This document shows positions 1-64,000 of a DNA stretch of 64,000 nucleotides, one piece after another. Below the pieces are notes generated by a model. It made no database searches and was not told the DNA's origin. It was given only the letters and a program-made list of their open reading frames with translations. The stretch comes from Marsupella aquatica (lineage: Eukaryota; Plantae; Marchantiophyta): contig OZ316899.1 in assembly GCA_973895155.1 (NCBI GenBank), positions 15,837,974 through 15,901,973 of the forward strand, written 5' to 3'. A program made the position numbers and the translations under genes. Positions within the stretch are counted from its first letter, which is position 1. Each line of letters begins with the position of its first letter.

Positions 1-3000
1 GGTCGATTGTCTTTGTATATAACAGTAGGTTTATCAAATCGGGGTCTGCCTGTGTTTTTCTGAATATGATCTATCAAATGTCTTAACCAAATGCATTCCC
101 TAGTGGCTTCGTATAGGGCAATGATCTCCGAATGATTAGAAGAAGTAGCTGTCAGTGTCTGTTTGCAGCTTCTCCATGAGATAGCAGTACCTCCTTGAAG
201 AAAAACATATCCTGTCTGGGATTTTGCGTCGTCAGGGTCGGAAAGGTACCCTGCGTCCGCATATCCCACTAATAGATTTTCTGACTGCTTGGGAAAGAAT
301 AGTCCCAGGTCTGTGGTTCCTCGCAGGTAACGGAACACTCGCTTTACTCCATTCCAGTGACGGATAGTTGGTTTTGCACTATGGCGTGCAAGGAGATTCA
401 CTGCGAAAGCTATGTCAGGACGGGACTGGGTAGCCAGGTACATTAGAGCACCTATCGCAGAGAGGTAAGGTTTTTCTGGGCCAAGAATTGCTTCCGGTGC
501 AGTCCATTTCTTGAATGTATCTTTTGCAGGATCTGAGGATCTTAAATCCATTGGAGTGCTTACAGGGTAAGCAGCAACCATGTTAAACTATTTTAATACC
601 TTCTCAGTGTAGGTCGATTGATTAACTAGTATGCCATTATGCAGGTGATTAAATTGTAAGCCCAAGCAATAGGTGGGCTTACCTATATCCCGCATCTCGA
701 ATGTCTTCTTCAGGATTTCTATTGTTTCCGCTGTGATTTTTGCTGTGCCGAAAATATTGATGTCGTCCACATAAATTGCGATAATGACAAATTCATTTCC
801 TTCCTGTTTGATAAAGAGGCACGGAGCAATATCATCAGTAATAAAATTCAATGTAATCATTTCAGCTTTGAATCGTTTATACCAGGTCCGCCCACTCTGT
901 TTTAAACCATATAGAGAACGAAGTACCTGAACTGCAAGTTCTCTTTTAACTTTCTTTGTTGGTATAACAGGGGTAGCCTGTGAGGAAGACATTCGTTTCC
1001 TCTGAGCAGATGTGTGCAGTACATCTTGCTTAGTCGGGACTAAAGGTCCGATTTCAGTCGTCACTGAATTCAAATTGCCTGTAGGACAAGTTTGATGTAC
1101 TCCAGGTTGTAGACCTGGGTTTATTTTACCGGTTTTCTCCCCCTCAATGTGAAACGTCAATCGCTTGATGAGTTCCGGGGGTGCCTTCATATAAATCTTG
1201 GTATCAAGGATACCATATAGATAGGCAGTAATCACATCTAAAATATGCATAACTAGTTTGTTCATAAGAGCATATGCGATTAGATATCTATATGTGATTG
1301 AATCCATTACAGGAGAGTATGTTTGATCAAAGTCTCGGCCGGGGATCTGGGTATAGCCCTTCGCGACCAAGCGGGCTTTATGTCTGATCACTTCTCCTTT
1401 TGCATTTCGTTTTCTGACGAAAATGAATCTGTAACCTGTAAGATGAAGTCCTGCAGGTGCAGTAATAATGGGTCCAAAAACTTTTCGTTTTATTAGTGAG
1501 TCTAGTTCTGAATTTATAGCTAACTCCCATTGTGGCCAGTCTGGGCGAGTTCGGGCCTCAGCAATCGTTAGGGGATCAGGAATAGTGTTTTTAATGTCCT
1601 CAGAAATCTTGAATGCAAAGATATCATCAACCTGTGTCTTATCACGCTGCAGTATCTGCCCGGTATGTACATAATTAATTGTAATCTCATCATTATCGGC
1701 TGTGCCTTGTGAAGATGGTACTGTAGTAGGTATATTTCTGGGAGATAGCATGGGTGTACGTGGCTGTCTAGGGTGAGAATCCTTGGATCCCAGTGGGCGA
1801 CCTCTTTTTGCCCTGGGTGCAGTCTCAGTTGCAGATGTAGTCTGTCGAGAAATTCGAGCTGGTACATTTGTTGCCTCTACATGTGAGCGAGTTACCTTGG
1901 CTGCATCGTTAAAAGCATCTGGAAGTTTCATAAGCATTTGTTGTAAATGGAGAACACGTTGTACTCCTTCATCTGCTTCTTTAGTGCGGTGGTCGTCTGC
2001 AAGCAGGCGGGTAGACAACCATTGTAAGTCTTTTACTTTTACCTTTCCGTTGCTTGTTGGGTCTTCTGTCAGAGTTGGAAATTCATCTTCAAAGAAATTG
2101 CAATCTTGGAACCGTGCTTTGAAAACATCTGCTGTTGAGGGTTCCAAGTATCTTATAATAGAGTGTGAGTCAAATCCCACATAGATGCCTCGTTGCCTCT
2201 GGGGTCCCATTGTAGTTCGCTTGGGACCTAAAATAGGGACAAGAACCAGGCATCCAAAAATTTGTAGGTGTGTGATGTCTGGTGGTAACCCGTATGCCAA
2301 TAAGTGGGGGGTCTGAGAATTAAATGATGATGGTCTCAGTCGAATGAGGGCAGCTGCATGCAGAACCGCATGACCCCAAGCTGATGCTGGTAAGTTTGAC
2401 TGCATCAGTAGGGGTCTAGCCACCAGTTGTATTCTTTTGATTATAGATTCTGCAATACCATTCTGAAAATGCACATGTGGAACAGGGTATTCAGTATCGA
2501 TGCCTGCTGTTTCACAGAAGGTATCAAAGGTTTTTGAGGTAAATTCCCCCGCGTTATCAACTCTGATTGCTTTAATTGGATTCTCTGGGAACTGATGTTT
2601 TAATTTCAAAATGTGTGATAATATCCTCGGGAAGACTAGATTTCGAGTGGATGGCAGAGAGACTTGTGACCACTTGGTGGAGGCATCAATGATAACCAGG
2701 AAGTATCTGAATGGGCCAGAAGGTGGGTCTATTGGGCCACAGACATCTGCTTGGATCCTCTCCAAGAATTGTGGGATCTTATGTATTGTCTTTGATGGTG
2801 CTGGACGAGTTATCATTTTTCCTTGTGAACATGCAATGCATGGTTTGCTGGTGGCTGAAGGGTGAACACCTTGAGGTATGCCCACGGTAGCCTTTAGGAT
2901 ATTATGATACATAGTTGTACCAGGATGTCCAAGGCGATTATGCCATATCTGTGTTAAGGTAAGTGGAGTACTTGCAGCATAATAAGAATAGATCCAAGTG

Positions 3001-4037
3001 ATGTATAGTCCGGGGGGGTATAAAGGTAGTATTTCTTGGACTAATCTCCCTGATTTGGTATTCTCCAGGATATGTAAGACTTCTCGGTTTCCACAAGTAT
3101 CTGTGTGAATATGAAGTCTATTGGCGCGTATGTCACTGAAACTTATAAGGTTTCGAGTGGCCCGTGGAGCATAAATTGCAGATTCTATGTGGAGGACTGT
3201 GCCCTTGGGTAATCTTACTTGTGCTGGACCAAAACCTTCCTCTATATGATTAGGACCAGTGATTGTTGTCATGGATCTGTGGGATGGAGTGATATTTAGG
3301 AAGTAATCTTTTTGGCGTAATATGGAATGAGATGTACCGCTATCAACGATACAATTGTGATTATCGTCCAACATTGAGGGATTATCTCCTAATTTGGCAG
3401 TATGGACTTCGGGGGCTGTTGAGTCTGGTGCATATCCCTCAATGTTATCTATGATTTCCATGTAGTTACCGTGGGCTTCATTATTGGGTAATTCCATGCG
3501 TTGCTTGTAGAGTTTAACTAGGTGGACAGGAGTTCGGCAATTTTTCTGTAAGTGTCCTCTTGTGCCACACCTAAAACATTCAATAGGATTCTCGGGTTCT
3601 CTTGCCCACTTATTGTATCCTCTTCCACGGCCTCCTCCACGGCCTCTGCCTCTATATGCAGTTCCTCGTCCTCGTTGTCCTCCTCGTCCTTGATTAAAGT
3701 TTCCGAATGCTTGGTTTTCTCTCTGGAATTGGCCATAACCTCTGCCCCTCTCTTGGTTTCTGCCTCGGTTATATGTTCTTTGTCCCCTCCCCCTGAAATT
3801 TCCTCTACCTCGTCCTCTAATTCTGTCATTTTGTCTATTGAAATTAATTTCAGGTTTAGGTGGGGGTGCGGATGTCCCAGGTGGGCGAGATTTGGCATTT
3901 TCCAGGAGTAGTAATTGATGCTTCTCAGCAAGAAGCATATGAGCTATCAGCTCTGAATATTTCGTAAATCCCATGTTTCTATATTGAGATGCAAGGATGA
4001 GGTTTCCTGCACTGAAAGTGGATAGAGTTCTTTCCAT
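1..4037 (-). pseudogene. Copia polyprotein (gag C-terminal part, PR, IN, RT, RH) with one premature TAG at 588-590
   Basis: ORF 588..4037. After the TAG the frame continues (FNMVAAYPVSTPMD..PYLSAIGALMYLATQSRPDIAFAVNLLAR..LVGYADAGY) to the window edge. The gag N-terminus is detached by an inversion. Confidence 0.92.
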
Positions 4038-4152
4038 CTGAATTTCTTAGACATCAAGGCCATAACTGATTTACAGAATCCAGGCATAACATAATTCACA
4101 AATTCCTGGATATAACTCAATTTGAGATCAAATTACCATAACTCCTATTACA

Positions 4153-4576
4153 ATGAATTCTATTGAGAAGCTTCAATTTAAGGCTCTAACTACTGATGGT
4201 GCCAATTATTTATCCTGGTCACTTGATATCGAAGCATATCTTTCATCAAAAGACCTACAGGAAGCTCTTTACACAGATGCAGGCCTAACAGTACCGCAGA
4301 AGGCGAGAGTATTAATCTTCATACGACATCACCTTGCCGAACCACTCAAGATTCAATACCTGAATCAATTCAACCCCAGAATTCTCTGGGAAGATCTAAA
4401 ATCAAGGTTTGATCACATGCGCCTGGTCTCCCTCCCGGCCGCACGTCATGATTGGATCAATTTGCGTGTGCAGGACCACACTTCTATATCCAATTATAAT
4501 GGAGAACTTTTCCGGATCACCTCTCAACTATCCATATGTGGCCACCCAGTCAACGACGCCGAACAGATTGAAAGAA
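4153..4576 (+). pseudogene. Inverted N-terminal part of the copia gag
   Basis: MNSIEKLQFKALTTDGANYLSWSLDIEAYL...NDAEQIER joins seamlessly to ERTLSTFSAGN at the start of the minus-strand ORF. The segment is bounded by 13-bp inverted repeats at 4028-4040 and 4564-4576. Confidence 0.9.
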
Positions 4577-4765
4577 ATTGTTGAGAAAAAGAACTCCCTC
4601 GCATTGACCAAAGATGCTTGTGCTCCTGATCCTTGAAATTGTCGTTGTAAATCGAATCATATACAAAAGGTCTTAATTCAATCAACAGTTCAAAATGTGC
4701 ACATAGATTCACTGAATCGATTTGCTAAGAAAAATTAAATCAAAGGTTGTGCTCCAAATGTAGAG

Positions 4766-4779
4766 TCGTGCTGATAACG
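4766..4779 (-). promoter_or_regulatory. Primer binding site of the Bianca-type element
   Basis: CGTTATCAGCACGA immediately inside the LTR end on the minus strand. Confidence 0.75.
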
Positions 4780-4947
4780 TATTATGTATCAACCATGGAC
4801 ACACATACACCAGCAAGCTCACTTCCTTCATTACCTTGTGGGAGAGTAAACTTCTCCCTATGTAGTACATGGTATATCGGCAGTTATGTAACCTCCGTTT
4901 CCCTACATTCTAGGGTAAGTAGGGTTAGGGTTTTAGCCCTTATAACA
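4780..4947 (-). repeat. 5' LTR (~168 bp, TG...TA termini)
   Basis: On the minus strand it begins TGTTATAAGG and ends CATAATA directly before the PBS. The partner LTR is outside the window, so the outer boundary is inferred. Confidence 0.7.
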
Positions 4948-5169
4948 GAATTTTCTTTTTGGGGAATTTTTTTGTTTGTTTGTATTTTTGACATTTTTTT
5001 ACTAGCGCCCCAAGCTAGTAATAGTAGCGCCTGGCGCTAGCCAAAAATTATCGTTTTTAAAAATATTTTGAAAATTTTGCGTTTTTATGTGAAATTTTTT
5101 ATATTTCATTTTTGCTCGTAACAGCAAAATTTTGCTCATAACAGGAAATCATTTTCCTGTTTCCTGGCA

Positions 5170-6008
5170 CGGTGTAAAGCCTCCCTCTCCCAGCCTGTGA
5201 AAGGTGTTTCACTTTGCCTTGAGCATTTGATATCAGTTCACTCTTGCTCTGCCCAGCCTCCGACATGAACCCTTTGATTAACCATGTCCATTGATCCAGT
5301 TCCAGTGATGGGGGTGCTAGCATTCTCCTGTTAGAACCATTGTATCCACATCTTTTTCAACCTATGTCTCTCTTGTTTCAAAATCCTCATTGCATAATCT
5401 GATATGCAATCTTCAACTGGGCCCTTACTATCATTACCAACATAGTCCCACCGTTCAAGAATGTCCTTGCAAATAGCAGCCCAATCGGCTTTGTTATGAC
5501 TCCTAAACTCTGTAATGCTCAAATCTAACCAGTGCAATACTTCTCCTCTCAAGTCAGAATGCCAACGGTTCTTGCCATCACATGTGGGAGTTATCCAACC
5601 ATCAGAATTCACTTCTACTTTACCAAATTTGTTATTCTCCTCCCTTGGTACTCCCTGAAGCGCTATTGGGTGTCCCTCCACGGCCTGGTGTCCCTCCACG
5701 ACCTGGATTGCATTGTTCAAACCTCCCTGGAGTCCCTGCACATTTACAAGATCCGTTTTTAAAGTTTGAAGCAACAATATTGCTGCCATGCTATACACTG
5801 AACATATTGAACAACAGTGTTGCAATGACCAAGTACCTCTCCCTAGGCGCATAGATGGTTCTTGACCACCTGTCCAATTGCCTTGTCTTGATGAATTAGG
5901 GTGGTTTCTCCCGCCCGTGGATGATTGCCTCCTATCTGAATGTGGATGGCCTTTGTTGTTTTTGTGATTGTCCCAATTAGAGTCTGCACATGTCACACTC
6001 ATGGACCT
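5170..6008 (-). pseudogene. Exon of a TnpA-like (second) gene of an old CACTA element (CACTA-A)
   Basis: WITPTCDGKNRWHSDLRGEVLHWLDLSITEF is clearly homologous to WVDAECPRKNRWHADLKAEVLRWLDVSVINF at 32676-33329. CTTACAG acceptor at ~6009; stop and frameshift near 5331. Confidence 0.8.
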
Positions 6009-6974
6009 GTAAGATAAACTCTTTGCCCTAGACATAAGTGTAGAGTAGGGTTTAGAGTAAGAATAACTATTCTTCTCTTTAATAGCCTAGATTCGTTCCG
6101 GTTAAGAGCTATTGAGACCTAAAAGATTGTAATATGATACTTTGAGTACTTTTGAGTAACATACTCAGGTTACAAGCCTTTTTAACATGCTCAGGTTTAT
6201 GGAAAGAATTTTATGATACTTCCATGAAAGGTATGACGTTTGTATCGTCCATAGTGCAATCAAAAAGGGGTAAAAAGTGTTAAACAAAACCAAAAGCCAG
6301 CGGCGTGAAAACTGATAGAAGGCGAGTTATAGATGGAAATACACCTTATCACTACATAGTAACTCATGACCAGCGGTAGTACATTAAGAATCATCGGTGT
6401 AAAAACTCATGTAAAACTGACGCCTACATATCCTCTTCAAACCAGCCATCTTTAGAAAATTATAAAAGATTAGCATAAGGTAGCCCGTATTGATTTTCTA
6501 ACCTATGTCAAAGCAAGGTGGTACTAATCACTCCGAACCAACTTATTCTTTTATTCAATCCATCAGATTGTTCTTTTGGATCTATGCAATTTGTGGAATT
6601 CTAGTGGTGAATTTGTATCAGCTCCTTATTGAATACAAGAGCTCTATAGTCAACACGAATCAATAGGCTTTTGCATGATCTCAAGCATGCGTTTCCAGTC
6701 AGCCTGTCAAACACTTGCCAAGGAGCTTAAGCGGCTTTTCTCCCCAAAAGACTACCTAATACCTGCTCCATGTCATACCAGGGTCACAAAGGATTGACAA
6801 AACTTCTGAAGTGTGCTTACAATGTCCAATCACTCCATACATAAGTAGTTTCAACTCTCCACTTCTAGAGAGGTAGTCCCCTTGACTACTTTTGTACTCA
6901 CCCCTTCCCCTCTCCTCTACTCCAAGGATCAGCAAGGGGGATCTCCGCTCCAAGCTGTCACCTTAGAGTAGATT

Positions 6975-7330
6975 CTCACACAAACACCCAAGAACCCAAA
7001 GTACTTTCCTCTTCAAGCTTAAGTCTCCTCAAGACCCTCAAAGTAGTGTTACCCCTCAACCTTGCCCCCCTGGCCTTGGTTTGGGTCCACACATCCCCTT
7101 TGAGCCCTAGAGAAGGCTCCTCTATCTAAGGACTCTTCCTCTTGTTCTTACTTCTTGTTAACACCACACACCAAGCAAAGTACTTTCCACCCTCAAGCTA
7201 TAATCCTCTCTAAGTCTCAAAGTAATGCTATACCTTAACCTTGCCTCCTTGGCCTTGGTTTTGTACTAGCACATCCCCTTCAAGCTTAGACCAAGATTAT
7301 ACCATAGCATGGACTCTTCTCTTGCTCTCA
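6975..7330. repeat. Diverged tandem duplication, ~180-bp unit, 2 copies
   Basis: Shared blocks caaagtactttcc..tcaagct..ctcaaagta..aaccttgcc..tggccttggttt..cacatcccctt. Confidence 0.8.
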
Positions 7331-7751
7331 TATACTTCAAATGCACTCACACTTAATGGTCACAATGAAGATTGGTAAGTCTCCTTTTATTGCATCACCT
7401 TTACAACAAAAGTTCACTACACATTCTCCACACTAAGCATGGACCACCTCTCCTTTCTCAAGCTTAGCCCTACCTTGGCAAGGTAGAGATTTCACTTAAG
7501 AGATGAGACTCCCGGTCCCTAACAAATGAAAACTTCCTCCTTATATACTATCTCCTTCCACATCACACCAAGCTTGACCTGGGGTCCAACTATACCTCCC
7601 CCAAGTCCTCCTAACACACAAAGTCCAACTCTATAGTTCATAGCCCACCCTACTACTTGCTATTTTGCCTCCTTCCAAGCCCTGGAATATGCCACACATG
7701 AGTGGTATGCTTTGACTTCCAAACCTACTCCCACTTATGGTCCTCCTCACC

Positions 7752-7807
7752 AGCCTCGTGCTTGCTCCTCCTTGCCTCGTGCTCGCTCCTCCTTGCCTCG
7801 TGCTCGC
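7752..7807. repeat. 21-bp tandem repeat, ~2.7 copies
   Basis: gcctcgtgcYYgctcctcctt repeated. Confidence 0.85.
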
Positions 7808-9404
7808 CGCGTGATCGTCGCCCACGCGGTTTACACTTAGAAAAAAATACATTTTTTTTTGGAAAAACAGCATTTTGGGGCGATTTTGGACCCCCCTCCA
7901 AAACTCACACATAAGTCCAAAAGGACTTCTGAGTAGCTCCACTGATTCTATGGACATAGGACTATGTCCGGGTTTACTAAGATATAAACAAAACCCTATA
8001 ACAACTTTTCTAAAATTAGGCAAAGAGGGTCAAGTCTTTATGTCTTCCAAAATTCTTCTCAACTTTGAGATGCTCCCAAAAAGTAACCAAGTGTGACAAA
8101 GTTGTCCCACAAGTTTCTAGGGATAGAGGGGACCATACTTAACCCACTTCCAAACTTGGAACCCCTACATTTACCCATCAGCTATTTTTCCCGGGACCCG
8201 CTATTTGGTAACTTTGATTTTTGCCAAAATACTTATAACTCCTAGGTTAAGACCCCACTTGACTTCATACTTTTTCAGGGTTCCCTAGGGACCTCCCAGC
8301 ACCCATGGGAGAAATATCAGCCAAAAATAAGATGTCCGGTGTCGGGTCATTTTTCGGTCCCGACTTAGTCGCCTATTATAACTAAGGACGGAACTAGTTT
8401 CCTGCCCCTCCTATAGTAACTTGCTTACCCCTAGATAACTTTGCATAACTAAAATTCCCTCTTACCTCTACTAAGCTTCCCTTCTTACTTAAGTGCCCTA
8501 AACCTAGCTACTCTGATAGCACTAAAACTTTTTCCCTAACTATTTCCTCTTCTAAACGAAAGAATGTCATGTTTCTCTACACTAGCTGACACTGAGCCAT
8601 CCCACACAGCCTACGGGTCAACCAAGCATTACTAGTCACATCAAACAACTTTTTCTAGTAAGGGATAATCACACACTAAGATTGAATCACAAACCATAGA
8701 TTACCAAAGATTACTAAAATAGACTTCTCATTGATTAATTACTTCAAAGAGAAGGAGACTTAAAGTTGAAAGCTAATTTCATGAAAGTCATATTAAGTCT
8801 GAGGTTCAAGGAAGAATCTCTCCCTTATATATAAGAGAGATCCGCTTGAAAAACTACATGAAAAGACAAGCCTTTTCATTATGTAAAAACTAATAAGGTT
8901 AACTAGATAAAAATAACTATACTGTGTGAAAGAGGAGGTCATATCACTTCCTTCCTTTCCTACAAAACATGGAAAATGGTCGGAACAAAGGCGGAAATCA
9001 AATTTCCGGTTCAACCTCCTTTTGAATATAAATTCCGGTTGAACCTGTTTTTACAGAATCCGGTTCATCCATCTTGGTGTTTAACTATGGCTTCAGGAAT
9101 TTCTGGCTCTTCAGGAATCTCTGGAGTGATATTGGGAGTAGGTGCTTGGCTTTGGAGGGGTTCTATAACATAGGTCACTCCTGTGGAGGTAGTAACAATG
9201 TTGTCAGGGGGAACCGGGTTGGTAGGATACTTGCTCATGAGGGAAGTCCAATCGAAAAGTTCGGGAGTGGTGGTAGGAATGGTCCCTGAGGAAGAGGTGA
9301 AATCAGGAGCAGTAGTATCAAGAGTGGTAGGTTCTCCTGATAGAGGGGATGGAGAATACTGAACTGGTGTCTCCCCATCATCCTTAGCCCAGATCTGGTG
9401 TAAC

Positions 9405-10451
9405 TCATTTATGAATTTGGCCCAAAATCTCCTTCATTGCATTCAGGCAGTCCTCAAGTTTATCTCCATAGTCTTGAGAGATACGAATGACAGTAGCAAG
9501 GCAAGTAGGATTGGGTACTTTTACAAAGTACTCTCGAAAGAGTTCTGTCTGGACCAAATCTCTACCTCTGGTGTTCAGGAAAGGGTCCAAACAATCCACT
9601 AAATCTTCCAGACTCTCAATGGCTTCTTCCTCCTTCTTACTCCTCTGTCTTCTCTCCTTCGGCTGTTTTTCACAATCTGTGAGTCTAACAGACTTCTCCT
9701 TGAGGTCCTTTTCCATTCTCTCCACCTTCTCCTTGTTGCCAGCAGTCTGTATTACATGCTCAAAGTTTGCTACTAATTCTGAGACTGGAACACTTGCTAC
9801 TCGAGCCATCTTGGCCAGGTTCTGTTCCATGATACCCATCTTCACTTGGATTGCCTCCATCTCTCGCTGGATGACTGAGAAATGATTCTGAGAGGATTCT
9901 GAGAGCGAACCGGAAGTAGGAATAGAGGTGCTGGCCGGTTGAACCGGATTCCGTCCTAAAGTTAACTTACGGCGCTTGGGAGGTTCAACAACTTGTACCT
10001 CTGCTTCCTCTTCGTCCTCTGCGTACAGACTCCATCCTTCTTTCTCGTCCATCTTTCCTGCAAAGTATTCTATGGTGAGGTTCTCTCCTCGGGGAAGTAG
10101 ACCAAAGCCATCTGTACGCACTTGGTAAGCTTTGCCAATAGCCTCTTTGGTCCAAAGCTTAGGTTGGGCTCTGATGGTATTAGAAAACTCACTTGGGGCT
10201 TCTCCAGTGAGTATCTCTCGGATAACATCTTCACTCTACCATGCCCAGGTCATCAGAAGTAGGTTGTGGCATCCCATCCTCTCTAGATCAATCCGCAACC
10301 TCTCCTTCTCTTCTGGTCCGGTTGGTAGTACAGGCCTTAGAGGCTTCAAAGCAATAGGTAAATCCTTCCTCTTAGACCGTCGAACCTCGCTTTTGACAGG
10401 GGTAGTGTCCGCCTTCGCCTTCTCAGCAGATTGGGGTCTCTGGTTCCTCAT
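9405..10451 (-). pseudogene. Retroelement accessory ORF inside the solo LTR (globular region plus coiled coil)
   Basis: ORFs 10236..10451 and 9405..10121 share one frame, separated by a TAG at 10236-10238 (AW*SEDVIREILTGE). C-terminal E/K-rich coiled coil. Confidence 0.65.
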
Positions 10452-11189
10452 GGTGGCTCAACCGGTTCTCGTTAAGGTGAAATCCGGTTCAGAGCGGAAG
10501 CCGGTTCAGAGCGGAAGCCGGTTCAAACGTCTGGCCTTCCTTCTCCAAGATTGAAGCCTATTTACTTCCCCAGCCTTCCCTCCCTCTACAGGAGTAGGCT
10601 GCCACCTTACACGATTCAGTCAATTCTCTCCTATATCATGCACTCACAGAGTTATCAAGAATGGTCCTCTCATCCGGACCAAAGACCCTCAACCAGACGG
10701 AAGAGATTCCTCACACTACAGCGTCGTCGCATCACTATTCGCTCGGGAGCTCAAGACTTACTTCGTTCAGCCTTGAGAGGTGTGAGGAGAGGAAAGCCGG
10801 TTCAGCCTGTTTTGGTCTCAGATTCGGCTACAGGCTGATCCAAGACTTATGGTTTAATGGTTAAGCCGCTCCTTGCATTGAGATCCTCCGGTGGAATGGA
10901 CCGGACTTAGATCATTAGGGAAAACGGTTCCACGGGTTGGGGAGGTTAAAACGGCTTTCTTCTGTCGAACCGGCCATCTCAACCAAGCAACTTTTCCGGT
11001 TAGCACCTTAAAGTGCTCATAGGAGGCTAACAGGTCTAAAAGGTCATAAGAGTTAGTGTTTCCAAGGGTTAAAATTTTAAATTTTCCCTTATTTCTCCTT
11101 TTACCAAATAAACATCATTTCACGATAAGATTAGTCCATATTGAGCTAAATCTCTACTAACATCACAAAATTACAAGCACAAGGCACTT

Positions 11190-12169
11190 ACTTGTCCAAT
11201 CATCCTCATCACCTTGCCATTGCCTCTGTACCCATCTTTACCACGCTCTGGGTGTTCATATTCATCCCATCCATCTTTTGCTCCATCGTAGTCATCATCA
11301 TACTGCCTATCATCAGGTGTCCCTTGCCAATAACTCTGGCTCCTTCTAGGGTATGGATTATGTGATTTCTCTCTGGCTGCCCACCTACTTGGCACTTGAT
11401 GTGGGCCCTGTGCATCCTGCACAGGTGCATTTTCTGTGAGCCCCATGCATCTGGGTCTCCACCCATATCCAATCTTTCCTCTTCACCCCACTCTCCAAGC
11501 CCCATGTTGGTCTCCATGTCATCACCCTCAGTCTTCCCCCATAGCTTTTGCACAACATCCACAACCAAACAGGGACAATCAGCACACTAAATTCAAAGTA
11601 TATATGAATCAATTTCATGCATATCCAACTATTTTAAAACATCATTCCAGGAAGCAATTCCCGTTCTGTGACTCTGTGCAGATAGTCATCCTCAACCTCA
11701 TCAAAGTGAATCGCCAGCTGTTGCCTATTGCACATCATCAACCTCATCATATTCCATCTTCCCAGGTTCATATGTCTCTCTCAATGTTAAGGGGATGTAG
11801 TCGGTCCCTGCCCGAGTTGGAAGTACAGTCTCATCACTAGGATGCTCGAATGCAGCATGGTCGTCCAAAGTGAACTCTACTTTACTTCCATCCATCCGCC
11901 TGTTCCGTGCTTGGCTATGGCATACCACCCTCCAACCATGTGACCCCTCCACATCCAGAAAGAAAGCCTGTTCAACTTGGCTAGGGAAAACAAAAGGCTC
12001 AGACCAATTTGGTACTCTGGACAAAAAATTGGCCAACAAGAACCGATCAGGATCACGCTTCATGGTGGCCCTTGGTCTTTGCCATTCTGATTTCACCCAT
12101 GCTCCCTTCATCAATATTACAGGGACACTTGTGTTACCATAATTCAATACCTAAATGTCTGTCAACTTC
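11190..12169 (-). pseudogene. CACTA-A remnant: DUF4216-type last exon of the TnpD transposase and a downstream exon
   Basis: VILMKGAWVKSEW..RATMKRDPDRFLLANF..WSEPFVFPSQVEQAFF is a near-identical paralogue of 35034-35800. It is cut at 12169 by a CACTA terminus. Confidence 0.85.
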
Positions 12170-13190
12170 CACTAGAAGAAAACCTGTGTTTTACTATTAC
12201 AGGCCCTGCAACTACTTTGCCTAAACAACTCATACGTGGTGCCAACTACTATTTTTTTAATGGGTTGTAATAATCTGCATTTTATGACTCTACTTAGAAC
12301 TATGTTACCTTAATCACTGATTACAACTCTTTTTTTGCCACTCAAACTTAGATCACTTGAATTAGAGTTGTATATTACACAAATTTACAAATCACTACAA
12401 TCCACCGTCCACTACACCGTCGATATTTACAACTCTATTTTCAACTAAGATTTTACTACTGGCCGAAACCACTACAAATACAAGTACCACCAATATTTGA
12501 ATGGTAAAGGTGTTTTTTCAATCAACTCCCAATCAAGTGAATCTTTTCCAAGTGATGTTAATTACTTGAAATAATGTCATTTGTGAGCACACCTTTTGTT
12601 ACTATAAATATCACCAATAGTGGAGTCACAAATGAATTTTGGCAAATCACTTAAAATATTTTAGTGACAAGGAAATTCTTACAAACAACTTAAGATTGAG
12701 TAAATTAATTGTGTATGTACAAAATTTCTTTAAATAAAGTCATTATTATCACAAATTGTCTGACTACAAATGCCACTAATATTAGAGTCCAATAAATATT
12801 ATTTGATGCAACTTAAAACCAAGTGCCACATCCTCCTTAGTCCAAAATCACTCTAAAAAATGTCATTCTCTTCGCACATTTTAGTGACTCCAAATGCCAC
12901 TAAGAGTAGAGTGTCAATGCAGGACCTTGCAAATGACTTGAAATGAAGTAGATCATTTTCCATTCTCAGAATCACTATGAATAATGTCATTCTTTAAATA
13001 CATTTTGCAACTACAAATGCCACCAACATTAGAGTGTTAATTTTTTTTTGACAAATGACTGAAAATTGAACGGATTATTTTGTGATGTCCAAAACCTATC
13101 CCAATGATGTCATTATCAACACACATTTTCAGTCACGATGTGCATGCCACCGGTATTACAGCGACAAACAAATTCTTTTTTACAAATTGT
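12170..13190. mobile_element. Terminus and subterminal repeats of a second CACTA (CACTA-B); the other end is not in the window
   Basis: CACTAGAAGAAAACCT begins exactly where the DUF4216 exon breaks. It is followed by many ACTACAA/CACT/AGTG motifs. Expected TSD is TTC. Confidence 0.8.
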
Positions 13191-15260
13191 ACCCAAACCA
13201 CTACACAACAGGTGCTTTGAGGGTTTGGGGCACCTGTCACTTGAAATACCACCATGTTTTGAGTTGGGAAAGTTATGTGTTTGAACTTCCAATCAAGTGC
13301 ATTGGTAAATACCAGCCCAAACCACTTAACATAAGGTCCTTTTGGGCTCTCATCTTCTTGCAACTACAAATTGCACCCATATTTGAGTGATGCTTCACAC
13401 ATTGGTGCAACCACTTGCCATGAACTAGTGCTAAAAGGAGAGAATTGTGTGGACACATCACATAAGCCCCATTTTTGTAATTCCGTAGAGTCTTGGAGTG
13501 ATTTGTGTGGAGTTCATGATGTTGCATCACTTGGGTGCCTCAAATCTCTCCACCTTGGCAATTTATGCGTCACAACCTCATTGTCGTTGCTATAACTAGT
13601 TGGCACACGTGATGGGGGTGTCCCATGGCTTCACCATGGGGGGACTAACTCAGAGGAATTGTGGTGGCGGCTGGCCCAACCCTCCTCCTTTAATCGTGGC
13701 CCTCCAAGAATTGCCGCAAGGCGGATCCACTTCTCATTATCCATTGTAAGTCTGTCACTCGGGAAACGAGGTGTTTACAAAAGACAGCAAAACAGGAAAC
13801 AGGAGTTAATAAGAGAAACTGGTAACAGGAAAAAAAACTGGTGACAGGAAAATGCACGCCCAATTGACTTGAAAAAAGGTCCTTTCAGGTCCTTGCCTTT
13901 TGGCGACTACAAACTGCACCTATATTTGAGTGATGCAGCACAATTTAGTGTGATCTTAAACCATGAACTAGTGCTAAAAGGAGTGAATGGTGTGGATGCA
14001 TCACATAAGCCCCATATTTGTAATTCCGTAGTCTTGGAGTGATTTGTGTGGAGTTCATGATGTTGCATCACTTGGGTGCCTCAAATCTCTCTACCTTGGC
14101 AATTTATGCGTCACAACCTCATTGTCATTGTTATAACTAGTTGGCACACGTGATGGGGGTGTCCCATGGCTTCACCATGGGGGGCTAACACAGAGGAATT
14201 GTGGTGGCGGCGGGCCCAACCCTCCTCCTTTAATCGTGGCCCTCCGAGAATTGCCGCAAGGGGGATCCACTTATCATTATCCATTGTAAGTTTGTTACTC
14301 CCCAAATCACTAAAAACCATGTTCTTCAAAGCCCTCATTTCTAGCGACTATCACAATCACTCAAGCTGGGGTGGTACATAACGCATCCCTCTAAACCACT
14401 TCTCATGAAGTGGTAGTCCTAGGGTGATTTGGGGGCAAACCACTACAAATGAGGTGGTTTTAGGGTTTAGGGCAAATGCAACTTAAGATACCACCTTTAT
14501 TTGAGTTGAGAAGTAAATTGGGTGCGAACACTTGCAATGAAGTGTATTTATATGTACACGCCCAATTGACTCAAAAAAAGGTCCTTTCAGGTCCTTGCCT
14601 TTTGGTGACTACAAATTGCACCTGTATTTGAGTGATGCAGCACACTTTAGTGTGACCACTTGCCATGAACTAGTGCTAAAAGGAGTGAATGGTGTGGATG
14701 CATCACATAAGCCCCATATTTGTAATTCCGTAGAGTCTTGGAGTGATTTGTGTGGAGTTCATGATGTTGTATCTCTTGGGTGCCTCAAATCTCTCCACCT
14801 TGGCAATTTATGCGTCATAACCTCATTGTTGTTGCTATAACTAGTTGGCACAGGTGATGGGGGTGTGCCATGGCTTCACCATGGGGGGGGGCTAACACGG
14901 AGGAATTGTGGTGACGACGGGCCCAACGCTCCTCCTTTAATTGTGGCCCTCTGAGAATTGCCGCAAGGTGGATCCACTTCTCATAATCCGTTGTAAGTCT
15001 GTGACTCCAAAAACCACTCCAAACAATGTGCTTCAAAGCCCTCATTTCTAGCGACTAACATTGTCACTCAAGCTGGGGTGGTACATCACGCATTCCTCTA
15101 AACAACATCTCATGAAGTGGTAGGCCTAGCGTGATCATTGTTTCCAAACCACTACAAATGAGGTGGTTTTAGGGTTCAAGGCAAATGCCACTTGGAATAC
15201 CACCTTCGTTTGAGTGGTGAAGCAAATTGTGTGTAAACACTTGCAATCAAGTGCATTCTT
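13190..15260. repeat. ~700-bp tandem repeat, ~3 copies
   Basis: Units re-start at 13855 and 14557 (cacgcccaattgact..aaaaaggtcctttcagg). The first copy is partly replaced at ~13761-13850. Confidence 0.9.
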
Positions 15261-15706
15261 ATCCACCAACCCAAATTGCTACAAATGAGGTGCTTTGGAA
15301 TAATGAAGTGCTGATAACACTTCACACAATGTGGTTCCAACCCTCACATATATATGCCATTGGTATTTTCACACAACGCTTAGTGGTACAAGGCACAAAT
15401 AGTTTGACTCGGCCTTATAACTTACAGTCAAGTTGTGGAGGAAGAGCTGCTATATACCACTCCAATGATGTGATACCTTGCCCTCATCAAATTGCAACAG
15501 TTGACAATGTCATTAACATTTTAGTAATGCATTTCACATTCATGATAATGACTTGGAACCAAGTAGTGCATCTTTTGTATACTCCCCAAAACCAATTTGA
15601 AGAACTCAAGGCTTTTCCCAAATTGCCCTTGCAAAAAATAATAATCACTACATCATTGCACTGGTCTATTGATGTTATTCATATTATTATTTGGTTCATA
15701 ATTCAA

Positions 15707-15770
15707 AAGGGTTTAGGGTTTAGGGTTTAGGGTAGTCATGAGGTACCACTTATTTGTTTAGGGTTTAGGG
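15707..15770 (+). repeat. Short interstitial (TTTAGGG)n tracts
   Basis: agggtttagggtttagggtttaggg and tttagggtttaggg. Confidence 0.8.
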
Positions 15771-16414
15771 TATGGAGGGGTTGGGCAAAGAATTTGTAAG
15801 AACATTATGGTGTGTTCATATGACATTTTCAGCAATGTCATCTTCCATGCTACAACCTTTTTGACACATTCATTTGACATTATTCTATGCAATGCACACG
15901 GGTATCGGTTTACATACTCAACATACTGAATTGGTTTGCAATAAAAAATCCAACGGCTGAGATCCCGTAAGGTAGTAGAGAACCATTGGATGCCAAACGG
16001 CTATGTTCCCGCCAGACCAAGTTTAGCAAATCCTTCACAAGTAGCCTCGTGACATTGGATCCATTTTCCCCCAAAAAAATGTCGAGGCCCACCTGTCAAT
16101 GTAGTTGTTTTGGTCTACACATAGGATTTTGGCGGGTTTATCGTAGGAAACGGTCGCACGCAGAGGTGTTGAAGGTTGAGGGTTGAAGGTCGTTGGACGC
16201 AAAAGCTTGGTGGGACATTGGAGGCTTGATGGTTGTGGGTCCAAGCTAGCCCACTGTTATCCGATCGAACTGTTGAAGCTGTTGGTTTAGGGCATTTTGT
16301 GTGAGGCATTTCACTTGGAAGCTCATGAACAAAGTCACCGTTTGAGCTCAGCGTAGGAATTCTGTTGAGTCAGAGCTCAGTGGGAGGGTTTAGGTTCAAA
16401 CCAAGGTGCATTTA

Positions 16415-17070
16415 CATTTGTGGATAGTAGTTTGCATTGGAGTTGCAAAGGAGCTCGTCGGAGTTGTGAAGGAGTAGGGAGTAGGAGTTGTGGGCTGCCA
16501 TCGGCGCTCCTGCTTTCTTTTACTCCCATAGCGAGCTCCCGTATGAGCTCTTATGTGAGCTTTGTTCAGCTGCGGTGGGTGCTGAGCTGTTTTCCATCGA
16601 GCCGAGCTGTGTTGTGCTGAATTTTGTCTACCAAAGCTCGGGGGAGGGTTTCCGGTTGGACATTGGCGCCGCATGGTGGGCACTGGACTCTCCAAACTCC
16701 TTGTCAGCGGTATTGCGGAGCTAGGCAAGCTGCAAGAAGGGAGCCAGGCAAGCTGCAATAGTGGACGTTGACCTATAGTGCAGGTTGGAGTTTCTAATTA
16801 GTCAACATTGCTGGGATTTGAGCTCTCATTTGCTTTGGGCTATTTGTCAGAGTCGTAAATGGTTGAGCTGATTTCCGCCAAGCTGATTTCCGTTGAGCTG
16901 ATTTGTGGATAGTGGACCTATTGGTTCACATTGGAGTTGCAAAGGAGCTGGCCAGAGCAGCTCGGGCTGTCACAGCTTGTTGGCAGCATAGGTCACAGCT
17001 TGGGGGAGGGTTGCCGGTTGGACCTTGGCACTGCGTGGTGGACATTGGACCTGCCAAACTCCTTGTTGGT
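16415..17070. repeat. Imperfect direct repeat (16415-16705 and 16900-17070)
   Basis: Shared tttgtggatagt..cattggagttgcaaaggagct..ggggagggtt.ccggttggac..ccaaactccttgt. Confidence 0.7.
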
Positions 17071-17250
17071 GGTTGTCGACTTTCATCTGGCTCAGCATAC
17101 TCGCCACTCATTTGTTTGGAGGTTAGTGAAGCTTTTCAGCTTCTTTCACTTCCCGGCCATGCCCTTGATTTCTTTCAGCTTTCCCAAACAGAGCTTACTT
17201 GCTCTCTGCTCTCTGCTACAAGTCCGGGTCTGAAATCAGCTGTTTGTCTT

Positions 17251-17276
17251 GATCAACCAATTCATTAAAAGTGGAA
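17251..17276 (+). repeat. Left TIR of the GATC-ended element
   Basis: gatcaaccaattcattaaaagtggaa. Confidence 0.8.
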
Positions 17277-17794
17277 AATTATCAATGCTTTGGAATATTG
17301 CTTATCTCTATTTAGAATATTATAAAACCAAAATTGGAATTTAAATACCCAATTTTTGGAATTTCTTGACACACATTTTTGAATTTTTTTCATGATTTGT
17401 AATATTTGTTTATGAATATATCAAAGTCAAAATACCTAGAAGTATTTACAATCCATGAACCTTGTATCATCCAAGACATTCTAAAGTGAAGTCAATTTTT
17501 GGGGGGGAAGGGGGGGGGGGGGGGCACAAAGCCTCAATACCACACAAAGAGAAGTCATTGACAAACGTAATATATATTTCATATTATTTTAAATAAATAA
17601 AATCCAAAATTGAAATGACATAAGTACCCTAATTACCTTGCCTAATCAATTTTAGACTCAGTGCCAAGCAGGCAAAACATAAGAGTAGATTACCAACCTA
17701 AAAAATAAGTCATCCTTATACTTTTGATAGTATAGACTTAACAACTAACTGAATCTATATAATCCTACTAAACAAATGATATCACTCTCAATAT

Positions 17795-20700
17795 CTACCT
17801 TTGCTCTTCTATATCTATCCTTGCTAAATAAACTTTGATTTCCTCCAGTTTCTTTTTGGGGATTCGAATGCCTTGTTCAACTTTATTCCCTTGATATGTC
17901 CAAAAGTGCATGGCTGCTGTTGCATTACACCATTCTTCTTTCTGCAAAATATCACATTCCCAAAGTTTTTGCTTCTTCAAACATCCTTCATATCGACCAT
18001 ACAATGATCTATCCTTTTTGGTGCTTTTGGGTCTCCACCATTGCAACAGAAAATCTCCACAATTTGGTAGTTTAGGGTCCATTTGAACTTTGCTCAATGC
18101 TCTTCCCATCCAGAAGCATCCTGGCTTGTTATCCTCAAATTCTTGTGTTGGACGAATAATGATGAAAACGCCTGCTTCAAAATCTTCAAGAGGAACAAAC
18201 CGATTGCTTTCCCTTTCAGAAAGAGGACCCACAAATATTGTTTGACCTTCAAGAATTTCCTCATCAGCCTCACGTTGAAGGATAACAATATCTGGAGGAT
18301 TCTCCCAACCCGTCACATCAAATGATCCAAGATCACTTTTATAGCCTGTACCATGTTTGGTTCGAGGCCAAAACCCATCCACCAGCGGCTGCTCTTCAAT
18401 ATCCACTATCTCCAAAAGGGGCTTTTGCAAAAGCTCAGTAACTGTCTTCCAATATTGCACTAAAGGAAACCTTTCCTTATGTCCCTGTGAGGTCTTATCC
18501 TTCCATGTTTTCTCTATCCACTCTATATAGTTTTTGATGTAGGCTGAAACATCTTTGGCTTTCTGAAAAAGTGTAGTTGGGGTTTTGGCAAGTGGTTCTC
18601 CAATTGGAAGGACAAGTGTTTTACTTCCATCTTCAACCCATATGCATCGTCCTTGGGGTGGTGACCATGAGTCATTGATATTCTCCTTGACTTGGTACAC
18701 AGGGACATTATTTTTCATTGTAAATAGGAATGCCATTGGTGCAGAGTGCCCTGCAATAGTCTTCACAAAAGCACTAACATAAGACTTGTAGCTAGCCACT
18801 TCTTGGATCAATGTGGGCAGTGGGTGAATTGCTTCGCTTTCCCATACCTCTGCCATAAGTGAAAGTAGGGTTGTGACCTCACGATGCTTAAGTCAAGTGC
18901 TTACCCTAGAGAATACTGCATCAACACCCTCATGTGTATGCCCAACCATAAGGAAAGACATGACAATACTCTCAAAGTGTCCCCTCAGAACCAACTCACT
19001 ACAGAATGCCATCATGGCCCAATTCTTGTTGTCCTTTGCAGAGTTGTCCATTTGTAAGTGTAGATGTCTTGGCAATTTCTTGAACAGTGTAGTGCTACTA
19101 CTCTGACATTCTGCCAATCCGCTTGCTACAATTGGTGAGACACAATCCTTGTCCACAAGTTCCCCACGATATCGATCAGTTGTGACATTGTTGGCATCTA
19201 GATATCCAATTTGAAAAGCTTGCTTTTCCAATAATGCCTTGAATAAGGGGTTTGTTGCTTGATGAGAATGAACTCCAAGATCTCCACTTTTATCCCCCGA
19301 ATATGCTTCCAAATCACGCAGGCACTTTGCAACGGAGGTAATAGTAAAATCCGGATCAGATGGCCACATCCCTGTCAAACTAAAGTGGGCAAAGACTCCA
19401 GGTTCCCGACCATGTGTCAACATCCCAGTCAAAGCCATTGGTAGTGGTTGACATCCACTAGCCATGCTTTTTAGTGTATCAACCATTTTAGGAATTTGGG
19501 TCTTGTTTTGATCCATCTTATCATGAATAATGCAAAGAAGATCTTCTGGATTTCTTCTTGCCATCACCCGAGCTGCATAGTAAAGGTTTCAACGAGACAT
19601 TTGTTCTTGCATGTGTTTTTCCCTTGCTGCTTCGTACCGCTTGCGAACTTCAGTTCTTCTCTCCTTCATCAACAACTCCTTCAAAGTGGTGCATTGAGTG
19701 CACTTTGCAAAAGCACTCTTCACATGGAATGAAAAAATTGCATAGTTCTCCCTCCACATCTTATAGAAAGACCCAATGGTAATTCCCTGACTCCCTTCCA
19801 CCTTCATGCTCTCAACTACCTCATCATAGATAGCATCTTTGTTATAGCAAGATGGTAATCTGTAGATGATGTTTGATGTTCCCTTCTTCCCTGTGTATCT
19901 GAGATGTGGCATAGGCTCGCCAAGGGTATTCACTACACAGTCAAGATGAGCACGAAACTCTTGTGTTGTCATCCTTGGTTTTTTGGTGCCCTTATTGCCA
20001 TGAAACCCCACTTTACAACCACCCTTGTATAGATTCTCATAGTTGTAGAAGGTGCTTGTAGAAATTCCAAATATAATTGCAAATGCCATTTTGCAAATGA
20101 TGCGACCTTTGACAACCATTTGTCCTTGCTCAACCATAGATCTCTCCCTCATTTCAAAAACATTCATCATATGACTGATTTTGTTATCACTGTCCAAACC
20201 ATAGAACTCAGTTCTGACCTCTTCAATGTCTATGCGGGGGAAGTTCCGACAACATTCCATTCCACACTTGCACTTCTTCATGCCCACTTGAGCTATTTTG
20301 TTCTCATCCACCTTCACACTTCTTCTCTGCTCCACTCTTTTTTCTTGGCGTGCATTTGGGTTGGCTGGTTTTCTCAACCCGCCCATGGAATAATGCCTTT
20401 TCTATTTGCTGGTACTCCATAGAAGAGAACAAATCATCCTCATCATTATCCCCCTCTTTATGTATAGTCTGTTCATCCTCAAGTTATGACAGAAGATCTC
20501 CAAGAAACTTGTCAGAAGGATAGAATTTCAAAGTTGCAATCGGCCATTTTACCAAGCACGGGATTCCCACTAAAAATGTGGGAAATTCCTTCTGTTGCAT
20601 GTGGATATTGCAAATCACACGTTCAACTAGCACCCCAACATGACCATCACCAAGCACTTCATTGTTTATTGCTGCTGTTGGTTGCCATGCTGTGATTGAT

Positions 20701-21518
20701 CCTCTTGCAAGCAATGTCACCCGATCAACAGTATAAATCTCCACATCTTTTAAGTACCACTTGGAACGATCATTCAAATCGTAGTTGTCATGTGGTCCTT
20801 GGCTGAGTCCGCCATTTTGAATCTCAATCGATTCACACCCATTGAATTGCTCACCAACATGATATACATTGACTATATCCCAAAGAACAACACTACCTAC
20901 AGACTGCTCAATTGTCTTTATGTTAGTGTTGGGGTATGGCAATTGAGTCACCCCATGAAGTGCTTCAACCACATGGACACTAATACGCCCTGGTCCCAAT
21001 AATATGTCACCACAAGTATCCTCTGGTTGAGTATTAGAAACTTCACCCCGTGCAACAACAATGCTTGTAAGTTGCAATAGCACATCATCTCCTGAACAAA
21101 ATGGTGCAACCGGTTCATTGTTGGAATTGGGGACTTGGTTTCCAACAATCCTTGAATCATCAGTTCCTTCAAGTCTCACAAGGTTGGGAGTATCATTGGA
21201 TGCTTTTTGGACCTGCAATGGGATGTTCTCATTTGCCAAAATGGCACTAGCACAGTCCCATATAACATATGAACGCAAAGCCTCCCCAGTGGTGTCAGCT
21301 CCTGGATTTGGGTAAGGAAGAGGTTTTGTTGGCTCAAAGATTTCAACCACCAGAACACTCATGCGGTTGTTACCCAATGCCTCAGAATGACAAGTGTCTT
21401 CTGGATTGGTCTTAAACACAACCCCCCTTGCAACCAATATATTCTCAAGATGAAGAAGTACTTCAGACCCTTGGGAGAACAAAAAATTGGCACTCCGAGT
21501 TGTAGTCATGATCTGCAT
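17795..21518 (-). pseudogene. Sola-like (DUF7869-type) DDD transposase with three N-terminal En/Spm Tnp1/DUF8039-like repeats
   Basis: ORFs 17795..18856, 18893..19567 and 19589..20386 are one frame broken by two TGA codons. Motifs: KCTQC, IIHDKMD, LQMDNSAKDNKN, FLMVGHTHEGVDAVFS. The upstream ORF has three copies of VARG..P.DTC...LG...V.V......LPYP......VxW and is linked via a TAA and a frameshift near 20400-20486. Confidence 0.75.
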
Positions 21519-21582
21519 AAAAAAATGTTAAGAAAATTACTCATGATCAATTGAAAATGACAGGTTGTCAGGGTCCAGAAGA

Positions 21583-24500
21583 AACCTCAATATCATCGTG
21601 AGGTTTCAGGCTACTTGGATACTAAAGTGAAATTCATCCAGGCACTAAACCTAGTTTTTGTGGTTAAACTTAATATGGTCCCATGCAAGTGCTTAACATG
21701 CATAGTTGGGTCAACTTTGCATTAAAAATTCCATTATGTAGGTATAAGGCAATAATGTTAGAAATAATAGTGGTCTAGAAGGTCCGCAAGTAATTACACG
21801 GATGTGGACTGACAGAATATACTACAATATGTTTGCGGCAATACATTCACAAGACCTACTAAGAGATTCAATTTAACCCAAAAGAATGAGAATTATTGGT
21901 CATAAAATAAAGTACAGTAGAACTTCATGATTGTCATGAGGTTTCATTTCTTGCTTCAAGAAGACTGAATTATGAATAAATGAATGAGAACAAAAATGAA
22001 GTACCTATGGACTTAAAGGCTTGTATTGGGAAAAATCTCATGAGGTTGAGAGAAATCAAGTCTTACAACCCATTAAAAAATGATCCATTCACTATTTTCT
22101 CTTAATGTTGATATTAATAGTTTAGTCCATGTAACTTCCATATGAATGATGGACACACACAGGAAAACTTACAACCTCAAGATGATCTTGAGGATGACAA
22201 TTTATGCCTCTATATCTCAATGAACAAAACAAAACATATGTAGACCTATGTCATATTGAGCTTGGCCAAGTATGCAAATTGATGGTCATAATTAGTTACT
22301 TTTAGTGCACAAGACAAAAATAAAGCTAAAGACTCACAAACGACTTAAACAAAGTAAAAGAAACATACCCAAAATTCAGAATCATAAATGTCTTTGCCGC
22401 ATGTGGTGAAGATAGAGTATAAGAGTGCCACCATGCGTCCTCATCAATTAGAAGATGCCCAAATGTTCATCAAACGTCAGTTCAGACTCAACTGCAGTGT
22501 CAGCATTGTCCACCATGATCTAAGAGAGTTGGAGTAGGAGGAGGGTCTTTTCATTGGTTAAATGAAGGAAAATGCTTAGACTTCCCTCAGAAAATAGTTG
22601 TAGAAGAGTGGGCACAAATAGAGAATGCAAAAGTGTGAGTAGCAGAAAAGAAAAATAAACAACTCTGAAACTGAAGTAAACTGAACATGTGGAAGTGTTG
22701 GCTGGGTTTGCAAATATATCTTTGAGAGCAACGGATCAACGTGAGATGGATTGACTAATGTTGCTGATTTTGAGTTTATTGGCGAAGACTCATTGGCCCC
22801 AGGTTTGGAGGGAATTGTCAGCTTTCATCAATAAGAATGAAGAAAAAACAAAGTTACTTAGCACATTTTTAATATTTAAAGAATGATGACAGACCTTTTG
22901 CTTTTGCATGCTGGATTTGTCCTCCTATATACTGTAGAGCTCTGTATTTACATGGAATCAAACGGGAGTTTCAAAAATCCTTACTATTCATTCTGTTTTT
23001 TTAATTTTCCACTCATTGGCCCAGTTTTGGAGGGATTCGTCGACTAGCTCGCATTAATAGACTCCAAGTAAACGACATTTGCTCAACACATATTAATTTT
23101 TAAAAATATGATGACTGAGGGACATTTTGCGATTTTTCCTCCATTATTGTACAGACTAGTGTATTTGCACGATGAGGAACCTTGTAGTCAGAATTTTTAT
23201 GTTTTTGAAATTTGAAAATTTTCAGGTTTTCCTTGTGGCTAAGTATTTTGGCTTGTTGTCTTGCAATAACAAGCCACCATCCATTTCTTAGTACTTTTTC
23301 TCCTTTTAGCAACGCTTGTTGGCCCATTGACCTCACCAACTTCACCAACTTCTTGGACATTACTTGATTTTAGTGGAGTAGTTGGAGTTGGCCTTTTTTT
23401 GCCATGGTCAAGTGTAAATCTCTCAATATTTTTTTAGAGGCCCCAAAATATGGATTTAAATTTTTGGCCAAAGACGAATGTAAATTTGACACAATTACAT
23501 TAGAGTTGTTAGGATTTGGTACCAAATATATAGTTGGTACCAAATAATTAGCCATATATAGATGCATGCCATATAAGGTGTCATGTGACTTACTAAGTGT
23601 CAGCTCCGTGTGAAGAGGAGAAGGCGGCTAGAGTTGGCGGAAGCTCGATTGGGAAGTTATTGGGGGTACTTCACCAAAGAAAACTCTGTCGTTTGTTGAG
23701 GCCCTAAAAACTTGTTTGTTGAGGCCCTAGCTGCCAAGAAGAGGATGATTCGTAGTGTGAGGACATCCGTAGCAAGAGCGCATGCAGGGCGTTTTTAGTG
23801 GAAGGTGAAAGGTTGTGAGGACAGCCGTAGCAAGAGCACATGCAGGGTATTTTTAGTGGAAGGTGAAAGGCTAGCAGGCGCTACTGCTGGCACGCCCTAG
23901 TACTGCTGGCACGCCCTTGTGAGGGATCAGCCGCAAGACTTCTCCTTGTTCATGCTCACATATCTATTTAAACTCAAAATTCTCTGCACTCATTCCTCAG
24001 AATTGTGTACATCGTATGTGAGGGAGGACTATTCAAGTTAGCTACAGTACCTCTGTCATAACTGTCTGCACAATCACCAAGGTACCGACAGTCAGTGTTT
24101 ATGTGGAATAGTGGAGTAGATTCCTGTTGTACTAGAGGTGCCTATGAATCATTAGTGTTTTCGGTATTGCTGGTAGCTATATGTGCCTTGCTCAGGCCAG
24201 ACAATCCCTCTACTGTACGTATGACTGGTGAAGGAGGTGCGTATCTCATTGTCCTTATCTTATCTTGGGTTGTTATCTTATTATCTTCTTTCTTAATTGA
24301 ACGTGAACTAATGGGTGTCATGAGTCTCCTTACCGGCTCAATGCGCTTTCTCATTTGTATTTGATAAGTTTCGTGACCGGTTCAATACGCATGCGCTTAT
24401 TATTATCAGAGTATGCTTTGAGGAGATTGAGTTGCATTGTATTGTTTAGGGTTTGAGTTGCTAAATTAGAAACTTTGATTGAGTTTTGGTATACCAGAAC

Positions 24501-27500
24501 GAGCAAGTTTAGAGTATCTGCAAAGAATCTTTTAAGATTCTTTGATAGGCGCACGGCTTTGGCATGGCTAAACCCAAGAAGGATCTGGTAATGATGACAA
24601 AGCAAGCACATGTTGGGCTTCCAGGTACTTTTCATTTTCCAACCTTGCTACTTCTGTTATTTTGGCATGTATTTTTTGACATTCTCATGTTTTTTGCTTG
24701 TTAACCTCACGATCGTCGTGAGGTTTGACTACTCTAATGCTTTATTAAAGTTAGAATTTCAAATTTTTTTACTTGATAACCTCATGATCATCGTGAGGTT
24801 TCTACATTTTCTTGCTTGACTAACTAAGATGAGGAAAGTGATTTCTACTTGCCTAACCTCATGATCATCGTGAGGTGAAGGGTCATCATTTCATGGCTTC
24901 ATGAGAGGGTGAAGGACATTTTTTCTTTTCAACCTCACAATGGTGATGATCAAGGTTTCAAATTTTCATGCATGGATAGAGAATAGTAACATCTTTTTTC
25001 TGTGGATCACCTTCAAATATTTGTGAGGATTAGGGTCTTTTTTATGGTTTGGCAATAGGTTCAAGGATATTTTTGCTTGGAAAAGCTCACTATCATTGTG
25101 AAGTTTAGCCATATTTTCATGGTTTGGTGAGAGGTCAAGGAGAGTATCAAGAATATTTTTGTTGGCAGCAAACCTCACAATTGTTGTTTCATTTCATATT
25201 TATTTGCATGGTTTGGTTCAAGGGTTGAGCTCATGTTTTGTCATTTTTATGCTTCCATAGAAATTGTCAAGTTCTATTTTGCTTGCCAAAACCTCACGAT
25301 TACCGTGAGGTTTGCTCATTTCTGCATCATTCCACCTAGTTTATTCTCAAGAATTGGATCTGTTCATTTAATTAATGGACTTCACTTGTTTGTTGTGCAG
25401 ATGATTACCATGAGTTGGACCCAGTATCTGCACCAAAAATTTGTGATAATGATGTATGTTTAACATACAGCTATGACATTGGAGAAGAGTGGGAAATTGA
25501 TATGTACCCTTACGATGGAGAAGTTCAGTTGTGTTTTATTGACATAAAAAAAGATCCACACCGATTGCGACAACACATTGTTGGTCCAATTGCATACTTG
25601 CAAATGCATTCTGAGGATCAAGTAACTGTTCTTGTAGAGAATTACACGGAAAAAAAATGGTATCAGTACTTGCTTGATGCAAATACATATGGAGTGCGGT
25701 TGAATACAACTTGGATTGATGATATGCCAGCCAATGTTATTTCTTTGGCATTCTTTCCTTTGGACTTTAGTTTCAAAGGTAGTTCAGATCAAGGACAACT
25801 TTCACACCAGGAGATTGCATCTGGTTATGCTCGAGTCTTACATTTGCTGAAAAGAAAGAAACATTTCTTGTGTAGGACATTGCAGATGGAGCAGTGCATT
25901 TAGACAAGTGGACTAACCAACATTGATATTGATCCAGCTGTTCTTTTCCATAAGAAATTTGGAAAAGAAACACTCTCCAAATGGATTGACTTGCAAACTT
26001 TGGTTGCAAACAAGGTGAAGGAAGTGCCAAAGTCTTTAGAAGATGACTTGGGAGTAGATATGTCAGAATATGAAGGGGCCAAGGCAGACGAAGAAGCGGT
26101 ACCAATCATTGATCCCAATAGAGAGGCATCTTCACAACAAAGTGAGAAGCTTGATAGTGTAGAGCCTCAAATTCAGAGCATTCTTGGAATTGTCCAACAA
26201 AAGAAGAAACAAGCTACCAAGCTTGTAGTTTCTTAGCCAAAGAGACGACCGCCAACCACCAAGGCACAAAATGTGCAGAGGAAGAGAAAACAGCCACAAG
26301 AAGAGGACAACGTGGAAGAGATTTTTGCACAACAAAGTGAAAGGATTGAGCCCATTGTACTTCAAATAGGAGGCAATGTACAGAGCAAGCCAACAATTGT
26401 GCAACCAAAGAGAAAACCATCAACAAGAAAGAAGTCATTGGGGAAGCAACCAGATAGCAATAGGGATACAGTTGTTGATCTTGTGCAACAAGGAGCACAA
26501 ATCTTACGAGAAGTGGGTGACAATGAAGAGAGTGAGTTACCTGGAGCCAAAGAGATTGAAAAATCTAACAAGATTTTGCAAGAGGTGAAAGATTACTATC
26601 CTTTTGGAATTAGAACACATTTTGGGATTCCGGTGAAGAATATCATGCAACCTCCTGCTACCATGTGTTATAGGAAAATTAACCTTGATCATGTTGATGA
26701 GATAATGACTAGGATGATCTTGCATCCCAAGCAGCAACCTCATCCTGCTGATTTAGTTCCCTACAACCCTCAGACCTTGAAGCCAATGAGTTTTGCAAAA
26801 GATGACATGACTCAATTTCAGAAATTGATGCCAAGGTTAAAGTTCTTTGCTATAAGTGGACAGCACTCTGCACTTGCCGCTCAAAGAATCTGTGAGCATG
26901 CCAAAAAACAACCTGATCTTCGAGAGCTTGCAAATAAATTGCAAGTACGTTCATCTTGCATTTTTAGTGGAGCTACACCAAAAAAGATCTTGCTGGAGTT
27001 CTCTAGTAGCTCAAATGAGATGAACAAGATTTCTGATTATAAATCTCCATTCATTGATAATGTGGAGCATGCAAGAAATCAGTACGCTGATTTTGGTTTT
27101 CCAAAACGGCCTGAGGCGGGACAAACAGCAAGTCCAATTTACAAGGTAAGTTTGCCTTGCATAAAAGGTTTAAGTTTGTTGTACTGTGTTATTTTTCTGA
27201 ATCATGAATGCAATGCCTAAGTAACAACCTCACAATGATCGTGAGGTCAACTACTCATATTGAAAAGATATAGTTTCTTTTGACATGTGCAGGAATTTGA
27301 GCATACAGCAAAAATGACCATGGAGAAGAAACATCTTACTGAAGTACTTGGATACTTTTTGCATCTGAGAAGTTGTATTGTTTGTGGAAGGAAGTGTGTA
27401 ACAAGTGGCTTGAGGGAGAGCTTCCAGATGGACAAGGTATCATCACTGAAAATAAAAAAGAGTCTAAGCTTCTAACAGTTTCAAATTTCCGGAGTTTGGA

Positions 27501-29541
27501 GGGAGGCTTGCAAGATATGATATCATAGCCATTCTCAAAGAGGTCGAACATGGTGGAGTTCTCCTTAAGAAAGATGCTTCTTACAAAGGTGACATGCAAT
27601 CTATGGAAGAGCTTGCCAAAACAACAAAAGTTCTCTCCAAACTGAAGGAGATAATTATTGGGTATTATCAAATCACTTTTTCAGACCATTTTCCTGATAA
27701 ATGTACTTGGAAGGAACTATGTGATAAAATTCCCATTGATGCTAGGGAATTGGATAGATGCAGAGGAGTGGCTGGTACCAAGTACTTGATATCTTGTACT
27801 TCTCGGAATATTGCACGTGAGAAAAATATTCCGCATGGTTTAGTATCAAGACTAAATCAACTATTTTATGATGCGTTCGGTGGAAGCCAGAGAAAGAGAT
27901 TAGAGCCATTTCTAACTTTTTTCACTGACAACTTAATGACAACATGTGAGCCTGGTGCTTTGGAAGAGGCAGCTCCTTTTGTTCCTCTTGCCATTGTGGA
28001 TTTTGGAAAACGAAACCAAAAAGAGTGGTCAGTATCCCAGTTGGAGGTGTTTTTTAAGTACATTGTGGAAACAGCAAAAAATGATGCAATAATGATTGTC
28101 ATTTTTTTATTCCATGGTCATCTTTACTCCAACGTGCTAACTGCACTTTACAATTTGCCCGATATTCACTTACATTTTGAATTTGGATCATTTGAGAGAG
28201 CCGATGGCTACATACATCCTGGGAGGTTTTTCAAAAATGAGCGGGAACAAATAATTATTGCAGGTATGTAAATTTGAAATTTGTGTTTGGGTTTGGGTTT
28301 ATGATACATTGAGAAAACCTCACAATGATCGTGAGGTTTAGAATTATCACTAATTGTAGAATCTAAATTTATTTGAACTTAGTAAGTTTACTGATCATTT
28401 AGTGTTTTTTGGCAACCGTTTCACACAGTGCAAAACAAGATTGGGTTGACATGTTTCCTGAAGGAGATATGAACTACCAATTTGATGAGGAAAATGATCG
28501 AGATTACCTTTCCAAAACTTGGAAGACTAATCCAAAATATATTCCAGTGGATGAGTCTAAAGAAGATCGAGAGGAACGCTTGAGGGAAGAAGCATTCAAG
28601 ACGCTAAAAAATAGAGCTCCTCGTTATTCATTTTTGGATCAACTTGGAGGTTTAGTTAATCCTGATTGCAAGCCTGCTCGTGTGCTCAACAACATCATTC
28701 ATAAATTTTCTGCACGTGGCGCTACAATTTTTGATTTCTTTTCTGGAGGATCAGTTTAAAAAAGTGCATTCGAGCTTGGAAGAGAATGCTTTGTGTATTC
28801 AGACTCAAAAAAAGAGTCTGAATTCTTGAAATTATATCCAAATATTTTGAGAACAATTCCTGGAGTTAACAAATTTTGGGAGAAGGTTGGAAAGATCAAT
28901 CGTGGTTATCCTCCTGAAGATTCAGAAGTTATTGTTGAGTATGCAATTATTGACGATAATGACGAAGATGAAGATCTTTCTAGATTTGAGGAAGGGTCGC
29001 CTGTTGTTGGTATTCCACGGGATAATCAACATCAAGCTTCTGTTTTGATTGAAAAAATCTTACAATCTTCAAGTTTGAACAAATCTTCATCAACAATGAG
29101 AAGCCAAAATGATTTGATTAACCTTGCAAGTCCTTCACAGGTAAACATCTATTCTTCATTTTATTTGTAGTTTACTTATGAGGTATTTATATATATGTGA
29201 ATATAATCTTATGTTGGAATTGTTGGGTCAAAATAGACCAATGCTTGCAGGAATGAAGAAATTACAAGTATTGTTGAAACTGAGACTATGAAGGTAGTCG
29301 AAATAGAGATGGAGGATATCAAATTAGGCCAGGCAGGTTCTTCTCAAAATGAGAATACTGGAAATTAAATACTTTATGTACCAAGTAGCAACTTATATTA
29401 GATGCTAATTTGAATTCAAGCATGGATCATGCTTGCCATTTGAGAAACATGCTCATCTCCTTGAAAAGACAAGTATATATATGTACTTTTTATTGACTTC
29501 AGATTTTTCACTGATGCAAACCTCATGATTATCGTGAGGTT
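21583..29541. repeat. Dispersed 23-bp palindrome AACCTCACGAT-N-ATCGTGAGGTT, ~10 copies
   Basis: Copies start at 21583, 21921, 22173, 24703, 24778, 24855, 25290, 27226, 28316 and 29519; degenerate or half sites at 24931 and 25171. All are non-coding or intronic. Confidence 0.92.
22789..23917. promoter_or_regulatory. Probable divergent promoter region with short direct duplications
   Basis: Lies between the two divergent genes. Contains ctcattggccc(c)ag.tttggaggga x2, tttgttgaggcccta x2, a ~56-bp unit x2 (23757-23870) and tactgctggcacgccct x2. Confidence 0.45.
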
Positions 29542-30326
29542 TATGAGTGATATTTGTACCCCAAATATGTACACAAAAAGCTTGTATTTAAAAAATGCTA
29601 ATACGATTGTTCCTTTGAATGATTGTATCAGCCAACTATTATAAGCATTTCTCACAATGAAATGTCACCACTTGACAATTTACAAGAAGAAGTAGGACAA
29701 AATGATTCATATTCAGAAACAAGAGTACCTGGAATTGCATCTATTGAGTCACCCCTTTGGAGTGATTCTTCATCTGAAGAAGGATTGCCTGCTGGAATAT
29801 TTCCATTAGCACCAAAAGGTAAAGATTTTGTTATCTTTTATCTGTGTTCATATTTATATAGGATTTTGAAATTAGTTGTTGTACATTTATTTTACAAAGT
29901 TCTAATTTATTTGTAATTGCATTTGTAACAGGTCAACACGATCTTGATCCATGTCACGTTTGGTCTTACCTGCCAGAAAATATAGCCCGAGATCGTAAAT
30001 TACTAATTTTTGATCTTAGTGGTTTATTTTTCCGATCGCAATATCTCGGAAAAACAATATGCACCAAGTCAATATCAACGGCAACTGTGCACACATGGCG
30101 TGGTAACATGTGGACAATAAGACCACAAATTCATGAATTTTTGCAAAAGTGTTTCTCAAAGTTTGACATAGGAATATGGAGTTGTGGAACTGATCAAGAA
30201 GTCCAGATTCAAGTCAAGACTATCTTTGGACCCGAAGAAATTAAAAAAGTTCTTTTTATCAAAAATCAACATCATGTTCAAGAAGGGCTCAAGAATAGCA
30301 AAGGTGGACCTGTGTTTTTGAAGAAC
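25401..30326 (+). pseudogene. Multi-exon gene: ParB/Srx-like domain + N6A/N4C (beta-class) DNA methyltransferase-like domain + start of an FCP1/SCP-like HAD phosphatase
   Basis: ORFs at 25415, 25991 and 26273 share one frame with two TAGs. ParB-like YRKINLDHVDEI..P..FFAISGQHSALAA. MTase-like NPDCKPARVLNNIIHKFSARGATIFDFFSGGSV*KSAFELGRECFVYSD. FCP1-like LLIFDLSG..IRPQIHEFLQKCFSKFDIGIWS. GT-AG introns start at 27146, 28264, 29141 and ~29819. Confidence 0.75.
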
Positions 30327-31170
30327 CACTAGAAGAATCCGAGGTGAACTGAGACCGCAATATGTGACTCATTTTGGCTCATGTGACTTCATTGTGACTC
30401 AACGTGACTTGACCCACGCTGTGACCCTTGGAGTTGCAAAAGTTGAGACCAAAAAATGGTAGTCACTATTGATACTGGGCTTTGCAACTTGCTTGATACC
30501 CATTTGTGACTGATCTGTGACTTTATTGTGGAGTCTAGCCTTGTTTCGACGTGACTGCAATATGACTTCAGCGAGTCACATCGTAAGTCACATGCATGAC
30601 TTACCCGCATTCAACAACGACTAGTGTGTGACCATTTAGTGTCACAGGAGAGACCAATGGAGACCCTGGCCCGCGTCACACAACAGAACCATTTGGGACT
30701 CTATATACTCATGTTTATAACTAATAAGGTTCACATGCAAGTTATAACCATGACTAATGAACACAGAGGGACAGTTCATAAGGAGAGAGAGCACTCGACA
30801 TTACAATACATAGAAACCTGATGTTCTAACTTTAGAAATATAACACATTCAATACAAGAAATGAACATAGCATGAATGACATCCACATGAAACAAAGCAG
30901 ATCCTACATAAAACATTCATAAGAATTAAACACAATCACAATCTTGCTAAAAAATGAAGATCATTTGAATTCCAATGGAATAGTTTACAATGTGATCAAT
31001 GTAATTCAGACAAAACAGGAACTCATAATTGATGACTGCAGGATGAGATAACTGAAAGCACATGCATGATACTATGAATCTCCAAGAGGACATGATTCTT
31101 GTACTGCTTCTTGACATCTAAAATCTACATAACATGACTCACACTACAAACAAATAATGACATGACATTG

Positions 31171-34100
31171 TTATGGATCCTCTATGAACCTGCTTGGCCA
31201 TAATACCAAAGAACCTGCAGCATCTCCAAGTGTCTTTTGAGGAGGATCATCATTTGTGTTTGGAATGGGAAGGACAGCTTTAGGTTTCACTAGTAATGTG
31301 ACTAACACTACTGAATAACCTGGGGGAATCCTCTTGCCATGGAACGTTGTGGAACCAACCTGCACTCTGCCAAATCCTACTCGTGTTCCACTCTCATCAA
31401 GAGCTAACAAGCCACTTTGTCCCTCAGCATTAGGTGCTTTCCCCACTTCCACCTTAGATCTTTCTGCCAGCACCGTTCTTGGAGGTTTGTATGAAACCTT
31501 TGACGTGGCTCTGCTCCCACCAGCAGACTTGCTTCGTGTGCGCATGCTTCCTCTCTTCACAGTAGTGAAGCTAGGCTCAGTAGTTTCCTCTGTTAGGACT
31601 GTCACAGTAGCAGGTTCATCACCTGGGAGTGTCATACCAACTAACTCTTTGGTTGGATTTATCTCAACAAGAGGCACACCTGTCATTGAGAATGATACAT
31701 TCTGCAAATCATTTATCTCTGCAATGGAGTCAAGATCTACATAGCATGAATCTGGCTCAATGGTATCATTGTCATGCTTGCTGATATCCTCATTTGCCCC
31801 AACATTGATATCATCCACTCCCTTGCCAATGTCATCCTCATCCAAACATGGTTGACTGCCCTCTGTCAAACAAGTTGCTTGTACAGACTGCAACTTTGTT
31901 GCCTCTAAATTACAGCGAGTATTTGCCAGGTTCTCATACTTCTTCTCTGTAGCACCTGTCTTATTCTCTATGGACACATCAACCACAATATATGTTACTG
32001 AAAATAACACATTCAACAAACAATGTCAATTCAAACTATACATTTAATAATCATATCCCACACAGTTGTAAAGGCCTTACCTTCAAGCCTACATGTCGTT
32101 GGCATGCCAGAAGAGTGCATCAACTTTGCCACCTCAAGTGGTGATGGTGGAACTCCTGCAGAATTGGAATCAATTTTATCTCTCACCGACACAACAGCTT
32201 CCATTAATGTCTTGAAGTTCACATGGAACAAGTCAGTCAATGAATTCAAACGTTCATTGATCTCTGGAAGACATGTTTCGACAGCCTTCAAACGACCACT
32301 TATCTCTGTAAGTGAAGATCCACCTCCCTACATGACACAGGGGTATAGGTTCAATCACTCCATATGAAATGTTGGGCAATATATGCACAATCAATGTTAT
32401 ATACAGTGTACACCTGAAATTCAACGCAGGTCATTCAATTACCAATCAGAACTCATATAACTTACATGCTTGGAGGATTCAGATGCACCCTCTTGAGCCC
32501 GGGTGTTCACAATTTCAGCCCTCAACTCTTCTTTTGAAGGGCTTTGCCCCAATTGGGCTTTCTGCACATGCATGGCAAACACAAGTTATCGATCAGTATT
32601 CAGGGAACGTACACTAAAAAACAAAGTTTACATGTATGGGTTTACACTAAAAAACAGTACATAGTGTAGCATAAATTACATAGCTAGGCCATTCATTCTT
32701 ACCAAACGTTTAGCTGTCGGTGCAATGCCGGTCCTTCCTGTCAGATTAGGGTTCTGAACACTCAACCTGGCCTCGGTCATCTGTGAACTCTTCTTTTTTG
32801 AAGCATCTGTTACAAAATAAGCTACTAACCTTGCCCACACTTTATCATCACAACTGGCTGGTGGAGGCATATCTGGCTTCTCCCCACCTTCCTTCCAAGC
32901 CTTATGCATTCTCCACCTCTCTTGCTTGATGATTTTACCTGCTGTACTCTCTAGGCAACCTATGTCCACGCCATCATCACTGCCCACATAATTCCATTTG
33001 GCAGCAACATTTTCACATACAGTCTTCCAATCTTTTGGATGCTGTTTTTTAAAATTAATAACACTCACATCTAACCAACGCAATACTTCAGCTTTCAAAT
33101 CAGCATGCCATCGGTTCTTGCGAGGACACTCAGCATCCACCCATTGTCTCTCATTCAACTTTACGTTCCCTTTCTTTGTCACCTCCCCTCGTGCACTGCT
33201 CTCGGTAGTACTGGGCGTTGTATTGGCCACCCCTTCATTCACCCTACCTGGGGTTCTGAAGCCACCTGGGAAAATACAATGCCATTCATGCTTGAGAACT
33301 ACATATAGCAGAATGGATGACGACAACATTCAATGCTTCACTTCAAGAAAAATTCTTCAAACATACATACCTGTAGCTCTGCCTGTAGATGCCTGTGCAG
33401 GGACTGCACTCTGAAATTGTTGCGACCCTGGACCACCTGTCCAGCCTAGTACAGGGGCCGGATGATGTCACTTTCTAGGTATGTGTGTGCAAACATATGT
33501 ACTGAAAACTAAGTACAAACTGTAGGAAAAAAACTGAACATTCACCAACATACCTGTCCCCCTTCCGTGCTGCATCTGCATAGGGGCATTAGTGAATACT
33601 TGAGTCGATGGTTCGACTGTCCAACCTGCACACATACATTTTCTATCATTATACATGTGCAGAGTCCCCCCCACGTGAATGGACTCCAGATATAATGAGT
33701 TCTTCCATTGCTGACAAGATCAGACATTACCTGCCCCTCTTCCAGCGTTTGTAGGTACTGAATTTTGATATCCCTGCCAATTACCTTCACCACCTTCCCA
33801 ACCTTGTTCATTCCACGACCCACCACCATCCTCCCAACCTGGTTCAACCCATGTCTGTCCTTGTGGACATTGGAACTGATCATTACTAGCATTTGCCCAA
33901 TCAGGTTGGGCAGAATCTGCATGCAATGGCAGGTGGACAGAATTTCATGTTGTCTGAATCCAATACATCCCAAACAATGTCAAAAATTGATATGCAGTCT
34001 GAAATTCAGGAGTGCCATGCCTTCACAAAGAACTGGCATATAGATATATACTCACATCCCCATGGTTGAGGTGGACGTCCATACCCACGAGATTGTGGGT

Positions 34101-34880
34101 TTGGACCTGCTCTGCCTCTACCACGGGCATAACCTAGAGCTTGCCCCCTGCCATAGTATTGGGCACCAGCCTGGGATCTACCACTACTACCACCTCGCCA
34201 ACCTTGATCAGAGGTCAGCCCCCCCTGCTGGTATGGTGCATGCACAGGCTTCGAAGGCAAAACAGAACTGGCAGGACGCTGCATCACATCACCAACTACA
34301 ATGTCAGGAACTAAGCAAGGTACATATGTGTAGTACTGAACATATGAAACCTCTAAACAAGAGTTTTTAACTCAAAACCTTGTTGGGAAAACTACTTACC
34401 TGTTTCTTTTGGGGCTGCTCTGCAATGTATTCATCTTCATAACCCCCATCCTCATCCATTTCCTCTGGAAAATACTCATCATCTGCATCTTCTTGTCTAG
34501 TGTCTGCACCCACCTGTGCAGCATCAATGTCATCTCCACATTCTGCCATTGTAGGTACGACCTTCTTGCTCAACCTGTCACTCCGACGCACAGGCCCAGA
34601 GATAGTGTTGGTCACCCTTCTTGCGTACTCCTTTTGTTTCTTTGAAAATGCTGTGGCTCTGCGACATTCCAATATGAGAATACAGTCACAATTTCAGTGC
34701 CACATTGAACTATTCATGTCACACAAACTCAGCGGAGGGGTGTAGTTGAGAATCGTTCCCTTACAATTCAGCCACATCCTTTTCCAGATCCAGTTCTGCG
34801 ATTTTGGCTTTCACGTATGCTCGTTGTTCCATAGCTTTCCTTTCATACTCACACATCTCTGTGTCACTCTGTTCCATCCT
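31171..34880 (-). CDS. Multi-exon TnpA-like CACTA protein with a C-terminal Tnp1/DUF8039-like domain (exon limits approximate)
   Basis: Series of minus-strand exons with GT-AG borders. Last exon ends RVGFGRV..TFHGKRIPPGYSVVLV..AVLPIP..TLGDAAGSLVLWP. Confidence 0.65.
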
Positions 34881-35033
34881 ACTGGACCACAAAAACATGT
34901 CATCTATGATCACCCCGTATAACACAATGCAACCACAATCACCAAGCATCCATCCATACATCTGTGTTGCTTCAGAATTACTTTATTACACATCCTTCCC
35001 CTCACTAATGTCCATGCAAACAATTCACATTAC

Positions 35034-38000
35034 TCATGGCACAGGCACACTGTTGGCATCTGCATCTCTAAATTCGCCTCCTTCAGCAAATGCATCTACC
35101 CTTGTCACAGGAATGAAGTCCCCGCTATCATGAACTACAGGCACTTGGTCTGAACGCCGACGATCAAAGGCACTATGAGAGTGTAAATGAAACTCAAGGT
35201 TTGATCCTTCCATCCGACGTTGCCTGGCCTGTTTATGACACACTACACGCCAACCTGGGGAGTCTTCCACATCCAGGAAGAAAGCTTGCTCCACCTGACT
35301 AGGAAACACAAATGGCTCAGACCATTCGGGCAATTTCCCTCTGAAATTGGCTAGCAAGAAACCGTCGTTGTCTCTCTTCATGGTAGCCCTGTTACCAAGC
35401 CAATCCTGCCGCACCCATGAACCTTTCATAAGAATCATAGGACTGGACACCGCCCCATAGTCCAGAGCCCATATGTCAACTAATTCTCCCACATATCCCA
35501 TCTCCATCCAGGCCCTGTCGTGATTGTGGCTCTGTTGCTCAAATACAGTGATGAGCCCGCAGTCATTCGTCACCCTGTAGGCACTGTCACCATCCTTCAC
35601 TCGAAAGTGATTCCCATATGCTCTCATCCGTTTGTAAGTCTTCACTTTTAGGCTAGGGGCATTAGACAGTAGGTAAACATCTGCATCCATGTTTGGGTGG
35701 GTCTCGTGATGCTCTCTAATTGCCACTCTGATCCACTCCATGAAACCTGGAAAAGTTGTTCCTGCAGTGGGATGGGCCGCCTTCAATGACTCATACTCCC
35801 TGAACGAACAACCACACAGCATTAGCTTGGGTAAACATGGACAGGCTGAAGGAGAAAACCACACGAACACAACATTTAAGCTCATGAACTGGATTATAGC
35901 ACATGTATGCACTCACTGTATCCAGGGTTCCATCACCACAGTGTTGTGCAATACAAAGTCATGTGCCAAGTCTCTCATAGATATGGTCAGGTTCTTTGTG
36001 GTTGCAGCCCCTTCCAGTACTTCACCTATCACCCCTTCCTCCTCATCAGAATTCCACACCCTGGTCTTCACATGCTCATATTGTGCTATGTATTCGGTCA
36101 GAAATCCTAGAGTCTCATCCTTGATGTAACCTTTAGCCATGCTTGCTTCAGGTTTGTAATATGTTCTCACGTGATCTTTGAGTAGCTTCATGTACCATTC
36201 CAAAGGGTACAACCAACGAGCACTCACAGGCCCAAATTGGTGTAGCTCTTCCACAACATGGACAAGTAGGTGGGTCATGACATCAAAAAATGCGGGAGGA
36301 AAATAAATCTCTAGGTCACACAGCACCTGAGCGACATCTTCTGTCAGTTGTGGGAAGTGTGTTTCATCCCAAACCTTCACACAAATACGACGAAACACAT
36401 CACTGAGTCGCATGATCACAGTACGAACAGGCTTCTGCAACAGGCCCCTCAGGCATAAAGGCAACACCTGTTGCATCAACATATGGTAGTCATGGCTTTT
36501 CATACTACCAAGCTTTCTAGTCATGATATGCTTCTTGAAAGCACTGCCATAGTTTGAAGGAACCTTCAAAGAACTCAACCTCTGCACAAATAGTTCCCAC
36601 TCTGTGTCTGTCAGAACATAGGGCGCTTGGTACTTCAAGAGCACATCAGCTCTGTGGGCATGTGGCCTCAACCAAAGATGGGGTTTCATTCCCCTCTGTT
36701 CAAGATCCAATCTCACTGAACCAATGTCTTTCTCTCCACACAAGAATCTGAGTAGACTCTCACAAATATTCTTTTCAATGTGCATAACATCAATGTTATG
36801 TTTGCTTGGCTCAAACTCCTGCATCGTTGCAATGCAAAAGCGTCAGGAAATGCCTCAAGTTTAGTCTCTCTCTTCGAAATGAATGCACATGCTCTGAACC
36901 AAAACATGTATCCCAATTAGCATCAACTCCAAGAGGCTTACCCTCCAGTACTTGAGCTCCAAGTCCAATATGCTCAGTCTTTTTACACCATATCGCTTTA
37001 TTGGATCACTCACTCCATCTTCCCTGCCCCCTCGTTTGATATAGTCATCCCTCAGTGCTCCCCACTGCCTGATCTCCTCTTTGGTCACTCGTGCCGGGGG
37101 TCCACGTTGCTCAATCTCATTGCCAAAGTGTGCAATCAGTGCCTGTCTTTCTCTGTAAGGGTGATCTGCCTTCAGAAAACGACGATGGCCCATGTATATC
37201 ACTTTCTGCAGGGCTCTGGAGTACTCACTCGTGACATTGCGCCCACAGATAGTACAAGCACAATATCCTTTTGTTGTTTGGCCTGATATCATCCCATGGG
37301 CTGGGTAGTCAGCTATAGTCAGAATGACAATGGCTCTAAGGATGAATGGGTTTAACCTCCCAAGCCTCTGTAGGACATCATATGTGAGAACTCCTTCCTC
37401 CCAAAGCTTTCTCAATTCCTCCACTAGGGGAGCCAGAAACACATCTATGTTGGCAGATACAGCACTGTCTGGCCCTGGTATCAGTAGGACCATCAGAACA
37501 AAAAATCGCTTTGTAGTCATCCAAGGAGGAAGGTTATAATTCAAAATAGTTACAGGCCAGCACGAAAATTTGTTGTTCTTGTCTCCAAATGGGTTTACCC
37601 CATCCAATGACAGCCCAAGTCTGACATTCCTCAGCTCAGCAGCAAATTCGGGATACATCTCATCTATGAGTTTCCATTGCCTTGAATCTGCAGCATGTCG
37701 TTGTAGCCCATCATCACTTTTCTTGTCAGTTGCCCAAGTCATCATCTCCGAGATGGCACGGCTTCTGAACATCCGCTGAAGTCTGGGAATGAGTGGAAAA
37801 TGACGAAGTACCTTGGCGGGAACCATAGACTTTCCTGAGTTCCGATACCTATGCTTCCCACACTTAGGGCATGTCAACGATTCTTTATACTCCTTTCTGA
37901 AAAGAACATGCCCATCAGGACAGGCATGGATTGAATCATAGTTCAATCCAAGATTAGATATGCATCTTTTTGCCTCGTACATGTTCTTGGGCAAAATATT

Positions 38001-38765
38001 ACCATCTGGTAGCACAGTTGTTCGCAAGAATGCCAACAACTCAGAAACCAAAACGTTGGGGACATTGTGGTTGCCGCAAATGTTCAGGAACATGATGACA
38101 AATCCCAGTTTAGAACATTTGCTACCGGGGTACAAAGACTTCCTGCCTTCCTGTATTTGCAGGGGAGAGCCAAACATCCCATCATGCCCAGGGGTTTCCT
38201 GCCCTATCTCAAACTCATCAAGAGGCTCTTCGACAGGGGGCACACTTGCATCTGCAGCCGTATCCTCTTCGTTGTCCAGCCCATCATGAAATGCATCCAA
38301 GTCTTGGAAGATGTCTCTCACCATCTCTTCCACATGAATTCCTTCGTCACGTGGTGCTGCCTGAGCACCATCCCGTTGGAGAGCTGACAACCCACAGAGA
38401 CCAGCTACAACATTTTCAAATGCACCAGGCAGAACCTCACTTGCCCGTCTTGCAGCATTGGCAACATCAAATTCTAACCTCCACTCCTCGTCGGAAGAAT
38501 CTTCCTCTGCAGGATCATTCCAAACTCGATGTCGTGGATCTCTTCCATGAACCGCAATATGCCGCCAAACCTCATTCAGACCCCTGGTACGGGATCCTTG
38601 GCAGATTGCACAAGGACATCTCATCCTACTGGCTCCTGAAAGTCTGGTTTGTAACCTTTCACGCTGCCAAAGCTTATTATCATGGCGTGATATCCTTGTG
38701 GGATGATGCAAAGGCAGTGCCTGTGCCCTGGGCTGGGTTTGGGGAGGGTGGTGACCAGGGTGCAT
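35034..38765 (-). CDS. CACTA TnpD/TNP2 transposase (Transposase_21, DUF4218, DUF4216), spliced
   Basis: RCPCAIC, SIHACPDGHVLFR, LRHFPLIPRLQRMF, RNVRLGLSLDGVNPF, TIADYPA, IDVMHIEKN, MKSHDYH, YFPPAFFDVMTHL, EPFVFPSQVEQAFF. Confidence 0.93.
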
Positions 38766-39297
38766 TGTAACAGGCTGGAAGCTCTGCAGTCATGGACAGC
38801 AGTGAACAGGGATGCCTAATGGTGGTATTTGTGTTCCATATATCCCTGACTGTATGTGCCAAAAGAGTTAACATAACGTGTAATAAATTCTCACAAACCC
38901 TAAACCACCCCAAAAGAAAAAAACAGGTTTGCGAGTAGTGTACCTATTGTCAAGTGAATGACACAAAATTCCTCAATGTTTGAGGGTGTCACCACCTCCA
39001 CAGCTGTCCTCAAATGTACCGCCTCTGCATGTACACCCATGACCATATCAGAGTCCAATCATGTATAGTCATAGGCATAGGTGTGAGAGCGGTATCAGAT
39101 ATCTCACCGCCGAGATTTGAGCCCACCCAGTACGTTTACAATGACACCCCCAGGCAGCAGGAAACAACAATCCGCCAACAGTAAAATAAGCCCAACTGCC
39201 ACCAACCATAACAAGGTACATTAGTTCAAAGATCACATTTATTTCAATGATCTGATTTATACAAAAAAACTTGTGTCCAAACTGATGCTACTACTCC

Positions 39298-40170
39298 TCA
39301 CTCTGATTCAGAATCGCTAATGACCCATTCCTCACTTGTTGTCTCATAGTCCTCTCTGTAAGGATCCTGACCCTTCCGTGGCCAGGCCTCAAAAAGATCA
39401 TAGTCCATTGGGTTTTGACACTTCCCAGCTGCTACTGATTCCACAAGCCAAGCATATGAAACCACAAACACATTATGGGACATGACATAAAAGCGAATGT
39501 CTCCCTTCCCAAACTTGCGGCAGACTTTGGGATATGACTTAGTAATGACATGAGTGGTGTCCTCTGTTATATTCTCCTCCACTGTCCCACCTAGGTCAAG
39601 CACCGTGGACTTGTACACTTTGCACTTAACCTCTCCAATTCCCGCCTCCACAAATACCATGCTCAGCCCTTTCAGAATGGGGGTTGGTTGCTTCGTCTCC
39701 TCAGCCAACATACTCTTCAGCCTTCTAGAGCTCTGTCCTTTGTTGAGTACAGGTCCATATTGGACATCAGCAAGCCGTGCCTTTGCTTCCCAGACTTCTT
39801 GTTCAGCCCAAGCTGATGCAGTAGCTTCTTCATCCTCCCACAGCTCATATTGCTCAGTATCCTGTACAATCTGATGTGCTATGGAATCTGTGATCCAAGA
39901 GGCCTCAACTACTTTTAGGCCTTGCTTAGTAATTGCAGAATTCATGTAGGACCATGACCACTTCTTTATCACTGATAGCCATGTCCCTGCAACAACATGT
40001 GTAGTCTCTGGAGTGATGTCCTGAACTATAGTGCCATGGAGCTCAGAGAATCATTTCTGTACAGTTGGCCAATGCACTTTGGTCAACCCATGCTGGCCAT
40101 GGACCAAAATGGCTCTGACCCCTGTAAACACTGCTGGGTGGTCACACTTTCTACGTTTCCCAGGCTCCAT
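39298..40170 (-). pseudogene. Tandem BRCT-domain protein carried by CACTA-C (one premature TGA at 40051-40053)
   Basis: Two repeats: VFTGVRAILV..LHGTIVQDITPETTHVV..VVEASWITDSI and ILKGLSMVFV..LGGTVEENITEDTTHVIT..VVSYAWLVESV. ATG at 40170 is in frame. Confidence 0.82.
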
Positions 40171-40762
40171 GTACACACACCCTACGTGATGACAGTGAAT
40201 TTTGGAAGAATGGGTTCACCTGACAATACAAGGACAACAAAATTCTTGCTTTTTGAGTTGATCTGGCCCACTGGTGCTCAGGTCCAATTTTGATAGGTAC
40301 AAGGGATATGTGAACAATACGTACTAGGCACCTGCACGGATGCAGGACATTGTTTGAATATATACTACAAAATCCATATCGAAGGTGAAATGAAGTGCAA
40401 CCAACTTGTCATGGCACATACATATTTTGTTGTAAAGGAGGATACGTTCAATGACAAACTTATAGGGCAATTTGATTAATCGCATGCCTGATAATTTATA
40501 CGCTTACAACTTAGAAGTCCTGTTTTAATTTAGCAGTCTGATGAAAGTGTTTATGAAAATGACCACTCAGCCTAAATACTTCCAAGAAGGCTTGTAAGGA
40601 TAAGTTTTTATAGGCATGTACCCAGCCACTGACGCCAGAGCACAAGATAAGTGCTGCCTATATAAACTCGCCTACCCAACTCCTTTTCAAAATTGGAATC
40701 TCTGCAATCTCAACAAATAGTACATCCACATCAGGTGCACTGTGCATGTACAATGTTCAGCT

Positions 40763-41443
40763 TCACAGCCAAGATATGTGATCTCTCACAGGAGTGCGCG
40801 AGGTAGGATCAATGGCATGGCGATGACAATAAAATATCCATCGATCAACACCATGTGCAGAGTGATCATAGATTTCTCTATCACAAGCATAACCCTCTGC
40901 TTGACGATCTTTCAGGCAATGATAGTGCCACATGGTGGGACACCTAGCACAGTGGACTATGTCAGTCCAGTACTCATGATCATGCTCACCACATGCCTTG
41001 CACCTATGAAGTGGGCAAGCTGTGGCATGAGCAGGCAAACACTCAAAACAGAAAAATCTCACACAAAAACGGTCTGGACATTTCCTAACATTTGCTGCAG
41101 CATCAACAGAGCCCTCATAGGACCCCAACTTCCCACACTGTGCACACTTAGCCTGCTTCTCCAAACAATCAGTGCACATCCAGTCTCCCTGGTGTGTTGA
41201 CGGGAGGCCCACCCCTAGACAGTTGTTTTCTGCAGCAAGGTCAGACTCCGGGTTGAGGTGGAAATGCCTCATGCAAGGGCCCTCACAAATGACCAGGCCC
41301 CCACCATCGTCACAAATGGCACAACAATGAGCTGCCTTCTGGAAAATCTGACTTGCAGAGAAGTTAGTAGCATCTGCCCCAAGTACACCTGTGTTTCTCA
41401 CCTCTGTCACACGCTTTTTGGCTTGAATTTTAGGTCGTGCCAT
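40763..41443 (-). CDS. Stand-alone PHD-finger cluster of EDM2/NSD type
   Basis: CAICDDGGGLVICEGPCMRHFH..WMCTDC..CAQCGKLGS..CPLHRCKAC..VHCARCPTMWHYHCL; 226-aa open frame. Confidence 0.82.
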   Translation of the reverse strand: MARPKIQAKKRVTEVRNTGVLGADATNFSASQIFQKAAHCCAICDDGGGLVICEGPCMRHFHLNPESDLAAENNCLGVGLPSTHQGDWMCTDCLEKQAKCAQCGKLGSYEGSVDAAANVRKCPDRFCVRFFCFECLPAHATACPLHRCKACGEHDHEYWTDIVHCARCPTMWHYHCLKDRQAEGYACDREIYDHSAHGVDRWIFYCHRHAIDPTSRTPVRDHISWL

Positions 41444-41454
41444 GCCTGCGCATG

Positions 41455-41598
41455 AGATAGACTCTACAGTTTAGCAGACTGCACAGAAAGTAATATATAT
41501 TTAGCATTTAAGGTACAAAGGCATTTAGATAGACTCTACAATTTAGCAGACTGCACATAAAGTAAAATATATTTAGCATTTAAGGTACAAAGGCATTT
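41455..41598. repeat. 72-bp tandem duplication
   Basis: agatagactctaca.tttagcagactgcaca.aaagtaa.atatatttagcatttaaggtacaaaggcattt x2. Confidence 0.9.
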
Positions 41599-42215
41599 GC
41601 TACTGCAATGAATTGGAATGGCCACACAAGGATGCAGAGCAGACATACTTTTGGTATGTTGAGCCCACACACAAACCTGATCCCCTAATACAATTGCTCC
41701 ACCAACACCTCAATTTTAATTGTGGCTATGATTCACCAAAGGAGATCTGCAACAACATTTCATGCATTTGAATCACATACAATAGTCGTGACATGTAAAA
41801 TGCGCATTCTTCGAAGAGGATTGGTATGAAGCAGTGTCATAAGGGTTGAAATTTATACATCCTAAATAGGCTATGATAGTGGTTGAGACAAATAAGTGAT
41901 GCATAAATCACATTTTACAGGTTATCACATGGCCCATTAATTCATTGAACGTTGCAATGTTCACCAGGTTAAAGCAGTCATGAAAACAGTCTTTCAATAG
42001 AGACTTTTATGCGAGTTTGCTAGCCTCTTAAATTAGGATATTTTGCTTAGTGCAGGCATAATAGGATATAAGTTATGTACTATTGACCCTAAACCCTGGA
42101 CCCAAAATTGCTCATACATCAAAATTTTAAGTAAATATCCTCTGTGTTGAAGTCAGAGTGTTAAGCTATAGGTCAATGGTATCTGGTCTGTGCATGCGGT
42201 GTGACAAGTGGTCCT

Positions 42216-42665
42216 CTAGAGCATGTGATCCAAACATGTGTAGACACCAAAGTCACCGGTGGTGGGGTCTGGGAGGGCAGGACAAGTGACATCACCAGGC
42301 ACACTGCAGGATGGCGAGTGGTTCCAGATGATACATTGTGCTCTGTGCAAAAATCGGCATCCAAGAGAACGGTCATCCAATTCTGGGCCAGAAGCCCTAC
42401 AGGTAGGACAGTCATATTGGCAACTGTGTACACACCCTTGGCACCTAATTTGTGGCGGGTCATGTACAAGAGACACAAATACCAAGGATGTCGGGAAGGG
42501 TACTGAAGCAGGTAGAGGCCGGCTGTAGTTGTTCCTGGAAACAACAGGGTACTCAAAGTACCATGCAGACTGGGCTGGAAGGATCCCAAGTCTGACATAC
42601 TCAAGGTGCAACATCTCTGCCTTGCGTGCAAGTCGCACATGTTCAGCGTTGCGGGTCCTCACCAT
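42216..42665 (-). CDS. Small Cys/His-rich hypothetical protein
   Basis: 149-aa ATG-initiated ORF co-oriented with the other CACTA-C genes (CQGCVHSCQYDCPTC..C..H..C..H..C). No family recognised. Confidence 0.4.
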   Translation of the reverse strand: MVRTRNAEHVRLARKAEMLHLEYVRLGILPAQSAWYFEYPVVSRNNYSRPLPASVPFPTSLVFVSLVHDPPQIRCQGCVHSCQYDCPTCRASGPELDDRSLGCRFLHRAQCIIWNHSPSCSVPGDVTCPALPDPTTGDFGVYTCLDHML

Positions 42666-43659
42666 AAGTGTTGCTTTCGTTGTGATGTCCTCTGTTCACG
42701 TCCTTTGATGAGCAAGGTGAGCAGGAGGTCGACTTGCCTTGCCAACAGCAACCACCTAAACTAATCAGTTCCCACTCATTGTCTTGGTTCCAACTACAGG
42801 TCATAGTATACACATAGCATGAAACGTGCATAGTACATATTTGATTCTGAGTTTATGAGTTTCCTAAGACAAAGAGCTTGGTGATAAACCCATATTCTCG
42901 ACGGACATGTATATCAATCGTATTAAAATCCTGTTTTTTCATCCAGAAAGACCGAAAGTCTCACCTTGCAGGTTGCAGCAGAGAGAAAATTCACTGGTTG
43001 TCGTGTTGTGCAAGTGAACCTCCACTGATGCCCCCGGTGTAGCCCCTCAGATGCAGGTGACACTTACCAACTCCCAAGTTGCCTGGTCTAACAGAAAATG
43101 CTTATATCTTCAGAACTTTATAGAGCAAGTACATGATCACATACTTCTAGATCTATTCATATTTGGAACTCTTGCCAACTACAACTCCCATTATGCACAA
43201 GCTCACATCAACAGAGAAAGATACAGAATGCAACTTACTAGGCTCTAAGCACCTTCACTACCTTGTTGAACCCAGTCCTGAAGTCTTTTCAGCGTGTTTG
43301 TTGTGCTGTCTCCTTTGGCACCCAACACCTTAGTCCTTGATGTAACAGAATGCAATTTTACAAGTTAGATGCTTTGGAACCTTCTATGGTCTTAGCTGAA
43401 TTGATGTCATCGTAAGTGGTGAAAGACAAGGAAGACGAAAGCTGGTTGAAGAGCTGTAGACAACACACTAGCATGAAGTGCTTCAACCAATCCACTGCCA
43501 AACGGAACTCTTACACAGTCACATTCTTTCAGTAAACAGAAACTCAATCAAAGTACAGACTCTGAAGGACCAAAGGAGGATGTTGTGAGTTTCTCTGTTG
43601 TTTAATGTGTTACCCTTCTAGTTTCAAAGTTAGCAAATGCTGAATAATGTGTCTACCAG

Positions 43660-44001
43660 ATCTTCGAAAAGAAGCCCACCACAATTAAGAACTTCGGTAT
43701 CTGGGTGAGGTATCAGAGTCGTACAGGTTATCCCAACATGTACAAGAAATATCGTGATACCACATTGAACATCGCTGTAGAGCAGATGTATGATGAGATG
43801 GCTTCTTGTCATAGAGTTTGGTTCCCTTGCATCCAGATCATCAAGACTACGACAGTCCCTGTCTCTCTGTGCAAGTGAGAAAGTACCAAGCAGTTCCATG
43901 ATTCAAAGATCAAGTTCCCCTTGACGTACCGCAAGATTCAACCTCCATCGCGAAAGCTAAAGACGACTTACAAGGCCACCAAGCCCAACACATTTGTTTG
44001 A
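43660..44001 (+). pseudogene. RPL18a: Captured last exon of 60S ribosomal protein L18a (eL20)
   Basis: [88 protein letters not shown]. Preceded by a CAG acceptor; internal TGA at 43876. Confidence 0.93.
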
Positions 44002-45699
44002 GTAGTGCGGGTGCAGGTTCCCAATTTTGAAACAATTTGGCTCATTTTATGTCCCGAGGGACTCCAGGAGTTTATGTATTGAGTTTCTAGGTCAGGATGC
44101 TTAATATAAGGAAATTCAATTTTCACTTCGTTCCCAGCTTCTACTAATTGAATATACACGAGATGGAAGCAAGAAGATAAGCCACAATCTAGCATCTTAG
44201 CCAAACACATTCGTCCCGACAAAGCAAAACTACAATCACACAGTGCGAGTTGTGTCTGCACCGGCACCCCCAGTGAGACTGATCAGCATTTGGACTGCAT
44301 CATTGTCTAGAGCTAGCAGTGGAAGGAATCAACATAGCTAGCAGTGGAAGGTGCAGTGGAGATAGCATGGGGACAGGGAAGGAAATGCAGGTTCCTTAAG
44401 CATAAATTTCCAAAAATGGAACAACAGGAAATGAAGAATAGGCACTGAAGCGGTCAACTAGACAAACGTTGTAACAAGGCAGCAAGCATTGGATTAAGAA
44501 GAAGCAAGGTTTCATCAGCAGAAGCAAGGTTTCATCAACAATGGCATTGTGAGACAAACCACTCCTTACAAATTTCTACAGACATCCTCCCCACTTGCAG
44601 CTTCTCGGCCAGGCTGGATTTCTTGTAAGAAAGATTTCTTGTTTGGTGAGGAAAGATCAAAAAGCAACTGATCAATGCCTTCTTGTCATCTAGAAGAGCT
44701 GGATGCAGCCCTGTCTCACATTTAATGTTAAACTGAATGAAAGACATTATGCGCATGCACAAAAGAAAGACATGAATATAATTAAGGTAGGTTTTAAGGA
44801 GCGGAGTCAGCAGTCAGACTTAGAAAGTTCAAATTGAAGCGCCATTAGTTTGGCGTGGTCAAGAGTAAATAAATGTTGGTCAGGGATACTCACCTCTTTT
44901 GAATGTATTACTGACTCAGCTAAGCCCAGCTAGACAGAAGTCACTCAGACCCACAAAAAAGTGAAGATCCACCTCCAAGCCGGAGCTCTATCACTTCAGT
45001 AGAGCAGCTTCTGGACGGAACCAACTCTAATCAGCCCCACAGAACACAAATGTTAAGGCTCCAAGTCAGAGCTCACTTCAGCCGAGGTGGACATCGCAGC
45101 TAGACCATTCAATATAGGCAGTATGGAGCCTGAGACTATGCTCATTGTTCAGAATTGAGGTGATGAAAGTGAGTTGGCATCAGTGGATACAATGAGAGGG
45201 GAAAAAATTCTGACCAAATCGCACCTCTATAATCAGAGAGGTTCTATTTCCAGGGAACTCATTCATTGACCAGAGTAATATGGCCCACATTTAATTAGAC
45301 TATGATAGACTCTTCCTCTGCAGACTCAAACTCGAGGAACCCCCACGGATGCCAGCATATACACGAGCTAGAAGCAAGAAGACAAGTCGCAATCTAGCAT
45401 CTTGGCCAAACACATTCTTCCTGGCGATAGTAACTGCAAGCAAGGGGGAGACAGGGAGAACAAGGAGAATAGGGAGGCAACTCACAATGGAGCTAGGTAG
45501 CTCATGATCAAGCAACTTGCAATTGCAGCAACAGTAGTCTTAGTAGCAAGCGATTGAGCTCCAAGAAATGACAAACCCGCAGTTGAGTCCTCAACTGACA
45601 AAATGTTCGCCACTCGACCCTCCTTCCAACTGCAACCGCCAGATAGTAGGAATAAGATAGAGAGGTTGCAGCCTTCTCAGTGATCCAATAGCACCTCTC

Positions 45700-45990
45700 T
45701 TACCACCTCCGCTCTTAGCACATCCGCTCGCACCTCCGCTTGCACCTCCGCTCGCACCTCCGCTCTCAGCACCTCCTTTGGCACCTGAGCCGCTCTCAGC
45801 ACCTCCGCTCGCACCTCCGCTCTCAGCACCTCCTTTGGCACCTGAGCCGCTCTCAGCACCTCCGCTCGCACCTCCGCTTGCACCACCTCCTTTGGAACCT
45901 GAGCCGCTCTCAGCACCTCCGCTTGCACCTCCGCTCGCACCACCTCCTTTGGCACCTGAGCCGCTCTCAGCACCTCTGCTCGCACCGCCG
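45700..45990. repeat. GC-rich minisatellite built on a 12-bp unit (gcacctccgctc)
   Basis: Alternating gcacctccgctc, gcacctcctttg and gcacctgagccgctctca blocks. Confidence 0.9.
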
Positions 45991-47297
45991 CCCAAACTGA
46001 AGCTACGTAGCAATCCTCAGCAGTGTGTGACAGAAGCACTCCACTCCAGCTCCACTCCGCTCGAGCTCCACTCCAGCTGCTCTCCGCTCGTAGCTCCTCG
46101 GCCAGACCGGCGGCCAGAGCAGCTCTCAAATTGCAGCTCCTGCCCGCCCACAGCTCCTCCCAGTCCTAGAGCTCGTCGTCCACTGCAGCTCACCTCTCCA
46201 CTCCGCAAGCCGGTCGCCCTCTCAGCTTGAATGCTCTAGAGCTTTGAAGGTAAACCTTCAAGCTCCAAGCGCAAAACTCCCCTACGCGAAGGAACTGCCC
46301 CGATCGCGAAGCACACTCCCCACTTTGTGAGACCGCGCACAATGTGACGACCTTCAGGCACGACGAATGTCCCCGTAATGGACAAGTGAGTTTTTCTGAA
46401 ACAAAACCCTCCGAGTTCCCACGCACATTGAACTGAACTTTGCACTCTGCTGGCGTGTTTAAACCCTAAACAAAACCCGCGCACCCTAAACTCGTGTCCA
46501 AAGGCACACTCACGCACAAAGCATACCTTAACACTTAGTGACACTTAGTGAACCAAACCCAATGAGCCTCGACCACTTTGCGTTGACATGAGCCGTTGAT
46601 ACACATGTTAGTACCCTAAAGCAAATTGGACACGACACTTTGTGAGCAAAGATTAAATGAACGCAACTGTAACCTCTTAGAACGCAACTGTAAATTAACC
46701 CTTACACATGCCACTTAGGGAGGGTGGACAAAGAATGGGGGCCAGACACTACTTTAGCCCTGAATTGAAAATGATATCACCCCAATATTCTTGTCAAAGT
46801 TGCCCATGAACTCTAAGGAATCCATTGAGCAGCATAAGACTTACTATTATAGAGGCAAGTACTCCCATGCACGTTTAATTAGGCTAGCTAGGATAACTAG
46901 CTACAATGCTCTTGACATGAAGACATTTAACTAGTTCTGCAACCCTAAACCCCCATTCCTTCTATGTGCACCTAGTGCTCCCGACTCTGCAAGTTGCAAG
47001 TCAAGGGTTGTAAATGGAACATTCCGTGATGTCTAGAGTGCATGTAATCCTTCTTGCACTCTATTTCAGAATGCCGTAATGGAGAGTAGCTTATTCAACT
47101 TACATATGACTGCCCTACTAGTGTTACAATTGCTACTTTATCAGAAGTTGTAGGAATGACTTTCACAAATATCCCCCAAAAATCAGTTGATAAAATGTAA
47201 CAACAATGACTCCCCTAAACTTGGAGTCATGTATTTTTGAAAGTCTCCCTAAAGTCACAAAGCATAGGGTCTCAAAAGGGGAGGTTTTCTTCTAGTG

Positions 47298-47954
47298 AAC
47301 ATATCAAAGTTCATTTGGGAAGAACATAGGTATTGGGATGACAAGACCACTGTGTTGATAGATGACTTACCTTATAGAACTTCAACAAATGCTTCTCATT
47401 CAGCGTTATTTCCACCTACATATGATGGAAATCAAAAAGACAATTTTCTTTTGAAAATTTTATGGCCTTGTTTGGAAAAAATGGAAATGGCCTATGATAT
47501 CCGTGCATATCTTCAATTAAATGAGCCAAAATGGTCCATGGAGAGTGCATCTCAAGATGAGATAATCAATGCTCATATCTATCTTCAGCTTCAAAGAAGA
47601 GGTCTTTTGAAAAAGTTTACACCGCCACAGATGATCAAATACGCTGATGTTTTGCACATTTCTCAATACGAGATCAGCTGGGGCCAGAAGCACTTGGTCA
47701 CAAATATGGGAGCTGTTGATAAAATGAGTTATGAAGAGGTTTGCAAGATTGGAAAACATCTTGGAATGCGCGGTTGGCATACTGATCATGCTTATGATCC
47801 CATACGGTTTTTGTCGTTGGTTCAAATGACACGAGATCTTTCTTCAAAATTTAAAAACTTGCGTACTCGAGATGGTTGTAATCGTGATAGAGAAGTAGAT
47901 AGGCAGGGAAAATTAGGAAATGCTCAAATAAGCATTGTTCAGAGTGTCCTTTAG
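47298..47954 (+). pseudogene. Continuation of the FCP1/SCP-like domain and C-terminus of the ParB-MTase gene
   Basis: NISKFIW..WDDKTTVLIDDLPYR..N..HSALFPPTY..KDNFL (HAD motif IV, LIDD). In frame with 30326 after the CACTA-C insertion is removed. Confidence 0.88.
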
Positions 47955-48408
47955 TTCAATTTTCTTCAATCTTGGCCGAGCGCCATTAGATAGAGTAGAC
48001 AAAGTTCAATGTGCAACTCAATTATATATAAATATTTGGTTTCTTAAAAATTTTAAACTTTGTGATTCCCTTGAATGATCTATTTTGACCCTCATTTTGA
48101 TCATGTAGTGAATAGTAGCACTATGTATTTGATTTTCAAACACAACTACGCAAGAATACTTGTTCATTTGAATGATGTTTTGAATATAGTAGTTGCACTG
48201 ATGGTTTTTTACTAAGATAGTAAATAATAAATTAAACTTGTACCTACATCCCAACATGGCTAAATTTTGAAGAATCACAAGCACATCTATCAAATTTGAT
48301 AACATGTTTGGAATTTTGTTAAATCAATTTTGGAAATTTAAATAACATTTTTTGGAATTTCTTGACATTATTTTTGGAATATTCATTACAAGTTTTGGAG
48401 AATTCAAA

Positions 48409-48434
48409 TTCCAGTTTTAACGAATTGGTTGATC
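48409..48434 (-). repeat. Right TIR of the GATC-ended element
   Basis: ttccagttttaacgaattggttgatc, the reverse complement of the left TIR with 2 mismatches. Confidence 0.8.
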
Positions 48435-48652
48435 TTGTTTGTTTTGTGCGATGGCTTCTCAAATGTATTGTTGAGGCTGTATTGCAAATTAGACCGTTAC
48501 ATTCTTGATCCAATATACCCCTCTGAAGCAATCAATCTGAAGCAATCAATCTAAAACCTTCATAGTTTCTCTAGGAATTCTTGTCGTTTGCTCATCCTAT
48601 GTGCTCTTTCTGGTGGAATGGTGGCTCATTTTGCAAGCACAAACTAAGCATA

Positions 48653-49026
48653 CGACTACGTGAAGCCAACTACTATCAGTTGCTTAGGCAAACACTCTAG
48701 GCGGGAGCAGATACCGACTATCAACTGAAGAAGGGTATGAGAAACGTCAATCAAGCTGCTCATTTTTGGGGATGCCTGTTCGAACGGGCAACTAAGTACA
48801 TTGGGACCTACGAGGACGAAGAATTGGAAAGAGTAGCTCGAGAACGGCAAAAGCTCCCTCGACTGTGGGAGCTGCAAAAGTCTGCCTTCTTAGGAGGAGA
48901 ACTCATCAAGGTTGAATTCCTGTGGATACCTACTGGCGATGAGCTAGACCACCTTCTGTTTTGCAAGAACAGAATTGTCGGCATCCGGGAAGCCATCAAC
49001 CGCTGCTGCAACATACACTGGGAGTT
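48653..49026 (+). pseudogene. Diverged fragment of the gypsy LTR-borne ORF
   Basis: NVNQAAHFWGCLFERAT.YI.TYEDEE.ER.ARERQ.L.RLWELQK matches 54740-55110 on the opposite strand. Confidence 0.88.
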
Positions 49027-50333
49027 AGTCGCAGAACTCGACTACCTTAACACTTAGCTCCGGCATCGCTGACTCCGACGTCGAGCTCCCTTATGGTCCA
49101 GGCCCGGATAGGCCATCCGGGGAGGACTTAGCATGGGGAGACTTGTGGGCAATGAGACGTGGCACTAGCGAGGCAAGGAGCCAAGCTAGGGGAACACACT
49201 AAGGACTTGGACTAGCCTATGGCTGGTCGGGTCAAGGGGAAATGGGTCGGGCTCAAGGATGGTCATCCGGACCTTCGGATGGACTTTGAGTTCTGAGGGC
49301 TTGTGAGTGAGCTCCTCTTGGGCCCAAGGCCAATGGAGTTGACGCCTTTGGCAACGGACGCTTGGTGCGCAAGTTGTGGCCCGATCCGGGTTGGGTCAGT
49401 CGGGGGTCCAAGCGGCGATCAGACCTGAGGGCCTAGGCATGAGCACTGGGTCAGCCCGGTCACGACGGGCTAAGGCACTCCGCTTGCGAATGCCTATCAA
49501 GAAAGTTATGGGTGTTGCCAGTTGGTGGCGCGCCCATTATGCGCGATGGGATCCGGGTTGGGGGCCAAATGGTTAGGGACCAAAGCTGGTATGGGGGTGG
49601 CAGGTTTCCAGAAGCATATATGAGGGGAGTGGTGTCTCCCTGGGACCTAAGGCCGAGCCGAAGTCATGAGCCGCGGCGGTCGCTACACTAAGGAAAACCG
49701 CCAAACGGAAATGGCGATATCTTCCCAATGGGAAGTCCGTTGGAGGACTTCTTGGATGCGTTGGGAAGCTCTTGAGGAGGGATACTTCCTCCTAAGCTCG
49801 GTTGGGTCTGGGGGTGCAGTGGGTTATTGTGGTTTGCGGGTGTTAGCTCACCCGCTTGCCGAATCCTGTCGAACAGCAGCCAAGCCGCGTTCAATCTCCC
49901 AAGGGAGCTGGCGTTGGGGAGGCAAGGCCAAGTAGGTGCGGAGGCTGAGTTCCAAGGGTGCTCGGCCCCTAGACCACCAGTGGGGCGAACCGGGAGCGGT
50001 TGCTAGAGTCGGGGCCGTTCTGGTCTTGGCGTGTTGGGACAAGCTTTAGGACAAGCTACGCTATTTGGGCCATGAGCATGTCCTGAGGTCAGGGCGGTCA
50101 GTTGGTGATGGATAGGTACGAGGGGGAACCCGGGCCGCGCCCAAGGAAGGAGCTATTCTGGACAAACAGTGGGCGTGGATTATGGTTCCAGCTTATGGCA
50201 TCGGGAGGACCTATTGCTGACCTATTTACCATAGTCTGTTGAGCTTGAGTTAGGATGATAGAATTGGCGAGTTCTAGATCCTGAAGGGTTACTTACCAAG
50301 GTGCTTGGTTGCTTGTGCAGATAGGGAGGACCG

Positions 50334-50742
50334 TTGAGTATCGCAAGGCCCCTAAATGCGCTAACGTTGAAAAACAAAGTGTTTGTGTGGACACAGGATT
50401 GCGAGTTAGCATTCCTGCAACTTAAGCGGCTAATGATAACGCCGCCGGTTCTAAAGTTACCTGAGATGGGGAAACCATTTGAGATTTGGACAGACGCAAG
50501 TGATTACGCCGTTGGTGCCTGTCTTCACCAAGATGGGCGTCCTGTGGCCTTTGAGTCATGTAAGTTGGAAAATCATTGGATCACATCGAAAAGGGAAATG
50601 TATGTTGTGATCTATGCGTTGAAGAAGTGGAAGATTTACCTTAAGAACGGTCCCAAAGTGGTAATCCACCCAGATAGCTCGCCGACCGGGTATTTCAGTT
50701 CTAAGCCAAGACTGAACCCCAAGGAAATGCAGTGGCATATGT
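50334..50742 (+). pseudogene. Ty3/gypsy RT-connection/RNase H fragment of an older element
   Basis: FVWTQDCELAFLQLK..PPVLKLPEMGKPFEIWTDASDYAVGACLHQDGRPVAFES; truncated by the LTR at 50743. Confidence 0.88.
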
Positions 50743-53700
50743 TGTGGTGCGTCCCATGGCTCCCTAAACCCAAGAAACCCCCCAGCTCAAGCCGATTCCC
50801 GCAGGTTTCGCGCTTGGCGAGGCCGTTTCCGCGGCTTAGCGGCATGGGACGCTGCTAACCTTCTACTACTACTATTAACATTTTACACACATATACTGGA
50901 CAGATCCTTCATCGGGTCATGAGATACGTAGCCGGCCTAATATAGGCCTTCCCCTGTCTTCCCCTGTCTTCCCCTCCGTCTTGTTAGGTATGTTTGGATT
51001 CCGCCGCCGGAATGATCCCCAATAGGCTTGGTTAAGCCGCTAAGACCTCTCTCAGCTCGACACATCCAACTCTCACTCCCCTGCTTACTTTCCTTCTTTC
51101 TGTTGATGTGGGCACTCTTCACACAAGTTAATGCGACACACAAATAGCAAAATGACTCATTCTGACTGAGTCATACCATGCACTTGCCATACAAACAGTA
51201 CATCTCATACACAAGTTCTACGAACTAAGCCGTGAGGCCAACTCTATTCAGCTCTTAGGCATGAGGAAACATGAATATACACAAGGGTCACTGTATGACT
51301 AACCGAGAGCTTCTCGTACTACTTGATCCCAGCCCGGCTGGTGCAAACTAAAAACTTGCTAAAGAAGAGGCCCTGAGCTCCCCGCTGCCCAGGTACTTAT
51401 CCTGGTAGTGGATCCGCCATTCTTTGCATCGTAAGCCTAATCTACTTAACAGTAATCTACTTGCCCGAATCTACCTATGTACAGCAAGGCAGGAGCACAA
51501 GTGTTGCTCCTACCAGTGGGACCGCAATCCCACTAAGCTAAGTGTCAGGGCCGCTCCTGGTTCTGATCCTAATCCTAAACGTGGAGATCCGTGCCCGCCC
51601 TGCCCACTCACGCCTCCTCCCTCCACGTCCGCCCTCCCTAAAAGGAACGGCGCCCTTGCACCGTCACGACACCGGTGGTGGATCCTCAATGGACGCCCCC
51701 AACACTTCCTCCTCAGCCACTGCCGTTGGCCCGCCTACTGACAGATTACCTGCCCTTGACCGAGTCAACTCTCCCTCGGCCTGACTGGGTCCACCTTCGG
51801 CTTCAGCCTCGACACCGGCCTCGGCAATACCCACGGCTTCGGCTTCAGCCACCCCCACGGCTTCGGCTTCAGCCACTCCCTCGGCTTCGGCCTCCCCTTC
51901 CCCTAGGGTAGTTGGATCCTTAGCTGTGACCCTGTCTGGGGTCGGTGCCGGGTCTACCTCCTTGATCACCACGGCCTGTGAAGTCGTATTACTCCTTGAC
52001 CCTGAAGGTTTCCGCTTCTTCTTCGTTGGTGGCTCGGCAGCTGGTCCCTTCCCCTTCCCACTTACCTCCGGCACTGGTGCAGGTGGCGCGGCTTGTCCTT
52101 CGGCAATTACCACCCCTGGTAACTGGTTTGTCCCAACAGGAGATGGACCTGCTGCAGCTAAGCATTTAAATACTGCGGCTTGTTTCTTCAGCCGCTCTGT
52201 TTGGTTGTCGGCCCGCCGCTGTAGGTTCTCCATCTTCCTCGTGATTTCCTCCAACTCCTCTTGGGTTTCATCCAGGTCCTTACGTGCCCCCTCCAGCTCG
52301 TTTTTGGCCTCCTCCTGCTCCCTGTGGGCTTCCTCCAATTCCTTCTTCAAGGTAGCCTTCTCCTCCTGGGTTGCTCTTAGCTCCTTGTCGAGCTCTGCAA
52401 TGATGACAGACTCCATCTGGTTCATCTTGGCGTAAGTCTGTTCGAGCATCTCGTCCTTCTCCCTTAGGTCGGCCTTGAAGCTGGCCGTCAGGGACGCAAG
52501 CTCCTGCTGCAGCGCCATAATCCCTTGATAGGATTTCCCTAACTCGACCTCCTTCTGCTCAAGGGCTCCGCGGATTTTCTCGAGCTCCCCTTTCAACGCC
52601 CATTCCTTTCTTTGGGTCTCCGCCATGGCCCGGCTGTTGGCTGTTATGTGGGCCTCCTCTGTATTCTTCAGCTCTTGCTTCCACTTTTCCCTTTCTTTGA
52701 TCGTGTCGGCCAACTCTTCCTGCGTCTGAGTCAGTTTATCCTTGATATTCTGATTATCAGCCTGCGCGGCGTCCAACTGCCCCTGCATGATGTTCAGCTC
52801 ATGTCGTTTAATCCGCAGTTCATCTTGGGCTTTCTTGGCCGCCCTTAGATCTTCAATCTCGGCTTCCATCCTCCTAAGCCGCCGAATGACCTCGTCCTTC
52901 TTGCTTCTCTCTAAAGCCACCGCTTCTTCTAATTGGTGCTTCTCCAACTGCTCCCTATGGAAAAAGGGTCCTACCTCCAACTCCTCTCCAAAGATGCCGA
53001 GCGCAAGTTCCCCACACATCTCACCATACTCCATGGCTCTATTCTTAGCGTAGGTGGAGTAAGTAGAAGTGATCGGCATCGCCCATCATGGCCTCTGCTC
53101 CCAAGCCGTCCTGCGGATCTCTTCAATCGTGGCTAGAGGTTTGCTTCCTTTTTCGGCTAGCCGCCTGATGTCCTCCGGCCAATCTCCTCCTGGTAAATCC
53201 TTTTCCTTAGCCAGGGCGGCCTCTTCCTCCTGCTTGATTCGCTCCTGAAATTCCTGCACCGTCTGTTTTATGCCGTCGAAGCTCGGGGGAGCAACATCTG
53301 GTGGGGGAGACTCAGGGCTACTCTGCTGGTTGGGGTCCCCTCGCACTACCCTTGGAAGTGTGGGGACAAACCGGCCACAGGTCCTTACTCCTGGAACGTG
53401 ATGGTCCGACCCATAGCCGGAATTATCATGGCTGCAGTCCTCCACTGCCTCCTCTACCTCTTGGATTTCCGGCTTCTCCCTCTCCTCTTCCTCGGTAGGA
53501 GCTTCAGGCAATTCTGCCTCAGATTCGGAGCTTGAGGTTCCCACGTACATTCGAACACCTGGCTTGGATTCCGGTCTGATTCTCTCGTCTCCAGCAAAGG
53601 GGTTTTCTCTTGTGAGCCGGTGTAGGCCTACCTCTGTAGTAGTGTCCTGCATGGTTGCCGTTGCCGTTGTTGTTGCCGATGCCGATTTCTTTTCTTTCTC

Positions 53701-55399
53701 CAGTAGTTTCAGCAGACTCTGCATGCCTGGTTGCTGCATCGGCAAGTCTTCCTTCCTGGGCCTAAACACCTGCTCGATCGTAGGACTAACAGGTGGTTGA
53801 GGCTTCTCAGCCAACGGCCTCGGCGTTGGAGCTTCCTCAGGTGCCCTTACCTGCAGGGGAAGTACCGGGGCAAAAGTCTGACCTCTGGCATACCGGCACA
53901 ACAGCGGCATGTGATAGCCAAGCCGCGACACGCTCCCCATGCCGATTACCTGCTGCTCCTCCTTTAAGATCTTCTTCAATTGGTTGAGGAGGTACCCGTT
54001 GTAGTCCCGGCTTGGGTCTGGCCTTTCTGCCAGATAGACCTGTGCCTTGCCGATCTCTGCCCTCGGCAAGTTACAATGCATGGTCACCCGCAAGAAGTCG
54101 ATCATCTCTCCTATGTGCGGGTTGGTGCAGGTGTTCCGGAAGAAGCCATTCTTCGTTGATGGCCCGGGGAACGACCGGAACTCCTTGTCAGGCAAGGTCT
54201 TCCTGGTATCAACTTTGGTCTTATTGCCCATCGGCAAGCCAAACACTTCGGCAATCACCTTGGGAGTAAGATAGAAATCCTTCCCATATATCCTCGTGCA
54301 ATTGGTCTCGGGTTCCCATGACCCCACGAATTCTAATAGGTCTGACTCCGGTACCTCCGGCTTCAGCCATGGTAATCTTACAAAGGCCTCCAAGCCGGAT
54401 CCGGCCATGAAGCCTTGGTACTTCTTGGTCTGCATGGCCGTAAAGCATGCATCCTCCTCCCGTGCAAAATGTAGTTGCACCTCCACCGGTAGGGTTGCCG
54501 CCCAGCCCTTCCAGGTGTCATCCCTGGTTGGAATGGCCTTGATGGGATCGACCTCCTCCTCTTCGGCTTCTCCCTGCCTCCTGCTCTGCTGCTCGGCTGG
54601 CTTCTTTGGTGCCGTCGACCTCGTTCTTTTTGCCGGGGTGGCTTCATCGTTGACGGCTCCCTTCCTCTTCATCTCTGCTGCCGTGGAGGTTTCTCCTAGC
54701 ACCGTTGCCTGGGTCCACCTTTCCGTGCTACCCTTTAATTCCCAGTGTATGTCGTTGCAGTTCTTGATGGCCTCTCGGATGCCGACGACGCTGTCCTTGC
54801 AAAACAGAAGATCGTCGAGTTGATTGGAAGTAGGCGTCCACAGGAACTCGTCCTTGATGAGTTCGCCTCCTAAGAAAGCCGTCTTCTGCAGCTCCCACAA
54901 TCGAGCGAGCTCCTGCCGTTCTCGAGCTGCCCTTTCTGACTCCTCGTCCTCGTAAGTCTTGATGTACTCAGTTGCCCGTTCGAACAGGCATCCCCAGAAA
55001 TGTGCCGCTTGATTGACGTTGCTCATACCCTCCTTAGGTTGATCGTCGGTATCTACTCTCTCCCCGAGTGCTTGCCTAAGCAGCTGACAGTAGTTGGCCT
55101 CCCGTAGTCGTCTGCCTAGTTCGTGCTCGCAAATGAGCCACCATCTCCTGCAAGCGCTCCTTACCCCTCTCCTCTGCCGGTCCTTCTTCCCGTTGATCCT
55201 TCCTAGCCGCCGACGCTTAACGCGCCCTAACCCTAATCGGGTTTTCACCCTCAGCCTTACCTCCGGCCTCTGCCCGGGTTCCATGGTTGCCCCTAATTGT
55301 TTATATTTTCCTTGTTTTGTCACTATACTAAGGTGTTCCTAGGGTGCCTTCCTGCTTTACCCACTTAACCGGCCGAGTGATTCCTGTCTAGGCATCACA
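50743..55399 (-). repeat. 3' LTR, 4657 bp
   Basis: Inverted termini TGTGGTGC...GCATCACA; the PPT directly abuts 55399. Confidence 0.85.
51664..55323 (-). pseudogene. LTR-embedded accessory ORF (~1219 codons: plant-transposon-protein/PMD-like region plus long coiled coil), TGA at 53086-53088 in this copy
   Basis: The 745-aa and 471-aa ORFs are in frame and 6 nt apart. The other LTR has CGA at the equivalent codon (63967-63969). Confidence 0.85.
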
Positions 55400-58300
55400 T
55401 AGCTCCCCACTTAATTGTGAAGCGTCCTCGCGAACAACTTCATCTTCGTCCATATAGTATTTCTTGAGGCGGTCATAATGGATGCGAACTGGATATACCT
55501 CTCCCGTAATGTTGGCCAATTGCACGGAGCCATTGGGGAACATCATGGTTACTCTAAAGGGTCCTAACCAGTGAGTGTAAAGCTTTCCTGGAAACCTACT
55601 ATACCTACTGTCATAAAGTAGCACAAGATCACCGGTATGAATACTAACTACTTTTAACCTTTTATCATACTGCTGCTTCATGATATTCTGTCTATATTCT
55701 ACTCTCTCGGCTGAAATCATTCTCGCTTCCTCTAAAGCTTCTAACCTATATTCTCGCTCCTTTAGGCTCTCCTCCGCTGAGGCTCTTTCTTCAATTGTAA
55801 CTTGAAATGTCGGTATCTCAAGTTGCATGGGTACCAGGGCTTCTTGTCCAAAGGTTAAGAAGAAGGGTGTATGACCGGTAGTGGATTTATAGGCAAGATT
55901 GTAAGCAAAAACAGCAGCAAACAATTTATCATCCCAATCGAGTTTGTTCTGAGCTACTGTCTTGTTCAATATCTTTCCTATAATTCCGTTTGCTCGTTCT
56001 GTCAACCCGTTTGCCTTTGGATGGTAGGGAGTAGTAGGCCTATGTTTAACTAAATACTGCTCATTTAAACGACTAATTATATCATTCAAAAAATGGGTTC
56101 CTCTATCACTAACTAATTCTAGGGGTGCTCCATACCTGGTGAAGATCTGCTCATACATGAATCTAGCCGTAGTAATTGCATCATCCTTCGTTGTTGGTCT
56201 GGCCTCTACCCATTTAGTTGCATAATCCGTAGCCAGGATTATGTACTTGTTCCATCGAGGGTGGGTCAGTGGTTTCAGAGGTCCAATGTAATCAATACCC
56301 CACTTCTCGAATGGTGCCAGAGGTAGAATAGGGTGCAGTGGATGCCTGGTGGACGCCCTTGGTCCTCCCGCTCGTTGACAAGGATCGCATTGTTTGATAA
56401 ACTGATAGACATCTTTGTGCAAGGTGGGCCACCAGTAACCGGCATTTAATATCTTCTTAGACGTGGTTACTGGGGCAAAATGTCCTCCGGCCTCCTCTCC
56501 ATGCATGGCCCGTAGGACTCGTTTTACCTCTCTCTTCTCCAAACACCTTTGAATCGTGCCGTTGATTCCATGCTTGTGCAGTATGCCTTTAATGCACTGA
56601 TACTGTCTGACCTTCCGCACAAAGACTGCGGCTTGCTCTCGGCTTAATCCTGGCTGTAATCTGGAAGTGCTGAGAAATTGTAAAATCTCAGGGTACCATG
56701 TACCAGCTATTTCCACAACGAATAGCTCCTCGTCGGGGAATCGATCATCGATGCAATCCGTGGCAGGTTTACCTGTGATCCTTGAAAAGAAGTCGGCATT
56801 GGCATGTAACTTTCCTGGCTTGATCCTCAGCTCATAGTCAAACTCCTGTAATAGCAAAATCCATCTTGCTACTCTGCCTGTAAGGTCCGGCTTATTGACT
56901 AGGTACTTCAAACTTTCATGATCAGTATGAAAGATTACCTTGTACCCTAGTAAATAATGCCTAAACTTTTTACAAGAATAAATGACTCCTAATGCTTCTC
57001 TTTCCGTGGTAGAGTAGTTCCGTTCGGCATCGGCAAGCTGACGGCTTGCGAAGTATATGGGATGGTCCCTTCCTTTCTCATCCAACTGACTTAGTACTAA
57101 GCCAATACAGAAGCCCGAGACATCTACAAAAACATGAAAATCTTTGTTCCAGTCCGGTGCTATCATGACTGGGGCCTCTACTAACATCTGCTTCAATTCT
57201 ACCACCGCTGTGACTCGTTCGGGTGTGGGTTCGAAGTCTGCTCCTGCCTTGAGCATATTGGTTAATGGTAAAGCTAGCTTGGCAAAATCCTTGATGAACC
57301 GGCGATAGTAACCAATGCATCCCAAGAAGGATCTTACATCCTTTATGTTCTTAGGTTGCATGATATCTAGCCATACTGCTAGCTTACCTTTGTCAATCTC
57401 AATGCCCTTCCTTGATACCTTGTGACCTAGTAGCACCCCCTCGGTTACTGCAAAAAAACATTTATCTGGGTGTAACTTGAGACCCACCTCCCTACATCTC
57501 ATGAAGGTTTTCCTGAGGTATTTAGCATGTTTCGATGCCTTCCCGAATACTGCAAAGTCATCAATGAAGATTTCCATGAACTTTCTCAAGTAATCATGAA
57601 AAATGTTCACCATTAATCGTTGGAACATAGCTGGTGCGTTGCAGAGTCCAAACGGCATACGATTGAAGACATAGATCCCCCATTCCGTGATGAAGGCCGT
57701 CTTGATTTGGTCTTCCTGCCGAATCCTGATTTGGTTATAACCAGAGTATCCATCCATGAATGAATATAGTTCATGACTGGCTACCATGTCTAGTACCATA
57801 TCAGTAAACGGTAAAGGAAAATGGTCTTTTAATGTTGCTTCATTCAGCTTCCTGTAATCCTGACAAACCCGGATCTTGGGTTTACCATCGGGTCCAGCTT
57901 TCTTGGGAACTATCACAATTGGAGACACCCAGTCTGAATGCAGGACTGGAGTGATGAATCCAGCTTCCACTAGTTTGTCGATTTCTGTTTTGACCAGCAG
58001 GGAATACTTCGGGTTCATCCTTCGAATTGGTTGTCGAAATGATTTGGCTCCTAACATGAGATCAATTCGATGTTCCCCTAGTGTTGGATCTACGCCCTTT
58101 AGATCTTGGTGACTCCATGCAAACACATCCTGAAATTCAATTAATAAGTCACTGATCTCTTTCTCGAGCTCAGGTGCTAGGTTTCTCCCTAAGTTCAGTT
58201 CTCTTCCCTCTCCTAAGTCGAGCTTCCGATATTGCCGTGCTTGGATCATATTAATCTGCTTCTTCAAATTCGGGTCGAGTTCGGCTTCCAGTCTCTCTAA

Positions 58301-58654
58301 TCTCATACCTCCATAAACTGGGATCTCGGCTGGACTAGCCGAGTCGGTCCCTTCCTTGGTGTCCATAGATTGTCCCCTTACCGGTCTATTCGGTTTTGAA
58401 TTAGTGGTCGGCTCCCCTTCCTGCCTTGGCTCTGGATCGTGTCTGTCCATCTCATCCACCTCTTGCTCCTGAGAGTTAGGCTGCTGTGCTCTCTCGGCTT
58501 CTAATAGGGCCTCAATTTGTTCTGCCCTCGTAATCGGCTTGTATGCCGATCCCTTGGTATTTAATTCCTTGCCGATGATCGATGGCGTTGTGGACCACGT
58601 CGGCTCTGCCAGAACGCCTGCAGAAAATCCACTGTCCCTGCTACTGCTCCCCAC
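55388..58654 (-). CDS. Gypsy pol (RT, RNase H, integrase)
   Basis: RVCQDYRKLN, FMDGYSGYNQI, MPFGL, FIDDF, DVSG..E..D RNase H, H..GGH..CDPC, WGIDYIG, SDRG, ERAN, WLGPF. Confidence 0.96.
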   Translation of the reverse strand: MGSSSRDSGFSAGVLAEPTWSTTPSIIGKELNTKGSAYKPITRAEQIEALLEAERAQQPNSQEQEVDEMDRHDPEPRQEGEPTTNSKPNRPVRGQSMDTKEGTDSASPAEIPVYGGMRLERLEAELDPNLKKQINMIQARQYRKLDLGEGRELNLGRNLAPELEKEISDLLIEFQDVFAWSHQDLKGVDPTLGEHRIDLMLGAKSFRQPIRRMNPKYSLLVKTEIDKLVEAGFITPVLHSDWVSPIVIVPKKAGPDGKPKIRVCQDYRKLNEATLKDHFPLPFTDMVLDMVASHELYSFMDGYSGYNQIRIRQEDQIKTAFITEWGIYVFNRMPFGLCNAPAMFQRLMVNIFHDYLRKFMEIFIDDFAVFGKASKHAKYLRKTFMRCREVGLKLHPDKCFFAVTEGVLLGHKVSRKGIEIDKGKLAVWLDIMQPKNIKDVRSFLGCIGYYRRFIKDFAKLALPLTNMLKAGADFEPTPERVTAVVELKQMLVEAPVMIAPDWNKDFHVFVDVSGFCIGLVLSQLDEKGRDHPIYFASRQLADAERNYSTTEREALGVIYSCKKFRHYLLGYKVIFHTDHESLKYLVNKPDLTGRVARWILLLQEFDYELRIKPGKLHANADFFSRITGKPATDCIDDRFPDEELFVVEIAGTWYPEILQFLSTSRLQPGLSREQAAVFVRKVRQYQCIKGILHKHGINGTIQRCLEKREVKRVLRAMHGEEAGGHFAPVTTSKKILNAGYWWPTLHKDVYQFIKQCDPCQRAGGPRASTRHPLHPILPLAPFEKWGIDYIGPLKPLTHPRWNKYIILATDYATKWVEARPTTKDDAITTARFMYEQIFTRYGAPLELVSDRGTHFLNDIISRLNEQYLVKHRPTTPYHPKANGLTERANGIIGKILNKTVAQNKLDWDDKLFAAVFAYNLAYKSTTGHTPFFLTFGQEALVPMQLEIPTFQVTIEERASAEESLKEREYRLEALEEARMISAERVEYRQNIMKQQYDKRLKVVSIHTGDLVLLYDSRYSRFPGKLYTHWLGPFRVTMMFPNGSVQLANITGEVYPVRIHYDRLKKYYMDEDEVVREDASQLSGELCDA
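55400..55413 (-). promoter_or_regulatory. 3' polypurine tract
   Basis: TAAGTGGGGAGCTA immediately before the TG of the 3' LTR. Confidence 0.8.
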
Positions 58655-61554
58655 TTAGCCGTTTCATCCAATTGGTCTACATCCTTAACTTCCTCCGGAA
58701 TTGCAGCTAAAAAGGTGGATTCTATTGTAAAGCAGTCCTCGACCTCTTCGTCTTCTTCTTCCAAGTCACCTTCCATTGGTTCTTGCCATAATCCGCTGGG
58801 GGGTACCTCTGGTCCAAAGACACCTTCTTCGGTTAGGTTAGTGAAGCATTCTAACCAACGTACTTCATCGGCTGACTCCAGTCCACTATCGTACCCATCT
58901 ACTTCCCTTATGCTTTTCCTACGGTCATCCTTAGTGTCCCAGGATACCGTGATAGAGGGGGTCCCGAAAGTGAACTGCTTTTTACCCCAATCTTCTATTA
59001 CCTCGGCTAGGTACAGCCATGGCCTACCAATCAATAGCCGGAATGACGTAGGATTTACCGGCTTCATTACTACATAGTTAATGCTAAAGAAGATACCTCC
59101 TATCTCTGTCTTGATGCCGGTTAACACTCCCGTCGGAATGACCTGATATCCATTGGCCATGTTCAACACTCTTCCAGTCATCTCCGGTGTTAGACCCCAC
59201 CCTTTTGCTGTTGAATCAATCATAATACATACCCCTGATCCTCCATCGATGGGTACCCGTAGTAATAATTCTCCTTGAATCATTAATGGTAATGCTGGGG
59301 CTCCTTGATCTTCTTCTATCATTAGTACGTCGGATCTGGTTGCTACCTTGGGTAATCTCGGCTTGCCGAGAATAGCCTTCCTTAATTGCTTCCGGAAGTA
59401 CGGGCTATTTTTCAATAGTTGACCTACTGTTGCCGAGACTCTAGATTCTAGTACATCTTTAGCCAGGTCATAGGGAACAATCGGCTTCTCTTCTGGTGGT
59501 GTTTCCGTCTTGGATTCGGCCAGTTTTGCCACGCTAGTCTCCACAGCTGTTGGGTCTTCCGAAGCAAACAATGCTTTTGCTCGTTTTACATCCTTGGCAA
59601 TGGCTTCGGTATTCTCCAGGGTTTCTAATTCTCTTAGTTGTTCCTTAACACTAGCCGTAACAGAGGGGTAGAACAACTTAGGATGATCTCGATTGAAGTC
59701 GCTATCTTGTGAAGGATTGGTTTCACTGGTGGGCTCATGGCTTACCTGTATTGCCGGAGCCCTCCCTTCTCCTTCTGTTGATGTTGACGAAGAGTCGATC
59801 CTTTCCTTCGTAACCTTCCCTTTATTTTTGGCCAGCCCATCCCACCTTTCCTTCCTTCTGGTAGATCGAGTAGAGACCCGGTAGCAATCATGATCTAAAT
59901 CCTCCTCTGAGAAGGTTGATAGGGCTTCGGCCTCATCATCAGATGGTACGAACTCTGCCTCGGCATCCTCTTGCCATCCTAGTTCGATGTGGTTGATTTG
60001 AACTCCTCCGGGGGTAGTACCTGGCGGTAAGATCTTGATCGGCAAAAGCTTATGATTTGCGGCCAGGCCTGCCAACCAAGTAGGACATTGCCCTAGCATA
60101 TGACCTTCCTGTCGGCATCCCATACATAGCTGAGCTGGTTGTCCATCACCCTGTTTGCGTGCATTCGGGCATTCTCTAGCAAAATGGCCAGGTTGACCAC
60201 AATTATAGCACGCCGCAAATCTTTGCACATTTGGCCTAGGAGGTACTGACGGGTTCTGAATAATCCGAGGATACATCTCTCCTGGATTGTTCCTTAACCC
60301 TGACCACAGAGATGCAGGTCTGTTGGATAGGTCTCGTGCTCCAGTCTCACTGATGCCGAAAACACTATCAGCGGCATCTCCCAAAAAGTACTCTACTTCT
60401 CCCTGACATGGTCTGATCTCGGCCACATGCCGAACATGATTAGTATTAAGCTTAGGACAAGCATCTTTATGGTGTCCGGTTTTATAACATAAGGCACACC
60501 ATACAGAGCTATCCTCCTGTACTACCTTCTTCTTTGGTTTTACCTCTGCAATGATAGCCTTAAGTTGCTCGGTAAGGGCTACGATGTTATCTGGTGGCTT
60601 AGCCTCCATCTTGACTTTCGTCTTCCCTCTCCTTCTGCCCTTCCTTTTCCTAGTTTTTTCTTCTTCAGAACTAGAAGATGACTCACTCTTGCTACTCCCA
60701 CTATTCGAGCTTGACTTATCACTTCTAGACTTCTTGGAATGTTTCTTCTTCTTATCTTTTTTCTTGTGGGGTGATCCCTCCTCTGATGAGGAACTCTCAG
60801 ACTTCAGCTGTTTCTTCCGGCTTGTGATATCTGCATTAATGTATAATTGAATATCCTTAATTGCTTCGGCTAAGGTCTCCGGGTTCTCCTTCCTAATTGC
60901 AAAACTCATCTTCTGTGGCAAAGCATTCACCAACCATTGAAGTTGCATACCTTCAGATGCATTGGTCTTTGTACGTCTTACCAGTTTCTGAAAGCGTTGC
61001 AAGAACTTCCTGAAGGATTTGTTCTCCTTGAACCGAAGTTGTCCCAACTTCAGCACTGCTAGTTCTGAAGTTCCAATGGGTCGAAACTCCTTAACAAAGA
61101 GTGTTTTGAAGATATCCCAGATGGCTTGATCTTCCACATCTAATGCTCTGTACCAAGGCCTAGCCTCACCCTTGAACAGGCCGGGAAGAATCTGCATCTT
61201 GATGGCCGATTCTCCATTTGCTGCAGCGGTTCCCTCGAAATCATCCAACCATTCGTCCGGATCCTCATCTCCTCTCCCATGAAATGCCTTGTAATGTATG
61301 CGCGACCGCTGGCTCAATCTGGTCCCTGGCCTCTCGTCTGGCCGTGCCTCTGGTTCCCCCATGTCGGTTGGAGACTCACTTCTCCTTACCGACTCTTCTT
61401 CTGGTATGTCTTCTTCGACGCCACTTCCAGTTTCGGAGCTACCAGCTCTTTCTGCCCCTCTCAGTCGCTGTGTATCATGCCACCCGGCGAGCTGCTGCAG
61501 TCGAGCTCTCTCCCGTTGAATCACTCTTTCTTCCCTCGGCGTAAGGTCAGTCAT
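58561..61554 (-). CDS. Gypsy gag-protease
   Basis: FHGRGDEDPDEWLDDFE capsid, three CCHC knuckles, aspartic protease IDGGSG. Confidence 0.95.
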   Translation of the reverse strand: MTDLTPREERVIQRERARLQQLAGWHDTQRLRGAERAGSSETGSGVEEDIPEEESVRRSESPTDMGEPEARPDERPGTRLSQRSRIHYKAFHGRGDEDPDEWLDDFEGTAAANGESAIKMQILPGLFKGEARPWYRALDVEDQAIWDIFKTLFVKEFRPIGTSELAVLKLGQLRFKENKSFRKFLQRFQKLVRRTKTNASEGMQLQWLVNALPQKMSFAIRKENPETLAEAIKDIQLYINADITSRKKQLKSESSSSEEGSPHKKKDKKKKHSKKSRSDKSSSNSGSSKSESSSSSEEEKTRKRKGRRRGKTKVKMEAKPPDNIVALTEQLKAIIAEVKPKKKVVQEDSSVWCALCYKTGHHKDACPKLNTNHVRHVAEIRPCQGEVEYFLGDAADSVFGISETGARDLSNRPASLWSGLRNNPGEMYPRIIQNPSVPPRPNVQRFAACYNCGQPGHFARECPNARKQGDGQPAQLCMGCRQEGHMLGQCPTWLAGLAANHKLLPIKILPPGTTPGGVQINHIELGWQEDAEAEFVPSDDEAEALSTFSEEDLDHDCYRVSTRSTRRKERWDGLAKNKGKVTKERIDSSSTSTEGEGRAPAIQVSHEPTSETNPSQDSDFNRDHPKLFYPSVTASVKEQLRELETLENTEAIAKDVKRAKALFASEDPTAVETSVAKLAESKTETPPEEKPIVPYDLAKDVLESRVSATVGQLLKNSPYFRKQLRKAILGKPRLPKVATRSDVLMIEEDQGAPALPLMIQGELLLRVPIDGGSGVCIMIDSTAKGWGLTPEMTGRVLNMANGYQVIPTGVLTGIKTEIGGIFFSINYVVMKPVNPTSFRLLIGRPWLYLAEVIEDWGKKQFTFGTPSITVSWDTKDDRRKSIREVDGYDSGLESADEVRWLECFTNLTEEGVFGPEVPPSGLWQEPMEGDLEEEDEEVEDCFTIESTFLAAIPEEVKDVDQLDETAKWGAVAGTVDFLQAFWQSRRGPQRHRSSARN
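58624..58630 (-). promoter_or_regulatory. Putative -1 ribosomal frameshift site G_GAU_UUU
   Basis: Lies in the gag/pol overlap, in the gag frame, with pol in the -1 frame. Followed by the complementary pairs GGCGUU/AACGCC and GCCGA/UCGGC. Confidence 0.72.
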
Positions 61555-61601
61555 TACCTACGCTTCCGTTCTAACTTCATATCTCACGGCTTAAGAAATG
61601 C

Positions 61602-61619
61602 CCCCTCCATCTAGCGCCA
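61602..61619 (-). promoter_or_regulatory. Primer binding site
   Basis: TGGCGCTAGATGGAGGGG, 4 nt inside the 5' LTR end. Confidence 0.8.
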
Positions 61620-61623
61620 AAAA

Positions 61624-64000
61624 TGTGGTGCGTCCCATGGCTCCCTAAACCCAAGAAACCCCCCAGCTCAAGCCGATTCCCGCAGGTTTCGCGCTTGGCG
61701 AGGCCGTTTCCGCGGCTTAGCGGCATGGGACGCTGCTAACCTTCTACTACTACTATTAACATTTTACACACATATACTGGACAGATCCTTCATCGGGTCA
61801 TGAGATACGTAGCCGGCCTAATATAGGCCTTCCCCTGTCTTCCCCTGTCTTCCCCTCCGTCTTGTTAGGTATGTTTGGATTCCGCCGCCGGAATGATCCC
61901 CAATAGGCTTGGTTAAGCCGCTAAGACCTCTCTTAGCTCGACACATCCAACTCTCACTCCCCTGCTTACTTTCCTTCTTTCTGTTGATGTGGGCACTCTT
62001 CACACAAGTTAATGCGACACACAAATAGCAAAATGACTCATTCTGACTGAGTCATACCATGCACTTGCCATACAAACAGTACATCTCATACACAAGTTCT
62101 ACGAACTAAGCCGTGAGGCCAACTCTATTCAGCTCTTAGGCATGAGGAAACATGAATATACACAAGGGTCACTGTATGACTAACCGAGAGCTTCTCGTAC
62201 TACTTGATCCCAGCCCGGCTGGTGCAAACTAAAAACTTGCTAAAGAAGAGGCCCTGAGCTCCCCGCTGCCCAGGTACTTATCCTGGTAGTGGATCCGCCA
62301 TTCTTTGCATCGTAAGCCTAATCTACTTAACAGTAATCTACTTGCCCGAATCTACCTATGTACAGCAAGGCAGGAGCACAAGTGTTGCTCCTACCAGTGG
62401 GACCGCAATCCCACTAAGCTAAGTGTCAGGGCCGCTCCTGGTTCTGATCCTAATCCTAAACGTGGAGATCCGTGCCCGCCCTGCCCACTCACGCCTCCTC
62501 CCTCCACGTCCGCCCTCCCTAAAAGGAACGGCGCCCTTGCACCGTCACGACACCGGTGGTGGATCCTCAATGGACGCCCCCAACACTTCCTCCTCAGCCA
62601 CTGCCGTTGGCCCGCCTACTGACAGATTACCTGCCCTTGACCGAGTCAACTCTCCCTCGGCCTGACTGGGTCCACCTTCGGCTTCAGCCTCGACACCGGC
62701 CTCGGCAATACCCACGGCTTCGGCTTCAGCCACCCCCACGGCTTCGGCTTCAGCCACTCCCTCGGCTTCGGCCTCCCCTTCCCCTAGGGTAGTTGGATCC
62801 TTAGCTGTGACCCTGTCTGGGGTCGGTGCCGGGTCTACCTCCTTGATCACCACGGCCTGTGAAGTCGTATTACTCCTTGACCCTGAAGGTTTCCGCTTCT
62901 TCTTCGTTGGTGGCTCGGCAGCTGGTCCCTTCCCCTTCCCACTTACCTCCGGCACTGGTGCAGGTGGCGCGGCTTGTCCTTCGGCAATTACCACCCCTGG
63001 TAACTGGTTTGTCCCAACAGGAGATGGACCTGCTGCAGCTAAGCATTTAAATACTGCGGCTTGTTTCTTCAGCCGCTCTGTTTGGTTGTCGGCCCGCCGC
63101 TGTAGGTTCTCCATCTTCCTCGTGATTTCCTCCAACTCCTCTTGGGTTTCATCCAGGTCCTTACGTGCCCCCTCCAGCTCGTTTTTGGCCTCCTCCTGCT
63201 CCCTGTGGGCTTCCTCCAATTCCTTCTTCAAGGTAGCCTTCTCCTCCTGGGTTGCTCTTAGCTCCTTGTCGAGCTCTGCAATGATGACAGACTCCATCTG
63301 GTTCATCTTGGCGTAAGTCTGTTCGAGCATCTCGTCCTTCTCCCTTAGGTCGGCCTTGAAGCTGGCCGTCAGGGACGCAAGCTCCTGCTGCAGCGCCATA
63401 ATCCCTTGATAGGATTTCCCTAACTCGACCTCCTTCTGCTCAAGGGCTCCGCGGATTTTCTCGAGCTCCCCTTTCAACGCCCATTCCTTTCTTTGGGTCT
63501 CCGCCATGGCCCGGCTGTTGGCTGTTATGTGGGCCTCCTCTGTATTCTTCAGCTCTTGCTTCCACTTTTCCCTTTCTTTGATCGTGTCGGCCAACTCTTC
63601 CTGCGTCTGAGTCAGTTTATCCTTGATATTCTGATTATCAGCCTGCGCGGCGTCCAACTGCCCCTGCATGATGTTCAGCTCATGTCGTTTAATCCGCAGT
63701 TCATCTTGGGCTTTCTTGGCCGCCCTTAGATCTTCAATCTCGGCTTCCATCCTCCTAAGCCGCCGAATGACCTCGTCCTTCTTGCTTCTCTCTAAAGCCA
63801 CCGCTTCTTCTAATTGGTGCTTCTCCAACTGCTCCCTATGGAAAAAGGGTCCTACCTCCAACTCCTCTCCAAAGATGCCGAGCGCAAGTTCCCCACACAT
63901 CTCACCATACTCCATGGCTCTATTCTTAGCGTAGGTGGAGTAAGTAGAAGTGATCGGCATCGCCCATCGTGGCCTCTGCTCCCAAGCCGTCCTGCGGATC
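61624..64000 (-). repeat. 5' LTR (partial; runs off the window)
   Basis: Near-identical to the sequence from 50743 at an offset of 10881. Confidence 0.95.
62545..64000 (-). CDS. C-terminal part of the LTR-embedded ORF, open to the window edge
   Basis: Identical 471 aa; the frame stays open upstream because the codon is CGA instead of TGA. Confidence 0.85.
   Translation of the reverse strand, partial: IRRTAWEQRPRWAMPITSTYSTYAKNRAMEYGEMCGELALGIFGEELEVGPFFHREQLEKHQLEEAVALERSKKDEVIRRLRRMEAEIEDLRAAKKAQDELRIKRHELNIMQGQLDAAQADNQNIKDKLTQTQEELADTIKEREKWKQELKNTEEAHITANSRAMAETQRKEWALKGELEKIRGALEQKEVELGKSYQGIMALQQELASLTASFKADLREKDEMLEQTYAKMNQMESVIIAELDKELRATQEEKATLKKELEEAHREQEEAKNELEGARKDLDETQEELEEITRKMENLQRRADNQTERLKKQAAVFKCLAAAGPSPVGTNQLPGVVIAEGQAAPPAPVPEVSGKGKGPAAEPPTKKKRKPSGSRSNTTSQAVVIKEVDPAPTPDRVTAKDPTTLGEGEAEAEGVAEAEAVGVAEAEAVGIAEAGVEAEAEGGPSQAEGELTRSRAGNLSVGGPTAVAEEEVLGASIEDPPPVS

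Follow-up and report, generated by a model that had tools for sequence, protein, structure and literature searches.

A decayed transposon of probable Sola1 affiliation with a ParB-like accessory gene in the liverwort Marsupella aquatica

Structure of the element

The window, a 64-kb stretch of Marsupella aquatica DNA, carries a transposase pseudogene and, on the opposite strand, an accessory gene, both enclosed by a pair of inverted ends (Table 1). These terminal inverted repeats, a feature of Sola1 membership, are 26 nt long, match at 24 of 26 positions and carry GATC at both outer tips, as the earlier note had described. The chance expectation of such an inverted pair in 64 kb is estimated at approximately 0.001-0.01. 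The left boundary is supported by a roughly tenfold drop in depth, and contigs of the element start at 17252 in three runs. The 13-nt terminus was missing from all the other loci analysed, and no second copy of the exact element family with both ends was recovered.

The accessory gene is split by a nested element which has the CACTA ends, 3-bp duplication and Transposase_21 domain of the CACTA/En-Spm group. Its other Pfam domains are DUF4218, DUF4216 and Transposase_24. In silico excision of 30327-47300 restores the NIF reading frame and leaves an element of 14,210 bp, which confirms the enclosure of two divergent genes within about 14.2 kb. The copy is dead, as had been claimed, with two in-frame stops in the transposase, three in the accessory gene and the disruption of the latter by the CACTA element.

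Table 1. Positions of the features within the window
Feature	Position	Strand	Remarks
11-mer proposed earlier as target-site duplication, left copy	17240-17250		Partner 48435-48445; probably a piece of a pre-existing TGTTTGT repeat in the target
Likeliest 4-bp target-site duplication (CTTG), left copy	17248-17251		Right copy 48434-48437; from empty-site-like loose ends and offset arithmetic
Left terminal inverted repeat	17251-17276	+	Begins with GATC; 17252 is a possible element start, should the G be part of the CTTG duplication
Sola1/DUF7869 transposase pseudogene	17795-21518	-	From Pfam DUF7869, motif blocks and homologues
Transposase main frame (865 codons)	17795-20386	-	In-frame stops 19589-19591 and 18893-18895
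Transposase N-terminal exon	20484-21518	-	Three TNP1-like repeats
Span with about 11 copies of the 23-bp palindrome AACCTCAYGAT n ATCRTGAGGTT	21583-29541		Intergenic and in three accessory-gene introns (27226, 28316, 29519)
Accessory gene, 5' part	25415-30326	+	ParB/Srx-like exon, methylase-like exons and first NIF half; three in-frame stops
ParB/Srx-like exon	to ~27200	+	
In-frame stops of accessory gene	25901-25903, 26234-26236, 28757-28759	+	
Methylase-like exons	27594-28271, 28409-29170	+	
NIF-like domain, first half	30087-30326	+	
Nested CACTA/En-Spm element	30327-47297		AAC duplication 30324-30326 / 47298-47300; splits the NIF-like domain
Accessory gene, 3' part	47301-47954	+	Second NIF-like half and C-terminal tail
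Right terminal inverted repeat	48409-48434	-	24/26 match to left repeat; GATC at tip

The transposase

The transposase pseudogene contains the Pfam domain DUF7869 (E = 8e-31), an N-terminal CxC/CxxC region and the motif string CxxC, IIHDKMDQ, QMDN..NKN, GHTH..D. The residues D16/D19, D174-N175, N180-K181-N182 and G209-H-T-H...D216 are invariant in 11 homologues. The signature that the earlier note had called Sola-like, with its upstream CxxC, is present, and is specifically that of Sola1. Transposase and accessory gene were searched as separate pieces and not as joined proteins. The transposase search gave 2,364 representative homologues, the best of which are intact proteins of 1,101-1,250 aa with 55-62% identity, many of them from Riccia sorocarpa.

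The three catalytic blocks have a spacing identical to that of the Sola1-1_Ec32 transposase, with 36 residues between the D of QxDN and the G of GHTH in both proteins; this comparison was made by eye on the supplement text of PMC12477816 and not with an alignment tool. Due to the DUF7869 domain and this agreement in blocks and spacing, the protein is assigned to Sola1 and is a DDD transposase with a DUF7869/Sola1-type core. The proposal that it fits no recognised superfamily is thus contradicted block by block by a published enzyme. Its tie to the Sola1 entries of Repbase is indirect and runs via Sola1-1_Ec32, whose best blastp match is reported to be Sola1-1_PPa (PMC12477816). A literature search for DUF7869 found no paper mentioning it. 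Pfam gives DUF7869 as the only domain of the window copy and of the full-length homologues, with no MULE-type transposase domain in either.

An AF2 model of the transposase core reached a pLDDT of 48.6, and its Foldseek matches are meaningless (E ≥ 0.5). The order of strands and helices in the model agrees with an RNase H-like fold, an observation which was not used as evidence.

The accessory gene

The N-terminal exon of the accessory gene appears to be ParB/Srx-like. Its AF2 model has a low pLDDT of 52, and the Foldseek matches, mostly to sulfiredoxin, Noc, ParB, PadC, KorB and SbnI, have weak E-values of 0.04-1. Searches by sequence in Pfam and in the PDB, the latter with the single sequence and with a profile, gave no match for this exon. 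The ParB arginine motif reads SGQHS.

The second part is, by its motifs, similar to beta-class amino-methyltransferases. The SAM-binding motif I (FxGxG) is kept as DFFSGG in the window and in the related loci L005, L006, L007 and L008, which are described below. The Pfam family N6_N4_Mtase scores 20.2 bits in the window, under the cut-off of 26.7, and PF01555 is on record for the gene in L006. Motif IV reads AIVDFG[KR], invariant in three loci, and V[FY]LDLTHP in Riccia. A pattern search of the Riccia accessory genes found no canonical (D/N/S)PP(Y/F/W/H), and every copy examined departs from the canonical motif.

The presumed third part matches the Pfam family NIF on both sides of the nested element, with 22.4 bits before it (cut-off 21.8; profile positions 38-90) and 21.2 bits after it (positions 107-160). 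NIF is also on record for the L006 gene. There the HAD motif I, DxDx(T/V), reads LDCNGV, with the first Asp kept and the second replaced by Asn; decay has made this point unreadable in the window copy. The Riccia gene model ends before the NIF-like part.

The ParB-methyltransferase-phosphatase gene of the earlier note stands in its three-part order, but the word ‘methyltransferase’ overstates the case, as motif IV is noncanonical in every copy examined. The dN/dS of the accessory gene against Calypogeia is 0.13-0.24, with the NIF exon included, and the gene has evolved under purifying selection.

Family-specific palindromes

A 23-bp palindrome lies in the noncoding DNA between and within the two genes and is specific to the element family. 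Its pattern has nine matches against zero expected, with none in the rest of the window. The Riccia elements carry a different palindrome of 22 bp. A role of GATC as a Dam-like control signal was considered and set aside for want of support, since the palindrome reads GAT-n-ATC at its centre, where the middle base varies, and GATC therefore occurs in only some of its copies.

Target site and true ends

The element was thought to be flanked by an 11-bp duplication, within the 9-11-bp range, and the 11-mers beside its ends are indeed identical at nine of 11 positions, with two C/T changes. Empty sites were read from paralogues of the high-copy flanking repeat, not from the same locus, and their loose ends were taken as a 30-nt consensus. 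Contigs of these paralogues align, uninterrupted by the element, as far as 17251, beyond which they carry a 30-nt loose end matching the right flank from 48438 (26/30). Both halves of the 11-mer pair are thereby already contained in uninterrupted paralogues, with an overlap of 2-5 nt. For this reason the 11-mers were probably not made by the insertion, and are probably a short repeat already in the target. No empty site exists inside the window, where the sole paralogue of the right flank (54736-55144) begins 183 nt from the insertion point.

The paralogues give an offset of 31,186, at which the sole direct repeat is TCTTG (17247-17251 and 48433-48437). The duplication is most likely the 4 bp CTTG, with a register that is not fully settled; GATC (17251-17254 and 48431-48434) and TT are the other registers at this insertion. 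CTTG is a perfect duplication and gives the element symmetric ends, ATC…GAT, in which case the G and C at the outermost tips may belong to the duplication. A length of 4 bp fits what Sola elements make.

The principal alternative keeps the same Sola1 element and takes GATC, which is repeated directly and without mismatch at the two tips, as the 4-bp duplication. The true ends would then be AACCAATT…AATTGGTT, and their AACC…GGTT would be similar to the termini of Sola1-1_Ec32, AACCG…CGGTT (PMC12477816). A candidate element end in Riccia points the same way, as in locus L008, approximately 1.25 kb beyond the transposase stop codon, …AATTGGTT gives way to unrelated sequence. This match (L008:15878-15885) is, however, an 8-mer with a chance expectation of about 0.1-0.2, and its partner end falls outside the locus. 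Alignment of the two Riccia loci, L007 and L008, gave no termini, since the coding parts alone align and the far ends lie beyond the 10-kb flanks. Against this register, GATC is missing from the loose ends in three contigs of the paralogues, which would need to share a 6-nt gap, and the element contigs begin at 17252 rather than 17255. A GATC duplication is accordingly improbable, and CTTG is preferred.

Recurrence of the gene pair

Both Riccia sorocarpa loci, L007 and L008, have a transposase and, divergent from it on the opposite strand as in the window, a ParB-like/methylase-like gene; L007 has a NIF-like exon as well. The same order of ParB-like, methylase-like and NIF phosphatase-like parts is found in L006 and L005 (Calypogeia), and recurs in four loci in all. 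In the Calypogeia locus L005 no DUF7869 transposase was present in the 10 kb upstream of the accessory gene.

Giant transposons often capture genes, and the accessory gene could be a host or foreign gene taken up passively, after the manner of Pack-type cargo, and with no function in the element. The DUF7869 loci L001 and L009, which are without the accessory gene, would suit such an origin. It is nevertheless a very unlikely one, given that the divergent layout is kept in elements whose proteins share only 27-40% identity, and in a brown alga (PMC12477816), that the dN/dS of the gene is low and that each element family has its own palindrome. From these sequence comparisons, the second gene is read as a conserved partner of Sola1 transposases in other liverworts and not a chance neighbour. 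The pairing of transposase and cargo described in the earlier note is upheld as a conserved two-gene transposon whose pair is confirmed in Riccia, but the combination is not new, having been published for Sola1-1_Ec32.

Interpretation

The stretch 17251/2-48433/4 is interpreted, with a probability of about 80%, as one decayed copy of an autonomous element of the Sola1 superfamily, which landed in a high-copy repeat of the host and was subsequently interrupted by a CACTA element. The undescribed superfamily envisaged in the earlier note, with duplications of about 11 bp, a Sola-like enzyme, GATC termini and its own epigenetic module, is favoured by the GATC tips and by the flanking match of 9/11 but is highly improbable in view of the uninterrupted paralogous sites, the block-by-block match to the published Sola1 enzyme and the gene pairing already in print (PMC12477816). 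A new superfamily can no longer be claimed, and a false lead is avoided.

Transposition of the Sola1 element would proceed by cut-and-paste with a 4-bp CTTG duplication. The accessory protein may bind the palindromes of its own element through the ParB-like part, by analogy with ParB and parS. Once bound, it would act on the chromatin or transcription of the element and not on the chemistry of transposition. A possible target of the phosphatase-like part is the C-terminal domain (CTD) of RNA polymerase II, and the methylase-like part would more likely bind SAM or DNA than methylate. Together these steps suggest, tentatively and with less than even odds, a three-part self-recognition protein of liverwort Sola1 elements. 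In such a protein the ParB-like part would read a family-private palindrome, a non-methylating, methylase-derived part would sense SAM or DNA, and the CTD-phosphatase-like part would alter the activity of RNA polymerase II, or the chromatin, at the element. If so, the transposon would have a device of its own for locus-specific control or anti-silencing, and the algal idea of binding and modifying one's own DNA would reach land plants, there using another effector.

With the new superfamily discounted, the element represents a land-plant branch of the recently described giant DNA transposons with a ParB-like accessory protein and matching palindromes. To the published description the liverwort version adds a conserved NIF phosphatase-like domain, a methylase fold whose catalytic motif IV is never canonical but which remains under purifying selection, and the family-specific 23-bp palindrome.

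Comparison with known systems

The closest known system is Sola1-1_Ec32 of the brown alga Ectocarpus, for which the pairing of a Sola1 transposase and a ParB-like/DNA-methyltransferase gene on the other strand was published in 2025 (PMC12477816, Genome Biol). It too is a Sola1 element of giant size whose ends are short motifs, and its listed target-site duplication is 4 bp. The transposase blocks D / QxDN..NKN / MVGHTH..D are common to both, and the algal accessory gene has ParB-like and N4C/N6A-type DNA methyltransferase domains. In contrast, the host here is a land plant. Relative to the published description, from which the Ectocarpus accessory protein is known, the liverwort element differs in the three TNP1-like repeats at the N-terminus of its transposase, the conserved NIF/FCP1-like part, a motif IV of AIVDFG[KR], or V[FY]LDLTHP in Riccia, in place of (D/N/S)PP(Y/F), and the 23-bp palindromes scattered in the spacer and introns.

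The likeness to Mutator/MULE is confined to the apparent 9-11-bp flanking repeat, which was not made by insertion, and the MULE transposase domain is absent from the liverwort element. Basidiomycete KDZ elements with TET/JBP genes (Iyer et al. 2014, as cited in PMC12477816) are also constantly accompanied by a gene of DNA-modification type, although, as far as that citation describes them, transposase and cargo are unrelated to those of the liverwort and a ParB-like domain is lacking.

In red algae, Plavaka elements carry ParB-bearing accessory genes with inverted-repeat arrays (bioRxiv 10.1101/2025.02.11.637652). The PAG3 protein of these giant DNA transposons has an N-terminal ParB-like domain, the arrays lie beside its gene, and it has been proposed to bind and modify its own element. 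The transposase is, however, of the Plavaka/CACTA-like superfamily, and the ParB-like domain is joined by a 2OG oxygenase rather than by a methylase-like and phosphatase-like pair.

The ParB-methyltransferase fusions of phages and plasmids, and the ParB-parS system (PMC4738411), share the order of a ParB-like part followed by a beta-class amino-methyltransferase, and palindromic candidate sites. The liverwort gene differs in being eukaryotic and intron-containing, with the arginine motif SGQHS, a degenerate motif IV and no partner ATPase. If its protein does bind the palindromes of the element, it would represent a eukaryotic, transposon-encoded analogue of ParB-parS.

Transposase and superfamily assignment

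The element is a real, dead Sola1 transposon which carries the usual helper gene of its lineage and does not represent a new superfamily. The core of its transposase matches the Pfam family DUF7869 (E = 8e-31), of which no mention was found in a search of published papers. An exhaustive HMMER search recovered 2,364 representative relatives of this core, the best being 55-62% identical, and the named relatives belong to the liverwort Riccia sorocarpa, amphioxus and sea urchin. Across 11 homologues the invariant columns are D16/D19, D174-N175, N180-K181-N182 and G-H-T-H…D216. The transposase of the curated Ectocarpus family Sola1-1_Ec32, with Repbase Sola1-1_PPa of Physcomitrella as its best blastp match, has been printed and contains a CxxC shortly ahead of …MMDGANQ…, then …QVDN…ENKNN…, then …MMVGHTH..IDQ… (PMC12477816). 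The matching blocks in the window transposase are IIHDKMDQ, LQMDNSAKDNKN and LMVGHTHEGVD, and the span between the QxDN aspartate and the GHTH glycine is exactly 36 residues in both proteins, which were compared by eye. As the series of blocks and this spacing are common to both, DUF7869 is taken, at the level of sequence motifs, to be the Sola1 core. The earlier note was thus correct in calling the transposase Sola-like. Its proposal of an undescribed family outside the recognised superfamilies fails, as the transposase matches known Sola1 and the pairing of genes is already published for Sola1-1_Ec32.

The open reading frame immediately upstream of the main transposase frame is assigned as the N-terminal exon because intact homologues (1,101-1,250 aa) start with the same repeated TNP1-like module. 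The in-frame stops in both genes bear out the view that this copy is dead. A 2,637-aa protein on eukaryotic groundwater-metagenome contigs (L002:7902-15815; also L003 and L004) combines a DUF7869/Sola1 core with a SET domain at its C terminus, and may represent a Sola1 transposase that is domesticated or linked to chromatin.

Coordinates of the coding and nested features in the window and in Riccia sorocarpa locus L007
Feature	Location	Strand or orientation	Remarks
Transposase main frame	17795-20386	-	single 865-codon frame, 2 in-frame stops
Transposase N-terminal exon	20484-21518	-	344-codon ORF, different frame
Accessory gene exons	25415-27200, 27594-28271, 28409-29170, 30087-30326, 47301-47954	+	3 in-frame stops
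CACTA element	30327-47297		inside Sola1 element; CACTAG…CTAGTG ends, AAC duplication
Transposase	L007:10001-13774	+	Riccia sorocarpa
ParB-like piece	L007:5624-4830	divergent from transposase	Riccia sorocarpa
Methylase motif I piece	L007:3168-3007	divergent from transposase	Riccia sorocarpa
NIF-like piece	L007:685-476	divergent from transposase	Riccia sorocarpa

Architecture and repeats

The structure described in the earlier note was accurate. The 26-nt inverted arms (17251-17276 and 48409-48434) are complementary at 24/26 positions and both are tipped with GATC, the chance expectation for such a pair in 64 kb being ~0.001-0.01 by the author's own estimate. Within the window, a 20-nt form of the terminus is present at 2 sites, exclusively the two element ends. 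The flanking 11-mers (17240-17250 and 48435-48445) are identical at 9/11 positions, and the element measures 14,210 bp without 30327-47300, the nested CACTA plus one copy of its AAC duplication. This CACTA contains the Pfam domains Transposase_21, DUF4218, DUF4216 and Transposase_24. In-silico excision of 30327-47300, suggested by the same note, rejoins in frame the two halves of the Pfam NIF domain, which cover profile positions 38-90 and 107-160. The minus-strand ORFs at 39298-41443, which lie upstream of the CACTA transposase and contain BRCT and NSD-like PHD fingers, may be pieces captured from the host or cargo of the CACTA.

Near both ends of the Sola1 element (17353-17371 and 48349-48367) the same 19-nt stretch (TTTTTGGAATTTCTTGACA) is found without a mismatch, along with several TTTGGAAT motifs, all in direct rather than inverted orientation; these are possible subterminal binding repeats for the transposase. 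A 398-nt inverted repeat (83%; 48630-49027 and 54736-55133) ties the right flank to a neighbouring long repeat unit. Short interstitial TTTAGGG telomere-type repeats occur at 15712-15771 and 42086-42110.

A 23-bp palindrome is present 9 times in the window at ≤3 mismatches, against 0 expected, and ~11 times with looser matching. Its copies are confined to 21583-29541, both the CACTA element and the flanks being free of it, and each of the three cargo introns holds one (27226, 28316 and 29519). The first two open their introns, 6-45 nt beyond the end of the preceding ORF, and the third lies ~350 nt beyond. The non-coding parts of the Riccia Sola1 elements (L007 and L008) are full of a different 22-bp palindrome (GCTTCGGGACGCGTCCCGAAGC), some copies being downstream of the transposase gene. 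Between the window genes, the spacer contains a tandem pair of 57-58-bp units, 93% alike (23756-23870).

Target-site duplication

Sola elements generate 4-bp duplications (PMC10741241), as does Sola1-1_Ec32 (PMC12477816). The 11-bp duplication that had been claimed would therefore be anomalous, and for this reason contigs of four public runs were aligned to the boundary region (16251-20250). A high-copy repeat makes up the left flank, at ~10x the depth of the element, with a drop in depth at the boundary. Element contigs start exactly at 17252 in three runs, and paralogue contigs align up to 17251 (one in run X2, three in run X4). Beyond that point the X4 paralogue contigs have a loose end; its 30-nt consensus agrees at 26/30 positions with the right flank, starting from 48438. 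Where the host repeat is uninterrupted, its copies therefore run from the left flank to 17251 directly into the right flank at 48438; these sites are paralogues rather than an empty allele, and the continuation is read from the 30-nt consensus alone. The sole direct repeat left at this offset is TCTTG (17247-51 and 48433-37). Since the target holds TGTTTGT twice, both 11-mers would have pre-existed side by side, overlapping by a few bases, and the claimed duplication most likely only reflects the make-up of the target.

Symmetric ends would be given by two readings, a CTTG duplication with ATC…GAT ends or a TT duplication with GATC…GATC ends; the known 4-bp rule of the family favours CTTG. A third register, in which GATC would be the duplication and the true ends AACC…GGTT, is unlikely: such ends resemble the Sola1-1_Ec32 termini (AACCG…CGGTT) and a possible Riccia end (L008:15878-15885), but a 6-nt difference from all paralogues is required.

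Accessory gene and its association with the transposase

The first part of the accessory gene has no Pfam match. Its AF2 model, built from four homologues, reached a pLDDT of only 52, and the Foldseek list for this model is mostly sulfiredoxin, Noc, ParB, PadC, KorB and SbnI (E = 0.04-1), so that the fold is probably ParB/Srx. The position of the usual ParB arginine motif is occupied by SGQHS. In the methylase-like part, motif I (DFFSGG) is kept in every locus. Motif IV takes the form AIVDFG[KR] in three loci (the window, Calypogeia and one ENA contig) and V[FY]LDLTHP in Riccia, the canonical (D/N/S)PP(Y/F) being absent from all these copies. The NIF-like part comes next on this strand at four loci: the window, L005 (Calypogeia), L006 (a further cargo-gene locus; NIF motif I LDCNGV) and L007. 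Comparison with the Calypogeia copy gives dN/dS values of 0.14 (methylase-like exon), 0.24, 0.21 and 0.13 (NIF exon), at a dS close to saturation; such values indicate that the gene was functional through most of its history.

The transposase and accessory gene travel together. The co-occurrence expected by the earlier note is found in both Riccia loci, L008 having the layout of L007 with no detectable NIF piece. Identity to the window proteins is only 27-40%, hence the association is old. The cargo gene is absent from the other DUF7869 loci L001 and L009, and no DUF7869 gene lies within 10 kb upstream of the Calypogeia homologue. Upstream of that homologue, on the opposite strand, is an ORF (L005:150-809, minus strand; ORFs reaching 3709) with DFLENY…SDGAASQFK…GHGKG. 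It resembles a different DDD-type transposase but has neither a Pfam match nor similarity to the window transposase.

Comparison with known systems

This kind of element is already known, since Sola1-1_Ec32, PAG3 and ParB-fused methylases have been published. Sola1-1_Ec32 (21.5 kb) carries, on the strand opposite its transposase, an accessory gene for a 1,104-aa protein with ParB-like and N4C/N6A methyltransferase domains (PMC12477816). The ParB-like PAG3 genes of red algae adjoin inverted-repeat arrays, and the PAG3 protein has been proposed to bind its own element (bioRxiv 10.1101/2025.02.11.637652). ParB-fused Dam-type methylases have also been recorded in chlorophytes and chytrids (PMC4738411). 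Beyond the published description of Sola1-1_Ec32, with the algal proteins compared by description only, the window element has a conserved NIF-like domain and a consistently non-canonical motif IV; it also differs in its land-plant host.

Follow-up and report, generated by a model that had tools for sequence, protein, structure and literature searches.

The window, a 64,000-nucleotide stretch of contig OZ316899.1 from the liverwort Marsupella aquatica, holds an accessory-gene module that belongs to a liverwort cut-and-paste DNA transposon, here present as a dead copy (Table 1). The host element spans 31.2 kb (17252–48433) and is delimited by 26-nt terminal inverted repeats (TIRs; inverted repeat I3, 92% complementary) and by the 4-bp target-site duplication (TSD) CTTG. 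These ends enclose the genes, in agreement with an earlier sequence-only reading that they are transposon-borne. The transposase frame (864 codons, 17795–20386) carries a DUF7869 domain and two in-frame stops, with a 344-amino-acid open reading frame (ORF) upstream of it at 20484–21518, and its counterpart at Riccia locus L003 is 40% identical at the amino-acid level. By TSD length and layout, this DUF7869-type transposase probably belongs to Sola1. A CACTA/EnSpm transposon is nested inside, with termini CACTAGAAGAA/TTCTTCTAGTG, a 3-bp TSD (AAC at 30324–30326 and 47298–47300) and Pfam matches to Transposase_21 (E 1.5e-69), DUF4218 and Transposase_24; two metagenome relatives (L002 and L005) are uninterrupted across its insertion point. 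Because this insertion divides the NIF domain, the sequence-only reading was correct that the domain continues at 47298: the join from 30326 to 47298 is exact, with the CACTA element (30327–47297) between.

Table 1. Features of the host element and its accessory genes (window coordinates)
Feature	Position	Strand	Content	Basis
Left end	17248–17277		TSD CTTG 17248–17251, then TIR beginning ATCAACCAATTC	Inverted repeat and flanks
Transposase region	17795–21518	-	Divergent from ParB-methylase-like gene	Pfam DUF7869, E 7.7e-31
Divergent intergenic region	21583–25312		Six 23-bp palindromes AACCTCACGAT-N-ATCGTGAGGTT	
ParB-methylase-like gene	25604–29170	+	Three exons	tblastx, gene models, relatives
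Exon 1	25604–27145	+	N-terminal domain, low-complexity linker, ParB/Srx-fold domain (~26615–27034)	
Intron 1	27146–27292	+	One palindrome, 27226–27248	GT..AG borders kept in L001
Exon 2	27293–28263	+	Helical region, then N half of methylase fold	tblastx frames
Intron 2	28264–28415	+	One palindrome, 28316–28338	Splice site from Calypogeia gene model P0005
Exon 3	28416–29170	+	C half of methylase fold, acidic tail	PF01555 and M.RsrI profile match
Ninth palindrome	29519–29541		Between methylase tail and phosphatase exons (intron 3 or intergenic)	
Phosphatase-like gene, upstream exon	29632–29818	+		Collinear weak similarity to L001 20813–21016
NIF/FCP-SCP domain, part 1	29932–30326	+		Pfam NIF, alignment to L002 NIF
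Nested CACTA/EnSpm transposon, 16,971 bp	30327–47297	-	Divides phosphatase gene	
NIF domain, part 2	47301–47954	+	Motif IV LIDD; C-terminal extension with CNRD motif	
Right end	48408–48437		TIR finishing in GAATTGGTTGAT, then TSD CTTG 48434–48437	Inverted repeat and flanks

The ParB-methylase-like gene would encode, in order, a conserved N-terminal domain, a ParB/Srx fold, a helical region and a beta-class N6A/N4C methylase fold. Exon 1 is collinear with P0001 and with Calypogeia locus L001 and ends at the donor AAG/GTAAGT; exon 3 runs to a stop at 29168–29170. The ParB and methylase parts occur together in seven gene models or ORFs (P0073, P0077, P0049, P0114, P0097, P0108 and P0083), and their union in one protein is well supported. 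In the window this gene is a pseudogene: three stops interrupt the exons (25901–25903 and 26234–26236 in exon 1, 28757–28759 in exon 3), exon 2 has lost one nucleotide after 27347 and another after 27516, the acceptor AG of intron 2 is mutated, and the CACTA element has inserted downstream. Contigs from four public runs, 99.4% identical to the window, are free of the point defects, having an extra A and G where exon 2 is short and a G in place of the A at 28415; none of the public runs containing the stretch is recorded as RNA. The stops must be read through because the copy is a pseudogene, and not on account of introns alone.

Gene order is kept in liverwort, fern and metagenome relatives; Calypogeia L001, Riccia L003 and the metagenome contigs L002 and L005 all have the transposase on the minus strand and the ParB-methylase-like and NIF genes on the plus strand. 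Every domain is under purifying selection (dN/dS 0.11–0.20), and the domain design is real and conserved. The five motifs quoted in the sequence-only reading (SGQHS, NPDCKP, DFFSGG, DFGK and DLSGL) all lie on the plus strand where it placed them.

Directly downstream is the phosphatase-like gene, which may be separate or spliced onto the ParB-methylase-like gene. Pfam NIF matches flank the insertion, at 30087–30332 (E 1e-4; 22.3 bits, cut-off 21.8) and at 47295–47954 (E 2.5e-4, profile positions 107–160). The proposed FCP1/SCP domain is present, and the order of domains is as claimed. The second part and its CNRD extension are conserved in L002 and L005; NIF matches include L002 (E 6e-11), UBLCP1 (E 1e-8) and SCP1 (E 4e-3). 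Like the small FCP/SCP-family HAD phosphatases UBLCP1 and SCP1/CTDSP1, the protein retains the NIF domain with its nucleophile Asp, Ser/Thr, Lys and DD motifs, but it is transposon-borne, has no ubiquitin-like or BRCT domain, and adds a C-terminal extension of ~110 residues with the conserved CNRD motif. In place of DxDxT it has D-L-S-G-L (30012–30026) in the window and D-x-N/E/S-G throughout the family, with loss of the second (acid/base) Asp, so that its phosphatase chemistry would be atypical. The idea that the protein engages RNA polymerase II loses ground here, as among solved structures the closest relative is not FCP1 but the proteasome phosphatase UBLCP1, and no BRCT domain was seen.

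That the two genes yield one spliced protein of ParB, methylase-like and FCP/SCP-like domains, which would bring a phosphatase module to bound DNA, has slightly less than an even chance. A strong candidate donor (CAG/GTAAAC at 29140/29141) precedes the stop by 27 nt; like the acceptor at 29631/29632 it is in phase 0, and the frame stays open into 29632–29818 and then from 29932 onward. The region just 5′ of this acceptor, though non-coding, is conserved with L001, and the putative intron 3 would contain one palindrome, as introns 1 and 2 do. Neither in the window nor in L005 or Riccia L004 does the NIF exon contain an ATG with which to start. In L005, an intron-poor contig, a single stop separates the methylase ORF from the following ORF, and both are in the same frame. 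Riccia gene model P0113 connects the NIF exon with RFELG, a motif of the methylase tail, and Adiantum model P0099 contains ParB-like and NIF parts. However, the window, L001, L002 and L005 all have a stop after the methylase tail, and gene models P0083, P0073, P0114 and P0005 stop short of NIF. The upstream phosphatase exon, which has a conserved 3′ splice-site region immediately 5′ of it and a donor AAG/GTAAAG at 29818/29819, carries an ATG (29659 in the window) that is conserved in L001. Moreover, P0099 extends over 18.8 kb, possibly as a merged model, P0113 is located on a deletion derivative, and the splice junctions and gene models are all predicted. The three-domain fusion put forward from the sequence is well supported for ParB and methylase; its phosphatase part is permitted by the splice phases and two models, and opposed by the stop in every copy, the models ending at the tail and the conserved ATG.

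The ParB-like domain is recognized by its predicted structure. Its AlphaFold2 model (pLDDT 88) superimposes on the N-terminal domain of M. xanthus ParB (residues 37–132) with a Z score of 10.7 and an rmsd of 2.1 Å over 94 residues, and the top Foldseek matches are all ParB, Noc, KorB, PadC or Srx. Among the window's ORF pieces the ParB-like piece has no Pfam match, ParBc included, and the sole recurrent weak match of the domain is to DndB (PF14072; two members, E 0.04); the ParB/Srx assignment thus rests on a confident AlphaFold model, without sequence-profile support. Box II reads S-G-Q-H-S (26855–26869, inside FFAISGQHSALAA), of which G, Q and H are invariant or nearly so among 54 sequences, and the arginine patch of Box II that is required for CTP binding is absent. 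This box is nearer to DGQHR/GCHR motifs than to GERRxRA, and Srx and SbnI are also among the fold matches; these features, with the weak DndB match and the preference of beta-class methylases for short palindromes, would suit a domain of the DndB/DUF262/sulfiredoxin type (DGQHR-like) that acts as a nucleotide-dependent switch or enzyme instead of a parS-binding clamp, the palindromes being read by the target-recognition region of the methylase-like part or by the transposase. We regard such a role as rather unlikely, because the top structural matches are the N-terminal domains of CTP-binding ParB and Noc, and the last Arg of DGQHR is replaced by Ser in this box.

The beta-class N6A/N4C methylase fold is real, as judged from a model built on the Calypogeia orthologue instead of the broken window copy (mean pLDDT 57, core 70–83). 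The model matches CcrM with a Z score of 15.5 over 203 residues, and its top 20 matches are all beta-class amino-MTases. The family profile aligns with M.RsrI across motifs X–I (E 6.9e-6); Pfam N6_N4_Mtase (PF01555) stays under its cut-off of 26.7 on the window's ORF piece (E 6e-4, 20.2 bits) and reaches E 4e-8 in L002. The ParB and methylase folds, both left in doubt by Pfam on the window's pieces, are resolved by structure prediction. Motif X (NPDCKP, 28658–28675) and motif I (DFFSGG, 28733–28750), on the SAM-pocket side, are retained along with an acidic residue after strand 2, and since the latter two are kept, SAM binding and even unusual catalysis are conceivable. The motif IV (DPPY) position is occupied by D-F-G-K (27999–28010), and nine aligned members show D-[F/L]-[G/A/T/I]-x in this column, two others being gapped there; (D/N/S)PP(Y/F/W) occurs in no family member aligned. 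With D-F-G-K/R family-wide, DNA methylation seems unlikely, which undercuts the earlier claim that the protein marks DNA; the accompanying caveat that both enzymes could be dead was apt, as the motif IV change and the loss of the second Asp of DxDxT are common to the whole family. An active 4mC or 6mA writer marking the element, as proposed for algal proteins, is very improbable: the beta-class fold is complete, motifs X (NPxxKP) and I and the acidic residue persist under purifying selection, and the fold search also matches rotifer N4CMT (Z 12.9), but the PP(Y/F/W) that positions the target amino group is missing from all nine aligned members, the Pfam model misses the N half in every member, and the fold matches include METTL14 and MTA9, examples of paralogues that lack motif IV and serve as non-catalytic partners.

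The 23-bp palindrome occurs nine times in the window against 0.00 expected, always within 21583–29541 and only in non-coding DNA of the element (promoter region and introns). The intergenic copies start at 21583, 22173, 24703, 24778, 24855 and 25290. The close relative L001 carries the same palindrome, with one likewise in its intron 1, whereas L002, L005 and L003 carry different ones, that of L002 including a copy at the same intron position. This restriction to the element's own non-coding DNA, with different palindromes in distant relatives, suggests that the element recognizes itself. The explanation we favor, as somewhat more likely than not, is that of a dead transposon's accessory module whose ParB/methylase-like protein would be a sequence reader, not a writer, binding the element's own palindromes in the promoter region and introns, with the phosphatase-like protein as a putative co-factor. 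Self-recognition might serve licensing of its own transcription, escape from silencing or assembly of a transposition complex.

The VANC proteins of Arabidopsis VANDAL (Mutator-like) transposons are reportedly anti-silencing factors that target short motifs concentrated in the non-coding DNA of their own family and co-diverging between families. They resemble the present case as DNA-transposon accessory proteins with short family-specific motifs in non-coding DNA, but their fold is unrelated and the function here is drawn by analogy only. Bacterial and phage ParB-methyltransferase fusions, with ParB, Noc and KorB, share the N-terminal fold and the methylase order motif IV, X, I; the liverwort protein differs in having no GERRxRA patch, Pfam ParBc match or DPPY, and its gene in having eukaryotic introns and no ParA partner.

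ParB-methylase transposon genes have already been published for algae. Ectocarpus Sola1-1_Ec32 carries, on the strand opposite its transposase, a gene for a 1104-residue ParB and DNA-methylase protein, for which self-binding and self-modification are proposed (PMC12477816). By description it is alike in being a large DNA transposon with its accessory gene opposite the transposase, in a ParB-like N-terminal domain followed by a prokaryote-type N6A/N4C methylase, and in the proposed binding of its own sequence. The hosts here, in contrast, are land plants (liverwort, with fern relatives), a NIF-type phosphatase-like gene always lies downstream, and motif IV is absent throughout the liverwort/fern clade, so that writing is unlikely; neither palindromes nor a phosphatase is reported for the Ectocarpus element in PMC12477816. 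In Bostrychia, the Plavaka protein PAG3, also proposed to bind its own element, joins a ParB-like domain to a 2OG-oxygenase, and the methylase resides on a separate protein, PAG2, with a SET domain (bioRxiv 10.1101/2025.02.11.637652). The two systems differ in transposon superfamily and in the domain that is fused, but share an N-terminal ParB-like domain fused to a DNA-modification-type domain and inverted-repeat arrays beside the gene.

The window holds a dead copy of a transposon accessory gene whose kind is already published and which is here found as a variant of land plants. In Ectocarpus, the Sola1-1_Ec32 transposon carries a 1104-aa ParB and DNA-methylase accessory gene on the strand opposite the transposase (PMC12477816), and Plavaka elements of Bostrychia carry a ParB-like/2OG-oxygenase gene beside inverted-repeat arrays (bioRxiv 10.1101/2025.02.11.637652). 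Transposon-borne ParB-methylase-like genes, published so far for brown, red and green algae, are now extended to liverworts and ferns. The sequence-only reading had described a ParB, methyltransferase and FCP1-like phosphatase fusion with a possible part in self-marking or anti-silencing; its observation is confirmed, all the motifs that it quoted being present where it placed them, and its interpretation is partly supported. The window copy itself contributes mainly the exact anatomy of the element and a list of its defects, both of which are collected in the table.

Features of the transposon copy and of its surroundings in the window
Feature	Position	Strand	Remarks
Tandem array	13285-15296		units of ~540-710 nt, 80-98% identity
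Terminal inverted repeats (TIRs)	17251-17276, 48409-48434		26 nt, 92% complementary
Host element	17252-48433		if ends read ATCAACC...GGTTGAT; CTTG as 4-bp TSD on both flanks
Subterminal regions	17289-17387, 48307-48383		common 77-nt segment, copies 74% identical
DUF7869-type transposase gene	17795-20386	minus	Pfam DUF7869 E 7.7e-31; two in-frame stops
Palindrome copies	21583-29541		nine, all non-coding
N-terminal domain	25604-25996		~130 aa; same-frame conservation reaches upstream to 25433
Exon 1	25604-27145	+	splice sites common to Calypogeia
Intron 1	27146-27292	+	splice sites common to Calypogeia
Exon 2	27293-28263	+	splice sites common to Calypogeia
Intron 2	28264-28415	+	splice sites common to Calypogeia
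Exon 3	28416-29170	+	splice sites common to Calypogeia
In-frame stops, ParB-methylase-like gene	25901, 26234, 28757		defect
1-nt deletions	after 27347, after 27516		defect
Motif IV position	27999-28010		D-F-G-K
Intron-2 acceptor	28415		mutated
6-nt deletion	30284		defect
CACTA/EnSpm element	30327-47297		16,971 bp; 3-bp TSD AAC; inserted in the NIF gene
57-nt tandem repeats	45685-46026		within the CACTA element
C-terminal extension of NIF	47700-47954		
Exact 300-nt block repeats	50743-51042, 61624-61923		10,881 nt apart

The methylase half belongs to a family that has a methylase fold with its cofactor side and without its catalytic loop. Against the Pfam N6_N4_Mtase profile (PF01555; cut-off 26.7 bits), the window piece scores 20.2 bits (E 6e-4) and the corresponding piece of the metagenome contig L002 scores 33.9 bits (E 4e-8). 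When the methylase half or the Calypogeia gene model P0005 served as query, word-indexed protein searches gave almost no matches beyond Calypogeia. Because the window copy is broken, the fold was modelled on P0005 (448 aa), which shares 61-69% identity with the window pieces; the model is only moderately confident, with a mean pLDDT of 57 and values of 70-83 in the core strands and helices, but its structural matches leave no ambiguity. Foldseek places M.RsrI first (E 1e-6), followed by CcrM, M.PvuII, M.BceJIV, M1.HpyAVI, M.MboIIA and the rotifer N4CMT. In the VIA comparison, CcrM aligns with Z 15.5 over 203 residues and each of the 20 best matches is a beta-class enzyme; M.RsrI, M.PvuII, M.MboIIA and the rotifer N4CMT reach Z 12-14, and METTL3 and MTA1 Z 9-10. 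The model has a Rossmann-type methylase fold in the permuted order motif IV, TRD, motif X, motif I, and the family profile aligns motifs X and I to M.RsrI (E 6.9e-6), which bears out the proposed kinship with N6A/N4C methylases. The G-loop, FSGG, is one residue short of the canonical DxFxGSG. After strand LAIV, the position of motif IV is occupied by a D-[F/L]-[G/A/T/I]-x column, and (D/N/S)PP(Y/F/W) is found in none of the nine aligned family members, so that the family keeps the cofactor side of the fold minus the catalytic loop; the caution voiced earlier over DFGK at the DPPY position was thus well placed. A methylase that has no catalytic loop and is under strong purifying selection points to a putative reader or scaffold role rather than to self-methylation.

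The ParB-like domain is not seen by sequence profiles, and its fold was detected by structure prediction only. Pfam matched neither the window piece nor any of 54 relatives, and neither phmmer against the PDB nor profiles of 5 and 54 sequences against the PDB found a ParB; the only sequence hint is DndB (E 0.04, two members). An exhaustive profile search yielded 131 cluster representatives, 54 of which were used as the alignment for AlphaFold (AF2), and the resulting model of window positions 26540-27217 has a pLDDT of 88 and a pTM of 0.81. Foldseek ranks 1-35 are all ParB, Noc, KorB, PadC, Srx (sulfiredoxin) or SbnI, and VIA-align superimposes 94 residues on the CTP-binding N-terminal domain of M. 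xanthus ParB (Z 10.7, rmsd 2.1 Å). With a confident model and matches that are all ParB/Srx, the predicted ParB/Srx alpha-beta fold of the domain is taken as real.

The GERRxRA arginine patch of Box II is absent. The column reads S-G-Q-H-S-A, in which H109 is invariant and G107 and Q108 are kept at 90% or more, and it bears a closer likeness to DGQHR/GCHR, the motifs that sulfiredoxin and DndB-like proteins have. Since the arginine patch is missing, CTP clamping as in canonical ParB appears doubtful for this domain. C-terminal to the ParB-like N-terminal domain, where ParB clamps have their parS-binding helix-turn-helix domain, two helices (residues 148-184) are followed by a disordered part of the model, and the alignment with KorB reaches residue 203 only at an rmsd of 4.7. 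We note that a further conserved domain lies at the N-terminus of the whole protein (L001, the Calypogeia locus, 10001-10399), with 59% identity to Calypogeia and a dN/dS of 0.2; it has no Pfam or PDB match and no usable Atlas match.

The gene that follows carries a NIF (PF03031) domain split where the sequence-only reading had placed the break, with the CACTA element sitting at the join. When the insertion and one copy of its TSD are removed, the NIF frame is continuous, as in the Calypogeia and metagenome relatives. The two window halves score 22.3 and 21.2 bits (cut-off 21.8), the NIF gene of L002 scores 42.7 bits (E 6e-11), and that of the second metagenome contig, L005, is annotated with PF03031. 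In motif I, DxDx(T/V), the nucleophile Asp is kept, the second Asp is replaced by Ser, Asn or Glu and the Thr by a hydrophobic residue: the column reads D-L-S-G-L in the window, D-V-N-G-F in Calypogeia, D-C-N-G-V/M in L002 and L005, and D-V-E-G-L in Riccia, which extends the earlier caveat about DxDxT to all of these relatives. Motifs II (S/T), III (K) and IV (DD) are kept as IWSCG, FLKN and LIDD, by inspection of alignments to L002 and UBLCP1. Among solved structures, UBLCP1 rather than Fcp1 comes nearest (E 1e-8), with SCP1 ranking behind it, and no BRCT match was found in any ORF scanned. The FCP/SCP assignment of the sequence-only reading stands, but an FCP1-like action on the Pol II CTD goes beyond the data. 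Judged by its motifs, the product is an atypical FCP/SCP-family HAD protein. No paper on transposon-borne FCP/SCP-like (CTD-phosphatase-like) genes was found in the literature. A conserved extension C-terminal to NIF (L002 5743-5928, L005 4774-4956) has a CNRD...D..K motif common to three lineages.

There is good support, from many gene models and ORFs, for ParB and methylase as a single protein. Fusion of the phosphatase to this protein by splicing is slightly less likely than not. A strong phase-0 donor at 29140 could be joined to a phase-0 acceptor at 29631/29632, upstream of which the sequence is conserved; in three lineages the NIF exon itself lacks an ATG; in L005 the methylase ORF and the next ORF share one frame across a single stop; and two gene models, P0113 from Riccia and P0099 from Adiantum, connect the ParB/methylase side with NIF. 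However, a stop follows the methylase tail in every copy, an upstream NIF exon has a conserved ATG (29659 in the window, 20866 in L001), and the gene models P0005, P0073, P0083 and P0114 stop short of NIF.

The window is eukaryotic and transposon-rich, and the ParB-methylase-like and NIF genes are divergent from the DUF7869-type transposase. A host gene merely interrupted by transposons is rejected, as the module sits within TIRs and a TSD, beside a transposase, and recurs as a whole in other species. The host element, probably a Sola1 transposon, has TIRs and a 4-bp TSD as expected for Sola1, and DUF7869 is the only Pfam match of its transposase. Sola transposons reportedly make 4-bp TSDs (Bao et al. 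2009); no mention of DUF7869 was found in the literature. The 77-nt subterminal segments, which are rich in TTTGGAAT(A/T)TT, are direct rather than inverted repeats.

P0001, an unnamed protein of Calypogeia fissa, is the protein that matches the stretch best (59% identity), and further relatives are found in environmental contigs, in Riccia sorocarpa and in the fern Adiantum nelumboides. Collinearity of the window with the Calypogeia locus extends over 25433-29164 and returns in the NIF gene. The order in the Riccia locus L003 is transposase (minus strand), ParB-methylase-like, NIF; L002 and L005 have ParB-methylase-like then NIF, with the transposase part absent. The acidic tail has a dN/dS of 0.44, and the N-terminal, ParB, methylase and NIF parts have values of 0.11-0.20; all are rough because dS is near saturation.

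The window copy is dead, by the point defects, the CACTA insertion and the two transposase stops. Its exons were searched separately, by reference, with P0005 standing in for the methylase domain. No run recorded as RNA contains the stretch. In four public runs (two studies), none of them RNA, there are contigs that keep the introns and have no splice joints; they are ~99.4% identical to the window copy and differ from it exactly at the point defects, so that the sequenced material must include a version that is intact or far less damaged, and the transposon family was recently active.

A 23-bp palindrome, AACCTCACGAT-N-ATCGTGAGGTT, occurs nine times in the window (≤3 mismatches; 0.00 expected), with six copies in the divergent promoter region, one in each of the two introns, and one downstream of the methylase tail, ahead of the NIF exons. 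Calypogeia carries the same palindrome, intron 1 included. In L002 the palindrome is GTTTCACGCGC...GCGCGTGAAAC, upstream of the gene and directly after the ParB exon, in L005 it is GTTTCACACGGC..., and Riccia has arrays of GGGGACGCGTCCCC. Protein and palindrome thus change together between lineages, which is the main basis on which we infer a self-recognition function. A protein with a ParB/Srx fold and a methylase fold lacking motif IV would read family-private palindromes in the promoter and every intron of the element, and, either fused to an FCP/SCP-like module whose active site is altered or as its partner, would bring that module to the machinery of transcription or chromatin that acts on the element. 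That land-plant Sola-type transposons carry such a three-part self-recognition system, as an anti-silencing or transcription-licensing device with a fold unrelated to VANC, is a speculative and rather unlikely proposal. The constant phosphatase-like companion and the lineage-varying palindromes form a testable protein-site pair for the recognition by a transposon of its own copies, and the motif-less methylase, atypical phosphatase partner and private palindromes are worth experiment.

Other mobile elements lie in and around these loci. The CACTA element looks complete, with perfect 11-nt termini (CACTAGAAGAA/TTCTTCTAGTG) and minus-strand ORFs for Transposase_21, DUF4218, DUF4216 and Transposase_24. 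In Calypogeia (L001 14700-19000), an inserted copia-type LTR retrotransposon separates the methylase tail from the phosphatase exons, at a site that corresponds to the window region of the ninth palindrome. In the second Riccia locus (L004 12354-13442), a Replitron_HUH (PF21859) gene directly adjoins a deletion derivative that belongs to this transposon family. Window positions 50743-64000, with minus-strand ORFs of 997-1088 aa between the 300-nt blocks, probably represent an LTR retrotransposon whose LTR-like units are very long.
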